NCBI GenBank assembly: GCA_051531975.1
Contig: JAOPTT010000022.1
Location: forward strand, 1-64,000
Direction of reading: 5' to 3'
Length of the DNA: 64,000 bases
Source: Spirochaetaceae bacterium
GTDB lineage: Bacteria; Spirochaetota; Spirochaetia; DSM-2461
Part shown: one piece after another, positions 1 to 64,000 of the stretch
How positions within the stretch are numbered: the stretch's first letter is position 1
Layout of the letters: the number at the start of each line of letters is the position of its first letter
The notes under the pieces: model-generated
What the model saw: the letters and a program-made list of their open reading frames with translations, nothing else
Databases searched by the model: none
Told to the model about the DNA's origin: nothing
Translations under genes and position numbers: made by a program

Positions 1-312
1 CATAGGTGTTATCTTCGAAAGTTTAAACTAAGCATTAAGATAGTCAAACATTCTCTCTCCGAGAAGTTTGATGTTAGGGTTATTAAACTAGACTTTTTTA
101 TTTATAATCGTTTCTAATTCAATCAAGTTGAATTCATCTAAGCACTAACGCAGCACCATCGTTGCCATATGTGTTATCTTCGAATATTTCAATTAAACTT
201 TAAGATAGTCAAACATTCTCTCTTCGAGAAGTGGGCTAAACATTCTTTGATCAAGAAGTTTAGTGTTAGGGTTATTAAACTAGACTTTTTTTATTTTATA
301 ATCGTTAATCTA
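1..312. repeat. Two degenerate direct repeats (~115-145 bp, offset 165 bp) with internal hairpins
   Basis: 1-115 and 166-312 share gtgttatcttcgaa...ttaagatagtcaaacattctctct(c/t)cgagaagt...tgttagggttattaaactagactttttt; the second copy has an extra ~27-bp hairpin unit. Confidence 0.8.
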
Positions 313-319
313 AATATAT

Positions 320-347
320 AAAACCAACCGATAGGGTTGGTTTTTTT
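320..347 (+). terminator. Intrinsic terminator-like hairpin
   Basis: aaaaccaacc-gatag-ggttggtttt followed by a T run. Confidence 0.6.
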
Positions 348-390
348 GTTTATAAGGTTTAAGTTATTATTAGTTACATAGGGGAAGTAA

Positions 391-1362
391 TTGGATAATA
401 GACTGCATGAGCTAGATTATATTATAAACATTGAAAAATTTCAAAAAATTCAAGATGATATTGCAAAAGCTACAGATATGGCAGTTATTGCAATTGATTA
501 TAAAGGTCATCCTATTACAAAACATAGTGGATGCAGTGATTTTTGTAAAAAAGTTAGAAAAAATATCAAACTAAATATGTTATGTGAAAAATGTGATTCT
601 AGAGGTGGACTTGAAGCTGCGAGAGATCAAAAACCCTATATTTATCTATGCCATTTAGGAGTAGTAGATTTTGCAATTCCTATAATAGTAGATGGGCATT
701 ATCTTGGAGCTTTAATGGCTGGACAAGTTCGTTTACAGAAAGAAGAAAATAATAATAAACTTGAAGATATTTGCAGTAGTAAAGATAAGATTGATCTAGA
801 TTCTATACCTGAATTAAGAGAAATGTATGAACAGTTATATACTTTATCTCTAGAAAAAATAGAAGCAATTGCACAGATGATGAATCATTTAATAAATTAT
901 ATCGTAGGAGAAGCTGTCCTTAAAACTTCACTCTACGAAATTAACCAAAAATTAACAGAACCTAAAAAAAACGAAGAAACACATCTGTATTATCCAATTG
1001 GTGAAACTGAACAAGATAACTCTGTTTATGAAGCCCATAGATATAGTTTATTAAAACCTGCTATTTCCTTTATCCATGAAAAATACAAAGAAAAAATATA
1101 TTTAAACGATATGGCATATAAGTGTAATATAAGTCCAAGTTATTTTAGTAAGATATTCAAAAGAGAATTAGGGGAAAATTTTTCTAATTATGTTAATAAA
1201 GTTAAAGTGGATTATGCAAAAAAAATATTAGAAACAACAAATTTACCAATAATTGATATTTCCTTAGATTTTGGATTTGATGATTGTGGCTATTTTATAA
1301 AAGTATTTAAGAAATTTACAGGTGAAACCCCTGCATCTTATCGAACTCATTTTCATAAATAG
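391..1362 (+). CDS. PocR-sensor/AraC-family transcriptional regulator
   Basis: N-terminal PocR ligand-binding motifs (FCKKVR, CEKCD, YLCHLGVVDFAIPI, GQV) and a C-terminal AraC double HTH (SPSYFSKIFK, GFDDCGYFIKVFKKFTGETP); lies upstream of the glycerol genes. Confidence 0.9.
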   Translation: MDNRLHELDYIINIEKFQKIQDDIAKATDMAVIAIDYKGHPITKHSGCSDFCKKVRKNIKLNMLCEKCDSRGGLEAARDQKPYIYLCHLGVVDFAIPIIVDGHYLGALMAGQVRLQKEENNNKLEDICSSKDKIDLDSIPELREMYEQLYTLSLEKIEAIAQMMNHLINYIVGEAVLKTSLYEINQKLTEPKKNEETHLYYPIGETEQDNSVYEAHRYSLLKPAISFIHEKYKEKIYLNDMAYKCNISPSYFSKIFKRELGENFSNYVNKVKVDYAKKILETTNLPIIDISLDFGFDDCGYFIKVFKKFTGETPASYRTHFHK

Positions 1363-1523
1363 TAATATTATATCCTATAATGACATAATAATACGACTTA
1401 ATCTTACTTTAATTGGCTTTTATAGTTCAATGCCAGATAGATATTTCCATGTAATAATTTTAAATATAGGAGCTTGGTATTATAACATAATGCACTCCTT
1501 AATTTTATTATAGGAGATATCAA

Positions 1524-2606
1524 ATGAAGAAAATTTTAATTTCACCATCAAAATATGTTCAAGACAACGGAGCATTAGCAGATTTAGGGGAGTATGTATT
1601 AGCATATGGTAAGACAGCACTTCTAGTAGCTTCGGCAGATGATCAAGGTAGAGTTCAATCAACTTTAGATGAAGCAACTAAAAAAAACGATTTTAAATTA
1701 GTTTTTGGTGGATTCAACTTAGAATGTACAGATGATGAAGTAGAACGTTTAATAAAAATATGTAATGAAAACAGATGTGAAGTTGTTATTGGTCTAGGTG
1801 GTGGTAAAGCATTAGATACAGCAAAGGCTGTTTCTCATTCAAGGGAAATCCCTGTAATTACTGTACCAACTATAGCATCAACTGATGCTCCTTGTAGTTC
1901 ATTATCTGTTGTATATAATGAAAAAGGTGAATTCCAAGAATATAAATTTTATCGAAGTAACCCCAATTTAGTTTTAGTTGATACTGGAATTATTGCAAAA
2001 GCTCCTACAAGATTTTTAGTTGCAGGAATGGGTGATGCATTATCTACTTATTTTGAAGCAAGAGCTTGTGAGAAATCATTTGCAGACAATATTCCTGGTG
2101 GAAAAAGTACTAAATTAGCTGTTGCAGCAGCAAAATTATGTTATGAAACATTATTAGAAGACTCTTTAAAAGCGGTTGCAGCATCAGATAGTAATGTTGT
2201 TACTCAGGCTTTAGAAAATATTATTGAAGCAAATACTCTATTAAGTGGTATGGGTTTTGAATCATCTGGGTTAGCAGCAGCACACGCTATTCATAATGGA
2301 CTTACAGCATTAGAAGAGACACATCACTTCTTCCATGGAGAGAAAGTATCGTTTGGTACAATTGTACAATTAGTTCTTGAGAATGCACCAAAAGAAGAGT
2401 TAGAAACAGTTCTTACATACTGTAAATCTGTTAATCTTCCTACATGTTTAGGTGATTTAGGTGTTAAAGAGATCACAGATAAAAAAGTTAGAGCTGTTGC
2501 AGAACTTTCATGTGCTGAAAATGAAACTATTCATAATATGCCATTTGTTGTAACAGCTAACGACGTATTTGCAGCTATCTATGCAGCAGACAAGTTAGGG
2601 AGATAA
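1524..2606 (+). CDS. gldA: Glycerol dehydrogenase
   Basis: SPSKYVQ, GLGGGKALD, PTIASTDAPCS, GLAAAHAIHNGLT, HGEKV motifs. Confidence 0.95.
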   Translation: MKKILISPSKYVQDNGALADLGEYVLAYGKTALLVASADDQGRVQSTLDEATKKNDFKLVFGGFNLECTDDEVERLIKICNENRCEVVIGLGGGKALDTAKAVSHSREIPVITVPTIASTDAPCSSLSVVYNEKGEFQEYKFYRSNPNLVLVDTGIIAKAPTRFLVAGMGDALSTYFEARACEKSFADNIPGGKSTKLAVAAAKLCYETLLEDSLKAVAASDSNVVTQALENIIEANTLLSGMGFESSGLAAAHAIHNGLTALEETHHFFHGEKVSFGTIVQLVLENAPKEELETVLTYCKSVNLPTCLGDLGVKEITDKKVRAVAELSCAENETIHNMPFVVTANDVFAAIYAADKLGR

Positions 2607-2607
2607 A

Positions 2608-3606
2608 ATGAAAAAAATTATAAATAAACCTGAAGATTTAGTAGTAGAAATGTGCGAAGGTATGGTTTCAGCACATCCAAATGAACTTACTTTTAAAAAG
2701 AAACACAAATTATTAATAAGAAAAAAATTAAATACTGATAAAGTAATATTGATAAGTGGTGGTGGTTCAGGACACGAGCCAGCACATGCTGGGTATGTTG
2801 GTGAGGGTATGTTAGATGTTGCTGTTTGTGGTGATGTTTTTGCTTCACCTTCTACAATTCAGGTATACAATGCAATTGTTGATACTGAGTCATCTAAGGG
2901 TACTTTATTAATAATTAAAAACTACTCAGGTGACATCATGAACTTTGAAGCTGCAGCAGAAATGGCTGAAGAAGATGATGATATCAAGGTTGAAAAAGTA
3001 TATGTAAACGATGATGTTGCAGTTAAAGATAGTTTATATACTGTTGGTCGTCGTGGAGTAGCTGGATCAGTTTATGTCCATAAGATTGCAGGTGCAGCCG
3101 CTGAAAAGGGTCTTGATTTATTAGAAGTAAAGGCAGTTGCAGAAAAAGTTATTAAAAATGTTAAATCCATTGGTTTTGCTTTAACTTCTTGCACAGTTCC
3201 TGCAAAAGGAACTCCTACATTTGAATTGAAAGATAATGAAATTGAGTTTGGTGTTGGAATACATGGTGAACCAGGTGTTGCTAGACAAGAGATGAAAACA
3301 GCTGACGAATTAGCAGAAGATTGTGTAAATAGATTAATTGTAGATTTACCATTTTCAGAAAATGATGAAGTTGCATTAATGATAAATGGTTTTGGAAGTA
3401 CTCCACTACAAGAACTATATGTATTAAATAATTCTGTTACTAAGTTATTAAAAGATAAAGGAATTAAGATATACGATACAATGGTTGGAAATTATATGAC
3501 TGCATTAGACATGGCAGGGGCTTCTGTTACTTTATTAAAATTAGACGATGAGTTAAAAAGTTACTATGATGCACCAGTTAATACAATTGCAATAAGGAGA
3601 TCTTAA
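2608..3606 (+). CDS. dhaK: Dihydroxyacetone kinase subunit K
   Basis: SGGGSGHEPAHAG, NYSGD, GRRGVAG, GVGIHGEPG. Confidence 0.95.
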   Translation: MKKIINKPEDLVVEMCEGMVSAHPNELTFKKKHKLLIRKKLNTDKVILISGGGSGHEPAHAGYVGEGMLDVAVCGDVFASPSTIQVYNAIVDTESSKGTLLIIKNYSGDIMNFEAAAEMAEEDDDIKVEKVYVNDDVAVKDSLYTVGRRGVAGSVYVHKIAGAAAEKGLDLLEVKAVAEKVIKNVKSIGFALTSCTVPAKGTPTFELKDNEIEFGVGIHGEPGVARQEMKTADELAEDCVNRLIVDLPFSENDEVALMINGFGSTPLQELYVLNNSVTKLLKDKGIKIYDTMVGNYMTALDMAGASVTLLKLDDELKSYYDAPVNTIAIRRS

Positions 3607-4247
3607 TGAATACATTAAATACAAAGACGATAATTGAAATTATTAAAGAAATGGGTGAGATCATTATAAAGAACGAAGTATATTTTTGTGAACTAGATTC
3701 TGTTGCAGGTGACGGTGACTTTGGAATGTCAGTTGCAAAAGGTTTTAAGCAGATTAAAGCTGATTGGGATGATATTTCTAAAGATGATATTGGATCATTT
3801 TTAAAAGATAGCGGAATGATAATAACTGAGTATTGTGGTGGAGCTTCTGGTCCAATTTGGGGTTCAGCATTTAGAAGTGCTGCAAAAAGTGCCAAAGGCA
3901 AAACAGAAGTTACTTTAGCAGAGTTTGCAGAAATGATGGAAGCATCTGTTGCTGGGATACAAAAGCGTGGTAATGCCCAATTAGGAGATAAAACTTTATT
4001 AGATTCACTAATACCAACAGCTGTAGCTTTACGAAAAGCCTCGGTTGAAAATATTGATTTTATTACCGCATTTGATCTAGGAGCTAAAGCTGCAAGAGAT
4101 GGTGCTGAAAAAACTAAATCTATGGTTGCTAAGAAAGGTCGAGCAAGTTATGTTGGTGAAAGAAGTTTAGATCACCCTGATGCAGGAGCTATGGCATTAG
4201 GAATTATATTTACTGAATTACATAAATTTGTAAGTAATATGTCATAA
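3606..4247 (+). CDS. dhaL: Dihydroxyacetone kinase subunit L
   Basis: LDSVAGDGDFG, GGASGP, GDKTLLD, GRASYVGERS, HPDAGA. Confidence 0.95.
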   Translation: MNTLNTKTIIEIIKEMGEIIIKNEVYFCELDSVAGDGDFGMSVAKGFKQIKADWDDISKDDIGSFLKDSGMIITEYCGGASGPIWGSAFRSAAKSAKGKTEVTLAEFAEMMEASVAGIQKRGNAQLGDKTLLDSLIPTAVALRKASVENIDFITAFDLGAKAARDGAEKTKSMVAKKGRASYVGERSLDHPDAGAMALGIIFTELHKFVSNMS

Positions 4248-4253
4248 AAATTT

Positions 4254-4286
4254 ATTAACTGCTGTAGAAAACATACAGCAGTTAAT
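4254..4286 (+). terminator. Terminator-like hairpin after the dha operon
   Basis: attaactgctgta-gaaaaca-tacagcagttaat, perfect 13-bp stem. Confidence 0.7.
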
Positions 4287-4354
4287 ATAATAATTAATAT
4301 ATTGTTAATATTTACCTAATTGATTTTAATTCTGTATTTCTTTAATTTGAATAC

Positions 4355-5710
4355 ATGAATAAAAAAAATATATTAGGTACGGAGAGGATAGATAAACTTC
4401 TCTTTAAAATGTCTATGCCAGCAGTTGTTGGTATGTTAGTTAATTCTTTATATAACGTTGTAGATACAATATTTATAGCCCGAGGTGTTGGAACAGATGC
4501 TATAGGTGGTTTATCTATTGCATTTCCTATACAGATATTAATTATGGCCTTTGGTATGCTTTTTGGTACTGGTGCAGCATCGTTAATATCCAGATCTTTA
4601 GGTGCCGGGGATCATGATACTGCAAATAGAAGTGCTGGTAATGTACTCGTTATCTCTTGTATCGTTGGTGTACTCATAATGATCCCATCAATGATTTTCA
4701 TTGAGCCTCTTTTAAAACTTTTTGGAGCAACAGAATCTCTTTTACCCTATAGTCGAGAATATTTAGAAGTTATTTTAATGGGTGCTCCATTAATCATTTT
4801 TCTAATGGGTGGAAATAATATTGCCAGAGCTGAAGGTAATGCAAAAATCGCAATGGTCTCTATGGTTTTAGGGACAGGACTTAATATAATCTTAGATCCA
4901 ATCTTTATTTTTGCTTTAAATATGGGAATTAGAGGTGCTGCAATAGCAACTGTATTATCTCAATTTATATCTTTTTTATATTTAATGAATTATTTTGTAA
5001 AAGGAAGAAGTTCTCTACATATAAGCAGAAAAACAATGGTATTAAAAGCATCTATATTGGGATCAATAATATCTTTAGGACTAGCATCCTTTATTAGACA
5101 AGCTGGTGGTAGTTTTGTCGCCATTGTTTTAAATAATGTACTTGGTGTTTATGGTGGAGACATTGCAATATCAGCTTTTGGTATCATCAATAGATTATTG
5201 ATGTTTGGTTTAATGCCACTGTTTGGTATCGCACAAGGATTTCAGCCTATAGCTGGATTCAATTATGGTGCAAAGAAATATGATCGGTTATGGGAAGTCC
5301 TTAAACACTCTATGATATATTCAACAATTTTGTGTGTTGCATATTCAGGTATAATTTTTATATTCCCTGAATTTATGTTATCTATCTTTTCTACTGATAA
5401 AGAATTAATAAAATTAGGATCAAATGCAATTATTTATGTGATGATGATGATACCATTTATTGGAGTACAAATTATTGGTTCAATGTTTTTCTTATCAATC
5501 GGGAAAGTAATTCCTTCTTTTATTTTAGGACTAAGCAGGCAAGTTATTTTATTACTGCCATTAATTTTAATACTTCCACCTATTATGGGTATTAAAGGAA
5601 TATGGCTATCTTTTCCTATAGCTGACTTTTTAGCTTTGCTTATTACAGTCGTTTGGCTTTTAGCTCAAATACGAAAAATGAAGAAAATAGATGATACTGT
5701 ATTGACTTAA
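4355..5710 (+). CDS. MATE family efflux transporter (MepA-like)
   Basis: LYNVVDTIF, NIILDPIFIF, GIRGAAIAT, GFNYGAK; ~12 hydrophobic segments. Confidence 0.92.
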   Translation: MNKKNILGTERIDKLLFKMSMPAVVGMLVNSLYNVVDTIFIARGVGTDAIGGLSIAFPIQILIMAFGMLFGTGAASLISRSLGAGDHDTANRSAGNVLVISCIVGVLIMIPSMIFIEPLLKLFGATESLLPYSREYLEVILMGAPLIIFLMGGNNIARAEGNAKIAMVSMVLGTGLNIILDPIFIFALNMGIRGAAIATVLSQFISFLYLMNYFVKGRSSLHISRKTMVLKASILGSIISLGLASFIRQAGGSFVAIVLNNVLGVYGGDIAISAFGIINRLLMFGLMPLFGIAQGFQPIAGFNYGAKKYDRLWEVLKHSMIYSTILCVAYSGIIFIFPEFMLSIFSTDKELIKLGSNAIIYVMMMIPFIGVQIIGSMFFLSIGKVIPSFILGLSRQVILLLPLILILPPIMGIKGIWLSFPIADFLALLITVVWLLAQIRKMKKIDDTVLT

Positions 5711-5730
5711 TACTCGGAATAAACTTTAAT
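5702..5730 (+). promoter_or_regulatory. Sigma70-like promoter for the 5S rRNA
   Basis: TTGACT-17 bp-TTTAAT, a few bp before the 5S start. Confidence 0.55.
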
Positions 5731-5735
5731 GTCAG

Positions 5736-5845
5736 AGTCAGTGATGATAGCTCCAAGGCCACACCCGTTCCCATACCGAACACGGAAGTTAAGCTTGGAT
5801 GCGCCGATGGTACTGCGTTAGTGGGAGAGTAGGTGATCGCTGGCT
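5736..5845 (+). rRNA. rrf: 5S ribosomal RNA (stand-alone)
   Basis: cccataccgaacacggaagttaag, gccgatggtact, gggagagtagg; terminal helix agtcagtgat/atcgctggct. Confidence 0.97.
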
Positions 5846-5857
5846 TTTTTATTTATA

Positions 5858-5883
5858 ACGATTCCGACAAAAGGAGGAATCGT
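5858..5883 (+). terminator. Hairpin downstream of the 5S rRNA
   Basis: acgattcc...ggaatcgt stem. Confidence 0.5.
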
Positions 5884-5900
5884 CTCTCAATAGGTAATAA

Positions 5901-6240
5901 GTGAAACTTAAGTAGGACAAACCACCTGTAAAATCAAGCAGGCTAATATTACATTAAATTATACTTAAAGTAGTTTAAAGACATAAACCATGCAAAGTCA
6001 CACAGCCCAATATCACATTCAATTAAATCTAAACTTAATTAAAACGAGCAACTGTAAAATCATAAAGGCTAACATTACATTAAATTATACTTAAACTAGA
6101 TTAAAGATACAAACTCTACAAAATCAAACAAGCTTATATTACATCCAATTATACTGAAACTAGCTTAAAAACATAAAACCAACAAAATCATGTAACATTA
6201 GATTCAATTCAATTATATTTAAACTAAATTAAGACAAAAA
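5901..6240. repeat. Degenerate tandem array, about 5.5 units of 62-64 bp
   Basis: Anchor AATTA recurs at 5957, 6021, 6083, 6147, 6211; consensus resembles ctgtaaaatca..ggctaatattacattaaattatacttaaactag.ttaaagacataaac. Confidence 0.85.
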
Positions 6241-6263
6241 AAAACCTGCAAAAAAATTGCAGG
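6236..6263 (-). terminator. Intrinsic terminator of the gpsA operon
   Basis: cctgcaa/ttgcagg stem with a T tract on the minus strand. Confidence 0.65.
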
Positions 6264-6285
6264 CTTATTTTATATTCGATTATAT

Positions 6286-7341
6286 CTAAACAAAATTAAC
6301 ATTTAAATATTTTTTAACTTCTTCTTTTGGAGTAGAATTCTTATTTAATATATTCCACACAGTATTTATTATTTCTAATTTTAAACCGTGTTTTTTAGCT
6401 AGTTTATAGGCATGACCAGCTGCAACAGCACCTTCTGGTAGGTATGGTAGTTTGTGTAGATTTGCTATTAAATCATCATAATCTTTAAAATCATCCAGTA
6501 TATTATTTAATATTATATCCCGGCCAAATCTTCTGTTTCTTCCATGAATACTTCTACAAGTAACATCTAAATCTCCAACACCTGCAATTGAAGTAAAAGT
6601 TTCTGGGTGTGTTGCTCCTAAAGCATTACCTAAGGCCATGATTTCATTTAAACCTGCAGCAAGTAGCAATGATTCTGTATTATCACCTATTGTATCTGAA
6701 TGCTCTTTTATAGCGTCTAATACACCAAATGCAATAGCAATTACATTTTTAACTGCTGCACAGATCTGTACTCCAACAACATCAAAACTAGAAAAAACAT
6801 TAACAGATTTACTTGATAACAGTTCTCTAATTTTTATTGAATTCTTAGGATTTTTTGATGCACTAATTAACCCTGTGAATCCACCTGTAGCAACTTCCTC
6901 TGCATGACTTGGACCAGATATATAAACTAGATTATCTCTATAAAAACCAGGTAAATAGTTCTCAATTGTTTCAATAATAAGTTTTGGGTCATCTTTGCTA
7001 GGGATGAAGCCTTTAGCTACAATTCCAATAGTAGTTAAGCCATCTTTAACACAAGGAACATCAATAAGTTTTTTTACACTATCTAATATAAACAGAGATG
7101 GACTTGCAAGTATTAATATTTCTTTTTCAGAAGCCGCATCCATTATTGAAGTAGTAGCAGTAATATTTTTTGGTAATTTAATACCAGGTAAAAATTTTTT
7201 ATTTTCATTCATGGAATTAATTTGATCACAACCTTCTTCATCAAATGACCACATAGTTACATCGATTCCTTTCTCAGCTACTACTTTTGCCAAGGCAGTA
7301 CCAAAAGCTCCTGCACCAATTATTCCAATTTTTTTAACCAA
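6286..7341 (-). CDS. gpsA: NAD(P)H-dependent glycerol-3-phosphate dehydrogenase
   Basis: GAGAFGTALA, SGPSHAEEV, KNVIAIA, AGVGDLDVTC, RNRRFG. Confidence 0.95.
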   Translation of the reverse strand: MVKKIGIIGAGAFGTALAKVVAEKGIDVTMWSFDEEGCDQINSMNENKKFLPGIKLPKNITATTSIMDAASEKEILILASPSLFILDSVKKLIDVPCVKDGLTTIGIVAKGFIPSKDDPKLIIETIENYLPGFYRDNLVYISGPSHAEEVATGGFTGLISASKNPKNSIKIRELLSSKSVNVFSSFDVVGVQICAAVKNVIAIAFGVLDAIKEHSDTIGDNTESLLLAAGLNEIMALGNALGATHPETFTSIAGVGDLDVTCRSIHGRNRRFGRDIILNNILDDFKDYDDLIANLHKLPYLPEGAVAAGHAYKLAKKHGLKLEIINTVWNILNKNSTPKEEVKKYLNVNFV

Positions 7342-7362
7342 TTTAATCTCCTAAGATTGATT

Positions 7363-7806
7363 TTAATCAATCCACTCTTTGTTATTATCATTATATGTCA
7401 ATATTTCTTCAGGTTTAAAGTATATATCAATTTCTCTTGTTGCGCTCTGAATAGAGTCAGATGCATGAATTATATTTCTCATAGAATAACCATAATCTCC
7501 ACGAATTGTACCGGCAGGAGCATCTGGAGCATATGTAGGACCAACAATTGTCCTTAATATTTTTACAGCGTCAATTCCCTCAAGTACCATTACTATTACA
7601 GGTGCTTTGGTCATATAATTCTCTAGACCAGGATAAAAGTCTTGATTAACATGCTCCTGGTAGTGTTTCTTAGATATTTCTGGTGTCATTTTAATCATTT
7701 TCATGGCAACAATCTGAAAACCTTTTTTTTCTAACCTAGAAATTATTTCACCGGCAACTCTTCTCTGAAGAACCCCAGGTTTTATCATTGCAAAAGTTTG
7801 TTCCAC
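7363..7806 (-). CDS. ndk: Nucleoside diphosphate kinase
   Basis: TFAMIKP, GTIRGDYG, NIIHASDS. Confidence 0.97.
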   Translation of the reverse strand: MEQTFAMIKPGVLQRRVAGEIISRLEKKGFQIVAMKMIKMTPEISKKHYQEHVNQDFYPGLENYMTKAPVIVMVLEGIDAVKILRTIVGPTYAPDAPAGTIRGDYGYSMRNIIHASDSIQSATREIDIYFKPEEILTYNDNNKEWID

Positions 7807-7815
7807 ATTATTCTC

Positions 7816-8523
7816 CTATTTATAAGTTAATGAATAAGTATACGTTTTTTGTAATAGAATAAGGTCTATTAGTGGAATATTAAAAGCAGCTAAATTTGAT
7901 TTAATTATTTCACCACCTTCGATATCTAATATGCTTCCATCAACCGAAATTTTTACATCAACAAAAGATGTAATTATATCACTAGGGCCATTATCTCCTA
8001 GGGTAAAACTTGTCATATCTAAATATTCTTCTTTTGTTAGGTCTTGATTAGAGTCAGGACCAATCATATCTATAGTACTATCTTGAAGCATGGGTAAAGT
8101 TTTCTTTAAATATTTATAATTAGCTAATGAGATTTGAATCTTTAATGTTTTTAAGCCATTGTTTTCTGATAATGTAAATATCTGTAACTCTTTAGGTATA
8201 GCCTTAGTTGTATCATTGAATAGATCATTAATATTATCAACTTTAAACTGTCCATTATAAGTATCTTTATTATTTGATGTGATATAAACACTATTTATTG
8301 AATCTTCTTTTTCAAGATCTTTTTTCATTTGATCAACATCGATAATGCTTAAGTCTTGACTATTTTGTATAACAGCCATTTCAGATAGTGTTTCAACTAG
8401 TGATTGTTTATTTTGGACTGAAAACTCTACTTTTGCACTGTTATCTTTATTAATATGTATTTTATGATTAGAAGAACATGAAAAAATTAAGAATGAAAGG
8501 ATTATAGTTAATATTATTTTCAT
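7816..8523 (-). CDS. Putative lipoprotein
   Basis: Signal peptide ending in a lipobox-like IFSC; translationally coupled within the operon. Confidence 0.7.
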   Translation of the reverse strand: MKIILTIILSFLIFSCSSNHKIHINKDNSAKVEFSVQNKQSLVETLSEMAVIQNSQDLSIIDVDQMKKDLEKEDSINSVYITSNNKDTYNGQFKVDNINDLFNDTTKAIPKELQIFTLSENNGLKTLKIQISLANYKYLKKTLPMLQDSTIDMIGPDSNQDLTKEEYLDMTSFTLGDNGPSDIITSFVDVKISVDGSILDIEGGEIIKSNLAAFNIPLIDLILLQKTYTYSLTYK

Positions 8524-9389
8524 TATTTAACTCCATAAAAAGAGATCATTGAACCAAACTCTTTAGAGACATCTTGTTTATTATACAGTATGGACTGGAT
8601 ATTGTATCTAAATATTATACTTTCATCAGTTTTTGTATTAGTTAACATCCATTCGGTTTCTGTATAATGGCCATTAATATAATTAATTTTGTTTGTTTCA
8701 TAAATATAAAGTGGTATTCGACTTTTTTTTGTTAGATAGAATTCTTTTTTTAATATAACAGGTGTATTCGCTGAGATAATATAATCTATTTGAGAGTAAA
8801 TGTTTTCTTTTATCGGCACAATTTTTTTAACATCTTTAGTTATATTATAATTAGAAGCTTCTGGTATTATCTCATCTACTGGGTTTTCCTCGTTTATACT
8901 AGAAACTTTTAAAACAGTGCTATCTGTTATGTCGTTAGTAATTTCTACTACTTTATTTAGTACAGATATTTTGTTACTTCTAATATTCTTAAATTTAAAT
9001 CTAGATGACTTTTCTAATAAAATATAATCCCTGTTTCGAAGTGCATTATTTAAAACATTAAGAGGAATAGGTAAACTGTAGAAAAAATCTTTATCAGTTA
9101 CTTTAGTTTTATCAATGTAAAATAGATCCGTTGTTTCATTAGCTACAATCTTATAGATTTTATTATCTATTTTTATTGATAGGTTATAATGGTTAAATTT
9201 ATTTTTTTCTTTATAAACTGCAAAAACAGTTACAATTTCATTAAACTCTATCTCTCCTTCAGCAAAGAAAGTAGGAACACTGTTTTTGTAATATTCATCA
9301 AAATAACTTTTATCTGAGATACTATCTGCATTAATAAAACAGATAGATAATAATGATATAAAAAATAAAACTATAGTTCTTTTTAGCAT
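8523..9389 (-). CDS. Secreted hypothetical protein
   Basis: N-terminal signal peptide, RBS aagga, coupled to the next gene. Confidence 0.7.
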   Translation of the reverse strand: MLKRTIVLFFISLLSICFINADSISDKSYFDEYYKNSVPTFFAEGEIEFNEIVTVFAVYKEKNKFNHYNLSIKIDNKIYKIVANETTDLFYIDKTKVTDKDFFYSLPIPLNVLNNALRNRDYILLEKSSRFKFKNIRSNKISVLNKVVEITNDITDSTVLKVSSINEENPVDEIIPEASNYNITKDVKKIVPIKENIYSQIDYIISANTPVILKKEFYLTKKSRIPLYIYETNKINYINGHYTETEWMLTNTKTDESIIFRYNIQSILYNKQDVSKEFGSMISFYGVK

Positions 9390-9715
9390 TTTAATCCTTT
9401 TAAAATTACACCTATAATATGTATTTAACTACATAGGTAATTTTAACAATTATAATATCAATAAATAGATAGAAGTAATAGATCTATATATCAATTAATT
9501 TACGTATATAAATTACAATTAAGCAATCTCTTAATAATAACATAATGAATGTGTCTACAACCAGAATATGATGTAACCTATTTTAATTTTTTAATTAGAT
9601 AAAATATTATGTTATAAGTATCAGTTTTACAAATTAAAACACTTTGCTATAATGTTAATTGATATGTATTACATAAAAAAGTAATATGCTATTTCAAACA
9701 AACTAAAGAGGCTTT

Positions 9716-9970
9716 ATGAATAAAGATTTACAATTTCCTATAGTATACGACCTTAGAATTATCTATAGTGGTGAACCACAAAATGGGTTAGATAACATAT
9801 CCCAATTATTAACCGATTTGTGTATCGATTTTAGACCTGGAATTATTAAAGAAGGTGGAAAACCAACATTGTCCAGGTTAGGCTTCAATATTTCATTATC
9901 AAGTAAACAACAAATGGATTCATTATATAATAATTTACAGACAATTCCTGAAGTTAAGTGGGCAACATAA
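9716..9970 (+). CDS. DUF493/YbeD-like ACT-fold protein
   Basis: LQFPIVYDLRII...QMDSLYNNLQTIPEVKW pattern; RBS gagg. Confidence 0.7.
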   Translation: MNKDLQFPIVYDLRIIYSGEPQNGLDNISQLLTDLCIDFRPGIIKEGGKPTLSRLGFNISLSSKQQMDSLYNNLQTIPEVKWAT

Positions 9971-11823
9971 TGACAGATAGGATAGATGATCTTTATAAAA
10001 TTTTAATGGAAGCAAAACATTATTATTATCACTCAGACAAACAAACATTAACCGACCATGAATTTGATGAACTAGAAGATGAATTAAGAGTTTTAGAACC
10101 AAATCATATTTATTTTTCTTTTGTTGGTAGTGATAAGTCTGATGATAAAAAAATTACTCATCGGGAACCAATGTTATCAATGGGTAAAGCAAAAACATCT
10201 GAAGAAGCAAATAAATGGTTTAAAAAATTAGATCTACCTGGGATAGAGTACTGTTTACAACCTAAAATTGATGGTTTAGCAGCAACTTGTAGGTATATCA
10301 ATGGAAAACTAGTCTACATATCAACTAGAGGTGATGGTGCTGTTGGTCAAGATATTTCCCATATTTCAAAATATGTAGAAGATATTAAACATTCAATTAC
10401 TTTTTCTAGTGGAGACGTTGAAGTTCGTGGTGAGTTATATCTACCTAAGGATACAAAATATGATACCAAAGGCAAGGCCTTAAGAAATAACTGTGTTGGT
10501 CTCATTAATAGAAAAGAGAATAGAGAAGATCTGAAATATGTAAGATTTGTATGTTATCAAATTGTAGGTGACCATGAGATTCCATTAGAATCTAAAAAGA
10601 TAGAAACACTGAAGATGGATGGATTTCATATTGTTGATTATAGTGTTTTAAATACTGGAACTGAGATTGGTCAATATTATAAAGATTATTTAGATTCTAA
10701 ACGTGAATCATGGAATTATGAAACAGATGGGATTATTATCGCTGTAAATGATAATACCCTGCATGATGAAATTGATTCTAGATGGGTTGTTGATCATCAT
10801 CACCATTATCATTTAGCTTTTAAACCTCCATCTGTTGGGAAAGAGACAAAGTTTCTAGGAATAGAATGGCAGGTAAGTAGGCAGGGTAGTTTGGTTCCTG
10901 TTGCACAATTTGAGCCAATTAACATAGGTGGTGCTAAACTAGAAAGAGCTACTTTACACAATTACGACAATGTAGAAAACCTAAAGCTTAAAATTGGGGA
11001 TACACTATTTGTTGAGAGAGCCAATGATGTTATTCCATATGTTAAAGATAATATATCTATAAAAGATAGAGATGATAGTTTTATATCTGAATTAATACCA
11101 AAAAATTGCCCATCCTGTGATTCTAAGTTAGAAAAACATGGTGTTCATATTAAATGTAATAACCCTGAATGTGATGAAATACTGATTCAACAAATAATAT
11201 ATTGGGTAAAAGAAGCTGATATCGATGGAGTTGCTGAGGGTACACTCCGGTCTTTATATAATCTTGGTAAAATAAAACACGTAAAGGATATATATCTTTT
11301 AGAAACAACTGACCTAGTTGGTTTAGATGGATTTGGTGATAAAAAAATCAGAGGATTTATTACTGGTGTTAAAAATGCGAATACAATGACTGCTGCAAAA
11401 CTATTAAGTAGACTTGGTATACCATTAGTACAAGAGAAATCCTTAAAAAAATTAGGTATTAAATCCATAGAGGACTTTAAAGATTTTAAAGATGACGGTT
11501 ATGTTATAGGAAAAAATATTATTAAATGGAAAGATAACATTTTAAATATTACATTTCTTAATGACTTATTAGAAACTGTTAACATTACAGAAGTTATAGA
11601 AAATGTTAATAATGGACAAATTTGTATGACTGGAAAAGGTCCACTTTCTAGGAAAGAACTAGAAACAATTATTGTTGAAAAAGGATGGGAATTTTCGTCT
11701 ACTATGACAAAAGAAGTTAAAATCTTACTCTGTGAAGATATTGAAGGGGAAAGTAGTAAACTTAAAAAAGCAAAAAAACTTGGTATTGAATTAATGAGCT
11801 ACAATAACTTCTTAAATAGTTGA
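9970..11823 (+). CDS. ligA: NAD-dependent DNA ligase
   Basis: KIDG adenylation motif, STRGDG, EVRGE, ATLHN, RANDVIP, CPSC zinc finger, C-terminal BRCT; ATG overlaps the upstream stop. Confidence 0.95.
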   Translation: MTDRIDDLYKILMEAKHYYYHSDKQTLTDHEFDELEDELRVLEPNHIYFSFVGSDKSDDKKITHREPMLSMGKAKTSEEANKWFKKLDLPGIEYCLQPKIDGLAATCRYINGKLVYISTRGDGAVGQDISHISKYVEDIKHSITFSSGDVEVRGELYLPKDTKYDTKGKALRNNCVGLINRKENREDLKYVRFVCYQIVGDHEIPLESKKIETLKMDGFHIVDYSVLNTGTEIGQYYKDYLDSKRESWNYETDGIIIAVNDNTLHDEIDSRWVVDHHHHYHLAFKPPSVGKETKFLGIEWQVSRQGSLVPVAQFEPINIGGAKLERATLHNYDNVENLKLKIGDTLFVERANDVIPYVKDNISIKDRDDSFISELIPKNCPSCDSKLEKHGVHIKCNNPECDEILIQQIIYWVKEADIDGVAEGTLRSLYNLGKIKHVKDIYLLETTDLVGLDGFGDKKIRGFITGVKNANTMTAAKLLSRLGIPLVQEKSLKKLGIKSIEDFKDFKDDGYVIGKNIIKWKDNILNITFLNDLLETVNITEVIENVNNGQICMTGKGPLSRKELETIIVEKGWEFSSTMTKEVKILLCEDIEGESSKLKKAKKLGIELMSYNNFLNS

Positions 11824-13953
11824 TATTTTTAACCATTTATCAACTTCTTTTAGGAACATTTTTTTTCTAATTGGTTTAGTAATAACACCATTCATTCCAG
11901 AATCTAAACAAGTCTGTTTTGCAGTATCCATTGCATTTGCTGTCATGGCAAGTATTGGTATTTTCCTATTTGGACCTGCAGATCCTCTAATGTATTGAGT
12001 TGCTTTAAAACCATCCATTATTGGCATTTGTAGATCCATCAATATTAGATCAAATGTTGTTTCATCACATTTATCTATTGCTTCTTTACCATTTTGAGCA
12101 ACTGTAACTATATGATTATCCATTTCTAAATGTTTTTTTGCAACAATTTGGTTTACTGGATAGTCTTCTACTAATAAAATGTGACTACCTTGTGTATGTT
12201 CAACATCATCATCTAATACAGGCTTTTCTATAGCATCAAAAAGTGTATCAATATGTTTTTTTACAGGAATTTCTAAAGTAAAGATCGTACCTTTGTTTAA
12301 TTGACTTTCAACATGTATTGTTCCATTCATCATCTCTATTATTTTTTTACAAATGGTTAAACCTAACCCAGAGCCTCTATATTTTCTTGTTAAACTTCCA
12401 TCAACCTGTTCAAATTTATTAAATATAGATTCAATTCGATTATCTGGTATACCAATTCCTGAATCAATTATTTTAATCTGTAAGACTAAATCAATACCAG
12501 TCGATTTTAAGTTCTCTATAAAAATTTTAACAGTTCCATTTGGAGTAAACTTAATTGCATTATAAAAAATATTTGATATTATCTGATAAAGTCTTAACTC
12601 ATCAGAGACAATTATTTGTGGTACTAATTTATCAATTTTATTAGAAAGTATAAGGTTTTTGTCTCCAGCTTGAACTTGGCCCGAGTTCATTAAACTATTA
12701 ATTAAAGAGCGAATATCTATATCTGCATCAACTATAGCCATTTTTCCAGCATCAATTTTAGAATAATCTAAAAAGTCATTAATTAGATGTAAAAGTGTTT
12801 CTGACTCATGAAGTATCTGTTTCACCTGTATAGTTACAGTATCACTGTGATCTTCAGTTAAAATAATATCACAAAACCCCATAATGCAATTAAGAGGTGT
12901 TCTAATTTCATGGGATATATTTGCAAGAAACTGGGATTTTAATGCGTTTGCTTCTTCTGCTTTGGTTATTGCCGCTGTTAATTGTTCGTTGGTTGTAATA
13001 AGTTCTTGTGTTCTTTTATGTACAACATTTTCCATCTGTTCAAATGATCTAAAAAGTTTTATTTCTGAAAGTTCTCGACTTAAAAGTACCTTATTAAAAG
13101 CTTCGGCTAAATGTTTGAATTCATGGTATGGGTAATCAAATCTATTTAGCTTTTCACTCATCTCATGGGCAGCTAACTTTTCCGTATTATTAACCAGGTC
13201 ATTTAGTGGTTTAGTAATTTTCTTGATATTTCTTTGAGAATTTAAGAATGTTGCAAAAAATCTACAAACTGATAATATAAGTATAGTAATTAGAAGCAGT
13301 AAATTAAAATTATTTTGTTTTTGAGTAGAAAAATAGAATCTTATATTTGGTATTTTTGAATCAATAAATCCTATATTCCTGGAATTCTTAGGTTCAACCG
13401 TATTATTTACATTAAATTTCAGATCTTTATAATAGAAACCTAAAAAATCATCTGTTGTAAATATATTTTTTAAAAAGTGAGATTCTGTTATGTTATAAAA
13501 TTGAAAATAGTTATAGTTATTAAACTCTTCTTTATAAATGATATATGTTTTGTTCTTATATGAAATGATATCATTATTTAAATCTGTATTAATTAAAGAA
13601 TAGAACATTGGTAAAATATCATTTGGTAAGTTCTCACCTTTATAAAGTAAATAGCTATTAAAATCTCTGTGTTTTCTATTTCGCTTTTCTAAAAGATCCT
13701 CAATTTCATGTAATGTTATATCTGAATTACCTGAATCAAATGTTTTAACTTTATCCAGGGTTTCTCTGTTGTTAGTTACATCAAACATATAATTACTTAT
13801 TAAAATATTATATTTTTGTTGTTGTTCTGAATAAATGTTATCTATTATGTAACTGAATATAAAAAACAGTAGAATTGCAGAAAGTATATTTGTAATAAGA
13901 GATACTAGGATTGTTGATCTGTATATAGCTGAAGTAAAAGATTTTATTTCCAT
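11812..13953 (-). CDS. Hybrid membrane sensor histidine kinase/response regulator
   Basis: Two TM segments, HAMP-like linker, FLANISHEIRTPLN, NAIKFT, DSGIG, GSGLGL, receiver LILMDLQMP. Confidence 0.93.
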   Translation of the reverse strand: MEIKSFTSAIYRSTILVSLITNILSAILLFFIFSYIIDNIYSEQQQKYNILISNYMFDVTNNRETLDKVKTFDSGNSDITLHEIEDLLEKRNRKHRDFNSYLLYKGENLPNDILPMFYSLINTDLNNDIISYKNKTYIIYKEEFNNYNYFQFYNITESHFLKNIFTTDDFLGFYYKDLKFNVNNTVEPKNSRNIGFIDSKIPNIRFYFSTQKQNNFNLLLLITILILSVCRFFATFLNSQRNIKKITKPLNDLVNNTEKLAAHEMSEKLNRFDYPYHEFKHLAEAFNKVLLSRELSEIKLFRSFEQMENVVHKRTQELITTNEQLTAAITKAEEANALKSQFLANISHEIRTPLNCIMGFCDIILTEDHSDTVTIQVKQILHESETLLHLINDFLDYSKIDAGKMAIVDADIDIRSLINSLMNSGQVQAGDKNLILSNKIDKLVPQIIVSDELRLYQIISNIFYNAIKFTPNGTVKIFIENLKSTGIDLVLQIKIIDSGIGIPDNRIESIFNKFEQVDGSLTRKYRGSGLGLTICKKIIEMMNGTIHVESQLNKGTIFTLEIPVKKHIDTLFDAIEKPVLDDDVEHTQGSHILLVEDYPVNQIVAKKHLEMDNHIVTVAQNGKEAIDKCDETTFDLILMDLQMPIMDGFKATQYIRGSAGPNRKIPILAMTANAMDTAKQTCLDSGMNGVITKPIRKKMFLKEVDKWLKISTI

Positions 13954-14036
13954 AATTGTATAATTATATTAACTTTATTTCTTTTAGACCGCAAGTTAAT
14001 ATTCCTTAACTGGAATAAAAATAATATTATGAGGGC

Positions 14037-15056
14037 ATGATAAATAAAAAGAATCTTGTAGGAATGACATTAAATGAACTACAAGAGTTAGTTATAGAAT
14101 TAAAAATGCCTAAATTTAGAGGTAAACAGATTGCTGATTGGGTATATAAAAAATCAAAAACAGATATAGATGAATTTACTAATTTCTCGTTAAAAGATAG
14201 AGATTTATTAAAAGAACATGCAATTATAAGTATTAATCCTACATCAAAAGTAGCTATATCAAAAGATGGCACTAAAAAATATCTATATGTAATAGATATG
14301 TGGAAATCTATTGAAGTTGCATATATCCCAGAAGAGAAAAGGAATACTCTCTGTATCTCTTCTCAGATTGGTTGCCGTATGGGTTGCCAATTTTGTATGA
14401 CAGATAAGCAGTCTTTAACCAGAAGTTTAACAGCATCTGAAATTGTTAATCAAATAATTTCTCTTCCTGAAAGTGATTCAATAACCAATATTGTTTTAAT
14501 GGGAATGGGTGAACCGCTTGATAACTACGATGAAGTATCAAAAGCGTTAGATATTTTTACAAGTGACTGGGGGCTAGGTATTAGTCCACATAAAATAACA
14601 CTATCAACGATCGGTTTAATTCCTAAATTACAACTTTTTTTAGAAGAGCGTGAGTGTAATTTAGCTTTAAGTGTACATAATCCAATTTCTGATGAAAGAA
14701 GTGATTTTATGCCAATTGAGAGAGCATATAAATTAGAAGATGTAATAAACGTAATTAGAGATTTTAATTTACCAGCAAAACGAAAGTTTTCTGTTGAGTA
14801 TATACTTTTTAAAGATCGTAACGACTCAATTAAACATGTAAAAGCATTAGTTAAACTTTTGCATGGTGTTAAGGTTAAAGTAAATTTAATTTATTACCAT
14901 ACTATTCCAGGTGAAGACTTTGAAGGTTCAGGGGAAGATAAGATGATATGGTTTAAAGATGAGTTAAAAAAGAGGGGAATACAAACAACTATTAGAAAAA
15001 GTAGGGGACAGGATATAGATGCTGCCTGCGGATTGTTATCTACAAAAAACAGTTAA
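14037..15056 (+). CDS. rlmN: 23S rRNA m2A2503 / tRNA radical-SAM methyltransferase
   Basis: CISSQIGCRMGCQFC, MGMGEPL, DIDAACG. Confidence 0.95.
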   Translation: MINKKNLVGMTLNELQELVIELKMPKFRGKQIADWVYKKSKTDIDEFTNFSLKDRDLLKEHAIISINPTSKVAISKDGTKKYLYVIDMWKSIEVAYIPEEKRNTLCISSQIGCRMGCQFCMTDKQSLTRSLTASEIVNQIISLPESDSITNIVLMGMGEPLDNYDEVSKALDIFTSDWGLGISPHKITLSTIGLIPKLQLFLEERECNLALSVHNPISDERSDFMPIERAYKLEDVINVIRDFNLPAKRKFSVEYILFKDRNDSIKHVKALVKLLHGVKVKVNLIYYHTIPGEDFEGSGEDKMIWFKDELKKRGIQTTIRKSRGQDIDAACGLLSTKNS

Positions 15057-15082
15057 TAAGAGGCCCTAAGACCTCTTATTAA
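15053..15082. terminator. Bidirectional terminator-like hairpin
   Basis: ttaataagagg/cctcttattaa between convergent genes. Confidence 0.65.
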
Positions 15083-15095
15083 ATTATTATAATAG

Positions 15096-15806
15096 TTAAG
15101 GTACAAAACTCATTATTGCACCAATTAGACCACCAAATACTCCACCCCATACAACTAACCATCCAAGATGTTTTTTAATCATATCCTGGATTATCTGTTT
15201 TACTTTCTCTGGTGTTAATTCTTCTAATCTAGACTCAATAATAGTTATTATTTTATCTTCAACAGAGTTATTTACATCTTTAGAAAAGGCTGCCTTTTTA
15301 AGTGCATCTTTAAACTTTTCCTCTTTGGATGCTTCAACAATTCCATCTTTCATATTTCCTGCAAATGGTTCTCTAAATGATTCTAGAGCTTTTTCACCAC
15401 CAAACATACCAAGCATTCCACCAAAACTAGATGCCATTATTACTTCAGATAATTTATTAAAAAAGATATCGTAGTTAATAGCATCTGCTACATTTCTAAA
15501 ATCAATTTTTTCTATGGAACTTTCAGATTCATTTAAAAAACGATCAATGTTCTCTTTAGTAAAAAACTCATCCATTATTAAATGTCTGATACCAAGTTTA
15601 AACTCTTTAAAGTTATTTGGAATTACTCCAGACCCATATAAAAAAGGAACTTTTTCGAATAACATATGTATGGCTAACCAGTTTGTAATAGCACCTGATA
15701 AGGCAAAAAAACCGATTGATAATAATAGATCACCAAATAGTGGCGAAATATAACCTATAATAATTAAAAATACTGCAATTAAGTTTGTTAATAGACTCTT
15801 ATTCAT
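15096..15806 (-). CDS. DUF445-family membrane protein
   Basis: GAITNWLAIHMLF, GSGVIP, C-terminal HLGWLVVWGGVFGGLIG; ATG at 15806 preferred. Confidence 0.85.
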   Translation of the reverse strand: MNKSLLTNLIAVFLIIIGYISPLFGDLLLSIGFFALSGAITNWLAIHMLFEKVPFLYGSGVIPNNFKEFKLGIRHLIMDEFFTKENIDRFLNESESSIEKIDFRNVADAINYDIFFNKLSEVIMASSFGGMLGMFGGEKALESFREPFAGNMKDGIVEASKEEKFKDALKKAAFSKDVNNSVEDKIITIIESRLEELTPEKVKQIIQDMIKKHLGWLVVWGGVFGGLIGAIMSFVP

Positions 15807-15913
15807 AAAATGTAATTTACTAAAATGAAATGAAAAAGACAATAGCTTTGAATTAGAAAATGAAGCGAAATATATTATAGATTAGATTTAGAAATTGAAG
15901 TGAAATAATTTAA

Positions 15914-15987
15914 TAGGCCCAAGAGGATTCGAACCTCTGACCCTCGCCTTAGAAGGGCGATGCTCTATCCAGCTGAGCTATGAACCC
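15914..15987 (-). tRNA. tRNA-Arg(TCT), copy 2
   Basis: Cloverleaf, anticodon loop CTTCTAA, GTTCGAATC T-arm. Confidence 0.97.
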
Positions 15988-15999
15988 CTATTAAAATTA

Positions 16000-16072
16000 T
16001 CGGGATGGCAGGATTCGAACCTGCGATCCCCTGCTCCCAAAGCAGGTGCCCTAGCCACTGGGCCACATCCCG
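16000..16072 (-). tRNA. tRNA-Pro(TGG), copy 2
   Basis: CGGGATG acceptor stem, loop TTTGGGA, GTTCGAATC. Confidence 0.97.
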
Positions 16073-16098
16073 TTGTTATAGTACGTAAAATAAAAAAA

Positions 16099-16172
16099 TA
16101 GGCCCAAGAGGATTCGAACCTCTGACCCTCGCCTTAGAAGGGCGATGCTCTATCCAGCTGAGCTATGAACCC
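16099..16172 (-). tRNA. tRNA-Arg(TCT), copy 1
   Basis: Same sequence as 15914-15987. Confidence 0.97.
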
Positions 16173-16186
16173 ATATTTAATTATTA

Positions 16187-16259
16187 TCGGGATGGCAGGA
16201 TTCGAACCTGCGATCCCCTGCTCCCAAAGCAGGTGCCCTAGCCACTGGGCCACATCCCG
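16187..16259 (-). tRNA. tRNA-Pro(TGG), copy 1
   Basis: Same sequence as 16000-16072. Confidence 0.97.
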
Positions 16260-16272
16260 TAGTACAAAAAGA

Positions 16273-16301
16273 ACTATACAGATTCCCTTTTCTTTAATCA
16301 A
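16273..16301 (-). promoter_or_regulatory. Sigma70-like promoter of the tRNA operon
   Basis: TTGATT-17 bp-TATAGT on the minus strand, just upstream of tRNA-Pro. Confidence 0.65.
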
Positions 16302-16340
16302 TAGAAATTCATAAAAATTGAGTGTTTTATAGTGATTTTT

Positions 16341-16380
16341 TCTTGTTTCTGTTGACAGAAACAAGACTAAAGTATATTTT
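16341..16380 (+). promoter_or_regulatory. trp promoter region with a perfect 12-2-12 palindrome over the -35 box
   Basis: tcttgtttctgt-tg-acagaaacaaga; TTGACA at 16352-16357 with a weak -10 downstream. Confidence 0.6.
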
Positions 16381-16407
16381 GTATCTATCGATAGTAACGG
16401 AGTGTTT

Positions 16408-17811
16408 ATGAATAAAAGAACTGACGGCATAATAAAAGTTATATCTGGTGAGAGATTTACACCATTTGCATTAGCTGAAAAACTACAAGCTAAAGTTATA
16501 TTAGAGTCTTCATCATTAGCCAAAGGTAGAGAGAGATACTCTCTGCTTTTAATAGAAGAGGCATTTAGAGTAAGTCAGAAAGATAAAGACATCTCTTTAA
16601 TTAAAAACAAAAAAAAATATAAGTTAAACCACGGTGGAGACGATATTTTATCTGTGCTTGAATATTTTGCTAGTCAGCACCCAAAGGTTCACCAGGATTT
16701 CCCATTTCCTGCAGGTGGAATAGGATTTTTATCATATGAGTTTTGTAGATTCTGTGATGATATTAACTTCTCTAAGCAGGAAGATGAACTAAAACTACCT
16801 GATGCTGAATTTATATTCCCCCATGTTGTAGTAGTAATTGACCATTATTCAGATCTTATATATTTAATAGGTCTTAATTATAAAGAAGCTGAAACTGATT
16901 TAAAGAGTTTAGTTGATCAAACTGAAGATCGAATCCACGACCTTAATTTTAACTATATGGCAAAAAAAGAGAAAACATATCACTCTGAAATATTAACTTT
17001 AGGTGCCGGTAAAGAGGAATTTATTGAAGGTGTTCATAAAGTTAAAGACGAAATAGTAAAAGGTAACCTATTACAAGGTGTATTATCTAGAAGGTTAGAT
17101 ATAAAAACAGATATACCAGCATTTGAAGCTTATAGAAATCTAAGATCGGCAAATCCATCACCATATATGTTTTATATTGATTTTGGTGAGTATCAACTGT
17201 TTGGTGCTAGCCCTGAAGTTCATGTTAAAATAGATCGGGATAAGGTTTTAATGAGACCTATAGCCGGTACAAGACGTAGAGGTAAAGATAATGCCGAGGA
17301 TATTGCGCTAGAAAAAGAACTTCTTTCTGATGAAAAAGAGAAAGCTGAACACTTAATGTTAGTAGATTTAGCTAGAAATGATTTAGGGAGAATTTGTTTA
17401 GGAGGGTCTGTTAAACCTACTGAACTTATGAGAATAGAGAGATACTCAAAGCTTATGCACATAGTTTCTGAAGTAGAAGGTAAACTTCCTGAGAATTTCA
17501 GACCATCTGATGCAGTTAGAGCAACATTTCCTGCAGGAACTGTTTCAGGAGCACCTAAAATACAAGCGATTGAAACTATATGCCAGTTAGAAAAACAAAA
17601 AAGAGGCTTTTATGCTGGTTTAGTTGGTTATATGGGTGTTGAAGGTGAGTTAGATACATGTATTAGTATACGGTGTGCACTTAAAAAAGGTGAACACTTA
17701 TATCTACAAGCTGGAGCAGGAATTGTTTATGATTCTACTCCAGAGAGAGAATTTGAAGAGACTGGTGAAAAGATGAGAGCATTGGCTTTAGCTGTAGGAG
17801 TAGACGTATGA
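16408..17811 (+). CDS. trpE: Anthranilate synthase component I
   Basis: NPSPYMF, GASPE, PIAGTRRRG, EHLMLVDLARND, FPAGTVSGAPK. Confidence 0.96.
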   Translation: MNKRTDGIIKVISGERFTPFALAEKLQAKVILESSSLAKGRERYSLLLIEEAFRVSQKDKDISLIKNKKKYKLNHGGDDILSVLEYFASQHPKVHQDFPFPAGGIGFLSYEFCRFCDDINFSKQEDELKLPDAEFIFPHVVVVIDHYSDLIYLIGLNYKEAETDLKSLVDQTEDRIHDLNFNYMAKKEKTYHSEILTLGAGKEEFIEGVHKVKDEIVKGNLLQGVLSRRLDIKTDIPAFEAYRNLRSANPSPYMFYIDFGEYQLFGASPEVHVKIDRDKVLMRPIAGTRRRGKDNAEDIALEKELLSDEKEKAEHLMLVDLARNDLGRICLGGSVKPTELMRIERYSKLMHIVSEVEGKLPENFRPSDAVRATFPAGTVSGAPKIQAIETICQLEKQKRGFYAGLVGYMGVEGELDTCISIRCALKKGEHLYLQAGAGIVYDSTPEREFEETGEKMRALALAVGVDV

Positions 17812-19388
17812 TAGTATTAATAGATAATTTTGATTCATTTACACATAATGTATATCAGCAATTAGTTCAGGTAACAGATATGGAAGTAAAGGTTATTAGA
17901 AATAACAAAATTACAGTCCAGGGTGTAATAGATCTGAATCCAAGTCATCTGATTATATCTCCAGGACCTGGTAGACCAGAGAATGCAGGTATTTCATTAG
18001 ATCTAATTAAAGAATTTGCTGGAAAGATACCAATATTAGGTATTTGCCTTGGGCATCAAGTTATTGTAAGTGCTTTTGGTGGTGAGATAATTGGAGCAAA
18101 AAATATTGTTCATGGTAAAGTTGAATCAATAAAATGTGATGGTAAAGGTCTGTTTAGAAATCTTGATTCACAGATAAAGTTTACAAGATACCACTCATTA
18201 GTTGGTAATAGTAAAAACTTACCTGACTGTTTTGAAATAACATCAACAAGTAACGATGGTGAAATAATGGGTGTTAGACATAAAGAATTTAATATTGAAG
18301 GTGTACAATTTCATCCTGAATCAATAGCAAGTGAAAGTGGATTAAGTCTATTTAAGAATTTTTTAAACTATAAAAGAGAGCCATATAATATAAAAGGTAA
18401 TTTAGAGAAATTAATAAAAGGTACTAGTTTAACCTTTGATGAAGCTAAAGAGTTTATGGATGAACTTACAGAGGGTAATTTATCCGATGCAGTTATAGCT
18501 GCTTATTCTACAGCCCTGAATTGTAAAGGAATATCACCTGAAGAGATTGCTGGCTGTGCTAAAGCATTAAGAGATAAAAGAACTCCTGTTGTTATAGATA
18601 AACCAGCATTAGATACTTGTGGAACAGGTGGAGATGGTCTGAATACTTTTAACATCTCTAGTTTTACTGCACTTATTGCTGCAGCATGTGGTGCAAATGT
18701 TGCTAAACATGGAAGTAGAGCAGTTTCTAGTAAAAGTGGAAGCTCAGATTTTTATTCTGAACTTGGTATTAGTTTAGATAGCGACCCTAAAAAAGTAGCT
18801 GATAATATTAATAATAAGGGTTTTGCATTTATGTTTGCTCCTCATTTCCATAGTGCAATGAGGTTTGCAGCACCAGCAAGAAAAGCATTAAAAATAAAAA
18901 CTATATTTAACTTAATAGGCCCCTTATCAAATCCGGCTAATGCGGACTTTCAGCTAATAGGTGTATGGGATAAAGATTTTTGTCCAATAGTAGCAAGAGC
19001 AGCTAAATTATTAGGTGTAAAAAAAGTTATGGTAGTTCATGGTTTAGATGGTATAGATGAAATATCTATCTCTGATAAGACTAGAATTGTATCAATAGAT
19101 GAAGACGGTGTTGAATCAGATTATATATTTGATCCAGCGGAACACGACATACCGATGTATAAAATGTCTGAACTAATTGGTGGTAGTCCCTCAGAAAACG
19201 CTGGAATGGCAAGGGATATATTAGATGGAAATGGATCAGATGCAATAACAGCTGCGTGTTGTCTTAATGCAGGTGCCGCTCTTATGGTTTCTGGAGTTGT
19301 TGATACTATATTAGATGGATATAACTTAGCTACCCAAGCAGTAAAAAGTGGTAAAGTGAAAGATAAACTAAATGAGATAATTAGTTAA
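17808..19388 (+). CDS. trpGD: Fused anthranilate synthase component II / anthranilate phosphoribosyltransferase
   Basis: IDNFDSFT, GICLGHQ, QFHPES, followed by DTCGTGGDG, KHGSRAVSSKSGS, HGLDGIDEIS. Confidence 0.95.
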   Translation: MIVLIDNFDSFTHNVYQQLVQVTDMEVKVIRNNKITVQGVIDLNPSHLIISPGPGRPENAGISLDLIKEFAGKIPILGICLGHQVIVSAFGGEIIGAKNIVHGKVESIKCDGKGLFRNLDSQIKFTRYHSLVGNSKNLPDCFEITSTSNDGEIMGVRHKEFNIEGVQFHPESIASESGLSLFKNFLNYKREPYNIKGNLEKLIKGTSLTFDEAKEFMDELTEGNLSDAVIAAYSTALNCKGISPEEIAGCAKALRDKRTPVVIDKPALDTCGTGGDGLNTFNISSFTALIAAACGANVAKHGSRAVSSKSGSSDFYSELGISLDSDPKKVADNINNKGFAFMFAPHFHSAMRFAAPARKALKIKTIFNLIGPLSNPANADFQLIGVWDKDFCPIVARAAKLLGVKKVMVVHGLDGIDEISISDKTRIVSIDEDGVESDYIFDPAEHDIPMYKMSELIGGSPSENAGMARDILDGNGSDAITAACCLNAGAALMVSGVVDTILDGYNLATQAVKSGKVKDKLNEIIS

Positions 19389-19390
19389 TT

Positions 19391-20800
19391 ATGGATATAA
19401 GACAAGAGATTGCAAATAAAAGAGCAGAGAGAATAAAAAAAGAGGGATATGGACTATCTATAAAGGTTCCAAAGACTAGAGAAGTACCACTTAATGATTT
19501 TTATAAAGGTCCATATGTTATCTGCGAAGTTAAAAGAGGTTCTCCATCTAAGGGTGGCTTTGCAAAAGATTTAGATGCAGTAGGCCAGGCCACACATTAT
19601 AAAGATAGTGGAGTTAAACATATAAGTGTTTTAACAGAAGAGGATCGGTTTTTAGGTTCATTACAGGATCTAATTGATATAAAAAAGGCTTGTCCAGATG
19701 TTGCTGTATTAAGAAAGGATTTTCTTCTAGACCTAAAGGATATAGAGGTTAGTTTTCTTTGTGGGGCAGATGCTTTCTTATTAATTGCTTCACTATTAGA
19801 TAAAGAACTTTTAGAGATGATGTATAAAAGGGGAGAGCAGTTAGGAATGACACCTCTTGTTGAAGTACATGATAAAGATGATGTAGATAAAGTTCGGGAT
19901 CTTAAACCTAAATTAACTGGGATAAATTCCAGGAACTTAAAAACATTTACAATTGACAGCTTTAGGCCACTAAAAATAAGATCATATATAGATTGGGATA
20001 CTAATGTTATTTATGAATCTGGAATAAAAGAGAGTTCTGATGCTGTTTTTGCAAGGGATGCTGGATTTTCAGGTATTTTAGTTGGAGAGTGGGCTGTTAA
20101 AGACAGAACTTTAGCTAAATCCTTGGTTGATTTATATAAGCAAGATGCAAAAAAATCACCATGGAAGAAATTATATGAGAACTATTCTGATTCAAAACCT
20201 TTTATTAAAGTTTGTGGTATTACAAATAGAGAGGATGCTATAAAGGCAGCAGAACTTGGTGCAGATATGTTAGGTTTTATATTAGCGACATCACCAAGAG
20301 AGACCTCAATAGATTTTATAAAATCTATAAAGGATATTAATAAACCATTAAAAGTAGGGGTAGTTGTCCTGAAAAAAGGAATAAAATTATCTTCTGATAT
20401 AAAGGCTTTAATATCTGATGGATATCTAGATTTTATTCAGTTCCATGGTGAGGAGACATCAGAATATTGTAAGAGTTCTGGAGTACCTTATTATAAAGCA
20501 CTAAGAATAAAAGATTTAGAGTCTCTTAATAATGTCCAAGAATATTCTGGGGTCTGTTTATTAGATTCTTTTTCTAAGGATGCCCATGGTGGTACAGGTA
20601 AAAGAATAAGTGATGAACTAACAACTGAAGCTAGAAAGTTTGCTAATTTATGGTTAGCAGGTGGTCTGAACCCAGATAATGTTAAAGAGATAGTAAATAA
20701 ATACAGGCCAGAACTTATCGATGTATCAAGTGGTATTGAAATCAGTCCTGGTAAAAAAGATTTTAGTAAGATGGAAAAATATTTTAAGGAGTTAAAATGA
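19391..20800 (+). CDS. trpCF: Fused indole-3-glycerol-phosphate synthase / phosphoribosylanthranilate isomerase
   Basis: EVKRGSPSKG, LRKDF, GINSRNL, followed by KVCGIT, QFHGEE, LAGGLNPDNV, DVSSGIE. Confidence 0.95.
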   Translation: MDIRQEIANKRAERIKKEGYGLSIKVPKTREVPLNDFYKGPYVICEVKRGSPSKGGFAKDLDAVGQATHYKDSGVKHISVLTEEDRFLGSLQDLIDIKKACPDVAVLRKDFLLDLKDIEVSFLCGADAFLLIASLLDKELLEMMYKRGEQLGMTPLVEVHDKDDVDKVRDLKPKLTGINSRNLKTFTIDSFRPLKIRSYIDWDTNVIYESGIKESSDAVFARDAGFSGILVGEWAVKDRTLAKSLVDLYKQDAKKSPWKKLYENYSDSKPFIKVCGITNREDAIKAAELGADMLGFILATSPRETSIDFIKSIKDINKPLKVGVVVLKKGIKLSSDIKALISDGYLDFIQFHGEETSEYCKSSGVPYYKALRIKDLESLNNVQEYSGVCLLDSFSKDAHGGTGKRISDELTTEARKFANLWLAGGLNPDNVKEIVNKYRPELIDVSSGIEISPGKKDFSKMEKYFKELK

Positions 20801-22005
20801 AAAAATATAATAACTTTTTTGGCCGTTTTGGTGGTCGATATGTTGCAGAAGTTCTTAGGGCACCTTTGCAAGAACTTGAAGATGCATATAAAAAATATAT
20901 AAATGATGAAGATTTTATTAAACAATTAGCTCAGTTTTCTAAAGAATTTATTGGTAGGCCAACTCCACTACTATTTGCTGAAAATTCCACAAAAGAATTA
21001 GGTGGAGCACAAATATATATAAAACTTGAAGGCTTAGCTAATACTGGAGCCCATAAAATTAATAATGCTGTAGGACAGGCTCTGTTAGCTAAAAAAATGG
21101 GTAAAACCAGAATTATTGCTGAAACAGGTGCTGGACAACATGGTGTTGCAACCGCTGCTGCATGTGCAAGGTTTGGTCTTGAATGTATTGTTTATATGGG
21201 TGCAGAAGATATTAAACGGCAACACCCAAATGTCTACTGGATGGAGTTATATGGGGCAAAAGTTATAAGTGTGGAATCCGGGGCTAAAACTTTAAAAGAT
21301 GCTGTAAACGAAGCTTTAAGGGATTGGAGTGGTAGTTTTAATGATACACATTATATAATTGGTTCCGCTTTAGGACCGTCTCCATATCCAGACATGGTTA
21401 GGGAATTTCAGTCAGTAATAGGAAAAGAAGTTAAGGATCAGGCTTCTGAATTAGATATTGCAGCAATGGTTGCATGTGTTGGTGGTGGTTCTAATGCTAT
21501 AGGATTTTTTGAGCCATTTTTAGAACAAAAAGAACCCAGGTTAATAGGTGTTGAAGCTGGAGGCCGAGGTAGTGGTCTAGGTGAAAATGCTATACGAATG
21601 ACAGATAGTGGACGAGACGGCATAGTTCAAGGGTATAAAAGTAAATTTTTAGTAGATAACGATGGTCAGTTATGTGAAACCCACTCTATATCTGCAGGTT
21701 TAGATTATCCAGGTATTGGCCCTCAGTTAGCCGATTATGGCGAGATGGGAAGAATAGAGTTTACATCTGCAGATAATAATGAGGCTATTGAAGCACTAAA
21801 GTTTTTTGCAAGAAACGAGGGTGTTATTTTTGCCATGGAGTCAGCACATGCTGGAGCTGCAGCAATGAAGTTAGCTAAAGAGTTACCTAAAGATAAATCT
21901 ATAATAATTAACATGTCAGGCCGGGGAGATAAAGATATATTTATTTCTGCTAAGGTAATAGATGAAAAACCATGGAAAGAATTTTTAAAGGAGGAGTCTA
22001 AATGA
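20797..22005 (+). CDS. trpB: Tryptophan synthase beta chain
   Basis: TGAHKINN, AETGAGQHGVA, GGGSNAIG, SAGLDYPGIGP, SGRGDKD. Confidence 0.97.
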   Translation: MKKYNNFFGRFGGRYVAEVLRAPLQELEDAYKKYINDEDFIKQLAQFSKEFIGRPTPLLFAENSTKELGGAQIYIKLEGLANTGAHKINNAVGQALLAKKMGKTRIIAETGAGQHGVATAAACARFGLECIVYMGAEDIKRQHPNVYWMELYGAKVISVESGAKTLKDAVNEALRDWSGSFNDTHYIIGSALGPSPYPDMVREFQSVIGKEVKDQASELDIAAMVACVGGGSNAIGFFEPFLEQKEPRLIGVEAGGRGSGLGENAIRMTDSGRDGIVQGYKSKFLVDNDGQLCETHSISAGLDYPGIGPQLADYGEMGRIEFTSADNNEAIEALKFFARNEGVIFAMESAHAGAAAMKLAKELPKDKSIIINMSGRGDKDIFISAKVIDEKPWKEFLKEESK

Positions 22006-22751
22006 ACAAACAGATAGTATCACATTTAATCGCAGGGTTCCCAACTTTAGAAGACTCGTTTAATGTTGCAAAAGGTCTTATTGATGGAGGTGGTTTTGCT
22101 CTAGAAATTCAGATTCCATTTTCAGATCCATCAGCTGATGGTCCAACAATAGAAGCTGCCTGTTGTAGCTCTTTAGAAAAAGGATTTAAGGTAGAACATG
22201 GCTTTGATCTTATTAAAAGGGTAAAAGAGTATAGCCCTAAAACTCCAATTTATATTATGAGTTATGCAAGTGTTATTTTTACAAAAGGAATCGAAGAGTT
22301 TGTAAAAAAAGCAAAAGAGTATGGAGTTAAGGGTCTAATTATTCCAGATTTAACAGTAGGATCGGATGAAGGTTTATATAAAATAGGATATAAACACGGC
22401 GTAGATATCGTACCAGTATTAGTTACTTCTGTGCCTAAAAGTAGAGTTGAAGAGATATTAGAAGTTAATAAATCAGAATGGGTTTATATTGCACTTAGAG
22501 GTGGTATAACTGGTACTTATACAAATATTACTCAGGAGAATTTAGACTTTTTAACCTATGTAAAATCAAAGAATGTTAAGGTTATGGCAGGTTTTGGTAT
22601 TCAGAGCTCAGAACAGGTTTCACTGCTAGATAAACATGTAGATGCATCGGTTGTTGGTTCATATTTTGTAAAAAAAACCAAAGAATTATATGACAATAAT
22701 TTAGATATAATAAAGGGTATCAAAGAGAGTATTGAACAATTAAAAGATTGA
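22002..22751 (+). CDS. trpA: Tryptophan synthase alpha chain
   Basis: EIQIPFSDPSADGPTI, GITG, AGFGI, VVGS. Confidence 0.95.
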   Translation: MNKQIVSHLIAGFPTLEDSFNVAKGLIDGGGFALEIQIPFSDPSADGPTIEAACCSSLEKGFKVEHGFDLIKRVKEYSPKTPIYIMSYASVIFTKGIEEFVKKAKEYGVKGLIIPDLTVGSDEGLYKIGYKHGVDIVPVLVTSVPKSRVEEILEVNKSEWVYIALRGGITGTYTNITQENLDFLTYVKSKNVKVMAGFGIQSSEQVSLLDKHVDASVVGSYFVKKTKELYDNNLDIIKGIKESIEQLKD

Positions 22752-22795
22752 TTTTAATGTCTATTAAAGTTATTATTAATTTTTAAGGAGTTTTA

Positions 22796-23866
22796 ATGGA
22801 CATTAATAGATTTGATGACATTTTTGGAAATAGTTTTTTTGCAGGTATTGATAAATCTGAATTTTCTGAGGTCGATTTAAGTTGGTTTGTTGAACAAAAA
22901 TTCTCAATTGGTGACATGATTATTAGACAGGATACCGAGGGTGATGTTATGTATTTAATATCATCTGGGGAAGTAATTATCTCTAAGGTAATTTCTAGTT
23001 TAGAGGTAGAACTAGCTAGAAGAGGACCAGGTGATTATGTTGGTGAGATGGCACTTTTTGATAAAGAACTTAGAAGTGCTAATGTTATAGCTGCAACAAA
23101 TGTTGTGGTTTATTGTATAACAACTAAAGTCTTTTTTGAGCTTTTTAACCATTTTGAGCAGATTAAAATTAATGTAATTAAGATTATAAACTCCAATATT
23201 AGAGAAACAGGTCAAAAACTTGGTGCTAAAAGTATATCTTTAAATAGGCAGTTATCAATAAAAGATATCGAGTTAAATGAAACAAGAAGTCTTTTAAATG
23301 AGACTATAGAACTTAAAAGAAATATTGATGAGCAAAAAGAAGAGCTTGAACTAATAAACCGTGAACTTGAAAAAAGAAATAAAGAACTTTATCAGTTATC
23401 AATTAAAGATGATTTAACACTACTTTATTCAAAACAACACTTTATGAACTTATTAGATAATGAGTCATCTAGGTCTAAAAGATATAATATTCCTTTATCA
23501 CTATTGATTATAGATATAGATAATTTTAAACAGTTTAATGATTCTTATGGTTATTTTACCGGGGATAGGGTTATTAAGGAAACTGCTGGTCTAATATCTT
23601 CATTAGTTAGACAAGAGGATATTATTGGCCGAATAGACGGTGAAAAATTTGGTATCATTTTAGCACATCAAACCTTAGAAGAAGCTATAAAAATTGCAGA
23701 TATAATAGTAAATGAAATTGAAGGGAATCACTTTGTAATAAATGGGAAAAAAACTGGTGTAACAATAAGTCTTGGTATATCCACCGGGGATGATCTAGTT
23801 GTCAAAGCGGAAGAGGCTCTGTTAAAAGCAAAAGAATCTGGTAAAAATAACTTTCAGATAGTTTAA
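22796..23866 (+). CDS. cNMP-binding domain + coiled coil + degenerate GGDEF protein
   Basis: GEMALFDKELRSANV (cNMP domain); DDLT, DIDNFKQFNDSYG, RIDGEKF in place of RxGGEEF. Confidence 0.88.
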   Translation: MDINRFDDIFGNSFFAGIDKSEFSEVDLSWFVEQKFSIGDMIIRQDTEGDVMYLISSGEVIISKVISSLEVELARRGPGDYVGEMALFDKELRSANVIAATNVVVYCITTKVFFELFNHFEQIKINVIKIINSNIRETGQKLGAKSISLNRQLSIKDIELNETRSLLNETIELKRNIDEQKEELELINRELEKRNKELYQLSIKDDLTLLYSKQHFMNLLDNESSRSKRYNIPLSLLIIDIDNFKQFNDSYGYFTGDRVIKETAGLISSLVRQEDIIGRIDGEKFGIILAHQTLEEAIKIADIIVNEIEGNHFVINGKKTGVTISLGISTGDDLVVKAEEALLKAKESGKNNFQIV

Positions 23867-23869
23867 ATA

Positions 23870-24808
23870 CTATTCTGCAGATGCTCTTTTTAACTTATCA
23901 TTTATTGCCTGACCTATATTTATCTCTTTTATATACGAAGTTAAAATAAGGTCATATCCATTACTATCTAGTTCTCGAAGATATCTATATAACTTCTCAG
24001 CTGCCTCAATATAACTTCCAGAAGAAGATAAATTCAGTACTTTAGAAAACTGGATATTAGGAGTATTATCAGCAAATGCTAAAAATGCAATTTTTCCAGT
24101 ATAACTTTTTAATGGACTGTATATTTCTAGTTTTGTTGTTGGTGCATAATGTTTTTCTAGCATTCCTGGTGCATCTGGTTTAGATGAACTATTTACTCTC
24201 TCTGTTACCTCTCCAATTATCTCTTCAATCTGGGATTTAGTTATTTTACCTTTTCTTAAAATAGTTGGTGAATCTACTAATGAAATAATAGTTGATTCTA
24301 ATCCTACGGTACATTCTCCACCTTCAAGTATATAATCTACTCCATCTTTTAATGGCTCCAGATGAGAACTTTGAGTTGGGCTAATATATCCAAATTTATT
24401 TGCACTTGGACCTGCAATAGGCAGTCCAGATTGTTTAAGAAATTCTAATGCTACTGGGTGGTTAGGAATCCTAATACCAACTGTTTCTAAATTTGATGTC
24501 ACAAGATATGGAATATTATCATTTTTAGGAAGTATCATTGTAAGTGGTCCTGGCCAGAACTTAGCCGCAAGTTTTTGTGCAACTTCAGGGAAATCCGATA
24601 CTACCATAGATATTTTATCAATAGAATCTATATGTACAATTAGAGGGTCGTAGGTAGGTCTCTCTTTAACTAAGAAGATATTTTTTACAGCATTTTCATC
24701 AAGAGCATTAGCCCCTAATCCATATACTGTTTCTGTTGGAAAAATAACTAAACCACCATTTTTAATAATATTTCCGGCTTTAGTTATATCACTTCCAATT
24801 TTATCCAT
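23870..24808 (-). CDS. sua5: L-threonylcarbamoyladenylate synthase (Sua5 type)
   Basis: FPTETVYGLGA, KERPTYDPLIVH, FWPGPLT, PSAN, C-terminal SUA5 domain PGMLEKHYAP. Confidence 0.93.
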   Translation of the reverse strand: MDKIGSDITKAGNIIKNGGLVIFPTETVYGLGANALDENAVKNIFLVKERPTYDPLIVHIDSIDKISMVVSDFPEVAQKLAAKFWPGPLTMILPKNDNIPYLVTSNLETVGIRIPNHPVALEFLKQSGLPIAGPSANKFGYISPTQSSHLEPLKDGVDYILEGGECTVGLESTIISLVDSPTILRKGKITKSQIEEIIGEVTERVNSSSKPDAPGMLEKHYAPTTKLEIYSPLKSYTGKIAFLAFADNTPNIQFSKVLNLSSSGSYIEAAEKLYRYLRELDSNGYDLILTSYIKEINIGQAINDKLKRASAE

Positions 24809-24949
24809 TAAAATCCCCTTAAATTGTCTATAGATAATAGTTTAATAGCCAATAATATGTCAATTGAATATGAGCCTAGACTATTGATTAATATCGGTTT
24901 TTTTAAGATATTTATATCTTAAATTATACGTAAGACGTAGGAGTTCAAA

Positions 24950-26107
24950 TTGAGTCCATTAAACAGAAGAATTGGTATCGTAGGTGGTGGTCAATTAGGT
25001 AAAATGATGATTTTAGATGCAAAAAGAATGGGTTACTTTGTAGCTATTTTAGACCCATCTGAGAACTGTCCTGCACACTCTATCTGCGATGTACATATAG
25101 TTAAATCTTTTGACGATACAGAAGCTTACAAAGAGTTAGCATCAATTGTTGATGTAATAACCTACGAGTTTGAACATATAAATTCTAAAATACTTCAGGA
25201 AATTGAGGATGATGGACACCCGGTCTACCCAAGCCCTCACTCCCTAGAAATAATTCAAGATAAGAAGATACAGAAAGAGACATTAATTAAACACGGTATT
25301 AATACCCCTCAGTTTATAGGTGTAGACTCAACCGAAGATATAAAAGAAGCAGGAAAAGAACTAGGTTACCCTTTAATGTTAAAAGCAAGAAAGGGTGGTT
25401 ACGACGGCAAAGGTAACGCCTTAGTTAAAACAGAAAACAACATAGAAGAGTGTTTTACAGCCCTAGGTTCTGGTAATGTTCCTTTAATGGCAGAGAAGTT
25501 CTGTCCCTTCGAAAAAGAGATTTCAGTTTTAGCATGCCGTGATATAGAGGGTAACATCTCAGTTTACCCGGTAGCAGAGAATATCCACGTAGATAGTATT
25601 CTTGATGAAACTTTAGTTCCTGCTGACATATCAGAGAAAAGCAGAAAAAATGCAATGACAATGGCACACTCAGTAATGGAAGTATTCTCCGACGTTGGTA
25701 TGTTTTGTACCGAGATGTTTGTAACAGCAGACGGAGAAGTATCACTAAACGAGGTTGCACCAAGACCCCACAATTCTGGTCATTATACAATAGAGGGCTG
25801 TTATACAAGCCAATACGAAGCTCACATAAAAGCAATTACAGGTTTACCAATCGGCGATGTATCACTAAGAAGTCCTTCAGTTATGAAAAACATCCTAGGG
25901 CAAGGCGAAGAGGGTAAGACAAAGATCTCAGGGATAAAAGAACTACTACAGGATCCTAAAGTAAAATTCCACCTCTACGGCAAAGATAGATCAAAACCTA
26001 AAAGAAAAATGGCACACATAACAGCAATAGGAAACACACTAGAAGAGGCAAGAATAAGCGCCAACAATGCATACAACAAGATACAAATATCAGGAGAGAA
26101 GAAGTGA
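24950..26107 (+). CDS. purK: N5-carboxyaminoimidazole ribonucleotide synthase
   Basis: [42 protein letters not shown]. Confidence 0.96.
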
Positions 26108-26646
26108 ATAAAATAGCAAAACCACTAGTAGGAATAATAATGGGAAGCGACTCTGACCTCCCAGTAATGAAAGATGCAGCACAAATATTAGACCAATTAC
26201 AGGTTCCATACGAACTAACAGTAGTGTCTGCCCACAGAACCCCTGATAGACTTGTTAACTACGCAAAAACAGCAAGAGAAAGAGGTCTAAAAGTAATAAT
26301 AGGAGGAGCCGGAGGTGCAGCCCATCTACCAGGAATGGTAGCATCAATGACACCTCTACCAGTAATAGGTGTCCCAGTTAAAACCAAAACAATGAGCGGC
26401 CTAGACTCCCTATACTCAATAGTACAAATGCCCCCAGGAATCCCAGTAGCAACAGTAGCCATAAATGGTTCCAAAAACGCAGGTATCCTAGCAGCCTCAA
26501 TAATAGGAGCATCAGATAAAGAAACCCTAGACAATGTTGAACAATACAAAAAAGAACTAGAACAGATGGTACTAGGCAAAGCAAAAAAACTTGAAGAGAT
26601 GAAGTACAAAGAATATTTAGAAAATATGTTATACCCTCAAACATAA
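26104..26646 (+). CDS. purE: N5-CAIR mutase
   Basis: [35 protein letters not shown]. Confidence 0.97.
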
Positions 26647-26685
26647 TAAAATACTAAAAAACCAATCAATTACCAAACTAAAGTC

Positions 26686-26820
26686 TAATAACACCAATAA
26701 TACTCCAAAATAACCTCAAATATAGCCAAAAATATAACTTTTGCTATATGTACTATCAGTATAAATTATGTATTAATTAAATAGAGTTGAGATCGTTCAG
26801 ATATAAATTCTTTTACAATA
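26686..26820 (+). repeat. 135-bp element, copy 1 (contains an 11-6-11 imperfect palindrome)
   Basis: Shares caaaataacctcaaatatagccaaaaatataactttt(g/a)ctatatgtac...aattatgtattaattaaa with 32691-32825. Confidence 0.88.
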
Positions 26821-26835
26821 ATTTAAGGGAACAAA

Positions 26836-27855
26836 ATGATAAATAATTTTATAATACATGAGATACAAAAAGAGCAACACACTGACATTAGTAAGTTTAT
26901 TCCATCAAAAGTTGAGGTTACTAAAGATTATATTGCAGAATCATTAGTAAATGAATTACATAAAGAAATAACAAAATCATCAAAAAAAGTATACGGAATC
27001 TTTAAATCCACTTCATCATCATATTTTAAATTAGAGTTCGAAAAGCACCTAACTAGTGAAAACTATAATTTATTAGTAAATTCAGAATCATTTATCGGAG
27101 ATATTAATGGTGATTCATTGAGAAGACATATTAATGGCCAGACTTTATCAACTGGAGGACATATAATTCTCATTGATTATAATATAGGTGATACTAGATA
27201 TTTTGTTGTGGCTATGATAAATAATAAATCTGGTAAATCAGTTACTATAAGTAGTGATGGTATTCCAACAATTTATGAGACAGACCAAATTGATTTTTCA
27301 GCTCTAGATATAGCATGTAGAATTGATATTGATGCTTTTAATAATGGTGATGACGAAAAAAATTATTTATGCTTTATTTCTGGAAGGCAAGATATTGCAA
27401 AATATTTTGTAGATTTTATTGGATGTAAGAAATTTAACAAAAAGAAAATAAATTCTGAAAACCTTGTATTTATTATTGAACAACTTTCACATGATTATCC
27501 AGAAAAAGATATTATTGAAAACGCATTTAATTATATAAAACCAAAAATCAAAAATAAAGAAGTTGTAGATTTATATCAATTATCTGAATATCTTTTAGGA
27601 GAGGATAATCAGGATGAAATAATCAAAAAGGCAGTTGAAAATGGTATTCTCATAGATCATAGTTTTATCCCATCAAATTCTGAAATTGATAAATTGAAAA
27701 AGTTTGAGTTTATAGGGGATTGGATTAACAAACTACAATTCAAAAAAGATATTGCACTAAAACAAGATATAATTAGTATTGTTGATGATAGTACTATTCA
27801 ATTACACGATGTTGGTAAATTAGTTGAAAGAATAAATGAACTTAGAGCAAACTAA
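26836..27855 (+). CDS. Nucleoid-associated protein family (YejK/NdpA, NA37-like)
   Basis: FIIHEIQK N-terminus, STGGHIILIDY, LDIACRID, YLCFISGRQDIAKYFVDFIGC. Confidence 0.75.
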   Translation: MINNFIIHEIQKEQHTDISKFIPSKVEVTKDYIAESLVNELHKEITKSSKKVYGIFKSTSSSYFKLEFEKHLTSENYNLLVNSESFIGDINGDSLRRHINGQTLSTGGHIILIDYNIGDTRYFVVAMINNKSGKSVTISSDGIPTIYETDQIDFSALDIACRIDIDAFNNGDDEKNYLCFISGRQDIAKYFVDFIGCKKFNKKKINSENLVFIIEQLSHDYPEKDIIENAFNYIKPKIKNKEVVDLYQLSEYLLGEDNQDEIIKKAVENGILIDHSFIPSNSEIDKLKKFEFIGDWINKLQFKKDIALKQDIISIVDDSTIQLHDVGKLVERINELRAN

Positions 27856-29077
27856 ATTTATAAATGAAATTAACATAATATATAAAAACTCAATAAAAGA
27901 TGATAGTAATTCAGATATTATTCTCCAAACAAAATCTAATAATAAGGATAACGATCAGATATATAAAATATTAATAGAAGATAGTAAGAACAATAAGTTT
28001 TATGAACATGATTTTGAGTTTGATGTTGAATTAGAAAGTGAAGATCTTTCTAATATTTGTATTATTGTTAAAAGAAAAGTTATTATTGATAAGCTACAAC
28101 TATGGGTATATCTTGACCATAATCAATTCTATACAAGAAATGTATTTAATTTCCCCAAAGGAGATTTTTACATAATTCAAAGCCAACAGGAATCGGATAA
28201 AGATAGCTTGTTCTACAAAGATTTTGTCAGATATTTAGAATTTATTAAATTGATGAATGACTCTTGTGACTTTAAGAATACTCAAAACAATTACTCATTT
28301 ATTTTAGAAGGATCAAAACCATTTTGTATAAATATAACTAAAGGACAATCATTTAGCTATTCAAAATACTTAGATAAAATCTTATCCATTAATAAGAACT
28401 CTTCTGATAAAAACTCGTTTATTGAAGAATTTAGAATTATATTTAAGACAAATTTAGCAAATTATATAAAAATTCATAGATTTAAAGATATTATTGAATT
28501 TACTCCAGTTATTGAAGATTTTATGAAAGATGTATTTGAGGATTATAGAATTTTAATTAGTAAATTTTCTTTTAAAGAATTAAAAACACAATTTATAGAA
28601 GAAAAAAATAAATACACTCTACTTCTAAACAACCATATTAGTAATGTTATAAAGTTAATTTATTCCATACCTTTAAGTGCCGGACTTTCAATTATACTAA
28701 AAATTGAAGATACAGAAGAAGTTAGTACAACTATTTTGTTTGTTTCAGCATTTATATTTTTTGCAATAGTTTCAATAATCATAATAATTCACAATTACAC
28801 AAGTTTAAATTTAACCCACTCTTTTATACTTAATGAAGAATCTAAACTAAAGAACATAGATTTAGATAATGAAACTACTTTATTCAAAGATGAATTCAAG
28901 AAGCATTTTGATATGTTTTATACAAAAATAAATTTAACAAAAGTTCTAAGTATATTTCTAATTATAATTTTTATAGGATTTAGTACTTATTTTTTAATTA
29001 CTTCCTTTCATATTGATATAGTAAATATAAGGAAGATGATATTCGATGATATCAATTTCTTTGTCTGTGTAAATTAA
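27836..29077 (+). CDS. Hypothetical protein with about three C-terminal TM helices
   Basis: Overlaps the upstream gene by 20 bp; hydrophobic segments IYSIPLSAGLSIIL, ILFVSAFIFFAIVSIIIII, VLSIFLIIIFIGFSTYFLI. Confidence 0.8.
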   Translation: MNLEQTKFINEINIIYKNSIKDDSNSDIILQTKSNNKDNDQIYKILIEDSKNNKFYEHDFEFDVELESEDLSNICIIVKRKVIIDKLQLWVYLDHNQFYTRNVFNFPKGDFYIIQSQQESDKDSLFYKDFVRYLEFIKLMNDSCDFKNTQNNYSFILEGSKPFCINITKGQSFSYSKYLDKILSINKNSSDKNSFIEEFRIIFKTNLANYIKIHRFKDIIEFTPVIEDFMKDVFEDYRILISKFSFKELKTQFIEEKNKYTLLLNNHISNVIKLIYSIPLSAGLSIILKIEDTEEVSTTILFVSAFIFFAIVSIIIIIHNYTSLNLTHSFILNEESKLKNIDLDNETTLFKDEFKKHFDMFYTKINLTKVLSIFLIIIFIGFSTYFLITSFHIDIVNIRKMIFDDINFFVCVN

Positions 29078-29091
29078 TTTAACTTGATTAT

Positions 29092-29201
29092 ACATAACAA
29101 AGTGTTGGAAATGAAAAGATTTTGTCATGAAATCTGCAAGAAAAATGCAGGTTCCACACCAAATATTCGGAGCAAACTTTCATCTCAACATGATGTTATA
29201 C
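29092..29201 (+). repeat. attC-like site 1 (110 bp)
   Basis: ACATAAC...TGTTG[G]AAATGAAA...TTTCATCTCAACA...GTTATAC; internal ctgcaagaaaaatgcag hairpin. Confidence 0.8.
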
Positions 29202-29218
29202 ATATAAATAAAAAAATA

Positions 29219-29247
29219 TTGATATACTGTAGATTTTAAACTATAAT
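29219..29247 (+). promoter_or_regulatory. Cassette-internal sigma70 promoter
   Basis: TTGATA-17 bp-TATAAT, followed by RBS ggag before 29269. Confidence 0.65.
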
Positions 29248-29268
29248 TTTTTACTTGGAGAATAAATA

Positions 29269-31554
29269 ATGTTGGATCTAAATGAATATCTGCTAAAATT
29301 GAATGATAATAAATTACATGACAATAATGTTCTTAAATTATTTATACTCTTTTGGGATGAAATATCAATTAATATAAAAGATCCTTCCAATAAAAAAAAT
29401 AACTTTGATCATCTATTAAGAAAATATCAGTTTTCTAATGCACCAATCAATAAGAAAATTAAAAACAACAACAATAACCAACTAATTGATAATGATTTAA
29501 GAATAAAAAATATTTTTATGCACTCAGTAAAAGGTATTGAACCCTTAAAAAAAGAATATCCCCAAATACCCTACGGAATAAATCTTTACAAAAATTCGAA
29601 AGTAAATAGTGCTATTATCATTGGTAATAATGGTTCAGGGAAATCATCTATTTTCTCAGCATTAGAGAAAATTTATACAGGTAGAATTGGAGAACAAGAA
29701 ATAAGAGAAGCTAGTGGTAATTATCTTCAGAGTAAAAATACTAATACTGCTCCATTCTGTTCTATTACTACGATTAATCGTGAGTTTAGTTTAGATGAAC
29801 CAATCTATAAACAAATAGATTTGATTAGTTCTAACCCAGATAGTAGTTTTATTAGTGAATATGATATTCAACAAAATAGTGTAATAAATACTGATGGATC
29901 AAATAATGGTCTTTCTGATCTAATTGCTTCACAAATTGGGTTAACAGATTTTCTAAATTTAAAAAAATATTGTTATGAAATAAACAACTACAGAAGAACA
30001 AGTGAAACGAGTAATTACAATAAAAATATAAAAAGACAAAATTCAATAAATGGTGAAGTAAAAAAAATAAATGAACGAATCGATAACTTAAAAGATAACA
30101 ATATAAAATCAGATGAATCTTCATACTCATTAATAAATGAAGTAAATAAAATGATTTTGAAGTTTGAAAATGATTTGGTTGATGACTTTAATTTTACTCC
30201 AATAGTAGAACATATAAGTAACTTTTCATCATTATTTGCTAAATACAATCTTTTAAAAGATACTCATAAATTGAATAAAGGGAATTTTTATGAACAAGGA
30301 CTAGAATTTTTAAAAAGTGAAACTGATTGTCCATTTTGTGGTAATTCGAAACTAGATTTTAATGAAATAAAGGTTTTGATTGAAACTGAAATTAATAAAG
30401 ATAAAGAAACGATTAAATTAAGAGAAGAAGTAATACAAAATATAAATAAAATTTCACTTCTTTCGCATGTATTTGTAAATTCATATACTAAATTAAGAAA
30501 TATATTGTTTGATGATTTAAATTTGAATATTAATTCTGAAGGGGAGTTTGAAGTCTATAAATCAACAACAAAAGATTTTTTAAATAATAACTTATTTTAT
30601 GAAGAATTAAGTGAGTTACTAGTTTTTTTAGACAATAATAAAAAAATAAGTGATTCCGAAATTTTTAAAAAGCATGAAAAAGTAATCAGTATTTTTTCAA
30701 AATTCAACATAAATCATGAATTAGAGATATTAGAAACTCATCTACATATAAGGGATGAATTTGTTTCAAATATTCTTAAGTTTTTAAAACAGATAGCTAG
30801 CTTAGACGATAAACAAGATGCTGATTTTGAACTTAAGTCATTAGAACAAAATATTAGTAATTTAAAAATCGAGTATAACGATTTACAAAAAAACGAACCT
30901 AATTTAGATCAGCAAAAAGAATTATATAATAATATAAAAAATGATATTAAAGTTTTATATGATATTATAGCTGTAGAAATTGAAAATATAATAAAAGAAG
31001 AGATAGCCCCACTCAAAAGTACTGTTGAAACAACTATGAAACCTTTTTTGACTGAAGATGATATTGAATTAGAAATTAATTTTGAAAATGAATTAACTAT
31101 TTCATTAGTAAAAAATGGATCTTTTTTTAACCCTAAAGAATATTTTAATAATGCAAGATATAAAATATTCTGTGGAGCATTAGCAATTGCAATAGCATTA
31201 GCATCAAGGAAATCATCAGGTGTTAATTTACCTTTAATAATGGATGATGAATTTTTTGATTGTGATATTCTTAATAGAATACAATTTGAAATATTTTTTG
31301 AGAGCATTTTATCTTTATATAAAAATACTACTCCAGAAATGCCTCTACAATTTATATTATTTACACATGATGAATTAATTTTTGAAAGTGCAAAAAAAGC
31401 GGTTATATCTTATCAATTAAAGAATAATGTAGTTTGTAATGACACAATATATGCCAGATTATTTCCCTCGACCCAAACCAATAATGAACCAGAAAGTATA
31501 AATGACTTAAGATTTTGGAATTTACTATATGAGTTTAAATATGGAGAAAAATAG
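29269..31554 (+). CDS. Rad50/SMC-like ABC ATPase with a zinc hook
   Basis: Walker A GNNGSGKS, coiled coils, central CPFC, Walker B LIMDDEF, H-loop FTHD. Confidence 0.85.
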   Translation: MLDLNEYLLKLNDNKLHDNNVLKLFILFWDEISINIKDPSNKKNNFDHLLRKYQFSNAPINKKIKNNNNNQLIDNDLRIKNIFMHSVKGIEPLKKEYPQIPYGINLYKNSKVNSAIIIGNNGSGKSSIFSALEKIYTGRIGEQEIREASGNYLQSKNTNTAPFCSITTINREFSLDEPIYKQIDLISSNPDSSFISEYDIQQNSVINTDGSNNGLSDLIASQIGLTDFLNLKKYCYEINNYRRTSETSNYNKNIKRQNSINGEVKKINERIDNLKDNNIKSDESSYSLINEVNKMILKFENDLVDDFNFTPIVEHISNFSSLFAKYNLLKDTHKLNKGNFYEQGLEFLKSETDCPFCGNSKLDFNEIKVLIETEINKDKETIKLREEVIQNINKISLLSHVFVNSYTKLRNILFDDLNLNINSEGEFEVYKSTTKDFLNNNLFYEELSELLVFLDNNKKISDSEIFKKHEKVISIFSKFNINHELEILETHLHIRDEFVSNILKFLKQIASLDDKQDADFELKSLEQNISNLKIEYNDLQKNEPNLDQQKELYNNIKNDIKVLYDIIAVEIENIIKEEIAPLKSTVETTMKPFLTEDDIELEINFENELTISLVKNGSFFNPKEYFNNARYKIFCGALAIAIALASRKSSGVNLPLIMDDEFFDCDILNRIQFEIFFESILSLYKNTTPEMPLQFILFTHDELIFESAKKAVISYQLKNNVVCNDTIYARLFPSTQTNNEPESINDLRFWNLLYEFKYGEK

Positions 31555-32578
31555 ATTGAGAAAAAGATTTTTTATAAGAATTAATTTAAAATTTGTTTAT
31601 GTATTATTGTTGCTAATTTCTATCGCAAACCTTTTAGCAGTAGTTTATTCATTCAGTAGCTTATCAAATAGTCAGAAAGTGCATTTCCAAAGGTTGGATG
31701 ATAATGAAATAAAAATCTCTGATTTTCAGAAATTAGTTAAAGATTATTCTAATATAATAGATAATTCAAATGAAAAAAAATATATAATTATTGAGAAGAA
31801 AGAAGTAAATAATATTTTAGAACTATTAGTATTTTTAAAAAATGATTTTGAAAACTCAAAGAAAGATGTTATTTCAGAAACTTCATTTTTCATAGATAAA
31901 GTGAATCTGTATTTATCAATTGGAATTGTTTTATTAACATTGATGGGGGTATTTATACCTGTAATAGTACAATCTTTTAGTCAACAAGATATTAAAGATA
32001 AGCAGAAACAATTATCTAAAAATCAAAACTTTCTAAGTTTAGTACAAACAAAGCTATCTAATGATTTTACTGAAAAAAATAAAATTGTAAAAACATTAGG
32101 TTCAGAAATAAAAAATATAGAAAATGAACTTAGAATTGAAAAAGCAGAAATTGATAAAAACAAAGATATTATTAAAACATTGCATAGTGATAGTAAAAAA
32201 ATATTTCCTATACGTCTTGTATTTTTATTAGATAAAACATTGGATAAAGACTTAATTAAACAATTTACTATTAGTCCTCAAAATTATATAAAAAGTATTT
32301 CAATTACAATTAATGAAATTAAAAATGAACTTGAAAACTGTTGTGAAAATGATATATTTCCAGATAATGATAATTTTTTAAAAGGTGGATTGAGAAAGTT
32401 TGTAAATGATTTTGATCTTATCTTATTATCTCTACATGATAGAAGAGCACTAAAAATATATGAAAAAATAATAATAGAAATTAAGAGATTTGTAGAATTA
32501 GAAAATTACACTACAGAATCATATATACCATTAATTGATGTATTTTCATCTGTATCTATTGATATCGTTAATGTATAA
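31529..32578 (+). CDS. Two-TM coiled-coil hypothetical protein
   Basis: TM segments FVYVLLLLISIANLLAVVYSF and LYLSIGIVLLTLMGVFIPVIV; overlaps the end of the ATPase gene. Confidence 0.75.
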   Translation: MSLNMEKNRLRKRFFIRINLKFVYVLLLLISIANLLAVVYSFSSLSNSQKVHFQRLDDNEIKISDFQKLVKDYSNIIDNSNEKKYIIIEKKEVNNILELLVFLKNDFENSKKDVISETSFFIDKVNLYLSIGIVLLTLMGVFIPVIVQSFSQQDIKDKQKQLSKNQNFLSLVQTKLSNDFTEKNKIVKTLGSEIKNIENELRIEKAEIDKNKDIIKTLHSDSKKIFPIRLVFLLDKTLDKDLIKQFTISPQNYIKSISITINEIKNELENCCENDIFPDNDNFLKGGLRKFVNDFDLILLSLHDRRALKIYEKIIIEIKRFVELENYTTESYIPLIDVFSSVSIDIVNV

Positions 32579-32680
32579 CCCTAAGGATTGATTCGACTAT
32601 AAAGGCCAAACACCTCGAGATCTTCAATTAAATGAGATTATTCTATGGTCTTTATCGTCGATTTCAATCCAATGTTCCTG
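32573..32680 (+). repeat. attC-like site 2 (108 bp)
   Basis: GTATAAC contains the upstream stop codon; ggattga-ttcgac-tataaaggcca / tggtctttat-cgtcga-tttcaatcc arms; AAT-GTT right core. Confidence 0.8.
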
Positions 32681-32690
32681 TAAGGCATCA

Positions 32691-32825
32691 TAATAACTCC
32701 AATAAACCACAAAATAACCTCAAATATAGCCAAAAATATAACTTTTACTATATGTACAATCAGAATGAATTATGTATTAATTAAAAATGAACTGAGATGG
32801 TGTAAATATAAATCTTTTCACAAAA
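32691..32825 (+). repeat. 135-bp element, copy 2
   Basis: Diverged direct repeat of 26686-26820, starting 10 bp after attC-like site 2. Confidence 0.88.
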
Positions 32826-33016
32826 ATAAAAGTAGTTTTTTTATATGGAAAACTCGTGATTTAAGATGTTATATTTATATAAAAATTTATCGTTATTAGA
32901 TTTATAAAATAAACATCTAGAACTAAAACCCTTTACGACATTCAATTTTTTTAATTTATAATAGACGAAAATAATGTTAAAAGTTATTATATAAATGAAT
33001 TTAAAAGGAATATAAA

Positions 33017-35617
33017 ATGGAAAAAGAGAACCAACTCAAAATATTTATCAGTTATCAGCATGATGATGAAGATCATATAATTGACTTTGGACGACAAGTT
33101 ACTCCACTTATTACAAACAAAGAAATTAAGTTATGGAAAGACAGAAAAGTTACAGGTGGAGAGCAACTTTTTGAGGTCATTGAACAAAATTTACGAGATT
33201 CAGATATTATTTTGTTATTTATATCTTCAAACTTCCTAGCTTCTCCAGCTTGTTTAGAAGAAAAAAGAATAGCGATAGAATTAAATAAAGAAAAGAATAC
33301 ACGAGTTATTCCGATAATCTTATCTCCATGTGGTTGGTTAGATGATAAAGAGATTCCTCACAAAATGGTATTTCCAACAGATGGTAAAGAAATTACTAGT
33401 TTTCCTGATAAATTAACGGGTTGGAATGATGTATATAATTCTCTTAAAAAAGTAATAGAAGAAGATAAAATACTAAAAAATTATACAAATAATAAGGATT
33501 TTTTAGATTTTTTAAATTCCACAGATTTCCTAAAAAATTCACATTCAAAAAAAATGGATTTAGAATTAGATGATATTTATATTCCAACCAATTTAGAATT
33601 TTTTGATGATATAAAAAATAATATTCAAACTATAAGTTCTGCAAAATTACTAGAATTTAATAAGAGTACAAGATTTATTATCGCAGGAGAAAACCAATCT
33701 GGAAAAACAACATTATGTAAGAAATTATATAAAGAACTTAGATCTAAAAATTTATTTCCAATTTATGTCAGTGGGCAAAACAAATATTTAGGTACTACTG
33801 AAAATATAATTAGTGAATCAATAAAACAGCAGTACAATTTTGATATATCAGAACTTAACCCCAATAAAATTATTATAATTCTAGATAACTTTCAGTTTGC
33901 AATAAATAAAGAAAAGCATTTATCTTATCTAGACAAATATAAAAAGAAAATTATTGTTATAGATGACATATATAATTTTGGAATAAAAGACAAATCAGAA
34001 CTAGCGAATTATCAAAATTTTAAAATAAAAGAATTTAATCTCAATCTAAGAACACAATTAGTTGAAAAATGGATTTGTATAGGTTTAGAGCCAACTAAAC
34101 GTGCATGTAATGAACATTTCTTATTAATTGATAAAACTTCAGAACTAGTAGAAACTTCATTAGGTAAAATAATAGGGACAGGAATTATGCCATCATTTCC
34201 ATTCTTTATATTATCAATAATAATTTCTACCGAAACCTTTGAAAAACCACTTGATCAGGATATCACATCACAAGGTTACTGCTACCAAGCTTTAATATAT
34301 CTTTACCTAAGAAAACAAGGGATTAAAAACTCTGAAATTGATACTTATATTAACTTCATAACAGAATATTCATACTTCTTATATAAATCAGATAAATCTG
34401 AGATATCAGAACATGATTTTAAAGTATTTATAGGTAATTACACTGAAAAATATAATTTAAGTATAAAAATTGAATTAATTTTAAAGAATTTATGTGAAGC
34501 ACAAGTAATTAAAATATCAAGCACTAGAAATTATTCTTTTACTTATCCGTATATATTCTATTTTTTTGTTGCAAGATATTTTTCTGAACATTTAGAAACA
34601 GAAAAAGGAGAAATAGATATAATAATTAACAATTTACATATGGATCGTAATGCATATATTACAATATTTATCAGTCACCATAGTAAAAATAACTATGTAT
34701 TAGATGAAATAATTTTAAATGCATATTGCCTATTTGATAAGCATAAAGAAGCAACATTAAGTTCAGATGAATTAGCTTTCTTTGATGAACAAGAAGAAAT
34801 AATCGCTAAAGCGGTATTATCTGACGAATCAAATCCAGATGAGACCAGAGCTAAAAGATTAAAAAATACTTCAGATATTACCGTTGAAAGTCCAAATAAT
34901 GTAAATAAAGAAAATGATTATATAGATAATGAAGAAAATAAAAAATATAATCAAATTCCAATAGAATTAAGAAAAAGTATTAAGACTATAGAAGTTATGG
35001 GTAGAATAATTAAAAATAGATCAGGATCTTTAGAGAAAAAAAGACTCGAATCTATTTTTGAAGAAGGTGTAAATGTTTACTTGCGACTATTAACTTCTTT
35101 CTTTGGATTAATACAAAATGAAGAAGAAATAAATACAGTTATTAAATATATTGAATCTAGATTAAAAGAACATATTGATAAACTTAAAGAAGATGATAAA
35201 ACACTTGATCAAGATGCAATCGAGAAAATATCAAAAAATATATTTTGGAACATGAACTTTTTTACAGTCTTTGGAATTATTGATAAATTAATACATTCTT
35301 TAGGTAGTGATTCATTGATAAATGTCGTAACAAAAGTATGTGATAATATAGATACACCTGTTTCAAATTTGATAAGACATGGAATTTTTATGCAATACAA
35401 TAAAAATGTAAGAACAGATGAAATCGAAGAAATGTTTAAAGATCTAAACTTTTCTGAAACAGCAAAAAAAATAATTAGATTTATGATTGTTGAGTATTCC
35501 AAAGTTCATCATATTGATTTTAGAGATAAACAAAAAATACAAAATCAACTTGGAATACCTGTAAAAACATTACTTAAAAAAGAATCGAAACATATAAAGG
35601 ATGCTATTAAAGAATAA
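33017..35617 (+). CDS. TIR domain + STAND/NACHT-like P-loop NTPase (candidate anti-phage protein)
   Basis: IFISYQHDD...ILLFISSNFLASPACLEE (TIR with catalytic-position Glu), VIPIILSPC; Walker A GENQSGKT, Walker B IILDNF; YSFTYPYIFYFFVARY winged-helix-like motif. Confidence 0.85.
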   Translation: MEKENQLKIFISYQHDDEDHIIDFGRQVTPLITNKEIKLWKDRKVTGGEQLFEVIEQNLRDSDIILLFISSNFLASPACLEEKRIAIELNKEKNTRVIPIILSPCGWLDDKEIPHKMVFPTDGKEITSFPDKLTGWNDVYNSLKKVIEEDKILKNYTNNKDFLDFLNSTDFLKNSHSKKMDLELDDIYIPTNLEFFDDIKNNIQTISSAKLLEFNKSTRFIIAGENQSGKTTLCKKLYKELRSKNLFPIYVSGQNKYLGTTENIISESIKQQYNFDISELNPNKIIIILDNFQFAINKEKHLSYLDKYKKKIIVIDDIYNFGIKDKSELANYQNFKIKEFNLNLRTQLVEKWICIGLEPTKRACNEHFLLIDKTSELVETSLGKIIGTGIMPSFPFFILSIIISTETFEKPLDQDITSQGYCYQALIYLYLRKQGIKNSEIDTYINFITEYSYFLYKSDKSEISEHDFKVFIGNYTEKYNLSIKIELILKNLCEAQVIKISSTRNYSFTYPYIFYFFVARYFSEHLETEKGEIDIIINNLHMDRNAYITIFISHHSKNNYVLDEIILNAYCLFDKHKEATLSSDELAFFDEQEEIIAKAVLSDESNPDETRAKRLKNTSDITVESPNNVNKENDYIDNEENKKYNQIPIELRKSIKTIEVMGRIIKNRSGSLEKKRLESIFEEGVNVYLRLLTSFFGLIQNEEEINTVIKYIESRLKEHIDKLKEDDKTLDQDAIEKISKNIFWNMNFFTVFGIIDKLIHSLGSDSLINVVTKVCDNIDTPVSNLIRHGIFMQYNKNVRTDEIEEMFKDLNFSETAKKIIRFMIVEYSKVHHIDFRDKQKIQNQLGIPVKTLLKKESKHIKDAIKE

Positions 35618-35621
35618 TAAA

Positions 35622-35731
35622 ATATGACAAAACATTGGATTTTAACTTTATTTTGTCATACTTTATGCAAGTAAAATGCATAAAATAAGCCAACCCTAGG
35701 GTCAAAACTTCCATTCAATGCTATGTCTTAT
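35622..35731 (+). repeat. attC-like site 3 (110 bp, GAC/GTC variant cores)
   Basis: ATATGAC...CATTG[G]A...TCAATG...GTCTTAT; internal atgcaagtaaaatgcat and caaccctaggg. Confidence 0.7.
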
Positions 35732-35817
35732 AGTGTTTAGTAAAATTTAGGATACTTTTAGAAAAAATGATTCCTTAAATAGAATTTAAATTTATAATAG
35801 TTTAAAGGATTTAAAAT

Positions 35818-36780
35818 ATGTTAACAGACAATTACTACAAACCAGGAAAATATCAATTTGATGATTCAAAAGAAAATTTTGACTTAAATTTACCATTAAA
35901 TGTTCTTCAAAGGTGTAACTTTGATTTCTTTAAACCAAAGAATGTTAAGATTGGGGTACTAAATAACCTTCTATATTCAGGTAAATATAATTCCGTACTA
36001 GGATTTGATGGTATAAAAAATATTTTAGTTTATTTTAAATCATTATTAAAAAGTTATCAAAGTGATCAGTATGTTCAAGGGAGTGATAATCTTACTAAAG
36101 TGTACCAAGCTTTACTTAGCTCTGGTATTTATATCGTTGACGAATACTTAAATAATGAAATCAAAAATAAATTTGATGATTCTAGATGGTTAACTGCTTA
36201 TAGATATGTTTCTAAAAACTTCCCTAATATAGATTATACCAGCTTCAGAACTATAGTTGAAAGGTTTAAAGAAACGAGAGGGTATTCCTTTTATATTTAT
36301 GAAGATGATACGGAAAATTTAAAAACTGTATTAAAGAATAAAATATTATTTGATGAAGTTGTTGACATCAAGGCAGAACTATTACAACTAAATATGTCTG
36401 AATTAAGAAGTTTATGCACTAAATACTCAGTAAAAGCTGCTAGAACTTTATTAGAAACAGCTGAAAGGCTAGCTAATGAAATAGGAGAGGATATACGAAA
36501 AGATTTACCTGATAGAGTATCATCTAGGGGAAATTTAGTTATAAAAGATTCTGAACTGGCAACTGGAAATGATATTATTTCTTTAGATAAATACTTACGA
36601 GAATTAGCAAAAATAATTAGAAATGAATTTTATTCAATTATTGATTTTAGATCAAAAAATATGTTCTTTGATGAAGTCTATAAAGATCGATCCGAAAGAA
36701 GATTACAAGGACGAATTCAATATGAAGGTAAAATGAAACAATGGGCCAAAGAAAACGGATTTGAAATTTTAAATTTTTAA
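35818..36780 (+). CDS. Hypothetical protein with a SAP-like DNA-binding motif
   Basis: Long ORF with RBS aagga; LLQLNMSELRSLCTKYSVKAARTLLETAERL resembles the SAP consensus. Confidence 0.65.
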   Translation: MLTDNYYKPGKYQFDDSKENFDLNLPLNVLQRCNFDFFKPKNVKIGVLNNLLYSGKYNSVLGFDGIKNILVYFKSLLKSYQSDQYVQGSDNLTKVYQALLSSGIYIVDEYLNNEIKNKFDDSRWLTAYRYVSKNFPNIDYTSFRTIVERFKETRGYSFYIYEDDTENLKTVLKNKILFDEVVDIKAELLQLNMSELRSLCTKYSVKAARTLLETAERLANEIGEDIRKDLPDRVSSRGNLVIKDSELATGNDIISLDKYLRELAKIIRNEFYSIIDFRSKNMFFDEVYKDRSERRLQGRIQYEGKMKQWAKENGFEILNF

Positions 36781-36792
36781 AAAGGAAATATT

Positions 36793-38136
36793 ATGAGTTA
36801 CTTTATTATTGCAGTATTAATACTATGGATTATCATTCTTTATTCAGTTATTAGAACAAGAACAAAAACTATTAAAGAAAAAGACGAAATTTTAAAAAGT
36901 AGAGAAAGTACAATAAAAACTAAAGAATCTATAATTGATAATTTAAACATAGATATAGAGAATAAAGACAAAGTTATTAATAAATATCAACCTATTATTG
37001 ATATTGAAAATGAAGTGATGACTTTACAATCACAAACAGGTCTTTTAGAAATAGATTATAAAAATAATAAAGAAAAATATACTTCTGAGTTAAATGAAAT
37101 AAAAGAATATTTTAGTGAATATGAAATGAAGGTTAATATAGAAGAATTGGGCTATTTCAAACCAAAATATAATTTTGATAGTACATTTGAATATGAAGAT
37201 GCATTAGAAGTAGTAAAGCAAGCCGAAAAAGAGTTAATACGAACGAAGAAAGTTTTTACAGTTCAAGACTTAAAAAATCCAATTGCTAAAATTGCCGTTT
37301 CTTCATTAAATAATTATTGTGAAAGAGTATTTAGTAAACTCACATATAACAATTTTCAAAAATCTAAAGAAAATGTAAAAAAAGAATTTATAAAAATTAA
37401 TAAATTATTAACAGAACAAGGATTTACGATTGTTGAGGAATATTATTTCTTGAAAATTCAAGAAATGGGATTAATATATGATCTATTAGAATTTGAATAT
37501 GATTTAAAAGAAGAACAGGCTGAGCTAAAAGCTCAGATGAGGGAAGAAGAAGCTGCAAGAAAAGAAGCTGAAAAAATAAGACTTGATGCAATTAAAGAGC
37601 AGGAAAGATATGAAAAAGCATTAGCACAAGCTCAAATAGATTTACAGGAAAATGAAGGAAAAGATAAAGATAAATTCCTCAAAAAAATCGAAGAATTACA
37701 ATCTAAATTAGATGAAGCATTAACAAATAGGGAGCGAGCTACTGCAATGGCACAAATTACAAAACAAGGTCATGTATATATAATTTCCAATACAGGTTCA
37801 TTTGGTGATGATGTATTTAAAATTGGAATGACTAGAAGAACTGAACCTAAAGATAGAGTCAAAGAATTAAGTGGAGCATCGGTTCCATTTCCTTTTGATA
37901 TTCACGCCATGATCGAAGCAGATAATGCACCCCAATTGGAAAATGAGTTACATAGACATTTTGAAAATAATAGAATGAATAGAGTAAATAAAAGAAAAGA
38001 ATTTTTTAAAGTTAATTTAGATCAAATAGAACAAATATGTGTTGATAAGGGACATAAGTTTAAAATGACAAAAGTGGCAGAAGCAAAAGATTACAGACAA
38101 AGTTTAGAGATAGAAAAAGAACAAATTAGAAGCTAA
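36793..38136 (+). CDS. TM + DUF4041 + T5orf172/GIY-YIG nuclease (SNIPE/PD-lambda-1-like)
   Basis: N-terminal TM, coiled coil, GHVYIISNTGSFGDDVFKIGMTRR, ASVPFPFDIHAMI, LENELHRHF, VNKRKEFF. Confidence 0.88.
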   Translation: MSYFIIAVLILWIIILYSVIRTRTKTIKEKDEILKSRESTIKTKESIIDNLNIDIENKDKVINKYQPIIDIENEVMTLQSQTGLLEIDYKNNKEKYTSELNEIKEYFSEYEMKVNIEELGYFKPKYNFDSTFEYEDALEVVKQAEKELIRTKKVFTVQDLKNPIAKIAVSSLNNYCERVFSKLTYNNFQKSKENVKKEFIKINKLLTEQGFTIVEEYYFLKIQEMGLIYDLLEFEYDLKEEQAELKAQMREEEAARKEAEKIRLDAIKEQERYEKALAQAQIDLQENEGKDKDKFLKKIEELQSKLDEALTNRERATAMAQITKQGHVYIISNTGSFGDDVFKIGMTRRTEPKDRVKELSGASVPFPFDIHAMIEADNAPQLENELHRHFENNRMNRVNKRKEFFKVNLDQIEQICVDKGHKFKMTKVAEAKDYRQSLEIEKEQIRS

Positions 38137-38247
38137 ATATAACAAAAAAAATGAAATTGACAAAATATTGTAATGTTTCCTGCTAGTAATATGCAGGAAA
38201 CACGACAACCCTGCGGGATAATTTCGCAACTCATTTTGACATTAAAT
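38137..38247 (+). repeat. attC-like site 4 (111 bp, right core eroded to ATT)
   Basis: ATATAAC immediately after the stop; aaaatga.attg / caactcatttt arms; tgtttcctgc..gcaggaaaca hairpin; caaccctgcggg. Confidence 0.72.
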
Positions 38248-38597
38248 ATAGGTGGGTACTGCTTGTTATTGTTCTGTTATAAGCCATCGTAAATGGCGGT
38301 AAAATCAACAAACTTCAATATTAATTAGGTCTAAAGCTTAAATTTATGGCTCCAGATTCAAAAAAATGTATTTAGATTAAAATTTATTTAACTTGCAATG
38401 CAAGTAAAGTGAAATAAAAGGAATTATAAAGTATTTTACTGTTTTAATATACTAAAGTAGAATATCTATATAATAGAAGAAAGATTTAGACCATAAATAT
38501 AAATAAAATTTAAACTAATCTTTTTTAATTATTTTGCCAGCGATTAAAACTGGTCAGTTATATAAGATGAGAAATTGTAAATAAGATCAAAGATATT

Positions 38598-39569
38598 ATG
38601 GGTAAGTCAGAAAAGGATAATATGAATAAAATAGTAATTATTGGTAATGGTTTTGATCTTGCACACGATCTAAAAACTTCATATTGTGATTTTATTGAAA
38701 AATGTATTAAAGATAATCCAATATTTTTAAATAACAGTAAATCAGAACTATTTACAAAAATATATGAAATAAAAAAAGCTAAAAATTAGGTAGATATTGA
38801 AAACCTATATTTTAGGCTTATATTAAATCTTATAGATTTCAGTAAACCACATCAAGTCAATTTAAAATTCATTAAAAGTCTCAACAATGATTTTGATTTA
38901 TTAAGAGTAAACTTAATCGATTATCTTGAAAATGAACAAAAAGAAAAGGACATAGAACCAAGTGAAAAGTATATAGAATTATTTTTAGAGGGAATTAATC
39001 ATTCGACAGATGACATAATTATAATAAATTTCAATTATACTGATACTGCTGAACGATATCTAAGGATTATTAAAGATAGAATTGGTTTTTCTAATAAAGA
39101 TAATATTAGATGTATTAATATTCATGGACAAATAAATTCTAGTACTGAAGAACCAATTTTTGGAATTGGTGATGAATATCACTCTGAATATAAAAAAATT
39201 AAAGAGCTTGATGACATTGATGAAATATTGAAGTTCAGTAAATCATTTTGGTATCAAAAAAATAATAACTATCAACAACTGATGAATATATTAGATTCAT
39301 ACAAATCAAAGAAAAGAGGTCACTTAGTCTTTCCACAGTATTGTACTATTGAAATATTTGGACATTCATGTGGATTGTCAGATAGAACCTTATTAAAATA
39401 TATATTTAATAATGAATCTATCAAGTCCATTATGTTATATCACTATCCAGATAAAAAAGGATATACACAAAAGACATATGATATCTGGAGACACTTTGAT
39501 AATGCTCATCAATTTAGAATGAAGTTAAAACCATTTAATGAGTCAGATATTATGCCTCAGATTATATAA
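38598..39569 (+). pseudogene. abiH: AbiH-family (Sir2-like) abortive-infection gene with one in-frame amber stop
   Basis: IIGNGFDLAH, N*VDIE (TAG at 38787-38789 where Trp is expected), NFNYT, IHG, PIFGIGDE, FGHSCGLSD, all in one frame. Confidence 0.88.
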
Positions 39570-39931
39570 AAATTGAATATGATTCTGTATATACTGAGAT
39601 ATTAAAACTATATTAGAATGATCTTTATCGATCATATAACTAAGTTTTGTTACCGATGTGCTATATAGTTCATTATAAATTATCTCAAATACAAACGAAT
39701 TTAACTGTTTTAATATCATACCAATCCAGTATGCCATAGTGTTGTTTTTAAGCATTTTAGCCACTCGCCACTATATCTAGCGTATTTAGACTTAAGTGAC
39801 TTGACTTATGAATATTTAATGAGTAAATTTATAATATAGTACATAAACATAAGGAGGATTAAATATATTAAATGGGCTTTCTAATTAATACTTAGAATAT
39901 ATTACAAATAGAACTATATGAGGTATTAAAA

Positions 39932-40174
39932 ATGTCAAAAGGTGAAGATAGAACAATTTTTCAAAGAAATGATGGTTGTTGGGTAAATCAAAGAAATGGG
40001 AACCAAAAAGCTACTAGTATTCATTCTAATCAAAAAGATGCATATGACGCCGCTAGAACAAACCATCAAAACAAAAAAGGTGGAGAAATCTCAATTAAAA
40101 GAGGAGATAATGGTAGAATAAGAGCAAAACATACCATTAAACCAGCAAATGATCCAAGAAACATTCCAGGCTAG
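39932..40174 (+). CDS. DUF2188-family small protein
   Basis: WVNQRNGNQKATSIHSNQKDAYDAAR...GGEISIKRGDNGRIR...DPRNIPG; RBS gagg. Confidence 0.85.
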   Translation: MSKGEDRTIFQRNDGCWVNQRNGNQKATSIHSNQKDAYDAARTNHQNKKGGEISIKRGDNGRIRAKHTIKPANDPRNIPG

Positions 40175-40251
40175 AATATTGGTCATAAAAAACAATGTTA
40201 TAAACAATAGTAAAATAAATTTAAAATATATTTAATAAGGGTATTTTACAA

Positions 40252-41586
40252 GTGATCAACAAAGATTTTAGACATCATTATGTACCACAATGGCTTATAA
40301 AAAAGTTCTGTAAAGATGATCATATCCCTAAAAATGATGATGATTTTCCAGTTTCTGTTTATGATTGTGATAAATCTAAAAGTTTTAATAATATTCCAAG
40401 AAGAATTCTCTATAAGAAATATCTTAATTCTATTGATCTAAATAATTTAACTAATTTTATCGAATACCTAAAAAACAATGGCGAAGATGTAGAAATATTT
40501 AAATTATTAAATTATACAGCTGAATACGAACACATATGGGAAAGATTTGATAGGATCACTTCAATGATATATAACATCATTGATAATAAAACAAAAATTA
40601 CAATTGATGATAGGGCGAATATAAGTTTCTTCTTCTCAGGTTCTTATTTTAGAACACTTAAAATTTTTAAAAGGGCAAAAGATAAGGTTTCAACTATTAG
40701 AAATTTATTACAAGATAATCTTAGATTTACTGAAAGCGAAATAGATACTTATTTGGGAGTAGATTCTACACTAGATGATGAAAAATATAGTATGTATAAG
40801 TTTCTATTTGAAAATAAAGATACATTTCAATATTTTACAGATTACCTACCAATAGTTCTATACACTAAGAGTGAATTTATTCTTGGTGATAATCCTGTAA
40901 TACTCCTTAATTTTTATCATGATAATATAAATAATAACGGACTTGCGAATGAGGGTACATTTGCTGTAACTCCTATTGATAAGCATAGATCAATTTTAAT
41001 GTTACCAACAAATTACTTAGATATGATATTAAATAATTATGACTTAGCTATAGCTGGAAATATATTATATGATAATTTTACAGGTGAAGAGATTTCAAAT
41101 AGTGATGTAATTAATAAAATTGATTATATAATTAAAAAGTTATTCTCACCAGAAAGTATAGGAATACCACTTGTTCAATATAAATGTAACATAAGAGATG
41201 TAGAATTCTTAAACTATTTACAAATAGCTAATTGTGATCGATTTTTAATTTCCAGTGATAATAAAAAAGAGATGATCAATAATTATTTCACTTCATACCC
41301 TGAATTGATTGACAGAAACAATATTTGTAGTGACTTGTACATCAAAACTGGTAGTGATCAAAAAATTGAAATATTTCAAAAGATTAAAAACAATGAAATA
41401 ATTAATGAAAAATGTGACTTCATGCCACATGTATATAATTTAAACTTAAAATATACAAACTTTTCAAAACTTTATAGAACAATAATATATAAAATCCAAA
41501 AAATAGCACGTGTTAGTATAAATCCTAATCCTCTGCTTAATAAAGAACACTTATATGGGAACAAATTATATATAGAAAAAAAATAA
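40252..41586 (+). CDS. DUF4238-family protein
   Basis: RHHYVPQWLIKKF N-terminus and FILGDNPV motif. Confidence 0.8.
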   Translation: MINKDFRHHYVPQWLIKKFCKDDHIPKNDDDFPVSVYDCDKSKSFNNIPRRILYKKYLNSIDLNNLTNFIEYLKNNGEDVEIFKLLNYTAEYEHIWERFDRITSMIYNIIDNKTKITIDDRANISFFFSGSYFRTLKIFKRAKDKVSTIRNLLQDNLRFTESEIDTYLGVDSTLDDEKYSMYKFLFENKDTFQYFTDYLPIVLYTKSEFILGDNPVILLNFYHDNINNNGLANEGTFAVTPIDKHRSILMLPTNYLDMILNNYDLAIAGNILYDNFTGEEISNSDVINKIDYIIKKLFSPESIGIPLVQYKCNIRDVEFLNYLQIANCDRFLISSDNKKEMINNYFTSYPELIDRNNICSDLYIKTGSDQKIEIFQKIKNNEIINEKCDFMPHVYNLNLKYTNFSKLYRTIIYKIQKIARVSINPNPLLNKEHLYGNKLYIEKK

Positions 41587-41624
41587 TATTTAATCAAAGT
41601 CTAATATTTCAATAGATAATCGAA

Positions 41625-41731
41625 ATATAAAAAAACTGTAATGGAAAATTATTTTAACTAACTCTCTGTAGAAAAAGCAGAGAATTCGGCAACCCAAAGG
41701 GTCATGATTTCTACTTCATCAGGCGTTTAAT
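41625..41731 (+). repeat. attC-like site 5 (107 bp, left core eroded)
   Basis: ATATAAA...ctctgtagaaaaagcagag...gcaacccaaaggg...catcaggc-GTTTAAT; same internal layout as sites 1, 3 and 4. Confidence 0.65.
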
Positions 41732-41863
41732 CACCTAATAGATAGGGGAAAACTATTTAATCTAGTATTATATCAGCTGCTTTTTCAGTTGAGATGTTTT
41801 CATGATTATATATAGATATTAAATTTTTTAGGTTTAGAGTGTTGTTTTCTATCTCATCTTCAC
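41732..41863 (-). pseudogene. Diverged copy of the hisS 3' end plus its terminator
   Basis: Encodes EDEIENNTLNLKNLISIYNHENISTEKAADIILD* versus native EDEMKSNTLNLKDLISKDNYENISTEKAADLILD*; offset 1184 bp. Confidence 0.9.
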
Positions 41864-41922
41864 ATGTTTTACTTCAAATCAGAGATACTTAAAATAGAGA
41901 TTTTTATTAACCTTTTGACATA

Positions 41923-42111
41923 TTATCTACCGTAAATATCCTCTCTGTCTGAAAGGTTTAAAGTTAATTTATCAAGCTGATTTACAAGTGGTAACATTTT
42001 ATTAATTATTTCTTGGGTTTCTGGTGTGACATTATCACTTAAATCATTTAGATTCTCATATATTGAAGTTATACTTTTTATTATTTTTTTATGTTTGGCA
42101 CTATTTCTCAT
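41923..42111 (-). CDS. Small helical hypothetical protein (62 aa)
   Basis: ATG preceded by RBS aagga; amphipathic pattern. Confidence 0.5.
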   Translation of the reverse strand: MRNSAKHKKIIKSITSIYENLNDLSDNVTPETQEIINKMLPLVNQLDKLTLNLSDREDIYGR

Positions 42112-42240
42112 TATTCCTTCCTTTATCCTTATTTAATTATAGATGTTTTTTTATATTTTAAATATTTTATTTCACTTTTCGTTTCTCTGTTTACCAAACT
42201 TGAAAATATTAACATCCCAATAAAGTGTTCTTTTATCCCA

Positions 42241-42304
42241 AAAGGGAAGCACCAACATCAGGAAGTTCAACCTTTGTATATAACGTTGTTAAATTATTAT
42301 ATCT
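42241..42304 (-). pseudogene. Second hisS remnant (motif-3 region)
   Basis: RYNNLTTLYTKVELPDVGAS versus native RYNNLASLYTKVELPGVGAS. Confidence 0.85.
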
Positions 42305-42686
42305 ACTACATTTCTGATATACAGACAAATTATGATTATATGCTTCATATTGATAAGATTAGGCATCCATGAGGGTGTATAATGTTAATTGTATTAGAAA
42401 AAAGAAAGTCTTTTGTTAATAATTGAGGCAACTGGTTATTTTTTATGGGTTTGAAAACATAAATTTCTGATGGAATTTGAGACTTATGGGACATTTATTC
42501 ATAAAGTCTGCTTATATCATTCCTAAAATATGGTATTGGTCTTGATTTGTGGGTATTTAATGTGAGATACTCCACATCTTAGCTCTTAATAAGTATTAAA
42601 CTTCTAAGATGAGATTATATTCAAAAGTTTACTTTCTGTTGAAAGATAAAATAGGAATAATAAATTAAATAGTAAAAGGAGAAATC

Positions 42687-42896
42687 ATGGGTAGTATTAA
42701 ACTATATGACGATGAATTGTTAGAAAAGGCAATCAAAAGATTCAAGAAGACGATCGACAAAGAAGGTATTTTAAAAGAATACAAAGCAAGACAGTACTTT
42801 TTAAAACCTTCAACTAAAAAACACGTAAGAAATAAAACTATTAAAAGAAAAGCATTTTTAAACATACTTAAGGCAAAGAAAAAGAATTCATACTAA
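42687..42896 (+). CDS. rpsU: 30S ribosomal protein S21
   Basis: LEKAIKRFKK..DKEGILKEYKARQYFLKPS; RBS aggag. Confidence 0.9.
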   Translation: MGSIKLYDDELLEKAIKRFKKTIDKEGILKEYKARQYFLKPSTKKHVRNKTIKRKAFLNILKAKKKNSY

Positions 42897-42911
42897 TTGC
42901 TTAGGTAATAA

Positions 42912-42934
42912 CTTCCCCTAATAGATAGGGGAAG
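42912..42934. terminator. Bidirectional terminator between rpsU and hisS
   Basis: cttccccta-ataga-taggggaag. Confidence 0.7.
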
Positions 42935-42940
42935 AACTGT

Positions 42941-44239
42941 TTAGTCTAATATTAAATCAGCTGCTTTCTCAGTTGATATGTTTTCATAATTATCTTTCGA
43001 TATTAAATCCTTTAGATTTAGAGTATTACTTTTCATCTCATCTTCACCACAAAAAATTACATAAGGTATTGATTTATTCTCAGCATATTTAAACTGCTGC
43101 TGAACCTTCTTCTTAACAGGAAAAACTTCTACGTTTATACCTCTTTTACGAAGCTCAATGGCCATTTGGTGATAGTGGGGGATAACCTTGTCATCTAGGG
43201 CTAGAATTAGAACATCTGTTAAACTCTTCTTAAGTGTTCTCTTTTCTAAAACTTCAAGACCAGCTAACAGCCTATCTAAACCAATAGAAGCTCCTACACC
43301 TGGAAGTTCAACCTTTGTATATAAAGATGCTAAATTATTATATCGACCACCTGAACAAACACTACCGATCTCTGGGAGTTCATTTAAGAACGTCTCGTAT
43401 ACTAAACCTGTGTAGTAGTCTAAACCTCTAGTTATAGATGGATCTAAGATAAAAGAGTCCTCTATGTTGTTATATATTATATAAGAGTAGATCTCTTCTA
43501 AACGTTTAGTATCTGTGTCTTCTCCACCTGCTAAAAAGATCATCTTATCTAGTGTCTCTCTAAAGTTTTTACCTGGCTTAATAAAATCTAGTATTTTTAG
43601 AGCATTTTCAGAAGTTGTAATCTCTTCTAATAGTTCTACTACCTTAATTTCACCAATCTTACCAAGTTTATCAACAATTCTAAGAACTTCTACAGTTTTA
43701 TCTTTAAGACAAAGAGTTTCTAACATTCTATTAAAAATTCCACGGTGAGAAAATCGGATAGTAACATCATTTACATCTAAAACTGCTAGGGAGTTTTGCA
43801 TCATTAACATAATTTCGAAATCGCTAGAAGGACTATCTACACCAACAATGTCAAAGTCACACTGTGTAAATTCACGGTATCGACCACGTTGAGTATTCTC
43901 TCCACGCCAAACTTTAGCTATATGATATCTTTTAAAAGGAAGGTATAACTCATCTAAATGCTGAGAAATATAACGTGCGAAAGGCACTGTAAGGTCGAAA
44001 CGCATTGAAACATCACGTTTTCCACTGTCCTGAAAATTATAGACCTGCTTATCGGTCTCACCACCACCTTTTCCAAGGAGAACCTCAGTATATTCTAATG
44101 CTGGAGTATCGATAGGAACAAAACCAAAACTTTGAAAGTTATTTTCAAGTTTATTAGTAACTGTTTTTCTCTCTATCTCATTTTCTGGTAAAAAATCTCT
44201 AAAACCTTTTAGAACTCTAGGTTTAATTATTGAACTCAT
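42941..44239 (-). CDS. hisS: Histidine--tRNA ligase
   Basis: KGFRDFLP, RFDLTVPFAR, GRYREFTQCDFD, RGLDYYTG, GGRYNNL. Confidence 0.97.
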   Translation of the reverse strand: MSSIIKPRVLKGFRDFLPENEIERKTVTNKLENNFQSFGFVPIDTPALEYTEVLLGKGGGETDKQVYNFQDSGKRDVSMRFDLTVPFARYISQHLDELYLPFKRYHIAKVWRGENTQRGRYREFTQCDFDIVGVDSPSSDFEIMLMMQNSLAVLDVNDVTIRFSHRGIFNRMLETLCLKDKTVEVLRIVDKLGKIGEIKVVELLEEITTSENALKILDFIKPGKNFRETLDKMIFLAGGEDTDTKRLEEIYSYIIYNNIEDSFILDPSITRGLDYYTGLVYETFLNELPEIGSVCSGGRYNNLASLYTKVELPGVGASIGLDRLLAGLEVLEKRTLKKSLTDVLILALDDKVIPHYHQMAIELRKRGINVEVFPVKKKVQQQFKYAENKSIPYVIFCGEDEMKSNTLNLKDLISKDNYENISTEKAADLILD

Positions 44240-44306
44240 AACTTATCCTTTTATTTTAAGTTACTGTATTTTGCATTAAAAAAAGTATAAATTCAATATT
44301 TTATAT

Positions 44307-44444
44307 TTAAAGAGTGCTTTTTTGTTGGGTTCTAACTTTTACATATTCCAACTCTTTCATAAGATCGTCTCTATTGTCTTTTAGGTTTTTAACTGCCTTT
44401 TGTAGTTCCATAATCTTTTTATCTAATACTAGACTTCTATTCAT
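44307..44444 (-). CDS. Small coiled-coil protein (45 aa), below the ORF-track cutoff
   Basis: MNRSLVLDKKIMELQKAVKNLKDNRDDLMKELEYVKVRTQQKSTL* with RBS aaggag. Confidence 0.55.
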   Translation of the reverse strand: MNRSLVLDKKIMELQKAVKNLKDNRDDLMKELEYVKVRTQQKSTL

Positions 44445-44536
44445 AATTAAACTCCTTATATTTTAAGTAATCAGTATAGTTATTGTTATAATAACTAAGC
44501 CCTATAGGAGTATTAACGGCAAAAACAATAAAAAGT

Positions 44537-45277
44537 TTATTTAGTAGCTACAACAATTAATCTTTTTGCATCGATATCGTATGGATTACCCTCAAAATCA
44601 CCATAAATTTCTACAGATTTAAAACCAATACCTGAAAGTAGTGTGGACATTTCTAATGCAGTATAAACCCTGGTATCAAATGATTTTTCGAACATCTTGT
44701 TATCTTTGTAATAGAGCCATCTGCTTTGTAAAACTGTAAAACTATGAATCATTTGATACTCTAACATCACCTTTACACCACCGGATTCAAACCATATGTT
44801 TTTCTCAAAATCCCGTAATAAAAGTTCTTTTCCCTGGGTATCTATTAAGTATTTACCACCATCTTTAAGGGAGTGATATACATTTTCTAGTGCAATTATC
44901 TCATCATCCTCAGATTCAAGAAGACCAAATGAAGTATACATATTTATAGCAAAGTCATATCTGTTTTCATCTCTATATTTAAGTATGTCATCTTGAATAA
45001 AATTAAGATTTGAAAAGTTATTATTGGCTTTGGCACGGTCAAGATAATATTTAGTAATATCTACCCCGGTAACATTTATATTTTTAGAAGCTAAACAGTT
45101 TGAGAATCTACCAAAGCCACAACAGACATCTAATAGGTAATCATCTTTTTTTATATCTAAGAGTTTAATTAAATCTAGAGATTCAGAAGCAGTCTGTTCA
45201 ATTCTATCTCTATCGTACATTAGTATCTCAAACTCTTCCCAAAATGACTCATCGTAACAAATTTCCATTAAAAACAC
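44537..45277 (-). CDS. Class I SAM-dependent methyltransferase
   Basis: LLDVCCGFGRF, VTGVDI, MYTSFG, LKDGGKYLID. Confidence 0.9.
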   Translation of the reverse strand: MFLMEICYDESFWEEFEILMYDRDRIEQTASESLDLIKLLDIKKDDYLLDVCCGFGRFSNCLASKNINVTGVDITKYYLDRAKANNNFSNLNFIQDDILKYRDENRYDFAINMYTSFGLLESEDDEIIALENVYHSLKDGGKYLIDTQGKELLLRDFEKNIWFESGGVKVMLEYQMIHSFTVLQSRWLYYKDNKMFEKSFDTRVYTALEMSTLLSGIGFKSVEIYGDFEGNPYDIDAKRLIVVATK

Positions 45278-45370
45278 CTTAACTTATTAAAAATATAGAT
45301 TAATACTATATCCTACAAAAAGTTATGTATATAATAAATTAAACTTAATTAAAGTGGAGAAAATATATAA

Positions 45371-48300
45371 ATGAAAAAGTTCAATGTAATAATAGCCCTT
45401 TTATTAATAAACAACCTACTGTTTGCAGATATATTTGAATTAGCATCACCTCAGTTATCCGCAAGTTCTGCATATTTTGATTCTAATAAAACGACAGCTG
45501 TTGCTATAAGTAACCCAGCATTAACATCTGACATTCAACGTTATACTTTCGATTTTAATTACCTTTTATTAGCCGGTTTAACTGGGGATATTTCTGGTCT
45601 TGGTCACTCTATTAGTTTAGGTGGAGCAATGCCATCTAAGTATGGTGTCTTCTCATCAACCGTCGACTTACTATTAACAGACGATTTAGGTACTTCTGAT
45701 CTGAATGTTGGAACAGGTACCCACATTAACCTGAACTTTTCAAAAGAGATATACGCTGATTTATCATTTGGTGGTGGTTTAACTACAATATTAGCCTCCG
45801 GTGACGATGGTTTTGATTGGGGATTAGGTCTAAACCTAGGTTTTGTTAAAGATGTAGGCCATTTAGGAACATATGCTACCGATGTACGGTGGGGTGTAGC
45901 TATAAGAAACATGGGTAAAGGTTATAATAATTCCGATGATTTTTTTAAAGCTGATACCGATGTATTTACCCCTGCAGCATTTATTGAACTAACCACAATT
46001 AATACAGATAAATTTAATCTAGATGTTGTCTCTGAAATATCATTTCCATCATTTTCTAATATGAATATTGAAATAGGTGCTAGAGCATCATTTTTGGAAC
46101 ATTTTATAGTAGATACAACAACTAATGTAGATATAAATGAACTAATAGCTGGAGATTATGATAGTTTAATACCTTCACTATTTATAGGATATAATTTACT
46201 TCCTGGTAGTGAATCAGAAACAAGTTCAATCTACGATGAAACGTTATTCTCTCTATCTGCTAATCCATATGCAGATGGGATATGGGCTTTTGGTGTAGGT
46301 GGAACAATGCCAATTGGTCAAAAAGATACAACTCCACCGGAAGTAGTTATTGATTATGAAGATACCCAATATGTCTCTCCAAATTTTGATGGAACAAACG
46401 ATGAATTAATCTTTCCAATTACAGTGGAAGATGAAAGATATATATCAGCCTATGAATTTACAATTACTGATAGTTTTGGAAATGTTGTAAAAAAAATAAT
46501 TAACAAAGAAGAGAGACCAGAAAACGAATCTATTAAAAACCTTTATAATAAAATGGTGAGCCCTAAAACTGGAATACCTGTACCTGAAAACTTTAGATGG
46601 GATGGAATTGCAGATAGTGGAACACTGGTTACCGATGGAGAGTATACCTTCCAGACAAAGTTTACTGATGACAATGGTAATGTAACTATAACTAAAGAGT
46701 ATGAATTTATTATAGATGTAACTGATCCAACAGTTGAACTTTCACCTCCTTCAGGTTTAGACCTTATTTTTAGCCCTAATGGCGATGGAAATAAAGATGT
46801 TTTAGAAATTCCACAAAGCAGTTCAAAAGAGGTTCGATGGTTTGCTGAAGTAACTGACTTTATGGGTAATAGTGTAAAATCTGAGGCATGGGACAATGCT
46901 CCTACCGATAAGTTTTTATGGGATGGTAAAGATGATTCTGGCCAGTTAGTTCCAGATGGAGTATATAAATATAAAATAACTAGTACAGACTTAGCTGGAA
47001 ATAGCACAGAAGATTTTGTAGATAACATTATTATTAATACTAAACAGCCTCCTATTGGAATAACAATTAATACTAACTCCTTCTCTCCAAATAACGATAC
47101 AGTTAAAGATAATATGGAGTTTGTTTTAGACATTCCTGTTAAGACCGGAATCATTCAGTGGGATTTAGCTATAAAAGATTCTACTGGATTAGAGGTAAAT
47201 AGATTCTCAACCAAAAAACAGGGTTACTCTGTAATTGAAGATAACATTAGATTCAATGGAGATGATTCTGCAGGACGAACTCTAAAAGAGGGCAGTTATA
47301 GTGGTGAATTAAGTGTTGTTTATCAAAATGGGCATAGTCCTGTTGTTGAGTCCCCAACATTTAATATTGATATTACGCCTCCAAAAGCAGATGTAAAAAC
47401 CACATATAATATGTTCTCTCCAAATGGGGATGATAGTAAAGATGAGATGATTTTAAATCAATCCTCAACAGTAGAAGAAGAGTGGCTTGGAGAAGTCTTT
47501 GATGAATTTGGTGACTTAGTATTTAATACTAGTTGGATTGGTGAAGTAAATAAAACATTTAACTGGGATGGTAAAAATAATGATGGTGAACTATCTGAAG
47601 ATGGACTATTTACATATGTACTATCATCTACAGATAAATCTGGTAATAGTTACCGAGGTGAATCAACTAAGTTTGAATTAAATACAAGTAAAACAGGTAT
47701 TGAATTAGCACTAAATAGAACCTCATTCTCCCCTGGGTCTGTTAACGGAAAAGTTGAACTAACAGCTATTCTAGATAGTATTATTCCTCTAGATAAATAC
47801 AATCTGGAGATTATAGATAAAAACCAAAAGGTTATTAAAGTTCTATCTGTAAATGGAAATATAACTAGTGTCTTTAACTGGGATGGTTTAGATACAACTA
47901 ATAAAAGAGTAGCCGATGATACCTATTTTGGAAGAATAAAAGGTGAGTTTGTAAATGGTAACAGAGTTACATCTACTACCTCTGAAATAGTATTAGATAC
48001 AAAAAAACCTATAGTGACTGTTAAATTAAAAGAAAGATTTAATGTATTTAGTCCTAATGGTGATGGTAAAAAAGATTATTTAACATTTTTACAAACCACT
48101 TCAGATGAAGTTATGTGGAATGGAGATATAAGTAATCAAACCGGTGAAGTTGTTTATACTAGTTCATGGAGTGGTATTGCTCCAGCTGAGTTTATATTTA
48201 ATGGTAAAAACATGGAAAATATAAACCTTACCGATGGAAAATACTTTTATGTTTTACATGCTACTGATAGTGCAGGAAATGTTGGAATATCAAATAAAAT

Positions 48301-50617
48301 AGAGTTAGATATCGATACAGAAGATGTTGATGTATTTGTATCAACAGACAGTACTCATTTTTCACCAAATGCTGATGGTGTAAAAGATATTTTAACAATA
48401 ACTCCACAATTAAAAAAAGTTGATGGAATTGATTCAGCACTATACGAAGTTTTAAATGCAGAGCTAGTTCCTGTCTTTAGTAAAACAATAACAGAAAACT
48501 TTATACAAACTGTAACCTGGAATGGAAGAGGCTCTGGTGCTAGATTAGCAGATGGTGACTACTCAGTTAAGTTAACTGTAAACTATAAACGTGGAGATTC
48601 TCCAATTGCAACTACAAATGTTGTTTTAGATACTAAAGCCCCTACAGGTCAAGTAATAACACAGGATAGAACTTTCTCTCCAAATGGTGATGGTAACAGA
48701 GATTTTGTCGTTATAGATAATGTTTCAGAGGATATTGCACTGTGGAAACTTGTTATTAAGGATAATAACAGTGTTGTAGTTAAAGAGAACATTGTTAATG
48801 GTTTAGTAACATCTAATTGGAACTTCGACGGACGGGGTGAAGACTTAACAATATTACCAAACGGTAAATATATCTATACATTACAAGGTTCAGACCTAGC
48901 TGGTAATAGTTATGAATCTGAAAATATTATAATAAATATGGATAACTCTATATCTACTGCAATTGTAACTAATAATTATGAAGTATTCTCACCAAACAGA
49001 GATGGAGTTAAAGATAAGGTTACATTTACACCAAGAATTGATTCTGAGAGTCCTGTTGAATCCTGGACATTTACAATTGTTGATAACAGTGGTAAAAACA
49101 TTAAAGAGTTTAAAGGCAACAAGATGCCTAAAACTATAATCTGGACAGGTGAAGGTGAAGATAGTGCTGTAATGGCAACTGACGCAGCATATAAAGGTCA
49201 ACTTGAAATAATTCATGCTAATGGAAATAATCCTACTGCAGCTACACCAAATTTTTATCTAGATTCTAAATATCCAGTAATCAGTCTAACTGCTAAAAAT
49301 AAATTATTCTCTCCAAACGGTGATAATTTAAAAGATAGTGTAATTCTTACCCAGAGAGGTACAGGGGAAGAATTGTACCATGGTAGAGTTATATCTGATG
49401 ATAACAGACTTATTAAAGAGTGGTTCTGGAAAAACTCCTTAGTTACATTAAATTGGGATGGTAAAGATACATCAGGTAATATCTCAGAAGATGGAATTTA
49501 TAAGTATGTTGTTGACGTTACAGATAATGGTGGTAATAAAACAACCAAATCCATAGATAATATAGAAATCGATACTGTGGATACGGATATTTTTATTACC
49601 TACAAAAAACCTGTCTTTGCACCTGACTTAGTTAATAAAAATGGCCCACAAGTTTTTGGTTTAATTGTTAATAATAGAAAGGGCATAGAGTCCTGGAGCA
49701 TAAATATTACTGACTCTAAAGAAAAGTTAATAAAAGTTTTAAAAGGTTCTAAAGATATTCCTGAAACCATTGATTGGAATGGTAAAGATTCAGAAGGTAA
49801 AAATAGTAATGGATTATTAAAGGCAAAGTTTAATGTTGTATATTCTAAAGGTAACTCTCCAGTTTATTTAACTAAACAATTTATTGCAGATAGTATTGCA
49901 CCTTTAGTTAAAGTTACTACATCACCATCACCGTTTTCTCCAGATAATGATTATGTTGATGATGAACTTTTTATAGAATTGGGAGTAAAAGATTTATCAG
50001 CTATTGAGAGTTGGTCATTTGATATTAAAGATCCAAAAGGAAATAATTTTATATCATTCCAGGGTGAAGGAAAACCTGGTAAGAAGATAATATGGGATGG
50101 AAAAAGCAGCAAAGGTGAACTAGTTCAAGCTGCAGAAGAGTATAACTATGTTATGAGCGTTAAAGATGTTGCCGGACATATTGGAATAACAAAAGGTGAA
50201 ATACCAGTTGATATTTTAGTTATTAGGGAAGGTGATAAACTTAAAATTAAAGTATCTAGTATTATTTTCCAACCAAATTCAGCTGTTTTAGCTTTAAGTG
50301 GAGCTAATGGTGAATCAAATAAAAAGATTCTTAAAAGATTAAGTGAAATTTTAGATAAATACTCAAGTTACAAAATAATTGTTGAAGGACATGCTAATAA
50401 CATTTACGGAAATGAAGTAACTAAGGGTCAAAAAAAGGGTCTTATTGATTTTTCAAAAGAGAGAGCCGAACAGGTTAAAAAATCACTGAAAAAATTAGGT
50501 ATAAGTAACAACCGAATGTCTACTATAGGTATTGGTGGCGAAGAGCCAGTTGTTTCTGTATATGATCATGAAAATACATGGAAAAATAGACGTGTAGAAT
50601 TTATATTAGTTAAATAG
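45371..50617 (+). CDS. Giant envelope protein: signal peptide, beta-rich N-terminal domain, ~12 FSPNGDG/FlgD-Ig-like modules, C-terminal OmpA-like peptidoglycan-binding domain
   Basis: Recurrent FSPNxDG..D, WDG.d..G, DG.Y.Y, D.AGN motifs; C-terminal VEGHAN...RAEQVK...NRRVEFIL. Confidence 0.85.
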   Translation: MKKFNVIIALLLINNLLFADIFELASPQLSASSAYFDSNKTTAVAISNPALTSDIQRYTFDFNYLLLAGLTGDISGLGHSISLGGAMPSKYGVFSSTVDLLLTDDLGTSDLNVGTGTHINLNFSKEIYADLSFGGGLTTILASGDDGFDWGLGLNLGFVKDVGHLGTYATDVRWGVAIRNMGKGYNNSDDFFKADTDVFTPAAFIELTTINTDKFNLDVVSEISFPSFSNMNIEIGARASFLEHFIVDTTTNVDINELIAGDYDSLIPSLFIGYNLLPGSESETSSIYDETLFSLSANPYADGIWAFGVGGTMPIGQKDTTPPEVVIDYEDTQYVSPNFDGTNDELIFPITVEDERYISAYEFTITDSFGNVVKKIINKEERPENESIKNLYNKMVSPKTGIPVPENFRWDGIADSGTLVTDGEYTFQTKFTDDNGNVTITKEYEFIIDVTDPTVELSPPSGLDLIFSPNGDGNKDVLEIPQSSSKEVRWFAEVTDFMGNSVKSEAWDNAPTDKFLWDGKDDSGQLVPDGVYKYKITSTDLAGNSTEDFVDNIIINTKQPPIGITINTNSFSPNNDTVKDNMEFVLDIPVKTGIIQWDLAIKDSTGLEVNRFSTKKQGYSVIEDNIRFNGDDSAGRTLKEGSYSGELSVVYQNGHSPVVESPTFNIDITPPKADVKTTYNMFSPNGDDSKDEMILNQSSTVEEEWLGEVFDEFGDLVFNTSWIGEVNKTFNWDGKNNDGELSEDGLFTYVLSSTDKSGNSYRGESTKFELNTSKTGIELALNRTSFSPGSVNGKVELTAILDSIIPLDKYNLEIIDKNQKVIKVLSVNGNITSVFNWDGLDTTNKRVADDTYFGRIKGEFVNGNRVTSTTSEIVLDTKKPIVTVKLKERFNVFSPNGDGKKDYLTFLQTTSDEVMWNGDISNQTGEVVYTSSWSGIAPAEFIFNGKNMENINLTDGKYFYVLHATDSAGNVGISNKIELDIDTEDVDVFVSTDSTHFSPNADGVKDILTITPQLKKVDGIDSALYEVLNAELVPVFSKTITENFIQTVTWNGRGSGARLADGDYSVKLTVNYKRGDSPIATTNVVLDTKAPTGQVITQDRTFSPNGDGNRDFVVIDNVSEDIALWKLVIKDNNSVVVKENIVNGLVTSNWNFDGRGEDLTILPNGKYIYTLQGSDLAGNSYESENIIINMDNSISTAIVTNNYEVFSPNRDGVKDKVTFTPRIDSESPVESWTFTIVDNSGKNIKEFKGNKMPKTIIWTGEGEDSAVMATDAAYKGQLEIIHANGNNPTAATPNFYLDSKYPVISLTAKNKLFSPNGDNLKDSVILTQRGTGEELYHGRVISDDNRLIKEWFWKNSLVTLNWDGKDTSGNISEDGIYKYVVDVTDNGGNKTTKSIDNIEIDTVDTDIFITYKKPVFAPDLVNKNGPQVFGLIVNNRKGIESWSINITDSKEKLIKVLKGSKDIPETIDWNGKDSEGKNSNGLLKAKFNVVYSKGNSPVYLTKQFIADSIAPLVKVTTSPSPFSPDNDYVDDELFIELGVKDLSAIESWSFDIKDPKGNNFISFQGEGKPGKKIIWDGKSSKGELVQAAEEYNYVMSVKDVAGHIGITKGEIPVDILVIREGDKLKIKVSSIIFQPNSAVLALSGANGESNKKILKRLSEILDKYSSYKIIVEGHANNIYGNEVTKGQKKGLIDFSKERAEQVKKSLKKLGISNNRMSTIGIGGEEPVVSVYDHENTWKNRRVEFILVK

Positions 50618-50625
50618 AGGAAATT

Positions 50626-52749
50626 TTGAATAAAGAATTAAAGTTATATGCTACGTGCCCTTTGTATACAGAGGAATTATTATTAAAAGAGATCCAGGAC
50701 CTTGGTGGTTTGGATGGGAAGATATCTCCATCAGGGGTCTCTTTTTCAGGAGATTTGGAAACAGTTTATAAAGTCTGCCTATGTTCAAGAATAGCTGGTA
50801 AAGTTTTCCTTGAATTAGTGGAGTTTGAGTTAACTGATCAAAATGATATATATAAAGTTGCAAAAGGCATTGATTGGGAAGAACATTTTAACTTAGAAGA
50901 TACTTTTGCTACATCTGCTGCAGTTGTTAAGAGTCGTGTTAAAAATAGTAAATATGCTTCTTTATTGGTTAAAGATGCTATAGCTGACTATTTTACAGAG
51001 AAATATGAATCAAGACCTAATGTTGATGTTAAAAGACCTTCAGTTAAGGTTCATCTGCATATAAATAAAAATCAGGCTCGGATTTCTTTAGATCTTTCCG
51101 GTGAATCTCTGCATAAAAGAGGTTATAGACAGGGTAATGCAATGGCTGCAATAAAAGAGAATGTTGGAGCTGCACTTTTATATAGATCTAACTGGCCAGC
51201 TATGGCTTTAGAAAATAAAAACTTTCTAGACCCAATGTGTGGTTCAGGAACACTTTTAATTGAAGCCGCATTTATTGCCACTAATACTCCATCTGGTTAT
51301 TACAGATGTTATTATGGATTTTATGGTTGGAAAAAACATGATGTAGAGTTATGGGAAGATGTCTTTGATAAAGCTGAAGAGGGTATTAGACCTTTTAAGG
51401 GTGTTATTAGAGGTTTCGATATGGATAAAGATGCCATTACCCAATCTATTGAAAATGTAAAATGTGCGAAATTTGATAAATTAATTCATGTTGAAAAAAC
51501 CATTTTATCTGAATTTGAAGTTGTAGAGAGTATGACACATTCAAAAGGTCTAATTTGTGTAAATCCTCCATACGGAGTTAGACTTGGAAACGTAACAGAA
51601 CTTAAGAAGTTATATAAAGAGTTTAGTCAAAAGTTCATGGATACACTACCAGGCTGGAAGCTATCTGTTATTACTGGGGATGAAGAGTTATCTAGATCAA
51701 TTCCATTTAAAATTGATAAAAAACATACCCTATATAATGGTGCTATAAAATGTGTAGTTTCCCACTTTTCATTAGATGATAATATGCAAAAAAAAGTATC
51801 TCCTCTTTCTGAAGGTGCAACTGCTTTTAAAAATAGATTAACTAAACGGAAAAAACATCTGAACAAATGGGCTAAAAGAAACAATATAACCTGTTATAGA
51901 GTATACGATGCTGACCTACCTGACTATAACGCTGCTATCGATATCTATGAGGGTAAATGGATATCTGTTTCAGAGTATAACGCTCCAAAAGAGATTGAAC
52001 CACATATAGTTAAAAAGCGTTTAGATGAAATCTTAAGGGTTATTCCAGAAGTTTATGACGTAGACCCAGATAATATATTTTTAAGGGTACGGAAAAAACA
52101 GAGAGGTGCAGGTCAATATATAAAACATCAGGACTCTAACGAGTTCCATGTTATTTCTGAATCTGGTGGTAAGTTTTATGTTAACTTTAAGGACTACTTA
52201 GATACAGGTATCTTTTTAGATCATAGACCTATAAGAAAACGTATTAAATCCGAAGCTGCAGGAAAACGTGTACTGAATTTATTTAGTTATACAGGTAGTG
52301 TAACAAGTTTAGCTGCTTTAGGTGGTGCAAAATCATCTATGACCGTAGATTCTAGTAAAACATACTTAGAGTGGGCTAAAAGGAACTTGCAGCTTAATGG
52401 TTTATATAGCCATGATCACAAATTCTTTCAATCCGATTGTAAAGAGTGGTTAATTAAAGAGACTAATAAATATGATCTTATATTTTTAGATCCCCCAACA
52501 TTTTCAAACTCTAAAAGTGGTAGAGATCTGTTTGATGTACAGGTAGATTATGTTGAAATTTTACAATTGTGTGCTAAAATATTAGATAAAAGTGGTGTTT
52601 TGTACTTTTCAAATAATTTTAGAAAATTTAAATTTGATGAAACACTGTTTACTGATTTAGATATTAAAGATATTTCTAAGGCTACCATAGATGAAGACTT
52701 TCTTGGGAACCCTAAAATACATAAGTGCTGGGAGATTAGATGGAAGTAG
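50626..52749 (+). CDS. rlmKL: Bifunctional 23S rRNA methyltransferase RlmKL
   Basis: THUMP region, SLHKRGYR, DPMCGSGTLLIE, NPPYG; second MTase LNLFSYTG, DPPTFSNSK. Confidence 0.95.
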   Translation: MNKELKLYATCPLYTEELLLKEIQDLGGLDGKISPSGVSFSGDLETVYKVCLCSRIAGKVFLELVEFELTDQNDIYKVAKGIDWEEHFNLEDTFATSAAVVKSRVKNSKYASLLVKDAIADYFTEKYESRPNVDVKRPSVKVHLHINKNQARISLDLSGESLHKRGYRQGNAMAAIKENVGAALLYRSNWPAMALENKNFLDPMCGSGTLLIEAAFIATNTPSGYYRCYYGFYGWKKHDVELWEDVFDKAEEGIRPFKGVIRGFDMDKDAITQSIENVKCAKFDKLIHVEKTILSEFEVVESMTHSKGLICVNPPYGVRLGNVTELKKLYKEFSQKFMDTLPGWKLSVITGDEELSRSIPFKIDKKHTLYNGAIKCVVSHFSLDDNMQKKVSPLSEGATAFKNRLTKRKKHLNKWAKRNNITCYRVYDADLPDYNAAIDIYEGKWISVSEYNAPKEIEPHIVKKRLDEILRVIPEVYDVDPDNIFLRVRKKQRGAGQYIKHQDSNEFHVISESGGKFYVNFKDYLDTGIFLDHRPIRKRIKSEAAGKRVLNLFSYTGSVTSLAALGGAKSSMTVDSSKTYLEWAKRNLQLNGLYSHDHKFFQSDCKEWLIKETNKYDLIFLDPPTFSNSKSGRDLFDVQVDYVEILQLCAKILDKSGVLYFSNNFRKFKFDETLFTDLDIKDISKATIDEDFLGNPKIHKCWEIRWK

Positions 52750-54509
52750 AACCAACAGATGCTGAATTAATTGAAGTTGAGTTAAACCCAATGCCTGATT
52801 TTGTAAGTGGTGATAGAAAAGACCGTGAGGCTTTTTTATCTCTGCTTGGAAATTTCTCTACTGAAGAGAGGGGCATATTTCACCTTTTGTGTGAAAACTG
52901 GGATCATGAAATTGGTTATGCAAAGTTTGTTACTAAAAATACAAAAAATCATCCTATAGATGAGAAAGATATAAAAACACTTATGATAAAATTGAGAGCT
53001 TGTGGTTGTGGTATATTACTTACTAAATATCTACGAGGGGAGAGAGGTGTAGATAAAATTATTTTAACTGATGTGCATTCAAAGTTCTTCTTTTTCTATT
53101 TTATTAATAATGAGTATCAAAAAAATTATGGTGATATTTCAATTGATTTTGTAAACGATGGTACATTTGAAAAATATGGGTTAAGTTTCACTGAGTTATC
53201 ATCTATTCCCTTAGAACTTTCCGAACTTAATAAAGGTTTTATTAAATCAGAAAGTATTCAGTCCAATATATTTATCATTACAAATAATAATGAATTTAAA
53301 CCATTATATGTGACAAGTGATACTTTACAGGATCTTCTTAAAATATCTGTTAGAAAAGTTAAATATTATTTTAAAAGTGAAAGCTTTATAGCATTTATTG
53401 CAAAATTAATGGATACCTCGATTTCCAAAATTAAAGCTGATATAGATCAGTTTGATATCTCTAAATGGAAAGACTTAACTAAACAAATTTTAAATAACAA
53501 AAAAGTAATTAATGGAAAGTTCAAAAATATTAGTAGTAGCTTTTTTAAATCAATATTAATAACTAGTAGTTACTGTTTAAGTGAGTTAGAACATAGAGAT
53601 AAAGAACTTGAAGATGAAAAAAAACTTAGAGAAGTATTAAAACAAATTTCAGGTAAGATTAGAGAACAAGAATTTACACCACTTACTCAAGAGAGCTTTA
53701 ATGCACTTTTTGATATTTATGAAGCAGACTCACCAGAAATAAAATCCAAATTTTATGAACTGTTTGTGGACAATAAAACTATGACAGGTCTAACAGAAAT
53801 TGTTTTTGTTGGGCAACATTATATGCATCAAGATAATCTATATAAAGTTTTTTTAGATAGAATTGCAGTAGCTTCTACAGAGTTAAATTATTATTTTGTA
53901 TCTGAATTAAAAAGGTGTTTAGCCACTAATAGTTCTGATCAATCCCTATATGTTGGATATCCATTTGAATGTACAATTATGACTAAATTGAAGTCAGATT
54001 ATCCTATTTTAAATGATTTTATAAATAGAAAAGGTACATTAGCAGAAGGTATTATTCATTTTAGTAAAAAAAAGGGACATTCACAGGGTAAAATGCATAG
54101 TTTATTGGCTTTATATTTTAGGGAAGGTAGTTCTGAACTTAGAGATATTAACTTAATATTTAATCTAGATTTAATTAGTCTTTATGAACAAGCATATATA
54201 TCCTTACCATCTATTAAAAGATTTCTTATCTTGATAACTGGACAATACTCAAGAAATCTTGAAAGATTTACTGGACATAGGAAGGTTAGAAAGCCAAAAG
54301 AAAAGGCTAAACCAAAAAAGAAGAAGAGCTCAAAAAGTAGTAATAAAGGTTCAGATCATTCATCTAGTCATGGTAATTATCAATCCCATGGAAAAAGTTT
54401 AATAAAGGAAGAAAGAGTTAAGAAAAAGGATAAACATTATAACCAGGAACAGCAGGACACTGCCTGGAGCTCTTTAGGATCTGAGTTAACTAAAAAAAAG
54501 AGAACCTAA
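52740..54509 (+). CDS. Hypothetical protein with a basic low-complexity C-terminal tail
   Basis: 589-aa ORF overlapping the rlmKL stop; no recognised motif. Confidence 0.75.
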   Translation: MEVEPTDAELIEVELNPMPDFVSGDRKDREAFLSLLGNFSTEERGIFHLLCENWDHEIGYAKFVTKNTKNHPIDEKDIKTLMIKLRACGCGILLTKYLRGERGVDKIILTDVHSKFFFFYFINNEYQKNYGDISIDFVNDGTFEKYGLSFTELSSIPLELSELNKGFIKSESIQSNIFIITNNNEFKPLYVTSDTLQDLLKISVRKVKYYFKSESFIAFIAKLMDTSISKIKADIDQFDISKWKDLTKQILNNKKVINGKFKNISSSFFKSILITSSYCLSELEHRDKELEDEKKLREVLKQISGKIREQEFTPLTQESFNALFDIYEADSPEIKSKFYELFVDNKTMTGLTEIVFVGQHYMHQDNLYKVFLDRIAVASTELNYYFVSELKRCLATNSSDQSLYVGYPFECTIMTKLKSDYPILNDFINRKGTLAEGIIHFSKKKGHSQGKMHSLLALYFREGSSELRDINLIFNLDLISLYEQAYISLPSIKRFLILITGQYSRNLERFTGHRKVRKPKEKAKPKKKKSSKSSNKGSDHSSSHGNYQSHGKSLIKEERVKKKDKHYNQEQQDTAWSSLGSELTKKKRT

Positions 54510-54521
54510 ATGGTTCTCTTT
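54497..54521. terminator. Bidirectional terminator-like hairpin
   Basis: aaagagaacc-taaat-ggttctcttt between convergent genes. Confidence 0.65.
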
Positions 54522-54532
54522 ATCTATAAGAA

Positions 54533-55666
54533 TTAAAGTTTCTGCCTTAATTCCATTATGTAGTCTGTAATCTGGGGATTTCTAATTCCCAGTTTTTGAA
54601 ATTGATTTAAAGCTTCAATTGCTTTGCTAATTTCATTTTTAGCTTCATAACATTCAGCAATTTCAATATACAGTCTATAATTTTTAGGTTCATTATATAC
54701 AAGATCAACTAATGATGAGATTGCTTCTTCATAATTACCTTCTGCCTTATTAATTAGTGCTAAACCAATTATTGCATATACATCAAATTCTATATTTAAT
54801 GCTTTTCTATAATATTTTTCAGAATTTTCAAATTCACCCATATGTCTATAAGCATCACCAGCTCTAGTTAATATAACTTTATTTCTTGGATCTCTATCTA
54901 GTATTTTTAACCAGAATTGCAGGGAATCTTCTGCTTTGTTAAGACCTCTAAAACAATCTGCAAGTCCAAACAGAGCATAAAAGTTATTAGGCTCAATTCT
55001 AAGTGCTTTTTCGAAGTATTTAACACCATCTTCATAGGTTTTTAACTTTCTATGACAATTACCTAAAGATGTTAATACTCGAATATCAACATTATCTTCA
55101 TTTAAAGTATACATCTTTTCCCAATATTTAAGTGCTGATGTATATTCTTTAAAATCATAATGCAAATGTCCTAAACCAATTAGTGCATATGAATTATGTG
55201 GTTGCATATCTAATACTTTTAAATATATTTCATTAGACTTTCTAAAATTTCGAACTTTACGGTAAGCATCTGCAATTCGGGTTAATACAGTGATATTTTT
55301 ATCATCATGTTTTAAGTACTCTTCCCAAATATCAATAGCTCTATTAAACTGCTTTAAAGCTTTAAAACAGTCGGCTAAACCAAACAATGCATAATTATTC
55401 CCACCATGTAAGTCTAAACATTTTTGGTAATAGTTAATTGCATCTCTGAATTTTCTATCTTTTCTATGTGTATCACCTAAACCAACTAATGCATAATTAT
55501 TATTATTATCTATCTCTAGTATCTCTTTAAAACAACTTATCGCACGGTCAGTTAGACCTTCTTTTAATAATTGATAACCCCTTTTAGACAACTCTGATAT
55601 TTCATTGAGTTGAACATCAGTTAACTCATTAACAGGTTCTTTTGGGATTTCCAAATCTTCAAACAT
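54533..55666 (-). CDS. Tetratricopeptide repeat protein
   Basis: Repeated NNYALxGLAD/LGD units at ~34-aa spacing. Confidence 0.9.
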   Translation of the reverse strand: MFEDLEIPKEPVNELTDVQLNEISELSKRGYQLLKEGLTDRAISCFKEILEIDNNNNYALVGLGDTHRKDRKFRDAINYYQKCLDLHGGNNYALFGLADCFKALKQFNRAIDIWEEYLKHDDKNITVLTRIADAYRKVRNFRKSNEIYLKVLDMQPHNSYALIGLGHLHYDFKEYTSALKYWEKMYTLNEDNVDIRVLTSLGNCHRKLKTYEDGVKYFEKALRIEPNNFYALFGLADCFRGLNKAEDSLQFWLKILDRDPRNKVILTRAGDAYRHMGEFENSEKYYRKALNIEFDVYAIIGLALINKAEGNYEEAISSLVDLVYNEPKNYRLYIEIAECYEAKNEISKAIEALNQFQKLGIRNPQITDYIMELRQKL

Positions 55667-55682
55667 TCATTTACCTCTTTAT

Positions 55683-56036
55683 TTAATCTTTTATCCACAT
55701 TTTTAAAACTTCCGCCATCTTCGCACTAAGACTAGATAGCTTATCTTGAGCTTTTGCAGCCTTATACATTTTCAGGGCTTCTAATGGTGTTCCCTTACTT
55801 TCGTAATAATCTCCAAGTCTAATTAAACCAGCAGAATATCCTACTGCTAGATATATTCTTCTTGCTTGCTCATAATTTTTGTTATTCATTAACTCATTAG
55901 CTTTACGTACTAATAATACTTTTTCTTTTGAATTTATGTTAACATTGCCACTTTGAGGAATTTTAATAAATCCCTCTTTAGGTATACTATTAAATATAGC
56001 GTTTTTTTCATTTTTATCAACCAATTTAATTACCAT
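55683..56036 (-). CDS. Hypothetical helical protein
   Basis: In-operon ORF; GLIRLGDYY helical-repeat-like segment. Confidence 0.7.
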   Translation of the reverse strand: MVIKLVDKNEKNAIFNSIPKEGFIKIPQSGNVNINSKEKVLLVRKANELMNNKNYEQARRIYLAVGYSAGLIRLGDYYESKGTPLEALKMYKAAKAQDKLSSLSAKMAEVLKMWIKD

Positions 56037-56055
56037 TTACACTATAAATGCTATT

Positions 56056-56646
56056 TTATAGCTTTCCTTTGGTAGACATGCTACCAGTTTCATCAGAAAT
56101 AGGTGTATATGCCTCTTTTATAGCAATACCTAATGCTTTAAAAAGAGCTTCTGACATATGATGAGCATTTTCCCCATACTTACAAATAGCATGTAGAGTA
56201 ATTGCTCCTTTAGAAGTTAACCCATGGAAAAATTCTCTTAATAAGTGCATCTGAAAGTTACCAGAAAATTCCTGAGGATAATCAACTTTATATACTAAAT
56301 AGGGTCTCATACATACGTCGATAACTATTTCTGATAAAGCTTCATCCATAGGGATCATTTTACTTGCATATCTTTTAACTCCACCATATTTAATTACAGT
56401 CTCTTTTAAGGCTTCTCCTAAAACTAAACCAAGATCTTCAACTAAGTGGTGAGGATCTATTTCTAAATCACCTGTTGCTTTAATGTCTAAATCAAATTTC
56501 CCATGAAAAGCCATAGCAGTAAACATATGGTCTAGGTATGGAATACCTGTAGTTGAATTTACAACTCCAGTTCCTGATAGATCTAAGGTTAATGCAATAT
56601 CAGTTTCTTTTGTTTTTCTATTTATTGTAATAATTCTATTTTCCAT
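56056..56646 (-). CDS. hisB: Imidazoleglycerol-phosphate dehydratase
   Basis: RKTKETDI, DPHHLVED, PMDEAL, NAHHMSEALFKA. Confidence 0.96.
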   Translation of the reverse strand: MENRIITINRKTKETDIALTLDLSGTGVVNSTTGIPYLDHMFTAMAFHGKFDLDIKATGDLEIDPHHLVEDLGLVLGEALKETVIKYGGVKRYASKMIPMDEALSEIVIDVCMRPYLVYKVDYPQEFSGNFQMHLLREFFHGLTSKGAITLHAICKYGENAHHMSEALFKALGIAIKEAYTPISDETGSMSTKGKL

Positions 56647-56648
56647 TT

Positions 56649-57263
56649 CTAATCCCTTAGTATTTCTAATAACTGGTTAATTTTCTCATAGTGTGTTTTA
56701 TAATATGATGGATTTGATATCAAATTAACTTTAATATGATTTAATGTACGAATTACTTCAAGATTATTAGCCTTTAAAGTACTTCCTGTTTCAACTAGGT
56801 CAACTATATATGGTGCTAAACCTAAAATAGGAGCTAGTTCAACAGAACCATTTAAATTAATAATTTTAACTGGAGTACCTTCATTATGAAAAAAGTCTTT
56901 TGTAAACTCAGTATAACTAGTTGCAATTGTTAAACCATTTATATCCTGTTTCTCACCAACTCCCTTTTTCCCACAAAGGCATATTCTTGTTCCACCAAAA
57001 TCGAAGGGTAATAAGCTGTTAAATTTTAATCCAGACTCGTAAACAACATCGTCTCCACAAACTCCTAAACCTGCAATTCCATAGTTTACATATGTAGGTA
57101 AATCACTATTTTTAACTAAAAATATCTTTAATAATCCTTTAGAATCATAAGCTGTTAATTTCCTTTTTTCAAAGGTAAATTCAATTCCTTTTGTTGCAAA
57201 GTGTTTTTGTACATCATCAAAAAGTCTTCCTTTTGGTAGTGCTAGTGTTAATAATTCACTCAT
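56649..57263 (-). CDS. hisG: ATP phosphoribosyltransferase, short form
   Basis: LALPKGRL, GSVELAP, DLVETGSTLKANNL; 204 aa with no regulatory domain. Confidence 0.95.
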   Translation of the reverse strand: MSELLTLALPKGRLFDDVQKHFATKGIEFTFEKRKLTAYDSKGLLKIFLVKNSDLPTYVNYGIAGLGVCGDDVVYESGLKFNSLLPFDFGGTRICLCGKKGVGEKQDINGLTIATSYTEFTKDFFHNEGTPVKIINLNGSVELAPILGLAPYIVDLVETGSTLKANNLEVIRTLNHIKVNLISNPSYYKTHYEKINQLLEILRD

Positions 57264-58369
57264 TAGTTGTCTCCCTTTAATACTGCAGCTTTTCCATCTT
57301 TTCTTAATAACTCAGCTTCTTTAAATGCTTTTACAAAGTCTGTACCACTATTAATTTCAATCATCTTTGGGGGATTAAACCTTTCATCTTTAAGTTGCTT
57401 TTCAATTTTTCTTAACATAATAGAAAATCCTACAGAGGGTAGTTTCTCTCCAAAACAGCTTATTAAATTATCGTAACGACCACCAGATGCAATCGCACTA
57501 TCAATATCTTTTGTATAAGCTTTAAATACTATACCTGTATAATATGACCGGTTAGCTACCTCTGATAGATCAAATCTAAAGTTTTGTATCATTTCCAGAT
57601 CAACTAAGTTTTTACCTATCTCTTTTAAGTAGTCAATTTCATTAATAATATCAAGTTGTTTTAATAGATCTTTTTCTAATAGGGTATAGTCACAGAACTC
57701 TGTGTATGTACCTATGAATAAAAACAGTCCAGATATTTTATCTGCTAATTTTTCGCCAACTATTGGTGTAAGATATTCTGTAAATGATGTGATATCCCTT
57801 AAGTTAATTAATGTAATTAATTTATCAGTATCTATAGTAGGGAACTTTGAAGTTATTCCATCGAGTATAGATCTTGAGCCAATATGAATTCTTGTATTTA
57901 TTGGGTCTAATTCAGTAATAATTGTATTTAAAAGTGTAATTATTTCTAAATCCCCAAATAGGCCCGAACAACCAACTAACTCTGCACCTGATTGAAAAAA
58001 CTCATTGCTTGATATGTCTATAGCAGATTGATGTCTTAAAATTGTATCTGCATAGTGTACTCTTAGTGGAGTATCATTTTTTTTAACAACTCGGCCAATC
58101 TGCCTAGCTAAAAAAAGTGTGATATCATTTCTTAATAATAGAAGTTCTCCATCTCGATCCATTAAACGGAAACAGTTTTTTTTACTCTCAGTAGAAAGTA
58201 ATTTTTCATATGTTTCATAATAATCAAAAACAGGTGTCTTAATTGGTAGGTAACCTCTATGTGTATATATGTTATTTATTACTTCATTAATTTTTTCATG
58301 TTTGTATGCTTCATCCAAAAAAATAGATTCAGCACCCTGAGGTGTTCTTAGTAGTTTCTCTTTCATCAT
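57263..58369 (-). CDS. hisZ: ATP phosphoribosyltransferase regulatory subunit
   Basis: HisRS-like fold (LRNDIT, EFFQSGAEL, YYTGIVF, GGRYDNL), adjacent to the short hisG. Confidence 0.92.
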   Translation of the reverse strand: MMKEKLLRTPQGAESIFLDEAYKHEKINEVINNIYTHRGYLPIKTPVFDYYETYEKLLSTESKKNCFRLMDRDGELLLLRNDITLFLARQIGRVVKKNDTPLRVHYADTILRHQSAIDISSNEFFQSGAELVGCSGLFGDLEIITLLNTIITELDPINTRIHIGSRSILDGITSKFPTIDTDKLITLINLRDITSFTEYLTPIVGEKLADKISGLFLFIGTYTEFCDYTLLEKDLLKQLDIINEIDYLKEIGKNLVDLEMIQNFRFDLSEVANRSYYTGIVFKAYTKDIDSAIASGGRYDNLISCFGEKLPSVGFSIMLRKIEKQLKDERFNPPKMIEINSGTDFVKAFKEAELLRKDGKAAVLKGDN

Positions 58370-58400
58370 ATTCTCCGACTGTTATTATAGGTACTTTATG

Positions 58401-60356
58401 CTACTTTGAAAATAATGTAGCTCGTTTTATTCCATTTAAAATCATTAATGCATCATTTTGTCTTGTTTCATTATCTAATAAAGCCATTGCTTCTGAGATA
58501 TGAGCCATATTTCTTAGTTCAATTAACATTTTATAGTCCGCATTGTTTTTATCTAATACTGCTAATGACATTCCCTTAGTTATAGTGCCACTTCCCATAT
58601 CTTTTATCATTTGCTGTGCAAAACCTTTACTTTCTGTATCAATTCTACCATATCTATCACTAAAAAGAATTAGTTTACCTTTACCTCTGTCTACATCGTT
58701 ATCTGCATGCAGACTAATGAAAAGAGTTTTTTTACTAGGGACACTTGATAATATATTGTTAGTTATAAGTACTCTTTGATCTAATCCCCACTGACCACCT
58801 ACAGGCCAAATTGAATTATTATTAATCTTATTTAGTTTATAGTTATTATATACCTCATTTTTTTCATTAATAAATGTGGTTGTATCGGTTTTAGGATTTC
58901 TTGCGATATGGTCTGGACTTAATATTGTCATATAAGCTTTTGCACCATTTCTTTTTAGTAGTTCATATAGTCTTACTGCTGTATCGTATGCATATTCATC
59001 TTCTACAATAAAAGATTGTTTGCCATTTTGAATTACAGATGCTATAGCACCAGGATCTTTACCACCATGGCCAGGGTCAAGAATTACTGTCCAACCTTCT
59101 AAATCATTAGATATTGGAGATTCATTAGCTATAAGAGTTGAAAATTTATTCCAATTTTCTTTTGCAGTGTTATATTTCTCTAGTGGGTTTTTTAATTCGT
59201 CTATTGAATAGTTTTTATATGGTTGGGACTCTGTAGTATTGTGAGTGTATTTTAAAGAGACGAGGTTAATATTACTGTTTTTCTCTTCCAGAACGTGTTT
59301 AACAACGCTGTAGTCATAAATGCTTAATACTTTACCCTCTGCTACCAATGTTGAATTCAGATGATTGTATTGCATTAATTGGTCAAGTGAAACATTGTAC
59401 TTCTGAGCAATGCTCCAAAGAGTATCTCCTTTAATAACTTTATGAGATCTAGACTCTGGAGGTATCAATTTTATCTTTTGACCTATAGATATATTATCCT
59501 TTGTAAAATTATTTAACTCTCTAAGTAGAGTTTCAGATATATCGTATAAGACTGATAAACCTGATATCGTATCACCTTTTATTACAGTATGATAAAAATT
59601 ATAATCTATTGGTTCTCTTTTTTTTGCATAAGCTGGTAGTTTTATTTTCTCACCTATTCTAATTTTGTCATTAGTGAAATTGTTAATTTTTAGAATATCA
59701 TCAATTGATGTCTGGTATTCTAATGCTATCGCCGATATCGTATCTGATTTTTGAATAGTATAAGTTAATGATGTATCGGTTTTAGGAGCTAATTTTATAA
59801 GAGGTACAGTAACAGATGCCTGTTTGATCTTAATAGGGTCTTTTACATTATCATCAATAAAATTAAGAACTTGTCCAATTACTAAGTTATCATTTTTTAT
59901 GTTATTTAATTTGATGACCTTTTCTGATTCGATGCTATAAGTCATAGATATCCAGCTAAGGGTATCGCCCTTTTTTACTTTGTATGTTTTTTTTAAGTCA
60001 AAAGGTATTGGTAATATTAATATTTCACCAATTTGTATTTTATAGTCCTCTTTTATATTATTAGCTAAAAGTAGATGTTTTAATGTTATATCACTGTTAT
60101 ATGCAATGTTTGATAGAGAATCTCCACTCCTAACTCTGTATTCATCTGGTTTTAAGCTAGATATTAGGAGTTTCTGATTAATATTTAAGTTCTCTGATTT
60201 TAAATTATTATCTAATAGAATAGTGTCTGTAGTAATATTATATAATTTAGCTATTCCATATAACGTATCACCCTTTATTACACTATGAGTTATAGTTTCA
60301 GCATACGTTAATATGGGTATAACAAATATTAAGAGAATTATTAAAAGTTTTTTCAT
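58401..60356 (-). CDS. Six-LysM N-acetylmuramoyl-L-alanine amidase
   Basis: Six (K/S)(G/S)D(T/S)(L/I)xxI LysM starts; Amidase_3 motifs ILDPGHGGKDPGA, FISLHAD, LIELRNM. Confidence 0.9.
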   Translation of the reverse strand: MKKLLIILLIFVIPILTYAETITHSVIKGDTLYGIAKLYNITTDTILLDNNLKSENLNINQKLLISSLKPDEYRVRSGDSLSNIAYNSDITLKHLLLANNIKEDYKIQIGEILILPIPFDLKKTYKVKKGDTLSWISMTYSIESEKVIKLNNIKNDNLVIGQVLNFIDDNVKDPIKIKQASVTVPLIKLAPKTDTSLTYTIQKSDTISAIALEYQTSIDDILKINNFTNDKIRIGEKIKLPAYAKKREPIDYNFYHTVIKGDTISGLSVLYDISETLLRELNNFTKDNISIGQKIKLIPPESRSHKVIKGDTLWSIAQKYNVSLDQLMQYNHLNSTLVAEGKVLSIYDYSVVKHVLEEKNSNINLVSLKYTHNTTESQPYKNYSIDELKNPLEKYNTAKENWNKFSTLIANESPISNDLEGWTVILDPGHGGKDPGAIASVIQNGKQSFIVEDEYAYDTAVRLYELLKRNGAKAYMTILSPDHIARNPKTDTTTFINEKNEVYNNYKLNKINNNSIWPVGGQWGLDQRVLITNNILSSVPSKKTLFISLHADNDVDRGKGKLILFSDRYGRIDTESKGFAQQMIKDMGSGTITKGMSLAVLDKNNADYKMLIELRNMAHISEAMALLDNETRQNDALMILNGIKRATLFSK

Positions 60357-60398
60357 AATTTAATTATCGTAAACTTTTTAATTCTGCTTAATCAAATA

Positions 60399-60929
60399 TT
60401 AGTCTCTTGTATAAAAAATTAATCTACTACCACCATATTTTCTTAAATCGTACTGTCTAAGTTTACCAATTATTTCTGGAAAACTCTCTTTTGAAGGGTA
60501 GTGAAGCATTAAAGTACCATTTTGATTTAATAAACTGTTTTTATCTATCAATTCTAAGTATTTAATTTTGTTTTCTAATGGAAATGGTGGGTCTAAATGT
60601 ATAACATCATATGATCTACTATTATTTTCAAGGAAGATTCCAGCATCAATAAAGTTCGTTTTAATATTCTCTTTGGCAATAGATAAGTTTTTTTGCATTA
60701 CCTTTTTTTTACCAGTGTCCATTTCAACTAAATTTATATCAGTTGCTCCTCTGCTTGCAGCCTCTAAAGCTATAACTCCAGAACCAGAAAAAACATCTAA
60801 AAATGATAAATCCCTTAAATCTCCAAGTATAGAGAACATAGATTCTCTCATTCGATCCATAGCAGGTCTAATAACGCCAGGAGGGCATTCAACCACTCTG
60901 CTTCGATATTTCCCCCCAGTTATTCTCAT
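60399..60929 (-). CDS. rsmD: 16S rRNA m2G966 methyltransferase
   Basis: MRITGG, RPAMDRMRESMF, DVFSGSG, EAASRGA, DPPF. Confidence 0.93.
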   Translation of the reverse strand: MRITGGKYRSRVVECPPGVIRPAMDRMRESMFSILGDLRDLSFLDVFSGSGVIALEAASRGATDINLVEMDTGKKKVMQKNLSIAKENIKTNFIDAGIFLENNSRSYDVIHLDPPFPLENKIKYLELIDKNSLLNQNGTLMLHYPSKESFPEIIGKLRQYDLRKYGGSRLIFYTRD

Positions 60930-60937
60930 ATCTTATA

Positions 60938-61183
60938 TTATCCTTGTGCCGCTATTTTATTAGCCATATCAACAATATTAGAGATCGATGGGTCGGCAAT
61001 TATTTCACCATTAAACTCTACAATGAAATCTGATTCATGACTTGCATCTAACTCAGTAACAACTAATTCTACATTTGCATTTATATACTTTGAAAAATAC
61101 TTATCGATATGAATTAATTCTTCTACTAGGTCAGAACTAAAGTCCTTCTTTATGCTTAATTTATACAAAACTGATTTACTCAT
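60938..61183 (-). CDS. Small hypothetical protein
   Basis: RBS aaggag; co-oriented between recG and rsmD. Confidence 0.65.
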   Translation of the reverse strand: MSKSVLYKLSIKKDFSSDLVEELIHIDKYFSKYINANVELVVTELDASHESDFIVEFNGEIIADPSISNIVDMANKIAAQG

Positions 61184-61245
61184 TTATAATCTCCTTTTAA
61201 TATGTTCATAATAAGTGAGTTTATTAATCTATACAAGATAAACTT

Positions 61246-63318
61246 TTAACCTAGTGCAACAAAATTCGATGAGAATGGTGGTGCTATTGAGTATAATTCC
61301 CTTAACATACTATTTTCTATGGATAATAATCCTGGATCTTCTTTTAATAATCTAAATGCCTCTTCTCTAGCGGATTCTAATACATTTATATCTCTAGCTA
61401 GGTTGGCTATGGAAAATCTCATAAATCCAGATTGTTTTACACCAGCTATATCACCAGGGCCTCTTAATTTCAGATCTTCTTTTGATATTTCAAAGCCATC
61501 ATTAGTCTCTTTCATTGTCATTAATCTTTTTTTCCCATCATCAGTTAATACATTTGAATAGACTAAAAAGCAGTATGACTGATGACTGCCACGTCCAACC
61601 CGTCCTCTTAACTGGTGTAGTGCGGATAAACCAAATCGTTCAGCATGTTCAATAATCATAACAGTGGCATTTGGAACATCTACTCCAACTTCAACAACAC
61701 TTGTTGCTACCAATATATCTACTTCACCACTATTAAAGTCATTCATCGCTTTTATTTTCTCTGATTCATCTACTTTTGAATGTATTAAAGCAAGTTTGAA
61801 GCTAGAGAACATTAGTTTTAATTGATTATACATAGATTCAGCATCTTTTAGGGCCAATTTATCTGATTGTTCGATTAGTGGATATACAAAATATGCCTGT
61901 CTTCCTTTAGATAGTTCATTAAATAAAAAATCATATACTTTTTTTTCGTTACCAATTCTTGCTAGATGTGTTTCAATAGGCTTTCTTCCTACTGGCATCG
62001 TTTTTATTGTTGTTACGTCTAAGTCACCAAAAAGAGTAAGTGTTAAGGTTCTTGGTATAGGGGTCGCCGTCATTAATAGTATATCAGGATCGTTACCTTT
62101 GTTCTTTAATGCTAATCTTTGATTTACACCAAATCTATGTTGTTCATCAACTATAACTAAGTCCAACTGTTTATAGGTTACATCTGATGTAAATAGGGCA
62201 TGGGTTCCAATAATTAAGTCAATATTTCCCTGCTCTAACTCTTTTAATAATAGAGTTCTACTTGCACTTTTTATATTACCAGAGATAAATGCGGTTTTTA
62301 TACCTACAGAGTGAAGAAGTTCATATGCTTTTTCACTGTGCTGCTTTGCTAGGAGTTCTGTAGGTGCCATTAAAGCAACTTGTCCTCCAGATTCTATTAC
62401 AGGTAGTGCAGATAGTAGAGCAATTAATGTTTTTCCAGATCCAACATCTCCTTGAACTAATCGACTCATGACTCTTTCAGAATTTAGATCGTTTAATATT
62501 TCATCAACTGCGGTTATCTGATCTGGAGTTAAGTCAAATGGAAGTTTGTCTATTAATCTTTTTTGAAGCTTTGTGGACAGTTCTCTTTTATCTTTTTTAG
62601 ATCGTCCACGCTCTATGATTTTTTTTCCTGTTACCATCTGTAGGTGGAACAGTTCTTCAAATATTAGTAGATCCCTAGCATTTTGTAGATCACTTTCAGA
62701 TTTTGGAAAATGAATGTTAATAATAGCATCTTTTTTATGATCTAACTTTTTCTTTTTTAATATTTCTAAAGGAAGTTCATCCAAAATTTCAATACAGTAT
62801 GTTGTTAAGGCTTGTTGCATAAATTTTCGAAGACTATTTTGAGTTAACTTACCACTCAATTTATATATTGGTAATAAAAATCCAAATTGTTTTGGTTTAG
62901 TATCATCCTTTTTTTCTTCAAATTCGAAGCTTGAAGATTGAAGTTCAGAAAATTTATACTGGATATTACTAGAATAAATAAATATTTCTAAACCAATAGG
63001 CAGTTTGTTTTCTAAAAAATTTCTACCAAAACAAATTAGTGTTAAATAACCGGTTTTGTCTTTTATTAATATTTTAAGAGTTTTCTTTTGACCATAGCCA
63101 ATATATGAGTGCTCTATAACTGTTGCAACAGTATTTACAAAACCTAAACTTATAGCTTCTTTAATAGGAGATATATTTAGCCTATCTTCCCATCTTACTG
63201 GATAGTGGGTGACTAAGGTTCTAATATTATGTATTCCAAGATTAGCTAGATCTTTAGCTGTTTCTACTCCAACGCCTTTTATTCTGTCTATTGGGTGTTC
63301 TAATTCACTTATATACAT
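61246..63318 (-). CDS. recG: ATP-dependent DNA helicase RecG
   Basis: QGDVGSGKT, DEQHRFG, MTATPIPRTL, LHQLRGRVGRG, DLKLRGPG. Confidence 0.97.
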   Translation of the reverse strand: MYISELEHPIDRIKGVGVETAKDLANLGIHNIRTLVTHYPVRWEDRLNISPIKEAISLGFVNTVATVIEHSYIGYGQKKTLKILIKDKTGYLTLICFGRNFLENKLPIGLEIFIYSSNIQYKFSELQSSSFEFEEKKDDTKPKQFGFLLPIYKLSGKLTQNSLRKFMQQALTTYCIEILDELPLEILKKKKLDHKKDAIINIHFPKSESDLQNARDLLIFEELFHLQMVTGKKIIERGRSKKDKRELSTKLQKRLIDKLPFDLTPDQITAVDEILNDLNSERVMSRLVQGDVGSGKTLIALLSALPVIESGGQVALMAPTELLAKQHSEKAYELLHSVGIKTAFISGNIKSASRTLLLKELEQGNIDLIIGTHALFTSDVTYKQLDLVIVDEQHRFGVNQRLALKNKGNDPDILLMTATPIPRTLTLTLFGDLDVTTIKTMPVGRKPIETHLARIGNEKKVYDFLFNELSKGRQAYFVYPLIEQSDKLALKDAESMYNQLKLMFSSFKLALIHSKVDESEKIKAMNDFNSGEVDILVATSVVEVGVDVPNATVMIIEHAERFGLSALHQLRGRVGRGSHQSYCFLVYSNVLTDDGKKRLMTMKETNDGFEISKEDLKLRGPGDIAGVKQSGFMRFSIANLARDINVLESAREEAFRLLKEDPGLLSIENSMLRELYSIAPPFSSNFVALG

Positions 63319-63323
63319 AGTTT

Positions 63324-63908
63324 TTAAAACATTGAAAATAAAAATACTAGTAGATAATTAATTAGAAGTCTTATAATAAAAATTCCAAATATCATAATAA
63401 TTAAATTGGTTTTATAAGATGTAAATTTCTTTGTAAAAATATTAGAAAATTTACGTGCATAAGTTTCTGTATAGTTATCTAAAGCATGAAAAAATCCACT
63501 ATATTTATTTAGCATCATAAAAACTAATCTAACTGCTAATAGAATCATAACAAAGATGGAAATACTTGATACAAGAGACCATATTGTAGATAGTATTAAT
63601 TTAATAATAAATCCTAATGATAGAACTCCAGACATTGCAATTTGTCCAGTAATATTACTAAAGAAGTATAATACTGCAATTGCTAACATTGCTGAAAAAT
63701 CCATTACGCCTAATCTTAAAAAACTAAATCGTTTAAACCAGTCTAAGTATGGGTCTGTAATAGAATATATAAACAATATTACTCTATTTTGGCTAGCTCC
63801 ATTAAAATTATTCCGTAAGTTAAACCAACTCAGAATTATTCTAATAAATATTATAAAGCTATAGGCTGAAAGTACAAGTGATATAAAGCCAAATATATTT
63901 GAAACCAT
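63324..63908 (-). CDS. YggT-family membrane protein
   Basis: RIILSWF...ITDPYL...DFSAMLA. Confidence 0.85.
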   Translation of the reverse strand: MVSNIFGFISLVLSAYSFIIFIRIILSWFNLRNNFNGASQNRVILFIYSITDPYLDWFKRFSFLRLGVMDFSAMLAIAVLYFFSNITGQIAMSGVLSLGFIIKLILSTIWSLVSSISIFVMILLAVRLVFMMLNKYSGFFHALDNYTETYARKFSNIFTKKFTSYKTNLIIMIFGIFIIRLLINYLLVFLFSMF

Positions 63909-64000
63909 TAAATTCTCCTTATTTCTATATTAAATATACTACCTTTTTATTAGAAAGGTAATATCTTTATCAAAAAACTCAACATCGGCACCAAGTTTTT

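Follow-up and report, generated by a model that had tools for sequence, protein, structure and literature searches.

Genes in the interval between purE and hisS

In the window, the whole stretch of DNA that we analyzed (64,000 nucleotides of contig JAOPTT010000022.1 from a Spirochaetaceae bacterium), purE (AIR carboxylase; 26104-26646, + strand; Pfam AIRC, 1.2e-67) and hisS (42941-44239, - strand; Pfam tRNA-synt_His, 1.3e-45; 88% identity to the hisS of the congener G001) are separated by 16,294 bp (26647-42940, unstranded). In G001 and G003, the two congeners that could be compared, purE and hisS are convergent neighbors about 20-35 bp apart with a terminator hairpin in the spacer. The junction, a putative hotspot according to a preliminary description of this DNA, is simply empty in both. 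Therefore, the 16.3 kb between the two genes here is an insertion. Closer strains were looked for, and none was found for this comparison. The G+C content of the insertion is 21-27%, as opposed to 29-38% in the flanks.

The insertion contains five cassette-like units of 2.5-3.5 kb each, mostly with two genes, and all of the unit genes described here are on the + strand. In unit 1, the first gene (26836-27855) encodes an NA37/YejK-like nucleoid-associated protein of 339 aa (Pfam NA37, 9.3e-37; NCBIfam YejK, 8e-33, below the cut-off) with no PADLOC match. The second is an ORF (27836-29077) for a hypothetical 413-aa protein, which has no family match in Pfam, PADLOC, or NCBIfam, belongs to atlas clusters named only 'hypothetical', and was found in none of 37 related genomes at E <= 1e-10. 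Unit 2 encodes an SMC/Rad50-like ABC ATPase of 761 aa (29269-31554) and a hypothetical 349-aa protein (31529-32578) without a match in Pfam, PADLOC, or NCBIfam. The ATPase gave weak Pfam P-loop matches, PADLOC matches to LmuB (5e-8) and PtuA (1e-6), and atlas neighbors with AAA_23/SMC_N; a relative with a solved structure was not found.

Unit 3 encodes a TIR-STAND NTPase of 866 aa (33017-35617; Pfam TIR_2, 3.9e-15, and nSTAND_NTPase4, 9e-12), which matched PADLOC PDC-S60 (1.1e-68) and ThsB-like TIR (1.7e-25) as well as NCBIfam DS8_antiphage (6.6e-137, below the equivalog cut-off). In unit 4, a gene for a hypothetical 320-aa protein (35818-36780; no match in Pfam, PADLOC, or NCBIfam) is followed by PD-Lambda-1 (DUF4041-T5orf172; 36793-38136; PADLOC PD-Lambda-1, 7.5e-115; Pfam MUG113, T5orf172, and DUF4041). 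Unit 5 begins with an AbiH gene broken into ORFs of 63 aa and 113 aa (38598-39569; PADLOC AbiH, 1e-8), and the Pfam AbiH matches to the N-terminus (1.5e-9) and the C-terminus (8e-3) lie on the separate ORFs. A pair of genes for DUF2188 (80 aa; Pfam, 1.1e-13; PADLOC PDC-S16, 2e-12) and DUF4238 (444 aa; Pfam, 1.4e-19) follows at 39932-41586.

The preliminary description regarded most of the units as anti-phage-like. This holds for three of the five, two with strong matches and one partly broken, but the match of unit 2 is weak and unit 1 is unsupported; as judged from the profile searches, neither of the latter has a firm defense assignment. We did not find any unit carried as a cassette in another genome. 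A DNA search of 37 relatives gave only short matches to the units among the seven candidates scored per genome. The nearest PD-Lambda-1 gene, in G014, has 68% DNA identity, and the 14 kb analyzed there contains no attC site of the type described below.

Units 1 and 3 are preceded by two copies of a 137-nt leader (26686-26822 and 32691-32827, + strand) that are 85.5% identical. Both copies hold a 22-nt motif, ATAGCCAAAAATATAACTTTTG (26722-26743 and 32726-32747), which occurs seven times in the genome, every time upstream of a gene. In the case of unit 2, a sigma-70-like promoter match, TTGATA-17-TATAAT (29219-29247, + strand; 11/12 consensus), lies 22 nt upstream of the start codon. It had been described as the unit's own promoter, and it is the best match in the region, but the region contains 141 such sites, no more than its shuffles (138.9 +/- 12.3).

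attC sites of the array and of the genome's own integron

Five palindromes were reported in the preliminary description, and all of them are present, each after the end of an ORF; the inner hairpin reported for four of them and the caaccc..ggg motif reported for three were also seen as described. A profile search confirmed that the contig of the window has no integron integrase, and no intI pseudogene was found there. The single integron integrase of the genome, whose search had been proposed, is on contig C8 (TIGR02249, 387 bits; cut-off, 265) and has no internal stops. The cassettes of this C8 integron are 1.2-1.75 kb. Alignment of the five attC sites to the right of its intI gave 38 predicted pairs, 20 of which show compensatory changes.

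We built a covariance model, designated R1, solely from these five attCs of one genome and searched the whole window with the filters off. Among the 24 matches listed, the first four, all on the + strand, were site 1 (74.6 bits), site 4 (74.3 bits), site 3 (66.7 bits), and site 5 (59.2 bits), with E values from 1e-15 to 6e-12. The fifth had 14.1 bits and an E value of about 1. Thus, the claim of five attC sites stands for four palindromes, whereas site 2 belongs to another family. Sites 1, 3, 4, and 5 are members of the attC family of the genome's own integron. Four units end in attCs of this family; hence, an integrase of that type made or moved them.

Palindromes after genes could also be repeats of the REP or terminator type with no relation to integrons; in AT-rich DNA, a hairpin downstream of a gene is often a terminator, and site 4 is overlapped by one terminator-like match. 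However, when 150 of 2167 first-look candidates were scored, at least 19 R1 matches were found in the 5.46 Mb of the genome, clustered on contigs C8, C22, C3, C10, C5, and C25, with the best ones adjoining intI. As the check suggested in the preliminary description had anticipated for an integron, this is not a REP-like scatter. The sites also have compensatory base changes and AAC/GTT cores. The repeat reading is already contradicted by these observations, and we give it almost no probability. The lineage is rich in integrons and in attCs of this family: of 38 genomes, 24 have an IntI above the cut-off and 22 have R1-type sites, often in several clusters per genome.

The four sites differ in their state of preservation. 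Site 1 (29092-29201) begins 15 nt past the stop at 29077, has intact cores (TAAC...GTTA), and keeps 33 of the 38 model pairs (R box 4/4, L box 16/17); its bottom strand takes the canonical fold (-12.6 kcal/mol, z -1.8). Site 3 (35622-35731), 5 nt past the ORF end at 35617, has the cores GAC/GTC and an eroded L box (11/17), keeps 30 pairs, and has a non-canonical minimum-energy fold. Site 4 (38137-38247), 1 nt past the ORF end at 38136, keeps 34 pairs, and its fold (-17.4 kcal/mol, z -4.6) leaves the R box unpaired; the G of its R' GTT is mutated to A, and R' reads ATTA. Site 5 (41627-41731) begins 41 nt past the ORF end at 41586 and keeps 30 pairs. Its R'' AAC is changed to AAA and 4 nt are lost from L'', R' (GTTTAAT) is intact, and the site does not fold into a stable attC structure (-7.0 kcal/mol, z -0.6). 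The altered cores are those noted previously. On the bottom strand, the C8 attCs fold at -19 to -25 kcal/mol, and the window sites fold less strongly (-7 to -17 kcal/mol).

Since sites 3, 4, and 5 have core-triplet mutations or eroded stems and only site 1 is intact, the array appears to be largely frozen. IntI enzymes tolerate divergent attCs. The array might then be a working part of a distributed integron, from which the C8 integrase excises and reshuffles the large defense cassettes in trans. IntI is indeed intact in this genome, which also has further attCs of the family, site 1 folds canonically, and the altered cores of site 3 still pair together; CALINs (clusters of attC sites without an integrase nearby) that co-occur with integrons have been proposed to exchange cassettes (PMC4889954). 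However, excision requires two competent sites. In each of sites 3, 4, and 5, the conserved triplet AAC or GTT is missing, site 5 does not fold stably, and no attC structure is present at the left edge of the array. The assembly, from a single sequencing run and in contigs only, contains no informative joint. We consider a working array quite improbable; loss of recombination activity would better fit the sequences of the sites.

The palindrome of the second family

The stop codon of the preceding gene (32576-32578) lies within site 2 (32573-32687, unstranded), as had been reported. The site is an imperfect palindrome whose bottom strand folds as DNA at -13.7 kcal/mol (z -3.1), a value equaled in 2 of 200 shuffles, and R1 matched it on neither strand. 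Four copies with 91-92% identity to it lie within attC arrays of G001, in which the palindrome is the constant end of a 2.5-kb unit that encodes Y2_Tnp and Phage_integrase and sits in attC R'' boxes. Among the five copies, the arms are conserved and the loop is variable. Site 2 probably represents an attC-like site in inverted orientation, or the remnant or solo end of an IS91-type/tyrosine-recombinase element. As it corresponds to the constant end of the G001 unit, four validated attCs remain in the window.

Site 2 has a left end ..TAAC and a right end GTT, paired arms with internal asymmetry, and a variable loop, and it is oriented like the arrays of both G001 and the window. Together with the overlapped stop codon, these features would suit an ordinary attC in forward orientation, with a second type of sequence, whose R' (GTTC) is merely targeted by the IS91-type element in the congener. 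However, its R' is GTTCCTG and not GTT plus purines, and the arm that has the extra unpaired bases is the opposite of the one in the R1 family. The four G001 copies share their downstream sequence and differ upstream, and the 12 nt past the GTT of site 2 are conserved with the element-bearing copies. Furthermore, immediately behind each of the two full G001 copies is an R1-type attC that starts at AAC, without the first four R'' bases, which fits insertion of the palindrome and its element into an R'' box, not insertion of an element into a free-standing attC. We regard an ordinary attC at site 2 as rather unlikely.

In the window, the GTATAAC preceding site 2 resembles the R'' of the attC that unit 2 would have lost. 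A palindrome-bearing element may have struck the R'' box of that attC and left its 115-nt end, site 2, as the sole remainder. Elements that target attCs include the IS1111-attC group and group IIC-attC introns. Like these, the G001 unit lies inside attCs in a fixed position and orientation; unlike these, it consists of an IS91-family Y2 transposase and a tyrosine recombinase and has an attC-like palindrome as its end. The titles and abstract openings found by literature searches named no such element.

Edges and origin of the array

At the left edge, an R'-like heptamer read from the sequence, GTCTAAT (26683-26689, + strand), is the probable crossover point and has one mismatch to the R' of site 5. 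The placement is inexact, and the junction triplet is GTC, neither GTT nor GAT. As previously claimed, there is no attI-like similarity at this edge (score of 17 in a local alignment; the shuffles averaged 19.8). At the right edge, homology to the hisS terminator starts 2 nt past the R' heptamer of site 5, with a decayed duplicate of the hisS 3' end including the terminator hairpin (41733-41866, - strand; 85% identical to 42914-47) and a second fragment (42246-42309; 86% identical to 43287-43350). An ORF for a ribosomal protein S21-like protein of 69 aa (42687-42896, + strand; Pfam Ribosomal_S21, 1.9e-13) also lies between site 5 and hisS. These duplicates and the S21-like gene indicate at least one further rearrangement of the right edge.

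The duplicated fragments resemble the resident hisS more than the hisS of the congeners, which suggests DNA from a related lineage. The array could thus be a fragment of a former complete integron that came here through homologous recombination or a different rearrangement, perhaps imported along with the hisS fragment from a related strain. The leader repeats, in direct orientation on both sides of units 1 and 2, could mediate recombination, and rearrangement is one origin of CALINs proposed in PMC4889954. However, the contig has neither an intI pseudogene nor an attI-like sequence at the left edge of the array, no transposase was found at either border, and no more than 2 nt separate the right junction from an R' heptamer. 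A moved integron is a possibility of some weight, although we think it unlikely.

We consider it likely that the purE-hisS interval is a CALIN of five cassette-like units with the following history. The units would have landed between purE and the hisS terminator, in the spacer of 20-35 bp, most likely when IntI inserted a circle of several cassettes at a secondary site of the G|TT type. They may bring their own expression signals, the sigma-70 match of unit 2 and the common leader of units 1 and 3, and would encode anti-phage functions (TIR-STAND, PD-Lambda-1, the broken AbiH, DUF2188/DUF4238, and the SMC-like ATPase pair). After insertion, and apart from the event at site 2, the sites would have eroded until AAC/GTT cores and a canonical bottom-strand fold were left at site 1 only. 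The array would now be a fixed defense island and not a shuffling cassette bank. At its core, the preliminary proposal of a decaying, integrase-less attC array bearing defense genes is supported, and four of the sites are kin to the C8 attCs.

This kind of element, a stranded integron cassette array with mostly eroded sites, is already known. PMC4889954 describes CALINs, their possible secondary-site origin, and degenerate attCs as a step toward fixation; 10.1101/2022.09.11.507474 gives a GWT consensus for secondary insertion sites; and 10.1101/2024.07.02.601719 reports defense systems in cassettes and a defense island with a pseudo-attC site, and cites sedentary chromosomal integrons as defense banks. 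Large, multi-gene, self-promoted defense cassettes and secondary-site insertion are thus known from these texts.

As in the attG/SALIN insertions outlined in 10.1101/2022.09.11.507474, the array is in an intergenic spacer away from any attI, and it is bounded by the R' of the last attC on the right and by an R'-like heptamer on the left; it differs in having five units instead of one and GTC instead of GWT at the left, and insertion here is deduced. Like the BRiCs in mobile integrons presented in 10.1101/2024.07.02.601719, the defense systems are attC-bounded units. Unlike them, the array is integrase-less and largely eroded, in a low-G+C marine host, with promoter-like leaders of its own, and its units are predicted defense systems. 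It resembles the CALINs of PMC4889954 in having several same-strand attCs after cassette genes, no integrase nearby, and a complete integron elsewhere in the genome, and its degenerate sites fit the proposed step toward fixation. It differs in its large, mostly two-gene units, compared with the smaller cassettes of the genome's own integron, and in its spacing: with site 2 excluded, the gap between sites 1 and 3 is 6.5 kb, which exceeds the 4 kb clustering rule of IntegronFinder given there, and the program might therefore report a single site and a three-site cluster.

The purE-hisS interval and the resident integron

The locus is an integrase-less cassette array that belongs to the attC family of the resident integron and is rich in defence genes, and the array now appears to be mostly immobilised. 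It lies between purE (26104-26646, + strand) and hisS (42941-44239, - strand), in an interval that is 16,294 bp long, has a G+C content of 21-27% (29-38% in the flanks), and carries all of its sizeable ORFs on the + strand. In the congener G001, the end of purE is at 3396618 and that of the convergent hisS at 3396654, and in the congener G003, the purE and hisS matches are 19 bp apart; in both genomes a terminator hairpin is all that lies between the two genes. As purE and hisS nearly abut in these genomes, the whole 16.3 kb is an insertion relative to the two congeners. The genus comparison consisted of three other genomes, of which G002 (71% complete) has neither gene in its assembly, and the order adds no genome to the family's 38. 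In the rest of the family, the identity of purE does not exceed 59%. A scan of metagenomes with purE gave 80 loci with identities of up to 74%; hisS was nearby in none of the 80, and no closer relative was found.

In a search of the whole assembly (5.46 Mb, roughly 31% G+C), TIGR02249 gave a single match above its curated cut-off (387 bits versus 265). This intI gene lies on contig C8 (C8:31744-32685, - strand), covers model positions 2-315 of 315, and contains no stops. The same model gave nothing above the cut-off in 14 control genomes. The contig of the array (C22, 65.6 kb) has no integron-integrase match of whatever strength. A scan of genome contigs for IntI, with the window's own lineage left out, listed 80 loci with identities of at most 55%.

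To the right of intI, five complete attC sites of 110-118 nt are found on the + strand at gene ends, spaced 1.2-1.75 kb apart (the window's units are 2.5-3.5 kb), and three truncated sites follow at C8:42061, 43266, and 45323 (positions 10061-13400 of L007, the fetched stretch G000:C8:32001-52000). This suggests that the resident integron was itself disrupted after five cassettes. Broken ORFs and one 390-aa minus-strand ORF are present among the truncated sites. The alignment of the five complete sites has a mean column identity of 75%, and RNAalifold gave 38 pairs, 20 of them with a compensatory change in at least one sequence. In this structure, a 4-bp R box (TAAC/GTTA) is followed by a long L stem, whose L'' arm has unpaired bases, and the terminal part is branched.

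A BLAST-short search with a single C8 attC was too insensitive; instead, we used a covariance model, R1, built from the five C8 sites alone, with no window sequence in it. R1 matched at least 19 places in the genome (five on C8, four each on C22, C3, and C10, and one each on C5 and C25), a count based on scores for 150 of the 2167 first-look candidates, from which weak copies may be missing. As this family is small and clustered, with its best members adjoining intI, the alternative that the palindromes are REP-like repeats was ruled out. The cluster on C10, at 5085-14822 of L016 (G000:C10:265001-285000), is another integrase-less one, with sites on both strands. Its genes encode a resolvase, DpdB/DndB-like and Abi_alpha-like proteins, and a RelA/SpoT-domain protein (PDC-S33).

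IntI was above the cut-off in 24 of the 38 family genomes, and R1-type sites were found in at least 22 of the 38, often in several separate clusters (101 candidates scored per genome); thus, scattered attC clusters are normal in this lineage. The intI-linked array of G001 (L021:155-5572, that is, G001:C1:3604155-3609572) includes consecutive attC sites that score almost alike and recur about every 399 bp, a small cassette in tandem.

The available part of PMC4889954 defines a CALIN, a group of attC sites that has no integron-integrase, by at least two attC sites less than 4 kb apart with no integrase nearby. Such a group is formed by sites 3, 4, and 5 of the window, which share a strand at spacings of 2.5 and 3.5 kb on a contig that has no IntI; from site 1 the distance is 6.5 kb to site 3 and, should site 2 count, 3.5 kb to that one. 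The locus is not a complete integron (intI, attI, and array), as the sole intI is on C8 and the left edge shows no attI-like similarity. The preliminary description of a CALIN-like array with neither intI nor attI in the window is thus borne out, TIGR02249 having no match on the contig and the left edge being unlike the presumed attI region of C8.

Decay of the attC sites and the edges of the array

Five palindromes are present where they had been described, at 29092, 32573, 35622, 38137, and 41625-41627 (sites 1 to 5, each closing the unit of the same number). Sites 1, 3, 4, and 5 begin 1-41 nt past stop codons, as 3' cassette ends, and site 2 overlaps the stop codon instead. All five had been proposed to be attC sites. 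In the search of the window with R1, this holds for sites 1, 3, 4, and 5, which matched at 59-75 bits; site 2 was unmatched on either strand. With filters off over all 64 kb, the scores were 74.6 bits for site 1, 74.3 for site 4, 66.7 for site 3, and 59.2 for site 5 (E-values of 1e-15 to 6e-12), all on the + strand, the same strand as the genes. Fifth among the 24 matches listed, with 14.1 bits, was site 3 on its reverse strand. Although this test rests on a model of five intI-adjacent sites from one genome, sites 1, 3, 4, and 5 are, by their sequence and pairing, clearly homologous to the C8 attC family. An Rfam scan of 20000-50000 gave four matches, all with E>5 and all to eukaryotic families, and none to an attC family.

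The C8 sites themselves keep 32-37 of the 38 model pairs, and 15-17 of the 17 in the L box. Site 1 keeps 33 of 38 pairs, with 4/4 in the R box and 16/17 in the L box, and its cores are TAAC/GTTA, with AAC ending R'' and GTT starting R'. As had been described, the cores are altered in three of the five sites, which the alignment to R1 identifies as sites 3, 4, and 5. In site 4 (34/38 pairs; L box 15/17), AAC is kept and R' is ATTA in place of GTTA. Site 3 (30/38; L box 11/17) has the cores GAC and GTC, which are still able to pair. In the case of site 5 (30/38; L box 12/17), R'' AAA stands against R' GTT, and four L'' bases are missing. The terminal hairpins of all four sites are kept (13-16 of 17 pairs), and each site has an imperfect L''/L' stem in which one arm carries unpaired bases, along with a terminal structure that varies.

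When the bottom strands were folded as DNA, two C8 sites took the canonical shape at -24.7 and -19.2 kcal/mol (z -6.6 and -4.1). Among window sites 1, 3, 4, and 5, only site 1 took this shape, at -12.6 kcal/mol (z -1.8; 8 of 200 shuffles were as good). Site 4 folded at -17.4 kcal/mol (z -4.6) and left its R box unpaired; site 3 folded at -13.1 kcal/mol (z -2.5) into an alternative shape; and site 5, at -7.0 kcal/mol (z -0.6; 45 of 200 shuffles as good), had no stable fold. We infer that, of these four, only site 1 is likely to be recombination-competent.

Contigs from a DNA sequencing run that may be the source of the assembly cover the window stretch and had no informative joint at the attC sites. 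They break at a 30-nt exact leader repeat, and the sole joint listed, 40395 to 42070 with a side of 22, is too short to trust. Depth along these contigs was 26-27 versus 32-38, a difference that does not translate into a proportion of cells. From the same sample, an RNA run contained next to none of the sampled words of the window.

The array ends on the right with the R' heptamer GTTTAAT of site 5 (41725-41731, + strand). Two nucleotides past it begins a stretch of 134 bp (41733-41866) that matches the hisS 3' end, terminator hairpin included, with 85% identity (42914-43047). The array therefore abuts a hisS-type terminator, as expected for an insertion into the purE-hisS spacer. A second hisS-like piece (42246-42309) is 86% identical to 43287-43350, and the two hisS copies in the window are closer to each other than to hisS of the congeners. 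Both pieces are decayed and stand between the array and hisS; a further rearrangement duplicated part of hisS. Just downstream of hisS, within the inserted interval, is an ORF for a ribosomal protein S21-like product (42687-42896, 69 aa); related sequences are present in the genomes of several relatives.

On the left, GTCTAAT (26683-26689), 37 nt past the purE stop, has one mismatch to the R' of site 5, and the 137 nt from 26686 match the beginning of unit 3 (32691-32827) with 85.5% identity. We considered this leader as an attI remnant and rejected the idea, as the left edge aligned to the presumed C8 attI region with a score of 17 (shuffle mean, 19.8). Neither an intI pseudogene nor a transposase was found at the array borders. 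Secondary-site insertion is proposed as one origin of CALINs in the available part of PMC4889954, and it is shown experimentally, with a GWT consensus, in that of 10.1101/2022.09.11.507474. An arrival of the array by rearrangement or by import from a related strain is possible. The junction features, together with the lack of an intI pseudogene or a border transposase, favour integrase-mediated insertion, in which the integrase would have placed the array at a secondary site in the purE-hisS spacer.

CALINs, their co-occurrence with integrons, and degenerate sites are already known, according to the available part of PMC4889954, and the text available for 10.1101/2024.07.02.601719 covers cassette-borne defence systems, among them a defence island that has a pseudo-attC site. 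The present locus offers a clean natural case of cassettes leaving an integron to become a fixed defence island, with an empty site in two congeners, a donor-type integrase in trans, and a decay that is graded from an intact to a non-folding site. It supports the published view in which CALINs whose attCs have degenerated are a stage between capture and fixation, and in which defence systems pass between integrons and defence islands. It also indicates that cassettes of 2.5-3.5 kb with two-gene systems are handled by this lineage. Two leads for new biology are a palindrome-ended IS91-type unit in attC R'' boxes and a leader motif common to defence genes.

Site 2 and the IS91-type unit of G001

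Site 2 (32573-32687) has AAC...GTT ends, paired arms, and a variable loop; its R' is GTTCCTG, and its unpaired bases are on the arm opposite to that of the R1 family. A search of the island DNA against 37 relatives found four copies in G001 with 91-92% identity, matching window 32568-32687. Their strand is that of the R1-type sites of G001, and they are found within its two arrays or at an array edge; one of these arrays adjoins intI. The four copies are divergent upstream of ..TAAC and identical downstream, where an IS91-type unit adjoins every one of them. In two cases this unit is 2.55 kb long (98.9% identity over 2547 nt); the other two copies, which are nearby, head truncated units of 982-988 and 462 nt. 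The full units, L019:5506-8044 (G001:C1:1664506-1667044) and L020:5945-8490, are inserted at the R'' AAC of two different attC sites, and at the far end of both is an R1-type attC that starts at AAC, with the first four R'' bases absent. The simplest reading is that the palindrome and the unit were inserted together into the R'' box of resident attCs.

The opposite strand of the unit encodes an IS91-family transposase (Y2_Tnp, 1.9e-48; Zn_Tnp_IS91, 1.5e-24) and a tyrosine recombinase (Phage_integrase, 2.1e-33). When that strand is read, the two sides of the palindrome are ..GGAAC and GTTATA, and its unpaired bases are then on the R1-family arm; the unit has GTT at both junctions, and its ends would pair at 11 of 13 positions if circularised. 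From this arm asymmetry, the GTT junctions, and the pairing of the ends, the G001 unit seems to behave like an inverted cassette-like element.

Solo copies of site 2 were also found on C6 of the present genome, in G002, and in a further relative, G021. Two of the ten pattern hits, in the relatives G011 and G022, were discarded, as they fall by chance within coding sequence and lack a palindrome. Across five diverse copies, the loop varies between conserved arms, with a compensatory change in 2 of 18 pairs. The C6 copy (L023, G000:C6:419001-431000, about 2790-8053) follows a radical-SAM/SPASM gene, and contig C6 has no R1-type attC. Past this palindrome are genes for an RmuC-family protein (PADLOC RTasRmuC, 1.6e-105), two small ORFs, and a second PD-Lambda-1 paralogue (1.9e-153).

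The G001 transposase has no relative in the window or in the whole genome, where only the 115-nt end is found. In the window, the homology to the G001 copies stops 12 nt past GTT, which is the end of the extended palindrome, and GTATAAC before site 2 looks like the R'' of a lost attC of unit 2. For these two reasons, we read site 2 as a putative remnant of a palindrome-unit insertion, a reading to which we give an even chance. That site 2 is a forward attC of a second type would agree with its AAC...GTT ends and paired arms and disagree with the arm that bears its unpaired bases; we consider this distinctly unlikely. The idea that site 3 is the split remainder of an attC struck by the site 2 element was rejected, as site 3 has a complete R'' heptamer.

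Site 2 might mark an undescribed integron parasite, in which a circle with a Y2 transposase, a tyrosine recombinase, and an attC-like end would insert in inverted orientation at the bottom-strand R'' GTT; this proposal is tentative, and we hold it to be doubtful. Were it true, such insertions would destroy attCs, weld neighbouring cassettes, and help to turn cassette banks into fixed defence islands, and units 2 and 3 look like an example of such welding.

Gene content and the leader motif

The units had been described as mostly anti-phage-like. From purE to site 5, 13 ORFs or fragments were compared with PADLOC families, and 5 of them had matches with E<=1e-5 (elsewhere in the genome, 1 of 9 in the C8 intI-linked array and 2 of 6 in the C10 cluster). 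The description suits three of the five units, two with strong matches and one, unit 5, in part broken; it is weak for unit 2 and has no support in unit 1. Unit 1 (about 26684-29195) encodes an NA37/YejK-like protein and a 413-aa protein, neither with a defence-family match. The two products of unit 2 (29196-32578 or 32673) are a 349-aa protein and an SMC/Rad50-like ATPase of 761 aa that matches LmuB and PtuA weakly.

Unit 3, which extends to 35725, encodes a TIR-STAND NTPase (PDC-S60, 1.1e-68) with a ThsB-like TIR and a match of its STAND part to DS8_antiphage (6.6e-137). This match scores 457.8 bits, against an equivalog cut-off of 790, and covers profile positions 301-994 only, the N-terminus being a TIR domain instead. 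Unit 4, to 38241, encodes a 320-aa protein and PD-Lambda-1, a full-length family match (PADLOC, 7.5e-115, residues 6-444 of 447) that has DUF4041 plus a T5orf172/GIY-YIG-like domain and whose anti-phage activity is predicted. A PD-Lambda-1 homologue in the relative G014 has 68% DNA identity, with no R1-type site within the 14 kb examined. Unit 5, to 41725, contains AbiH fragments, a DUF2188 protein (PDC-S16, 2e-12), and a DUF4238 protein, presumably of a named defence family in DefenseFinder. In place of an intact AbiH of about 260-340 aa, there are an N-terminal ORF of 63 aa and another ORF of 113 aa whose C-terminal match is weak; the gene is broken.

A promoter had been placed at 29219-29247. 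It is the best sigma-70-like match in the region (11/12), and such matches are no commoner than in shuffled sequence. The 137-nt leader is common to units 1 and 3 and contains a 22-nt motif, ATAGCCAAAAATATAACTTTTG, which has seven copies in the genome, all upstream of a gene and pointing to it: 26722-26743 and 32726-32747 in the window, C6:624522-624562, C14:153983-154014 and 157880-157905, C10:276557-276579, and C1:52912-52944. Besides units 1 and 3, the motif precedes defence-like genes at four of the five other loci examined. The C10 copy precedes a four-gene group, with DpdB/DndB-like and Abi_alpha-like genes included, that ends in an R1-type site, and on C14 the motif stands twice ahead of DUF6765 genes, one of them beside an AbiU/AIPR gene. 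The motif is possibly a shared promoter or operator, and self-expressed defence cassettes may thus have a common regulator. It may also be a serine-recombinase site, as two of the copies are about 30 nt past resolvase genes; however, all seven face the downstream gene, which a promoter or operator fits at least as well.
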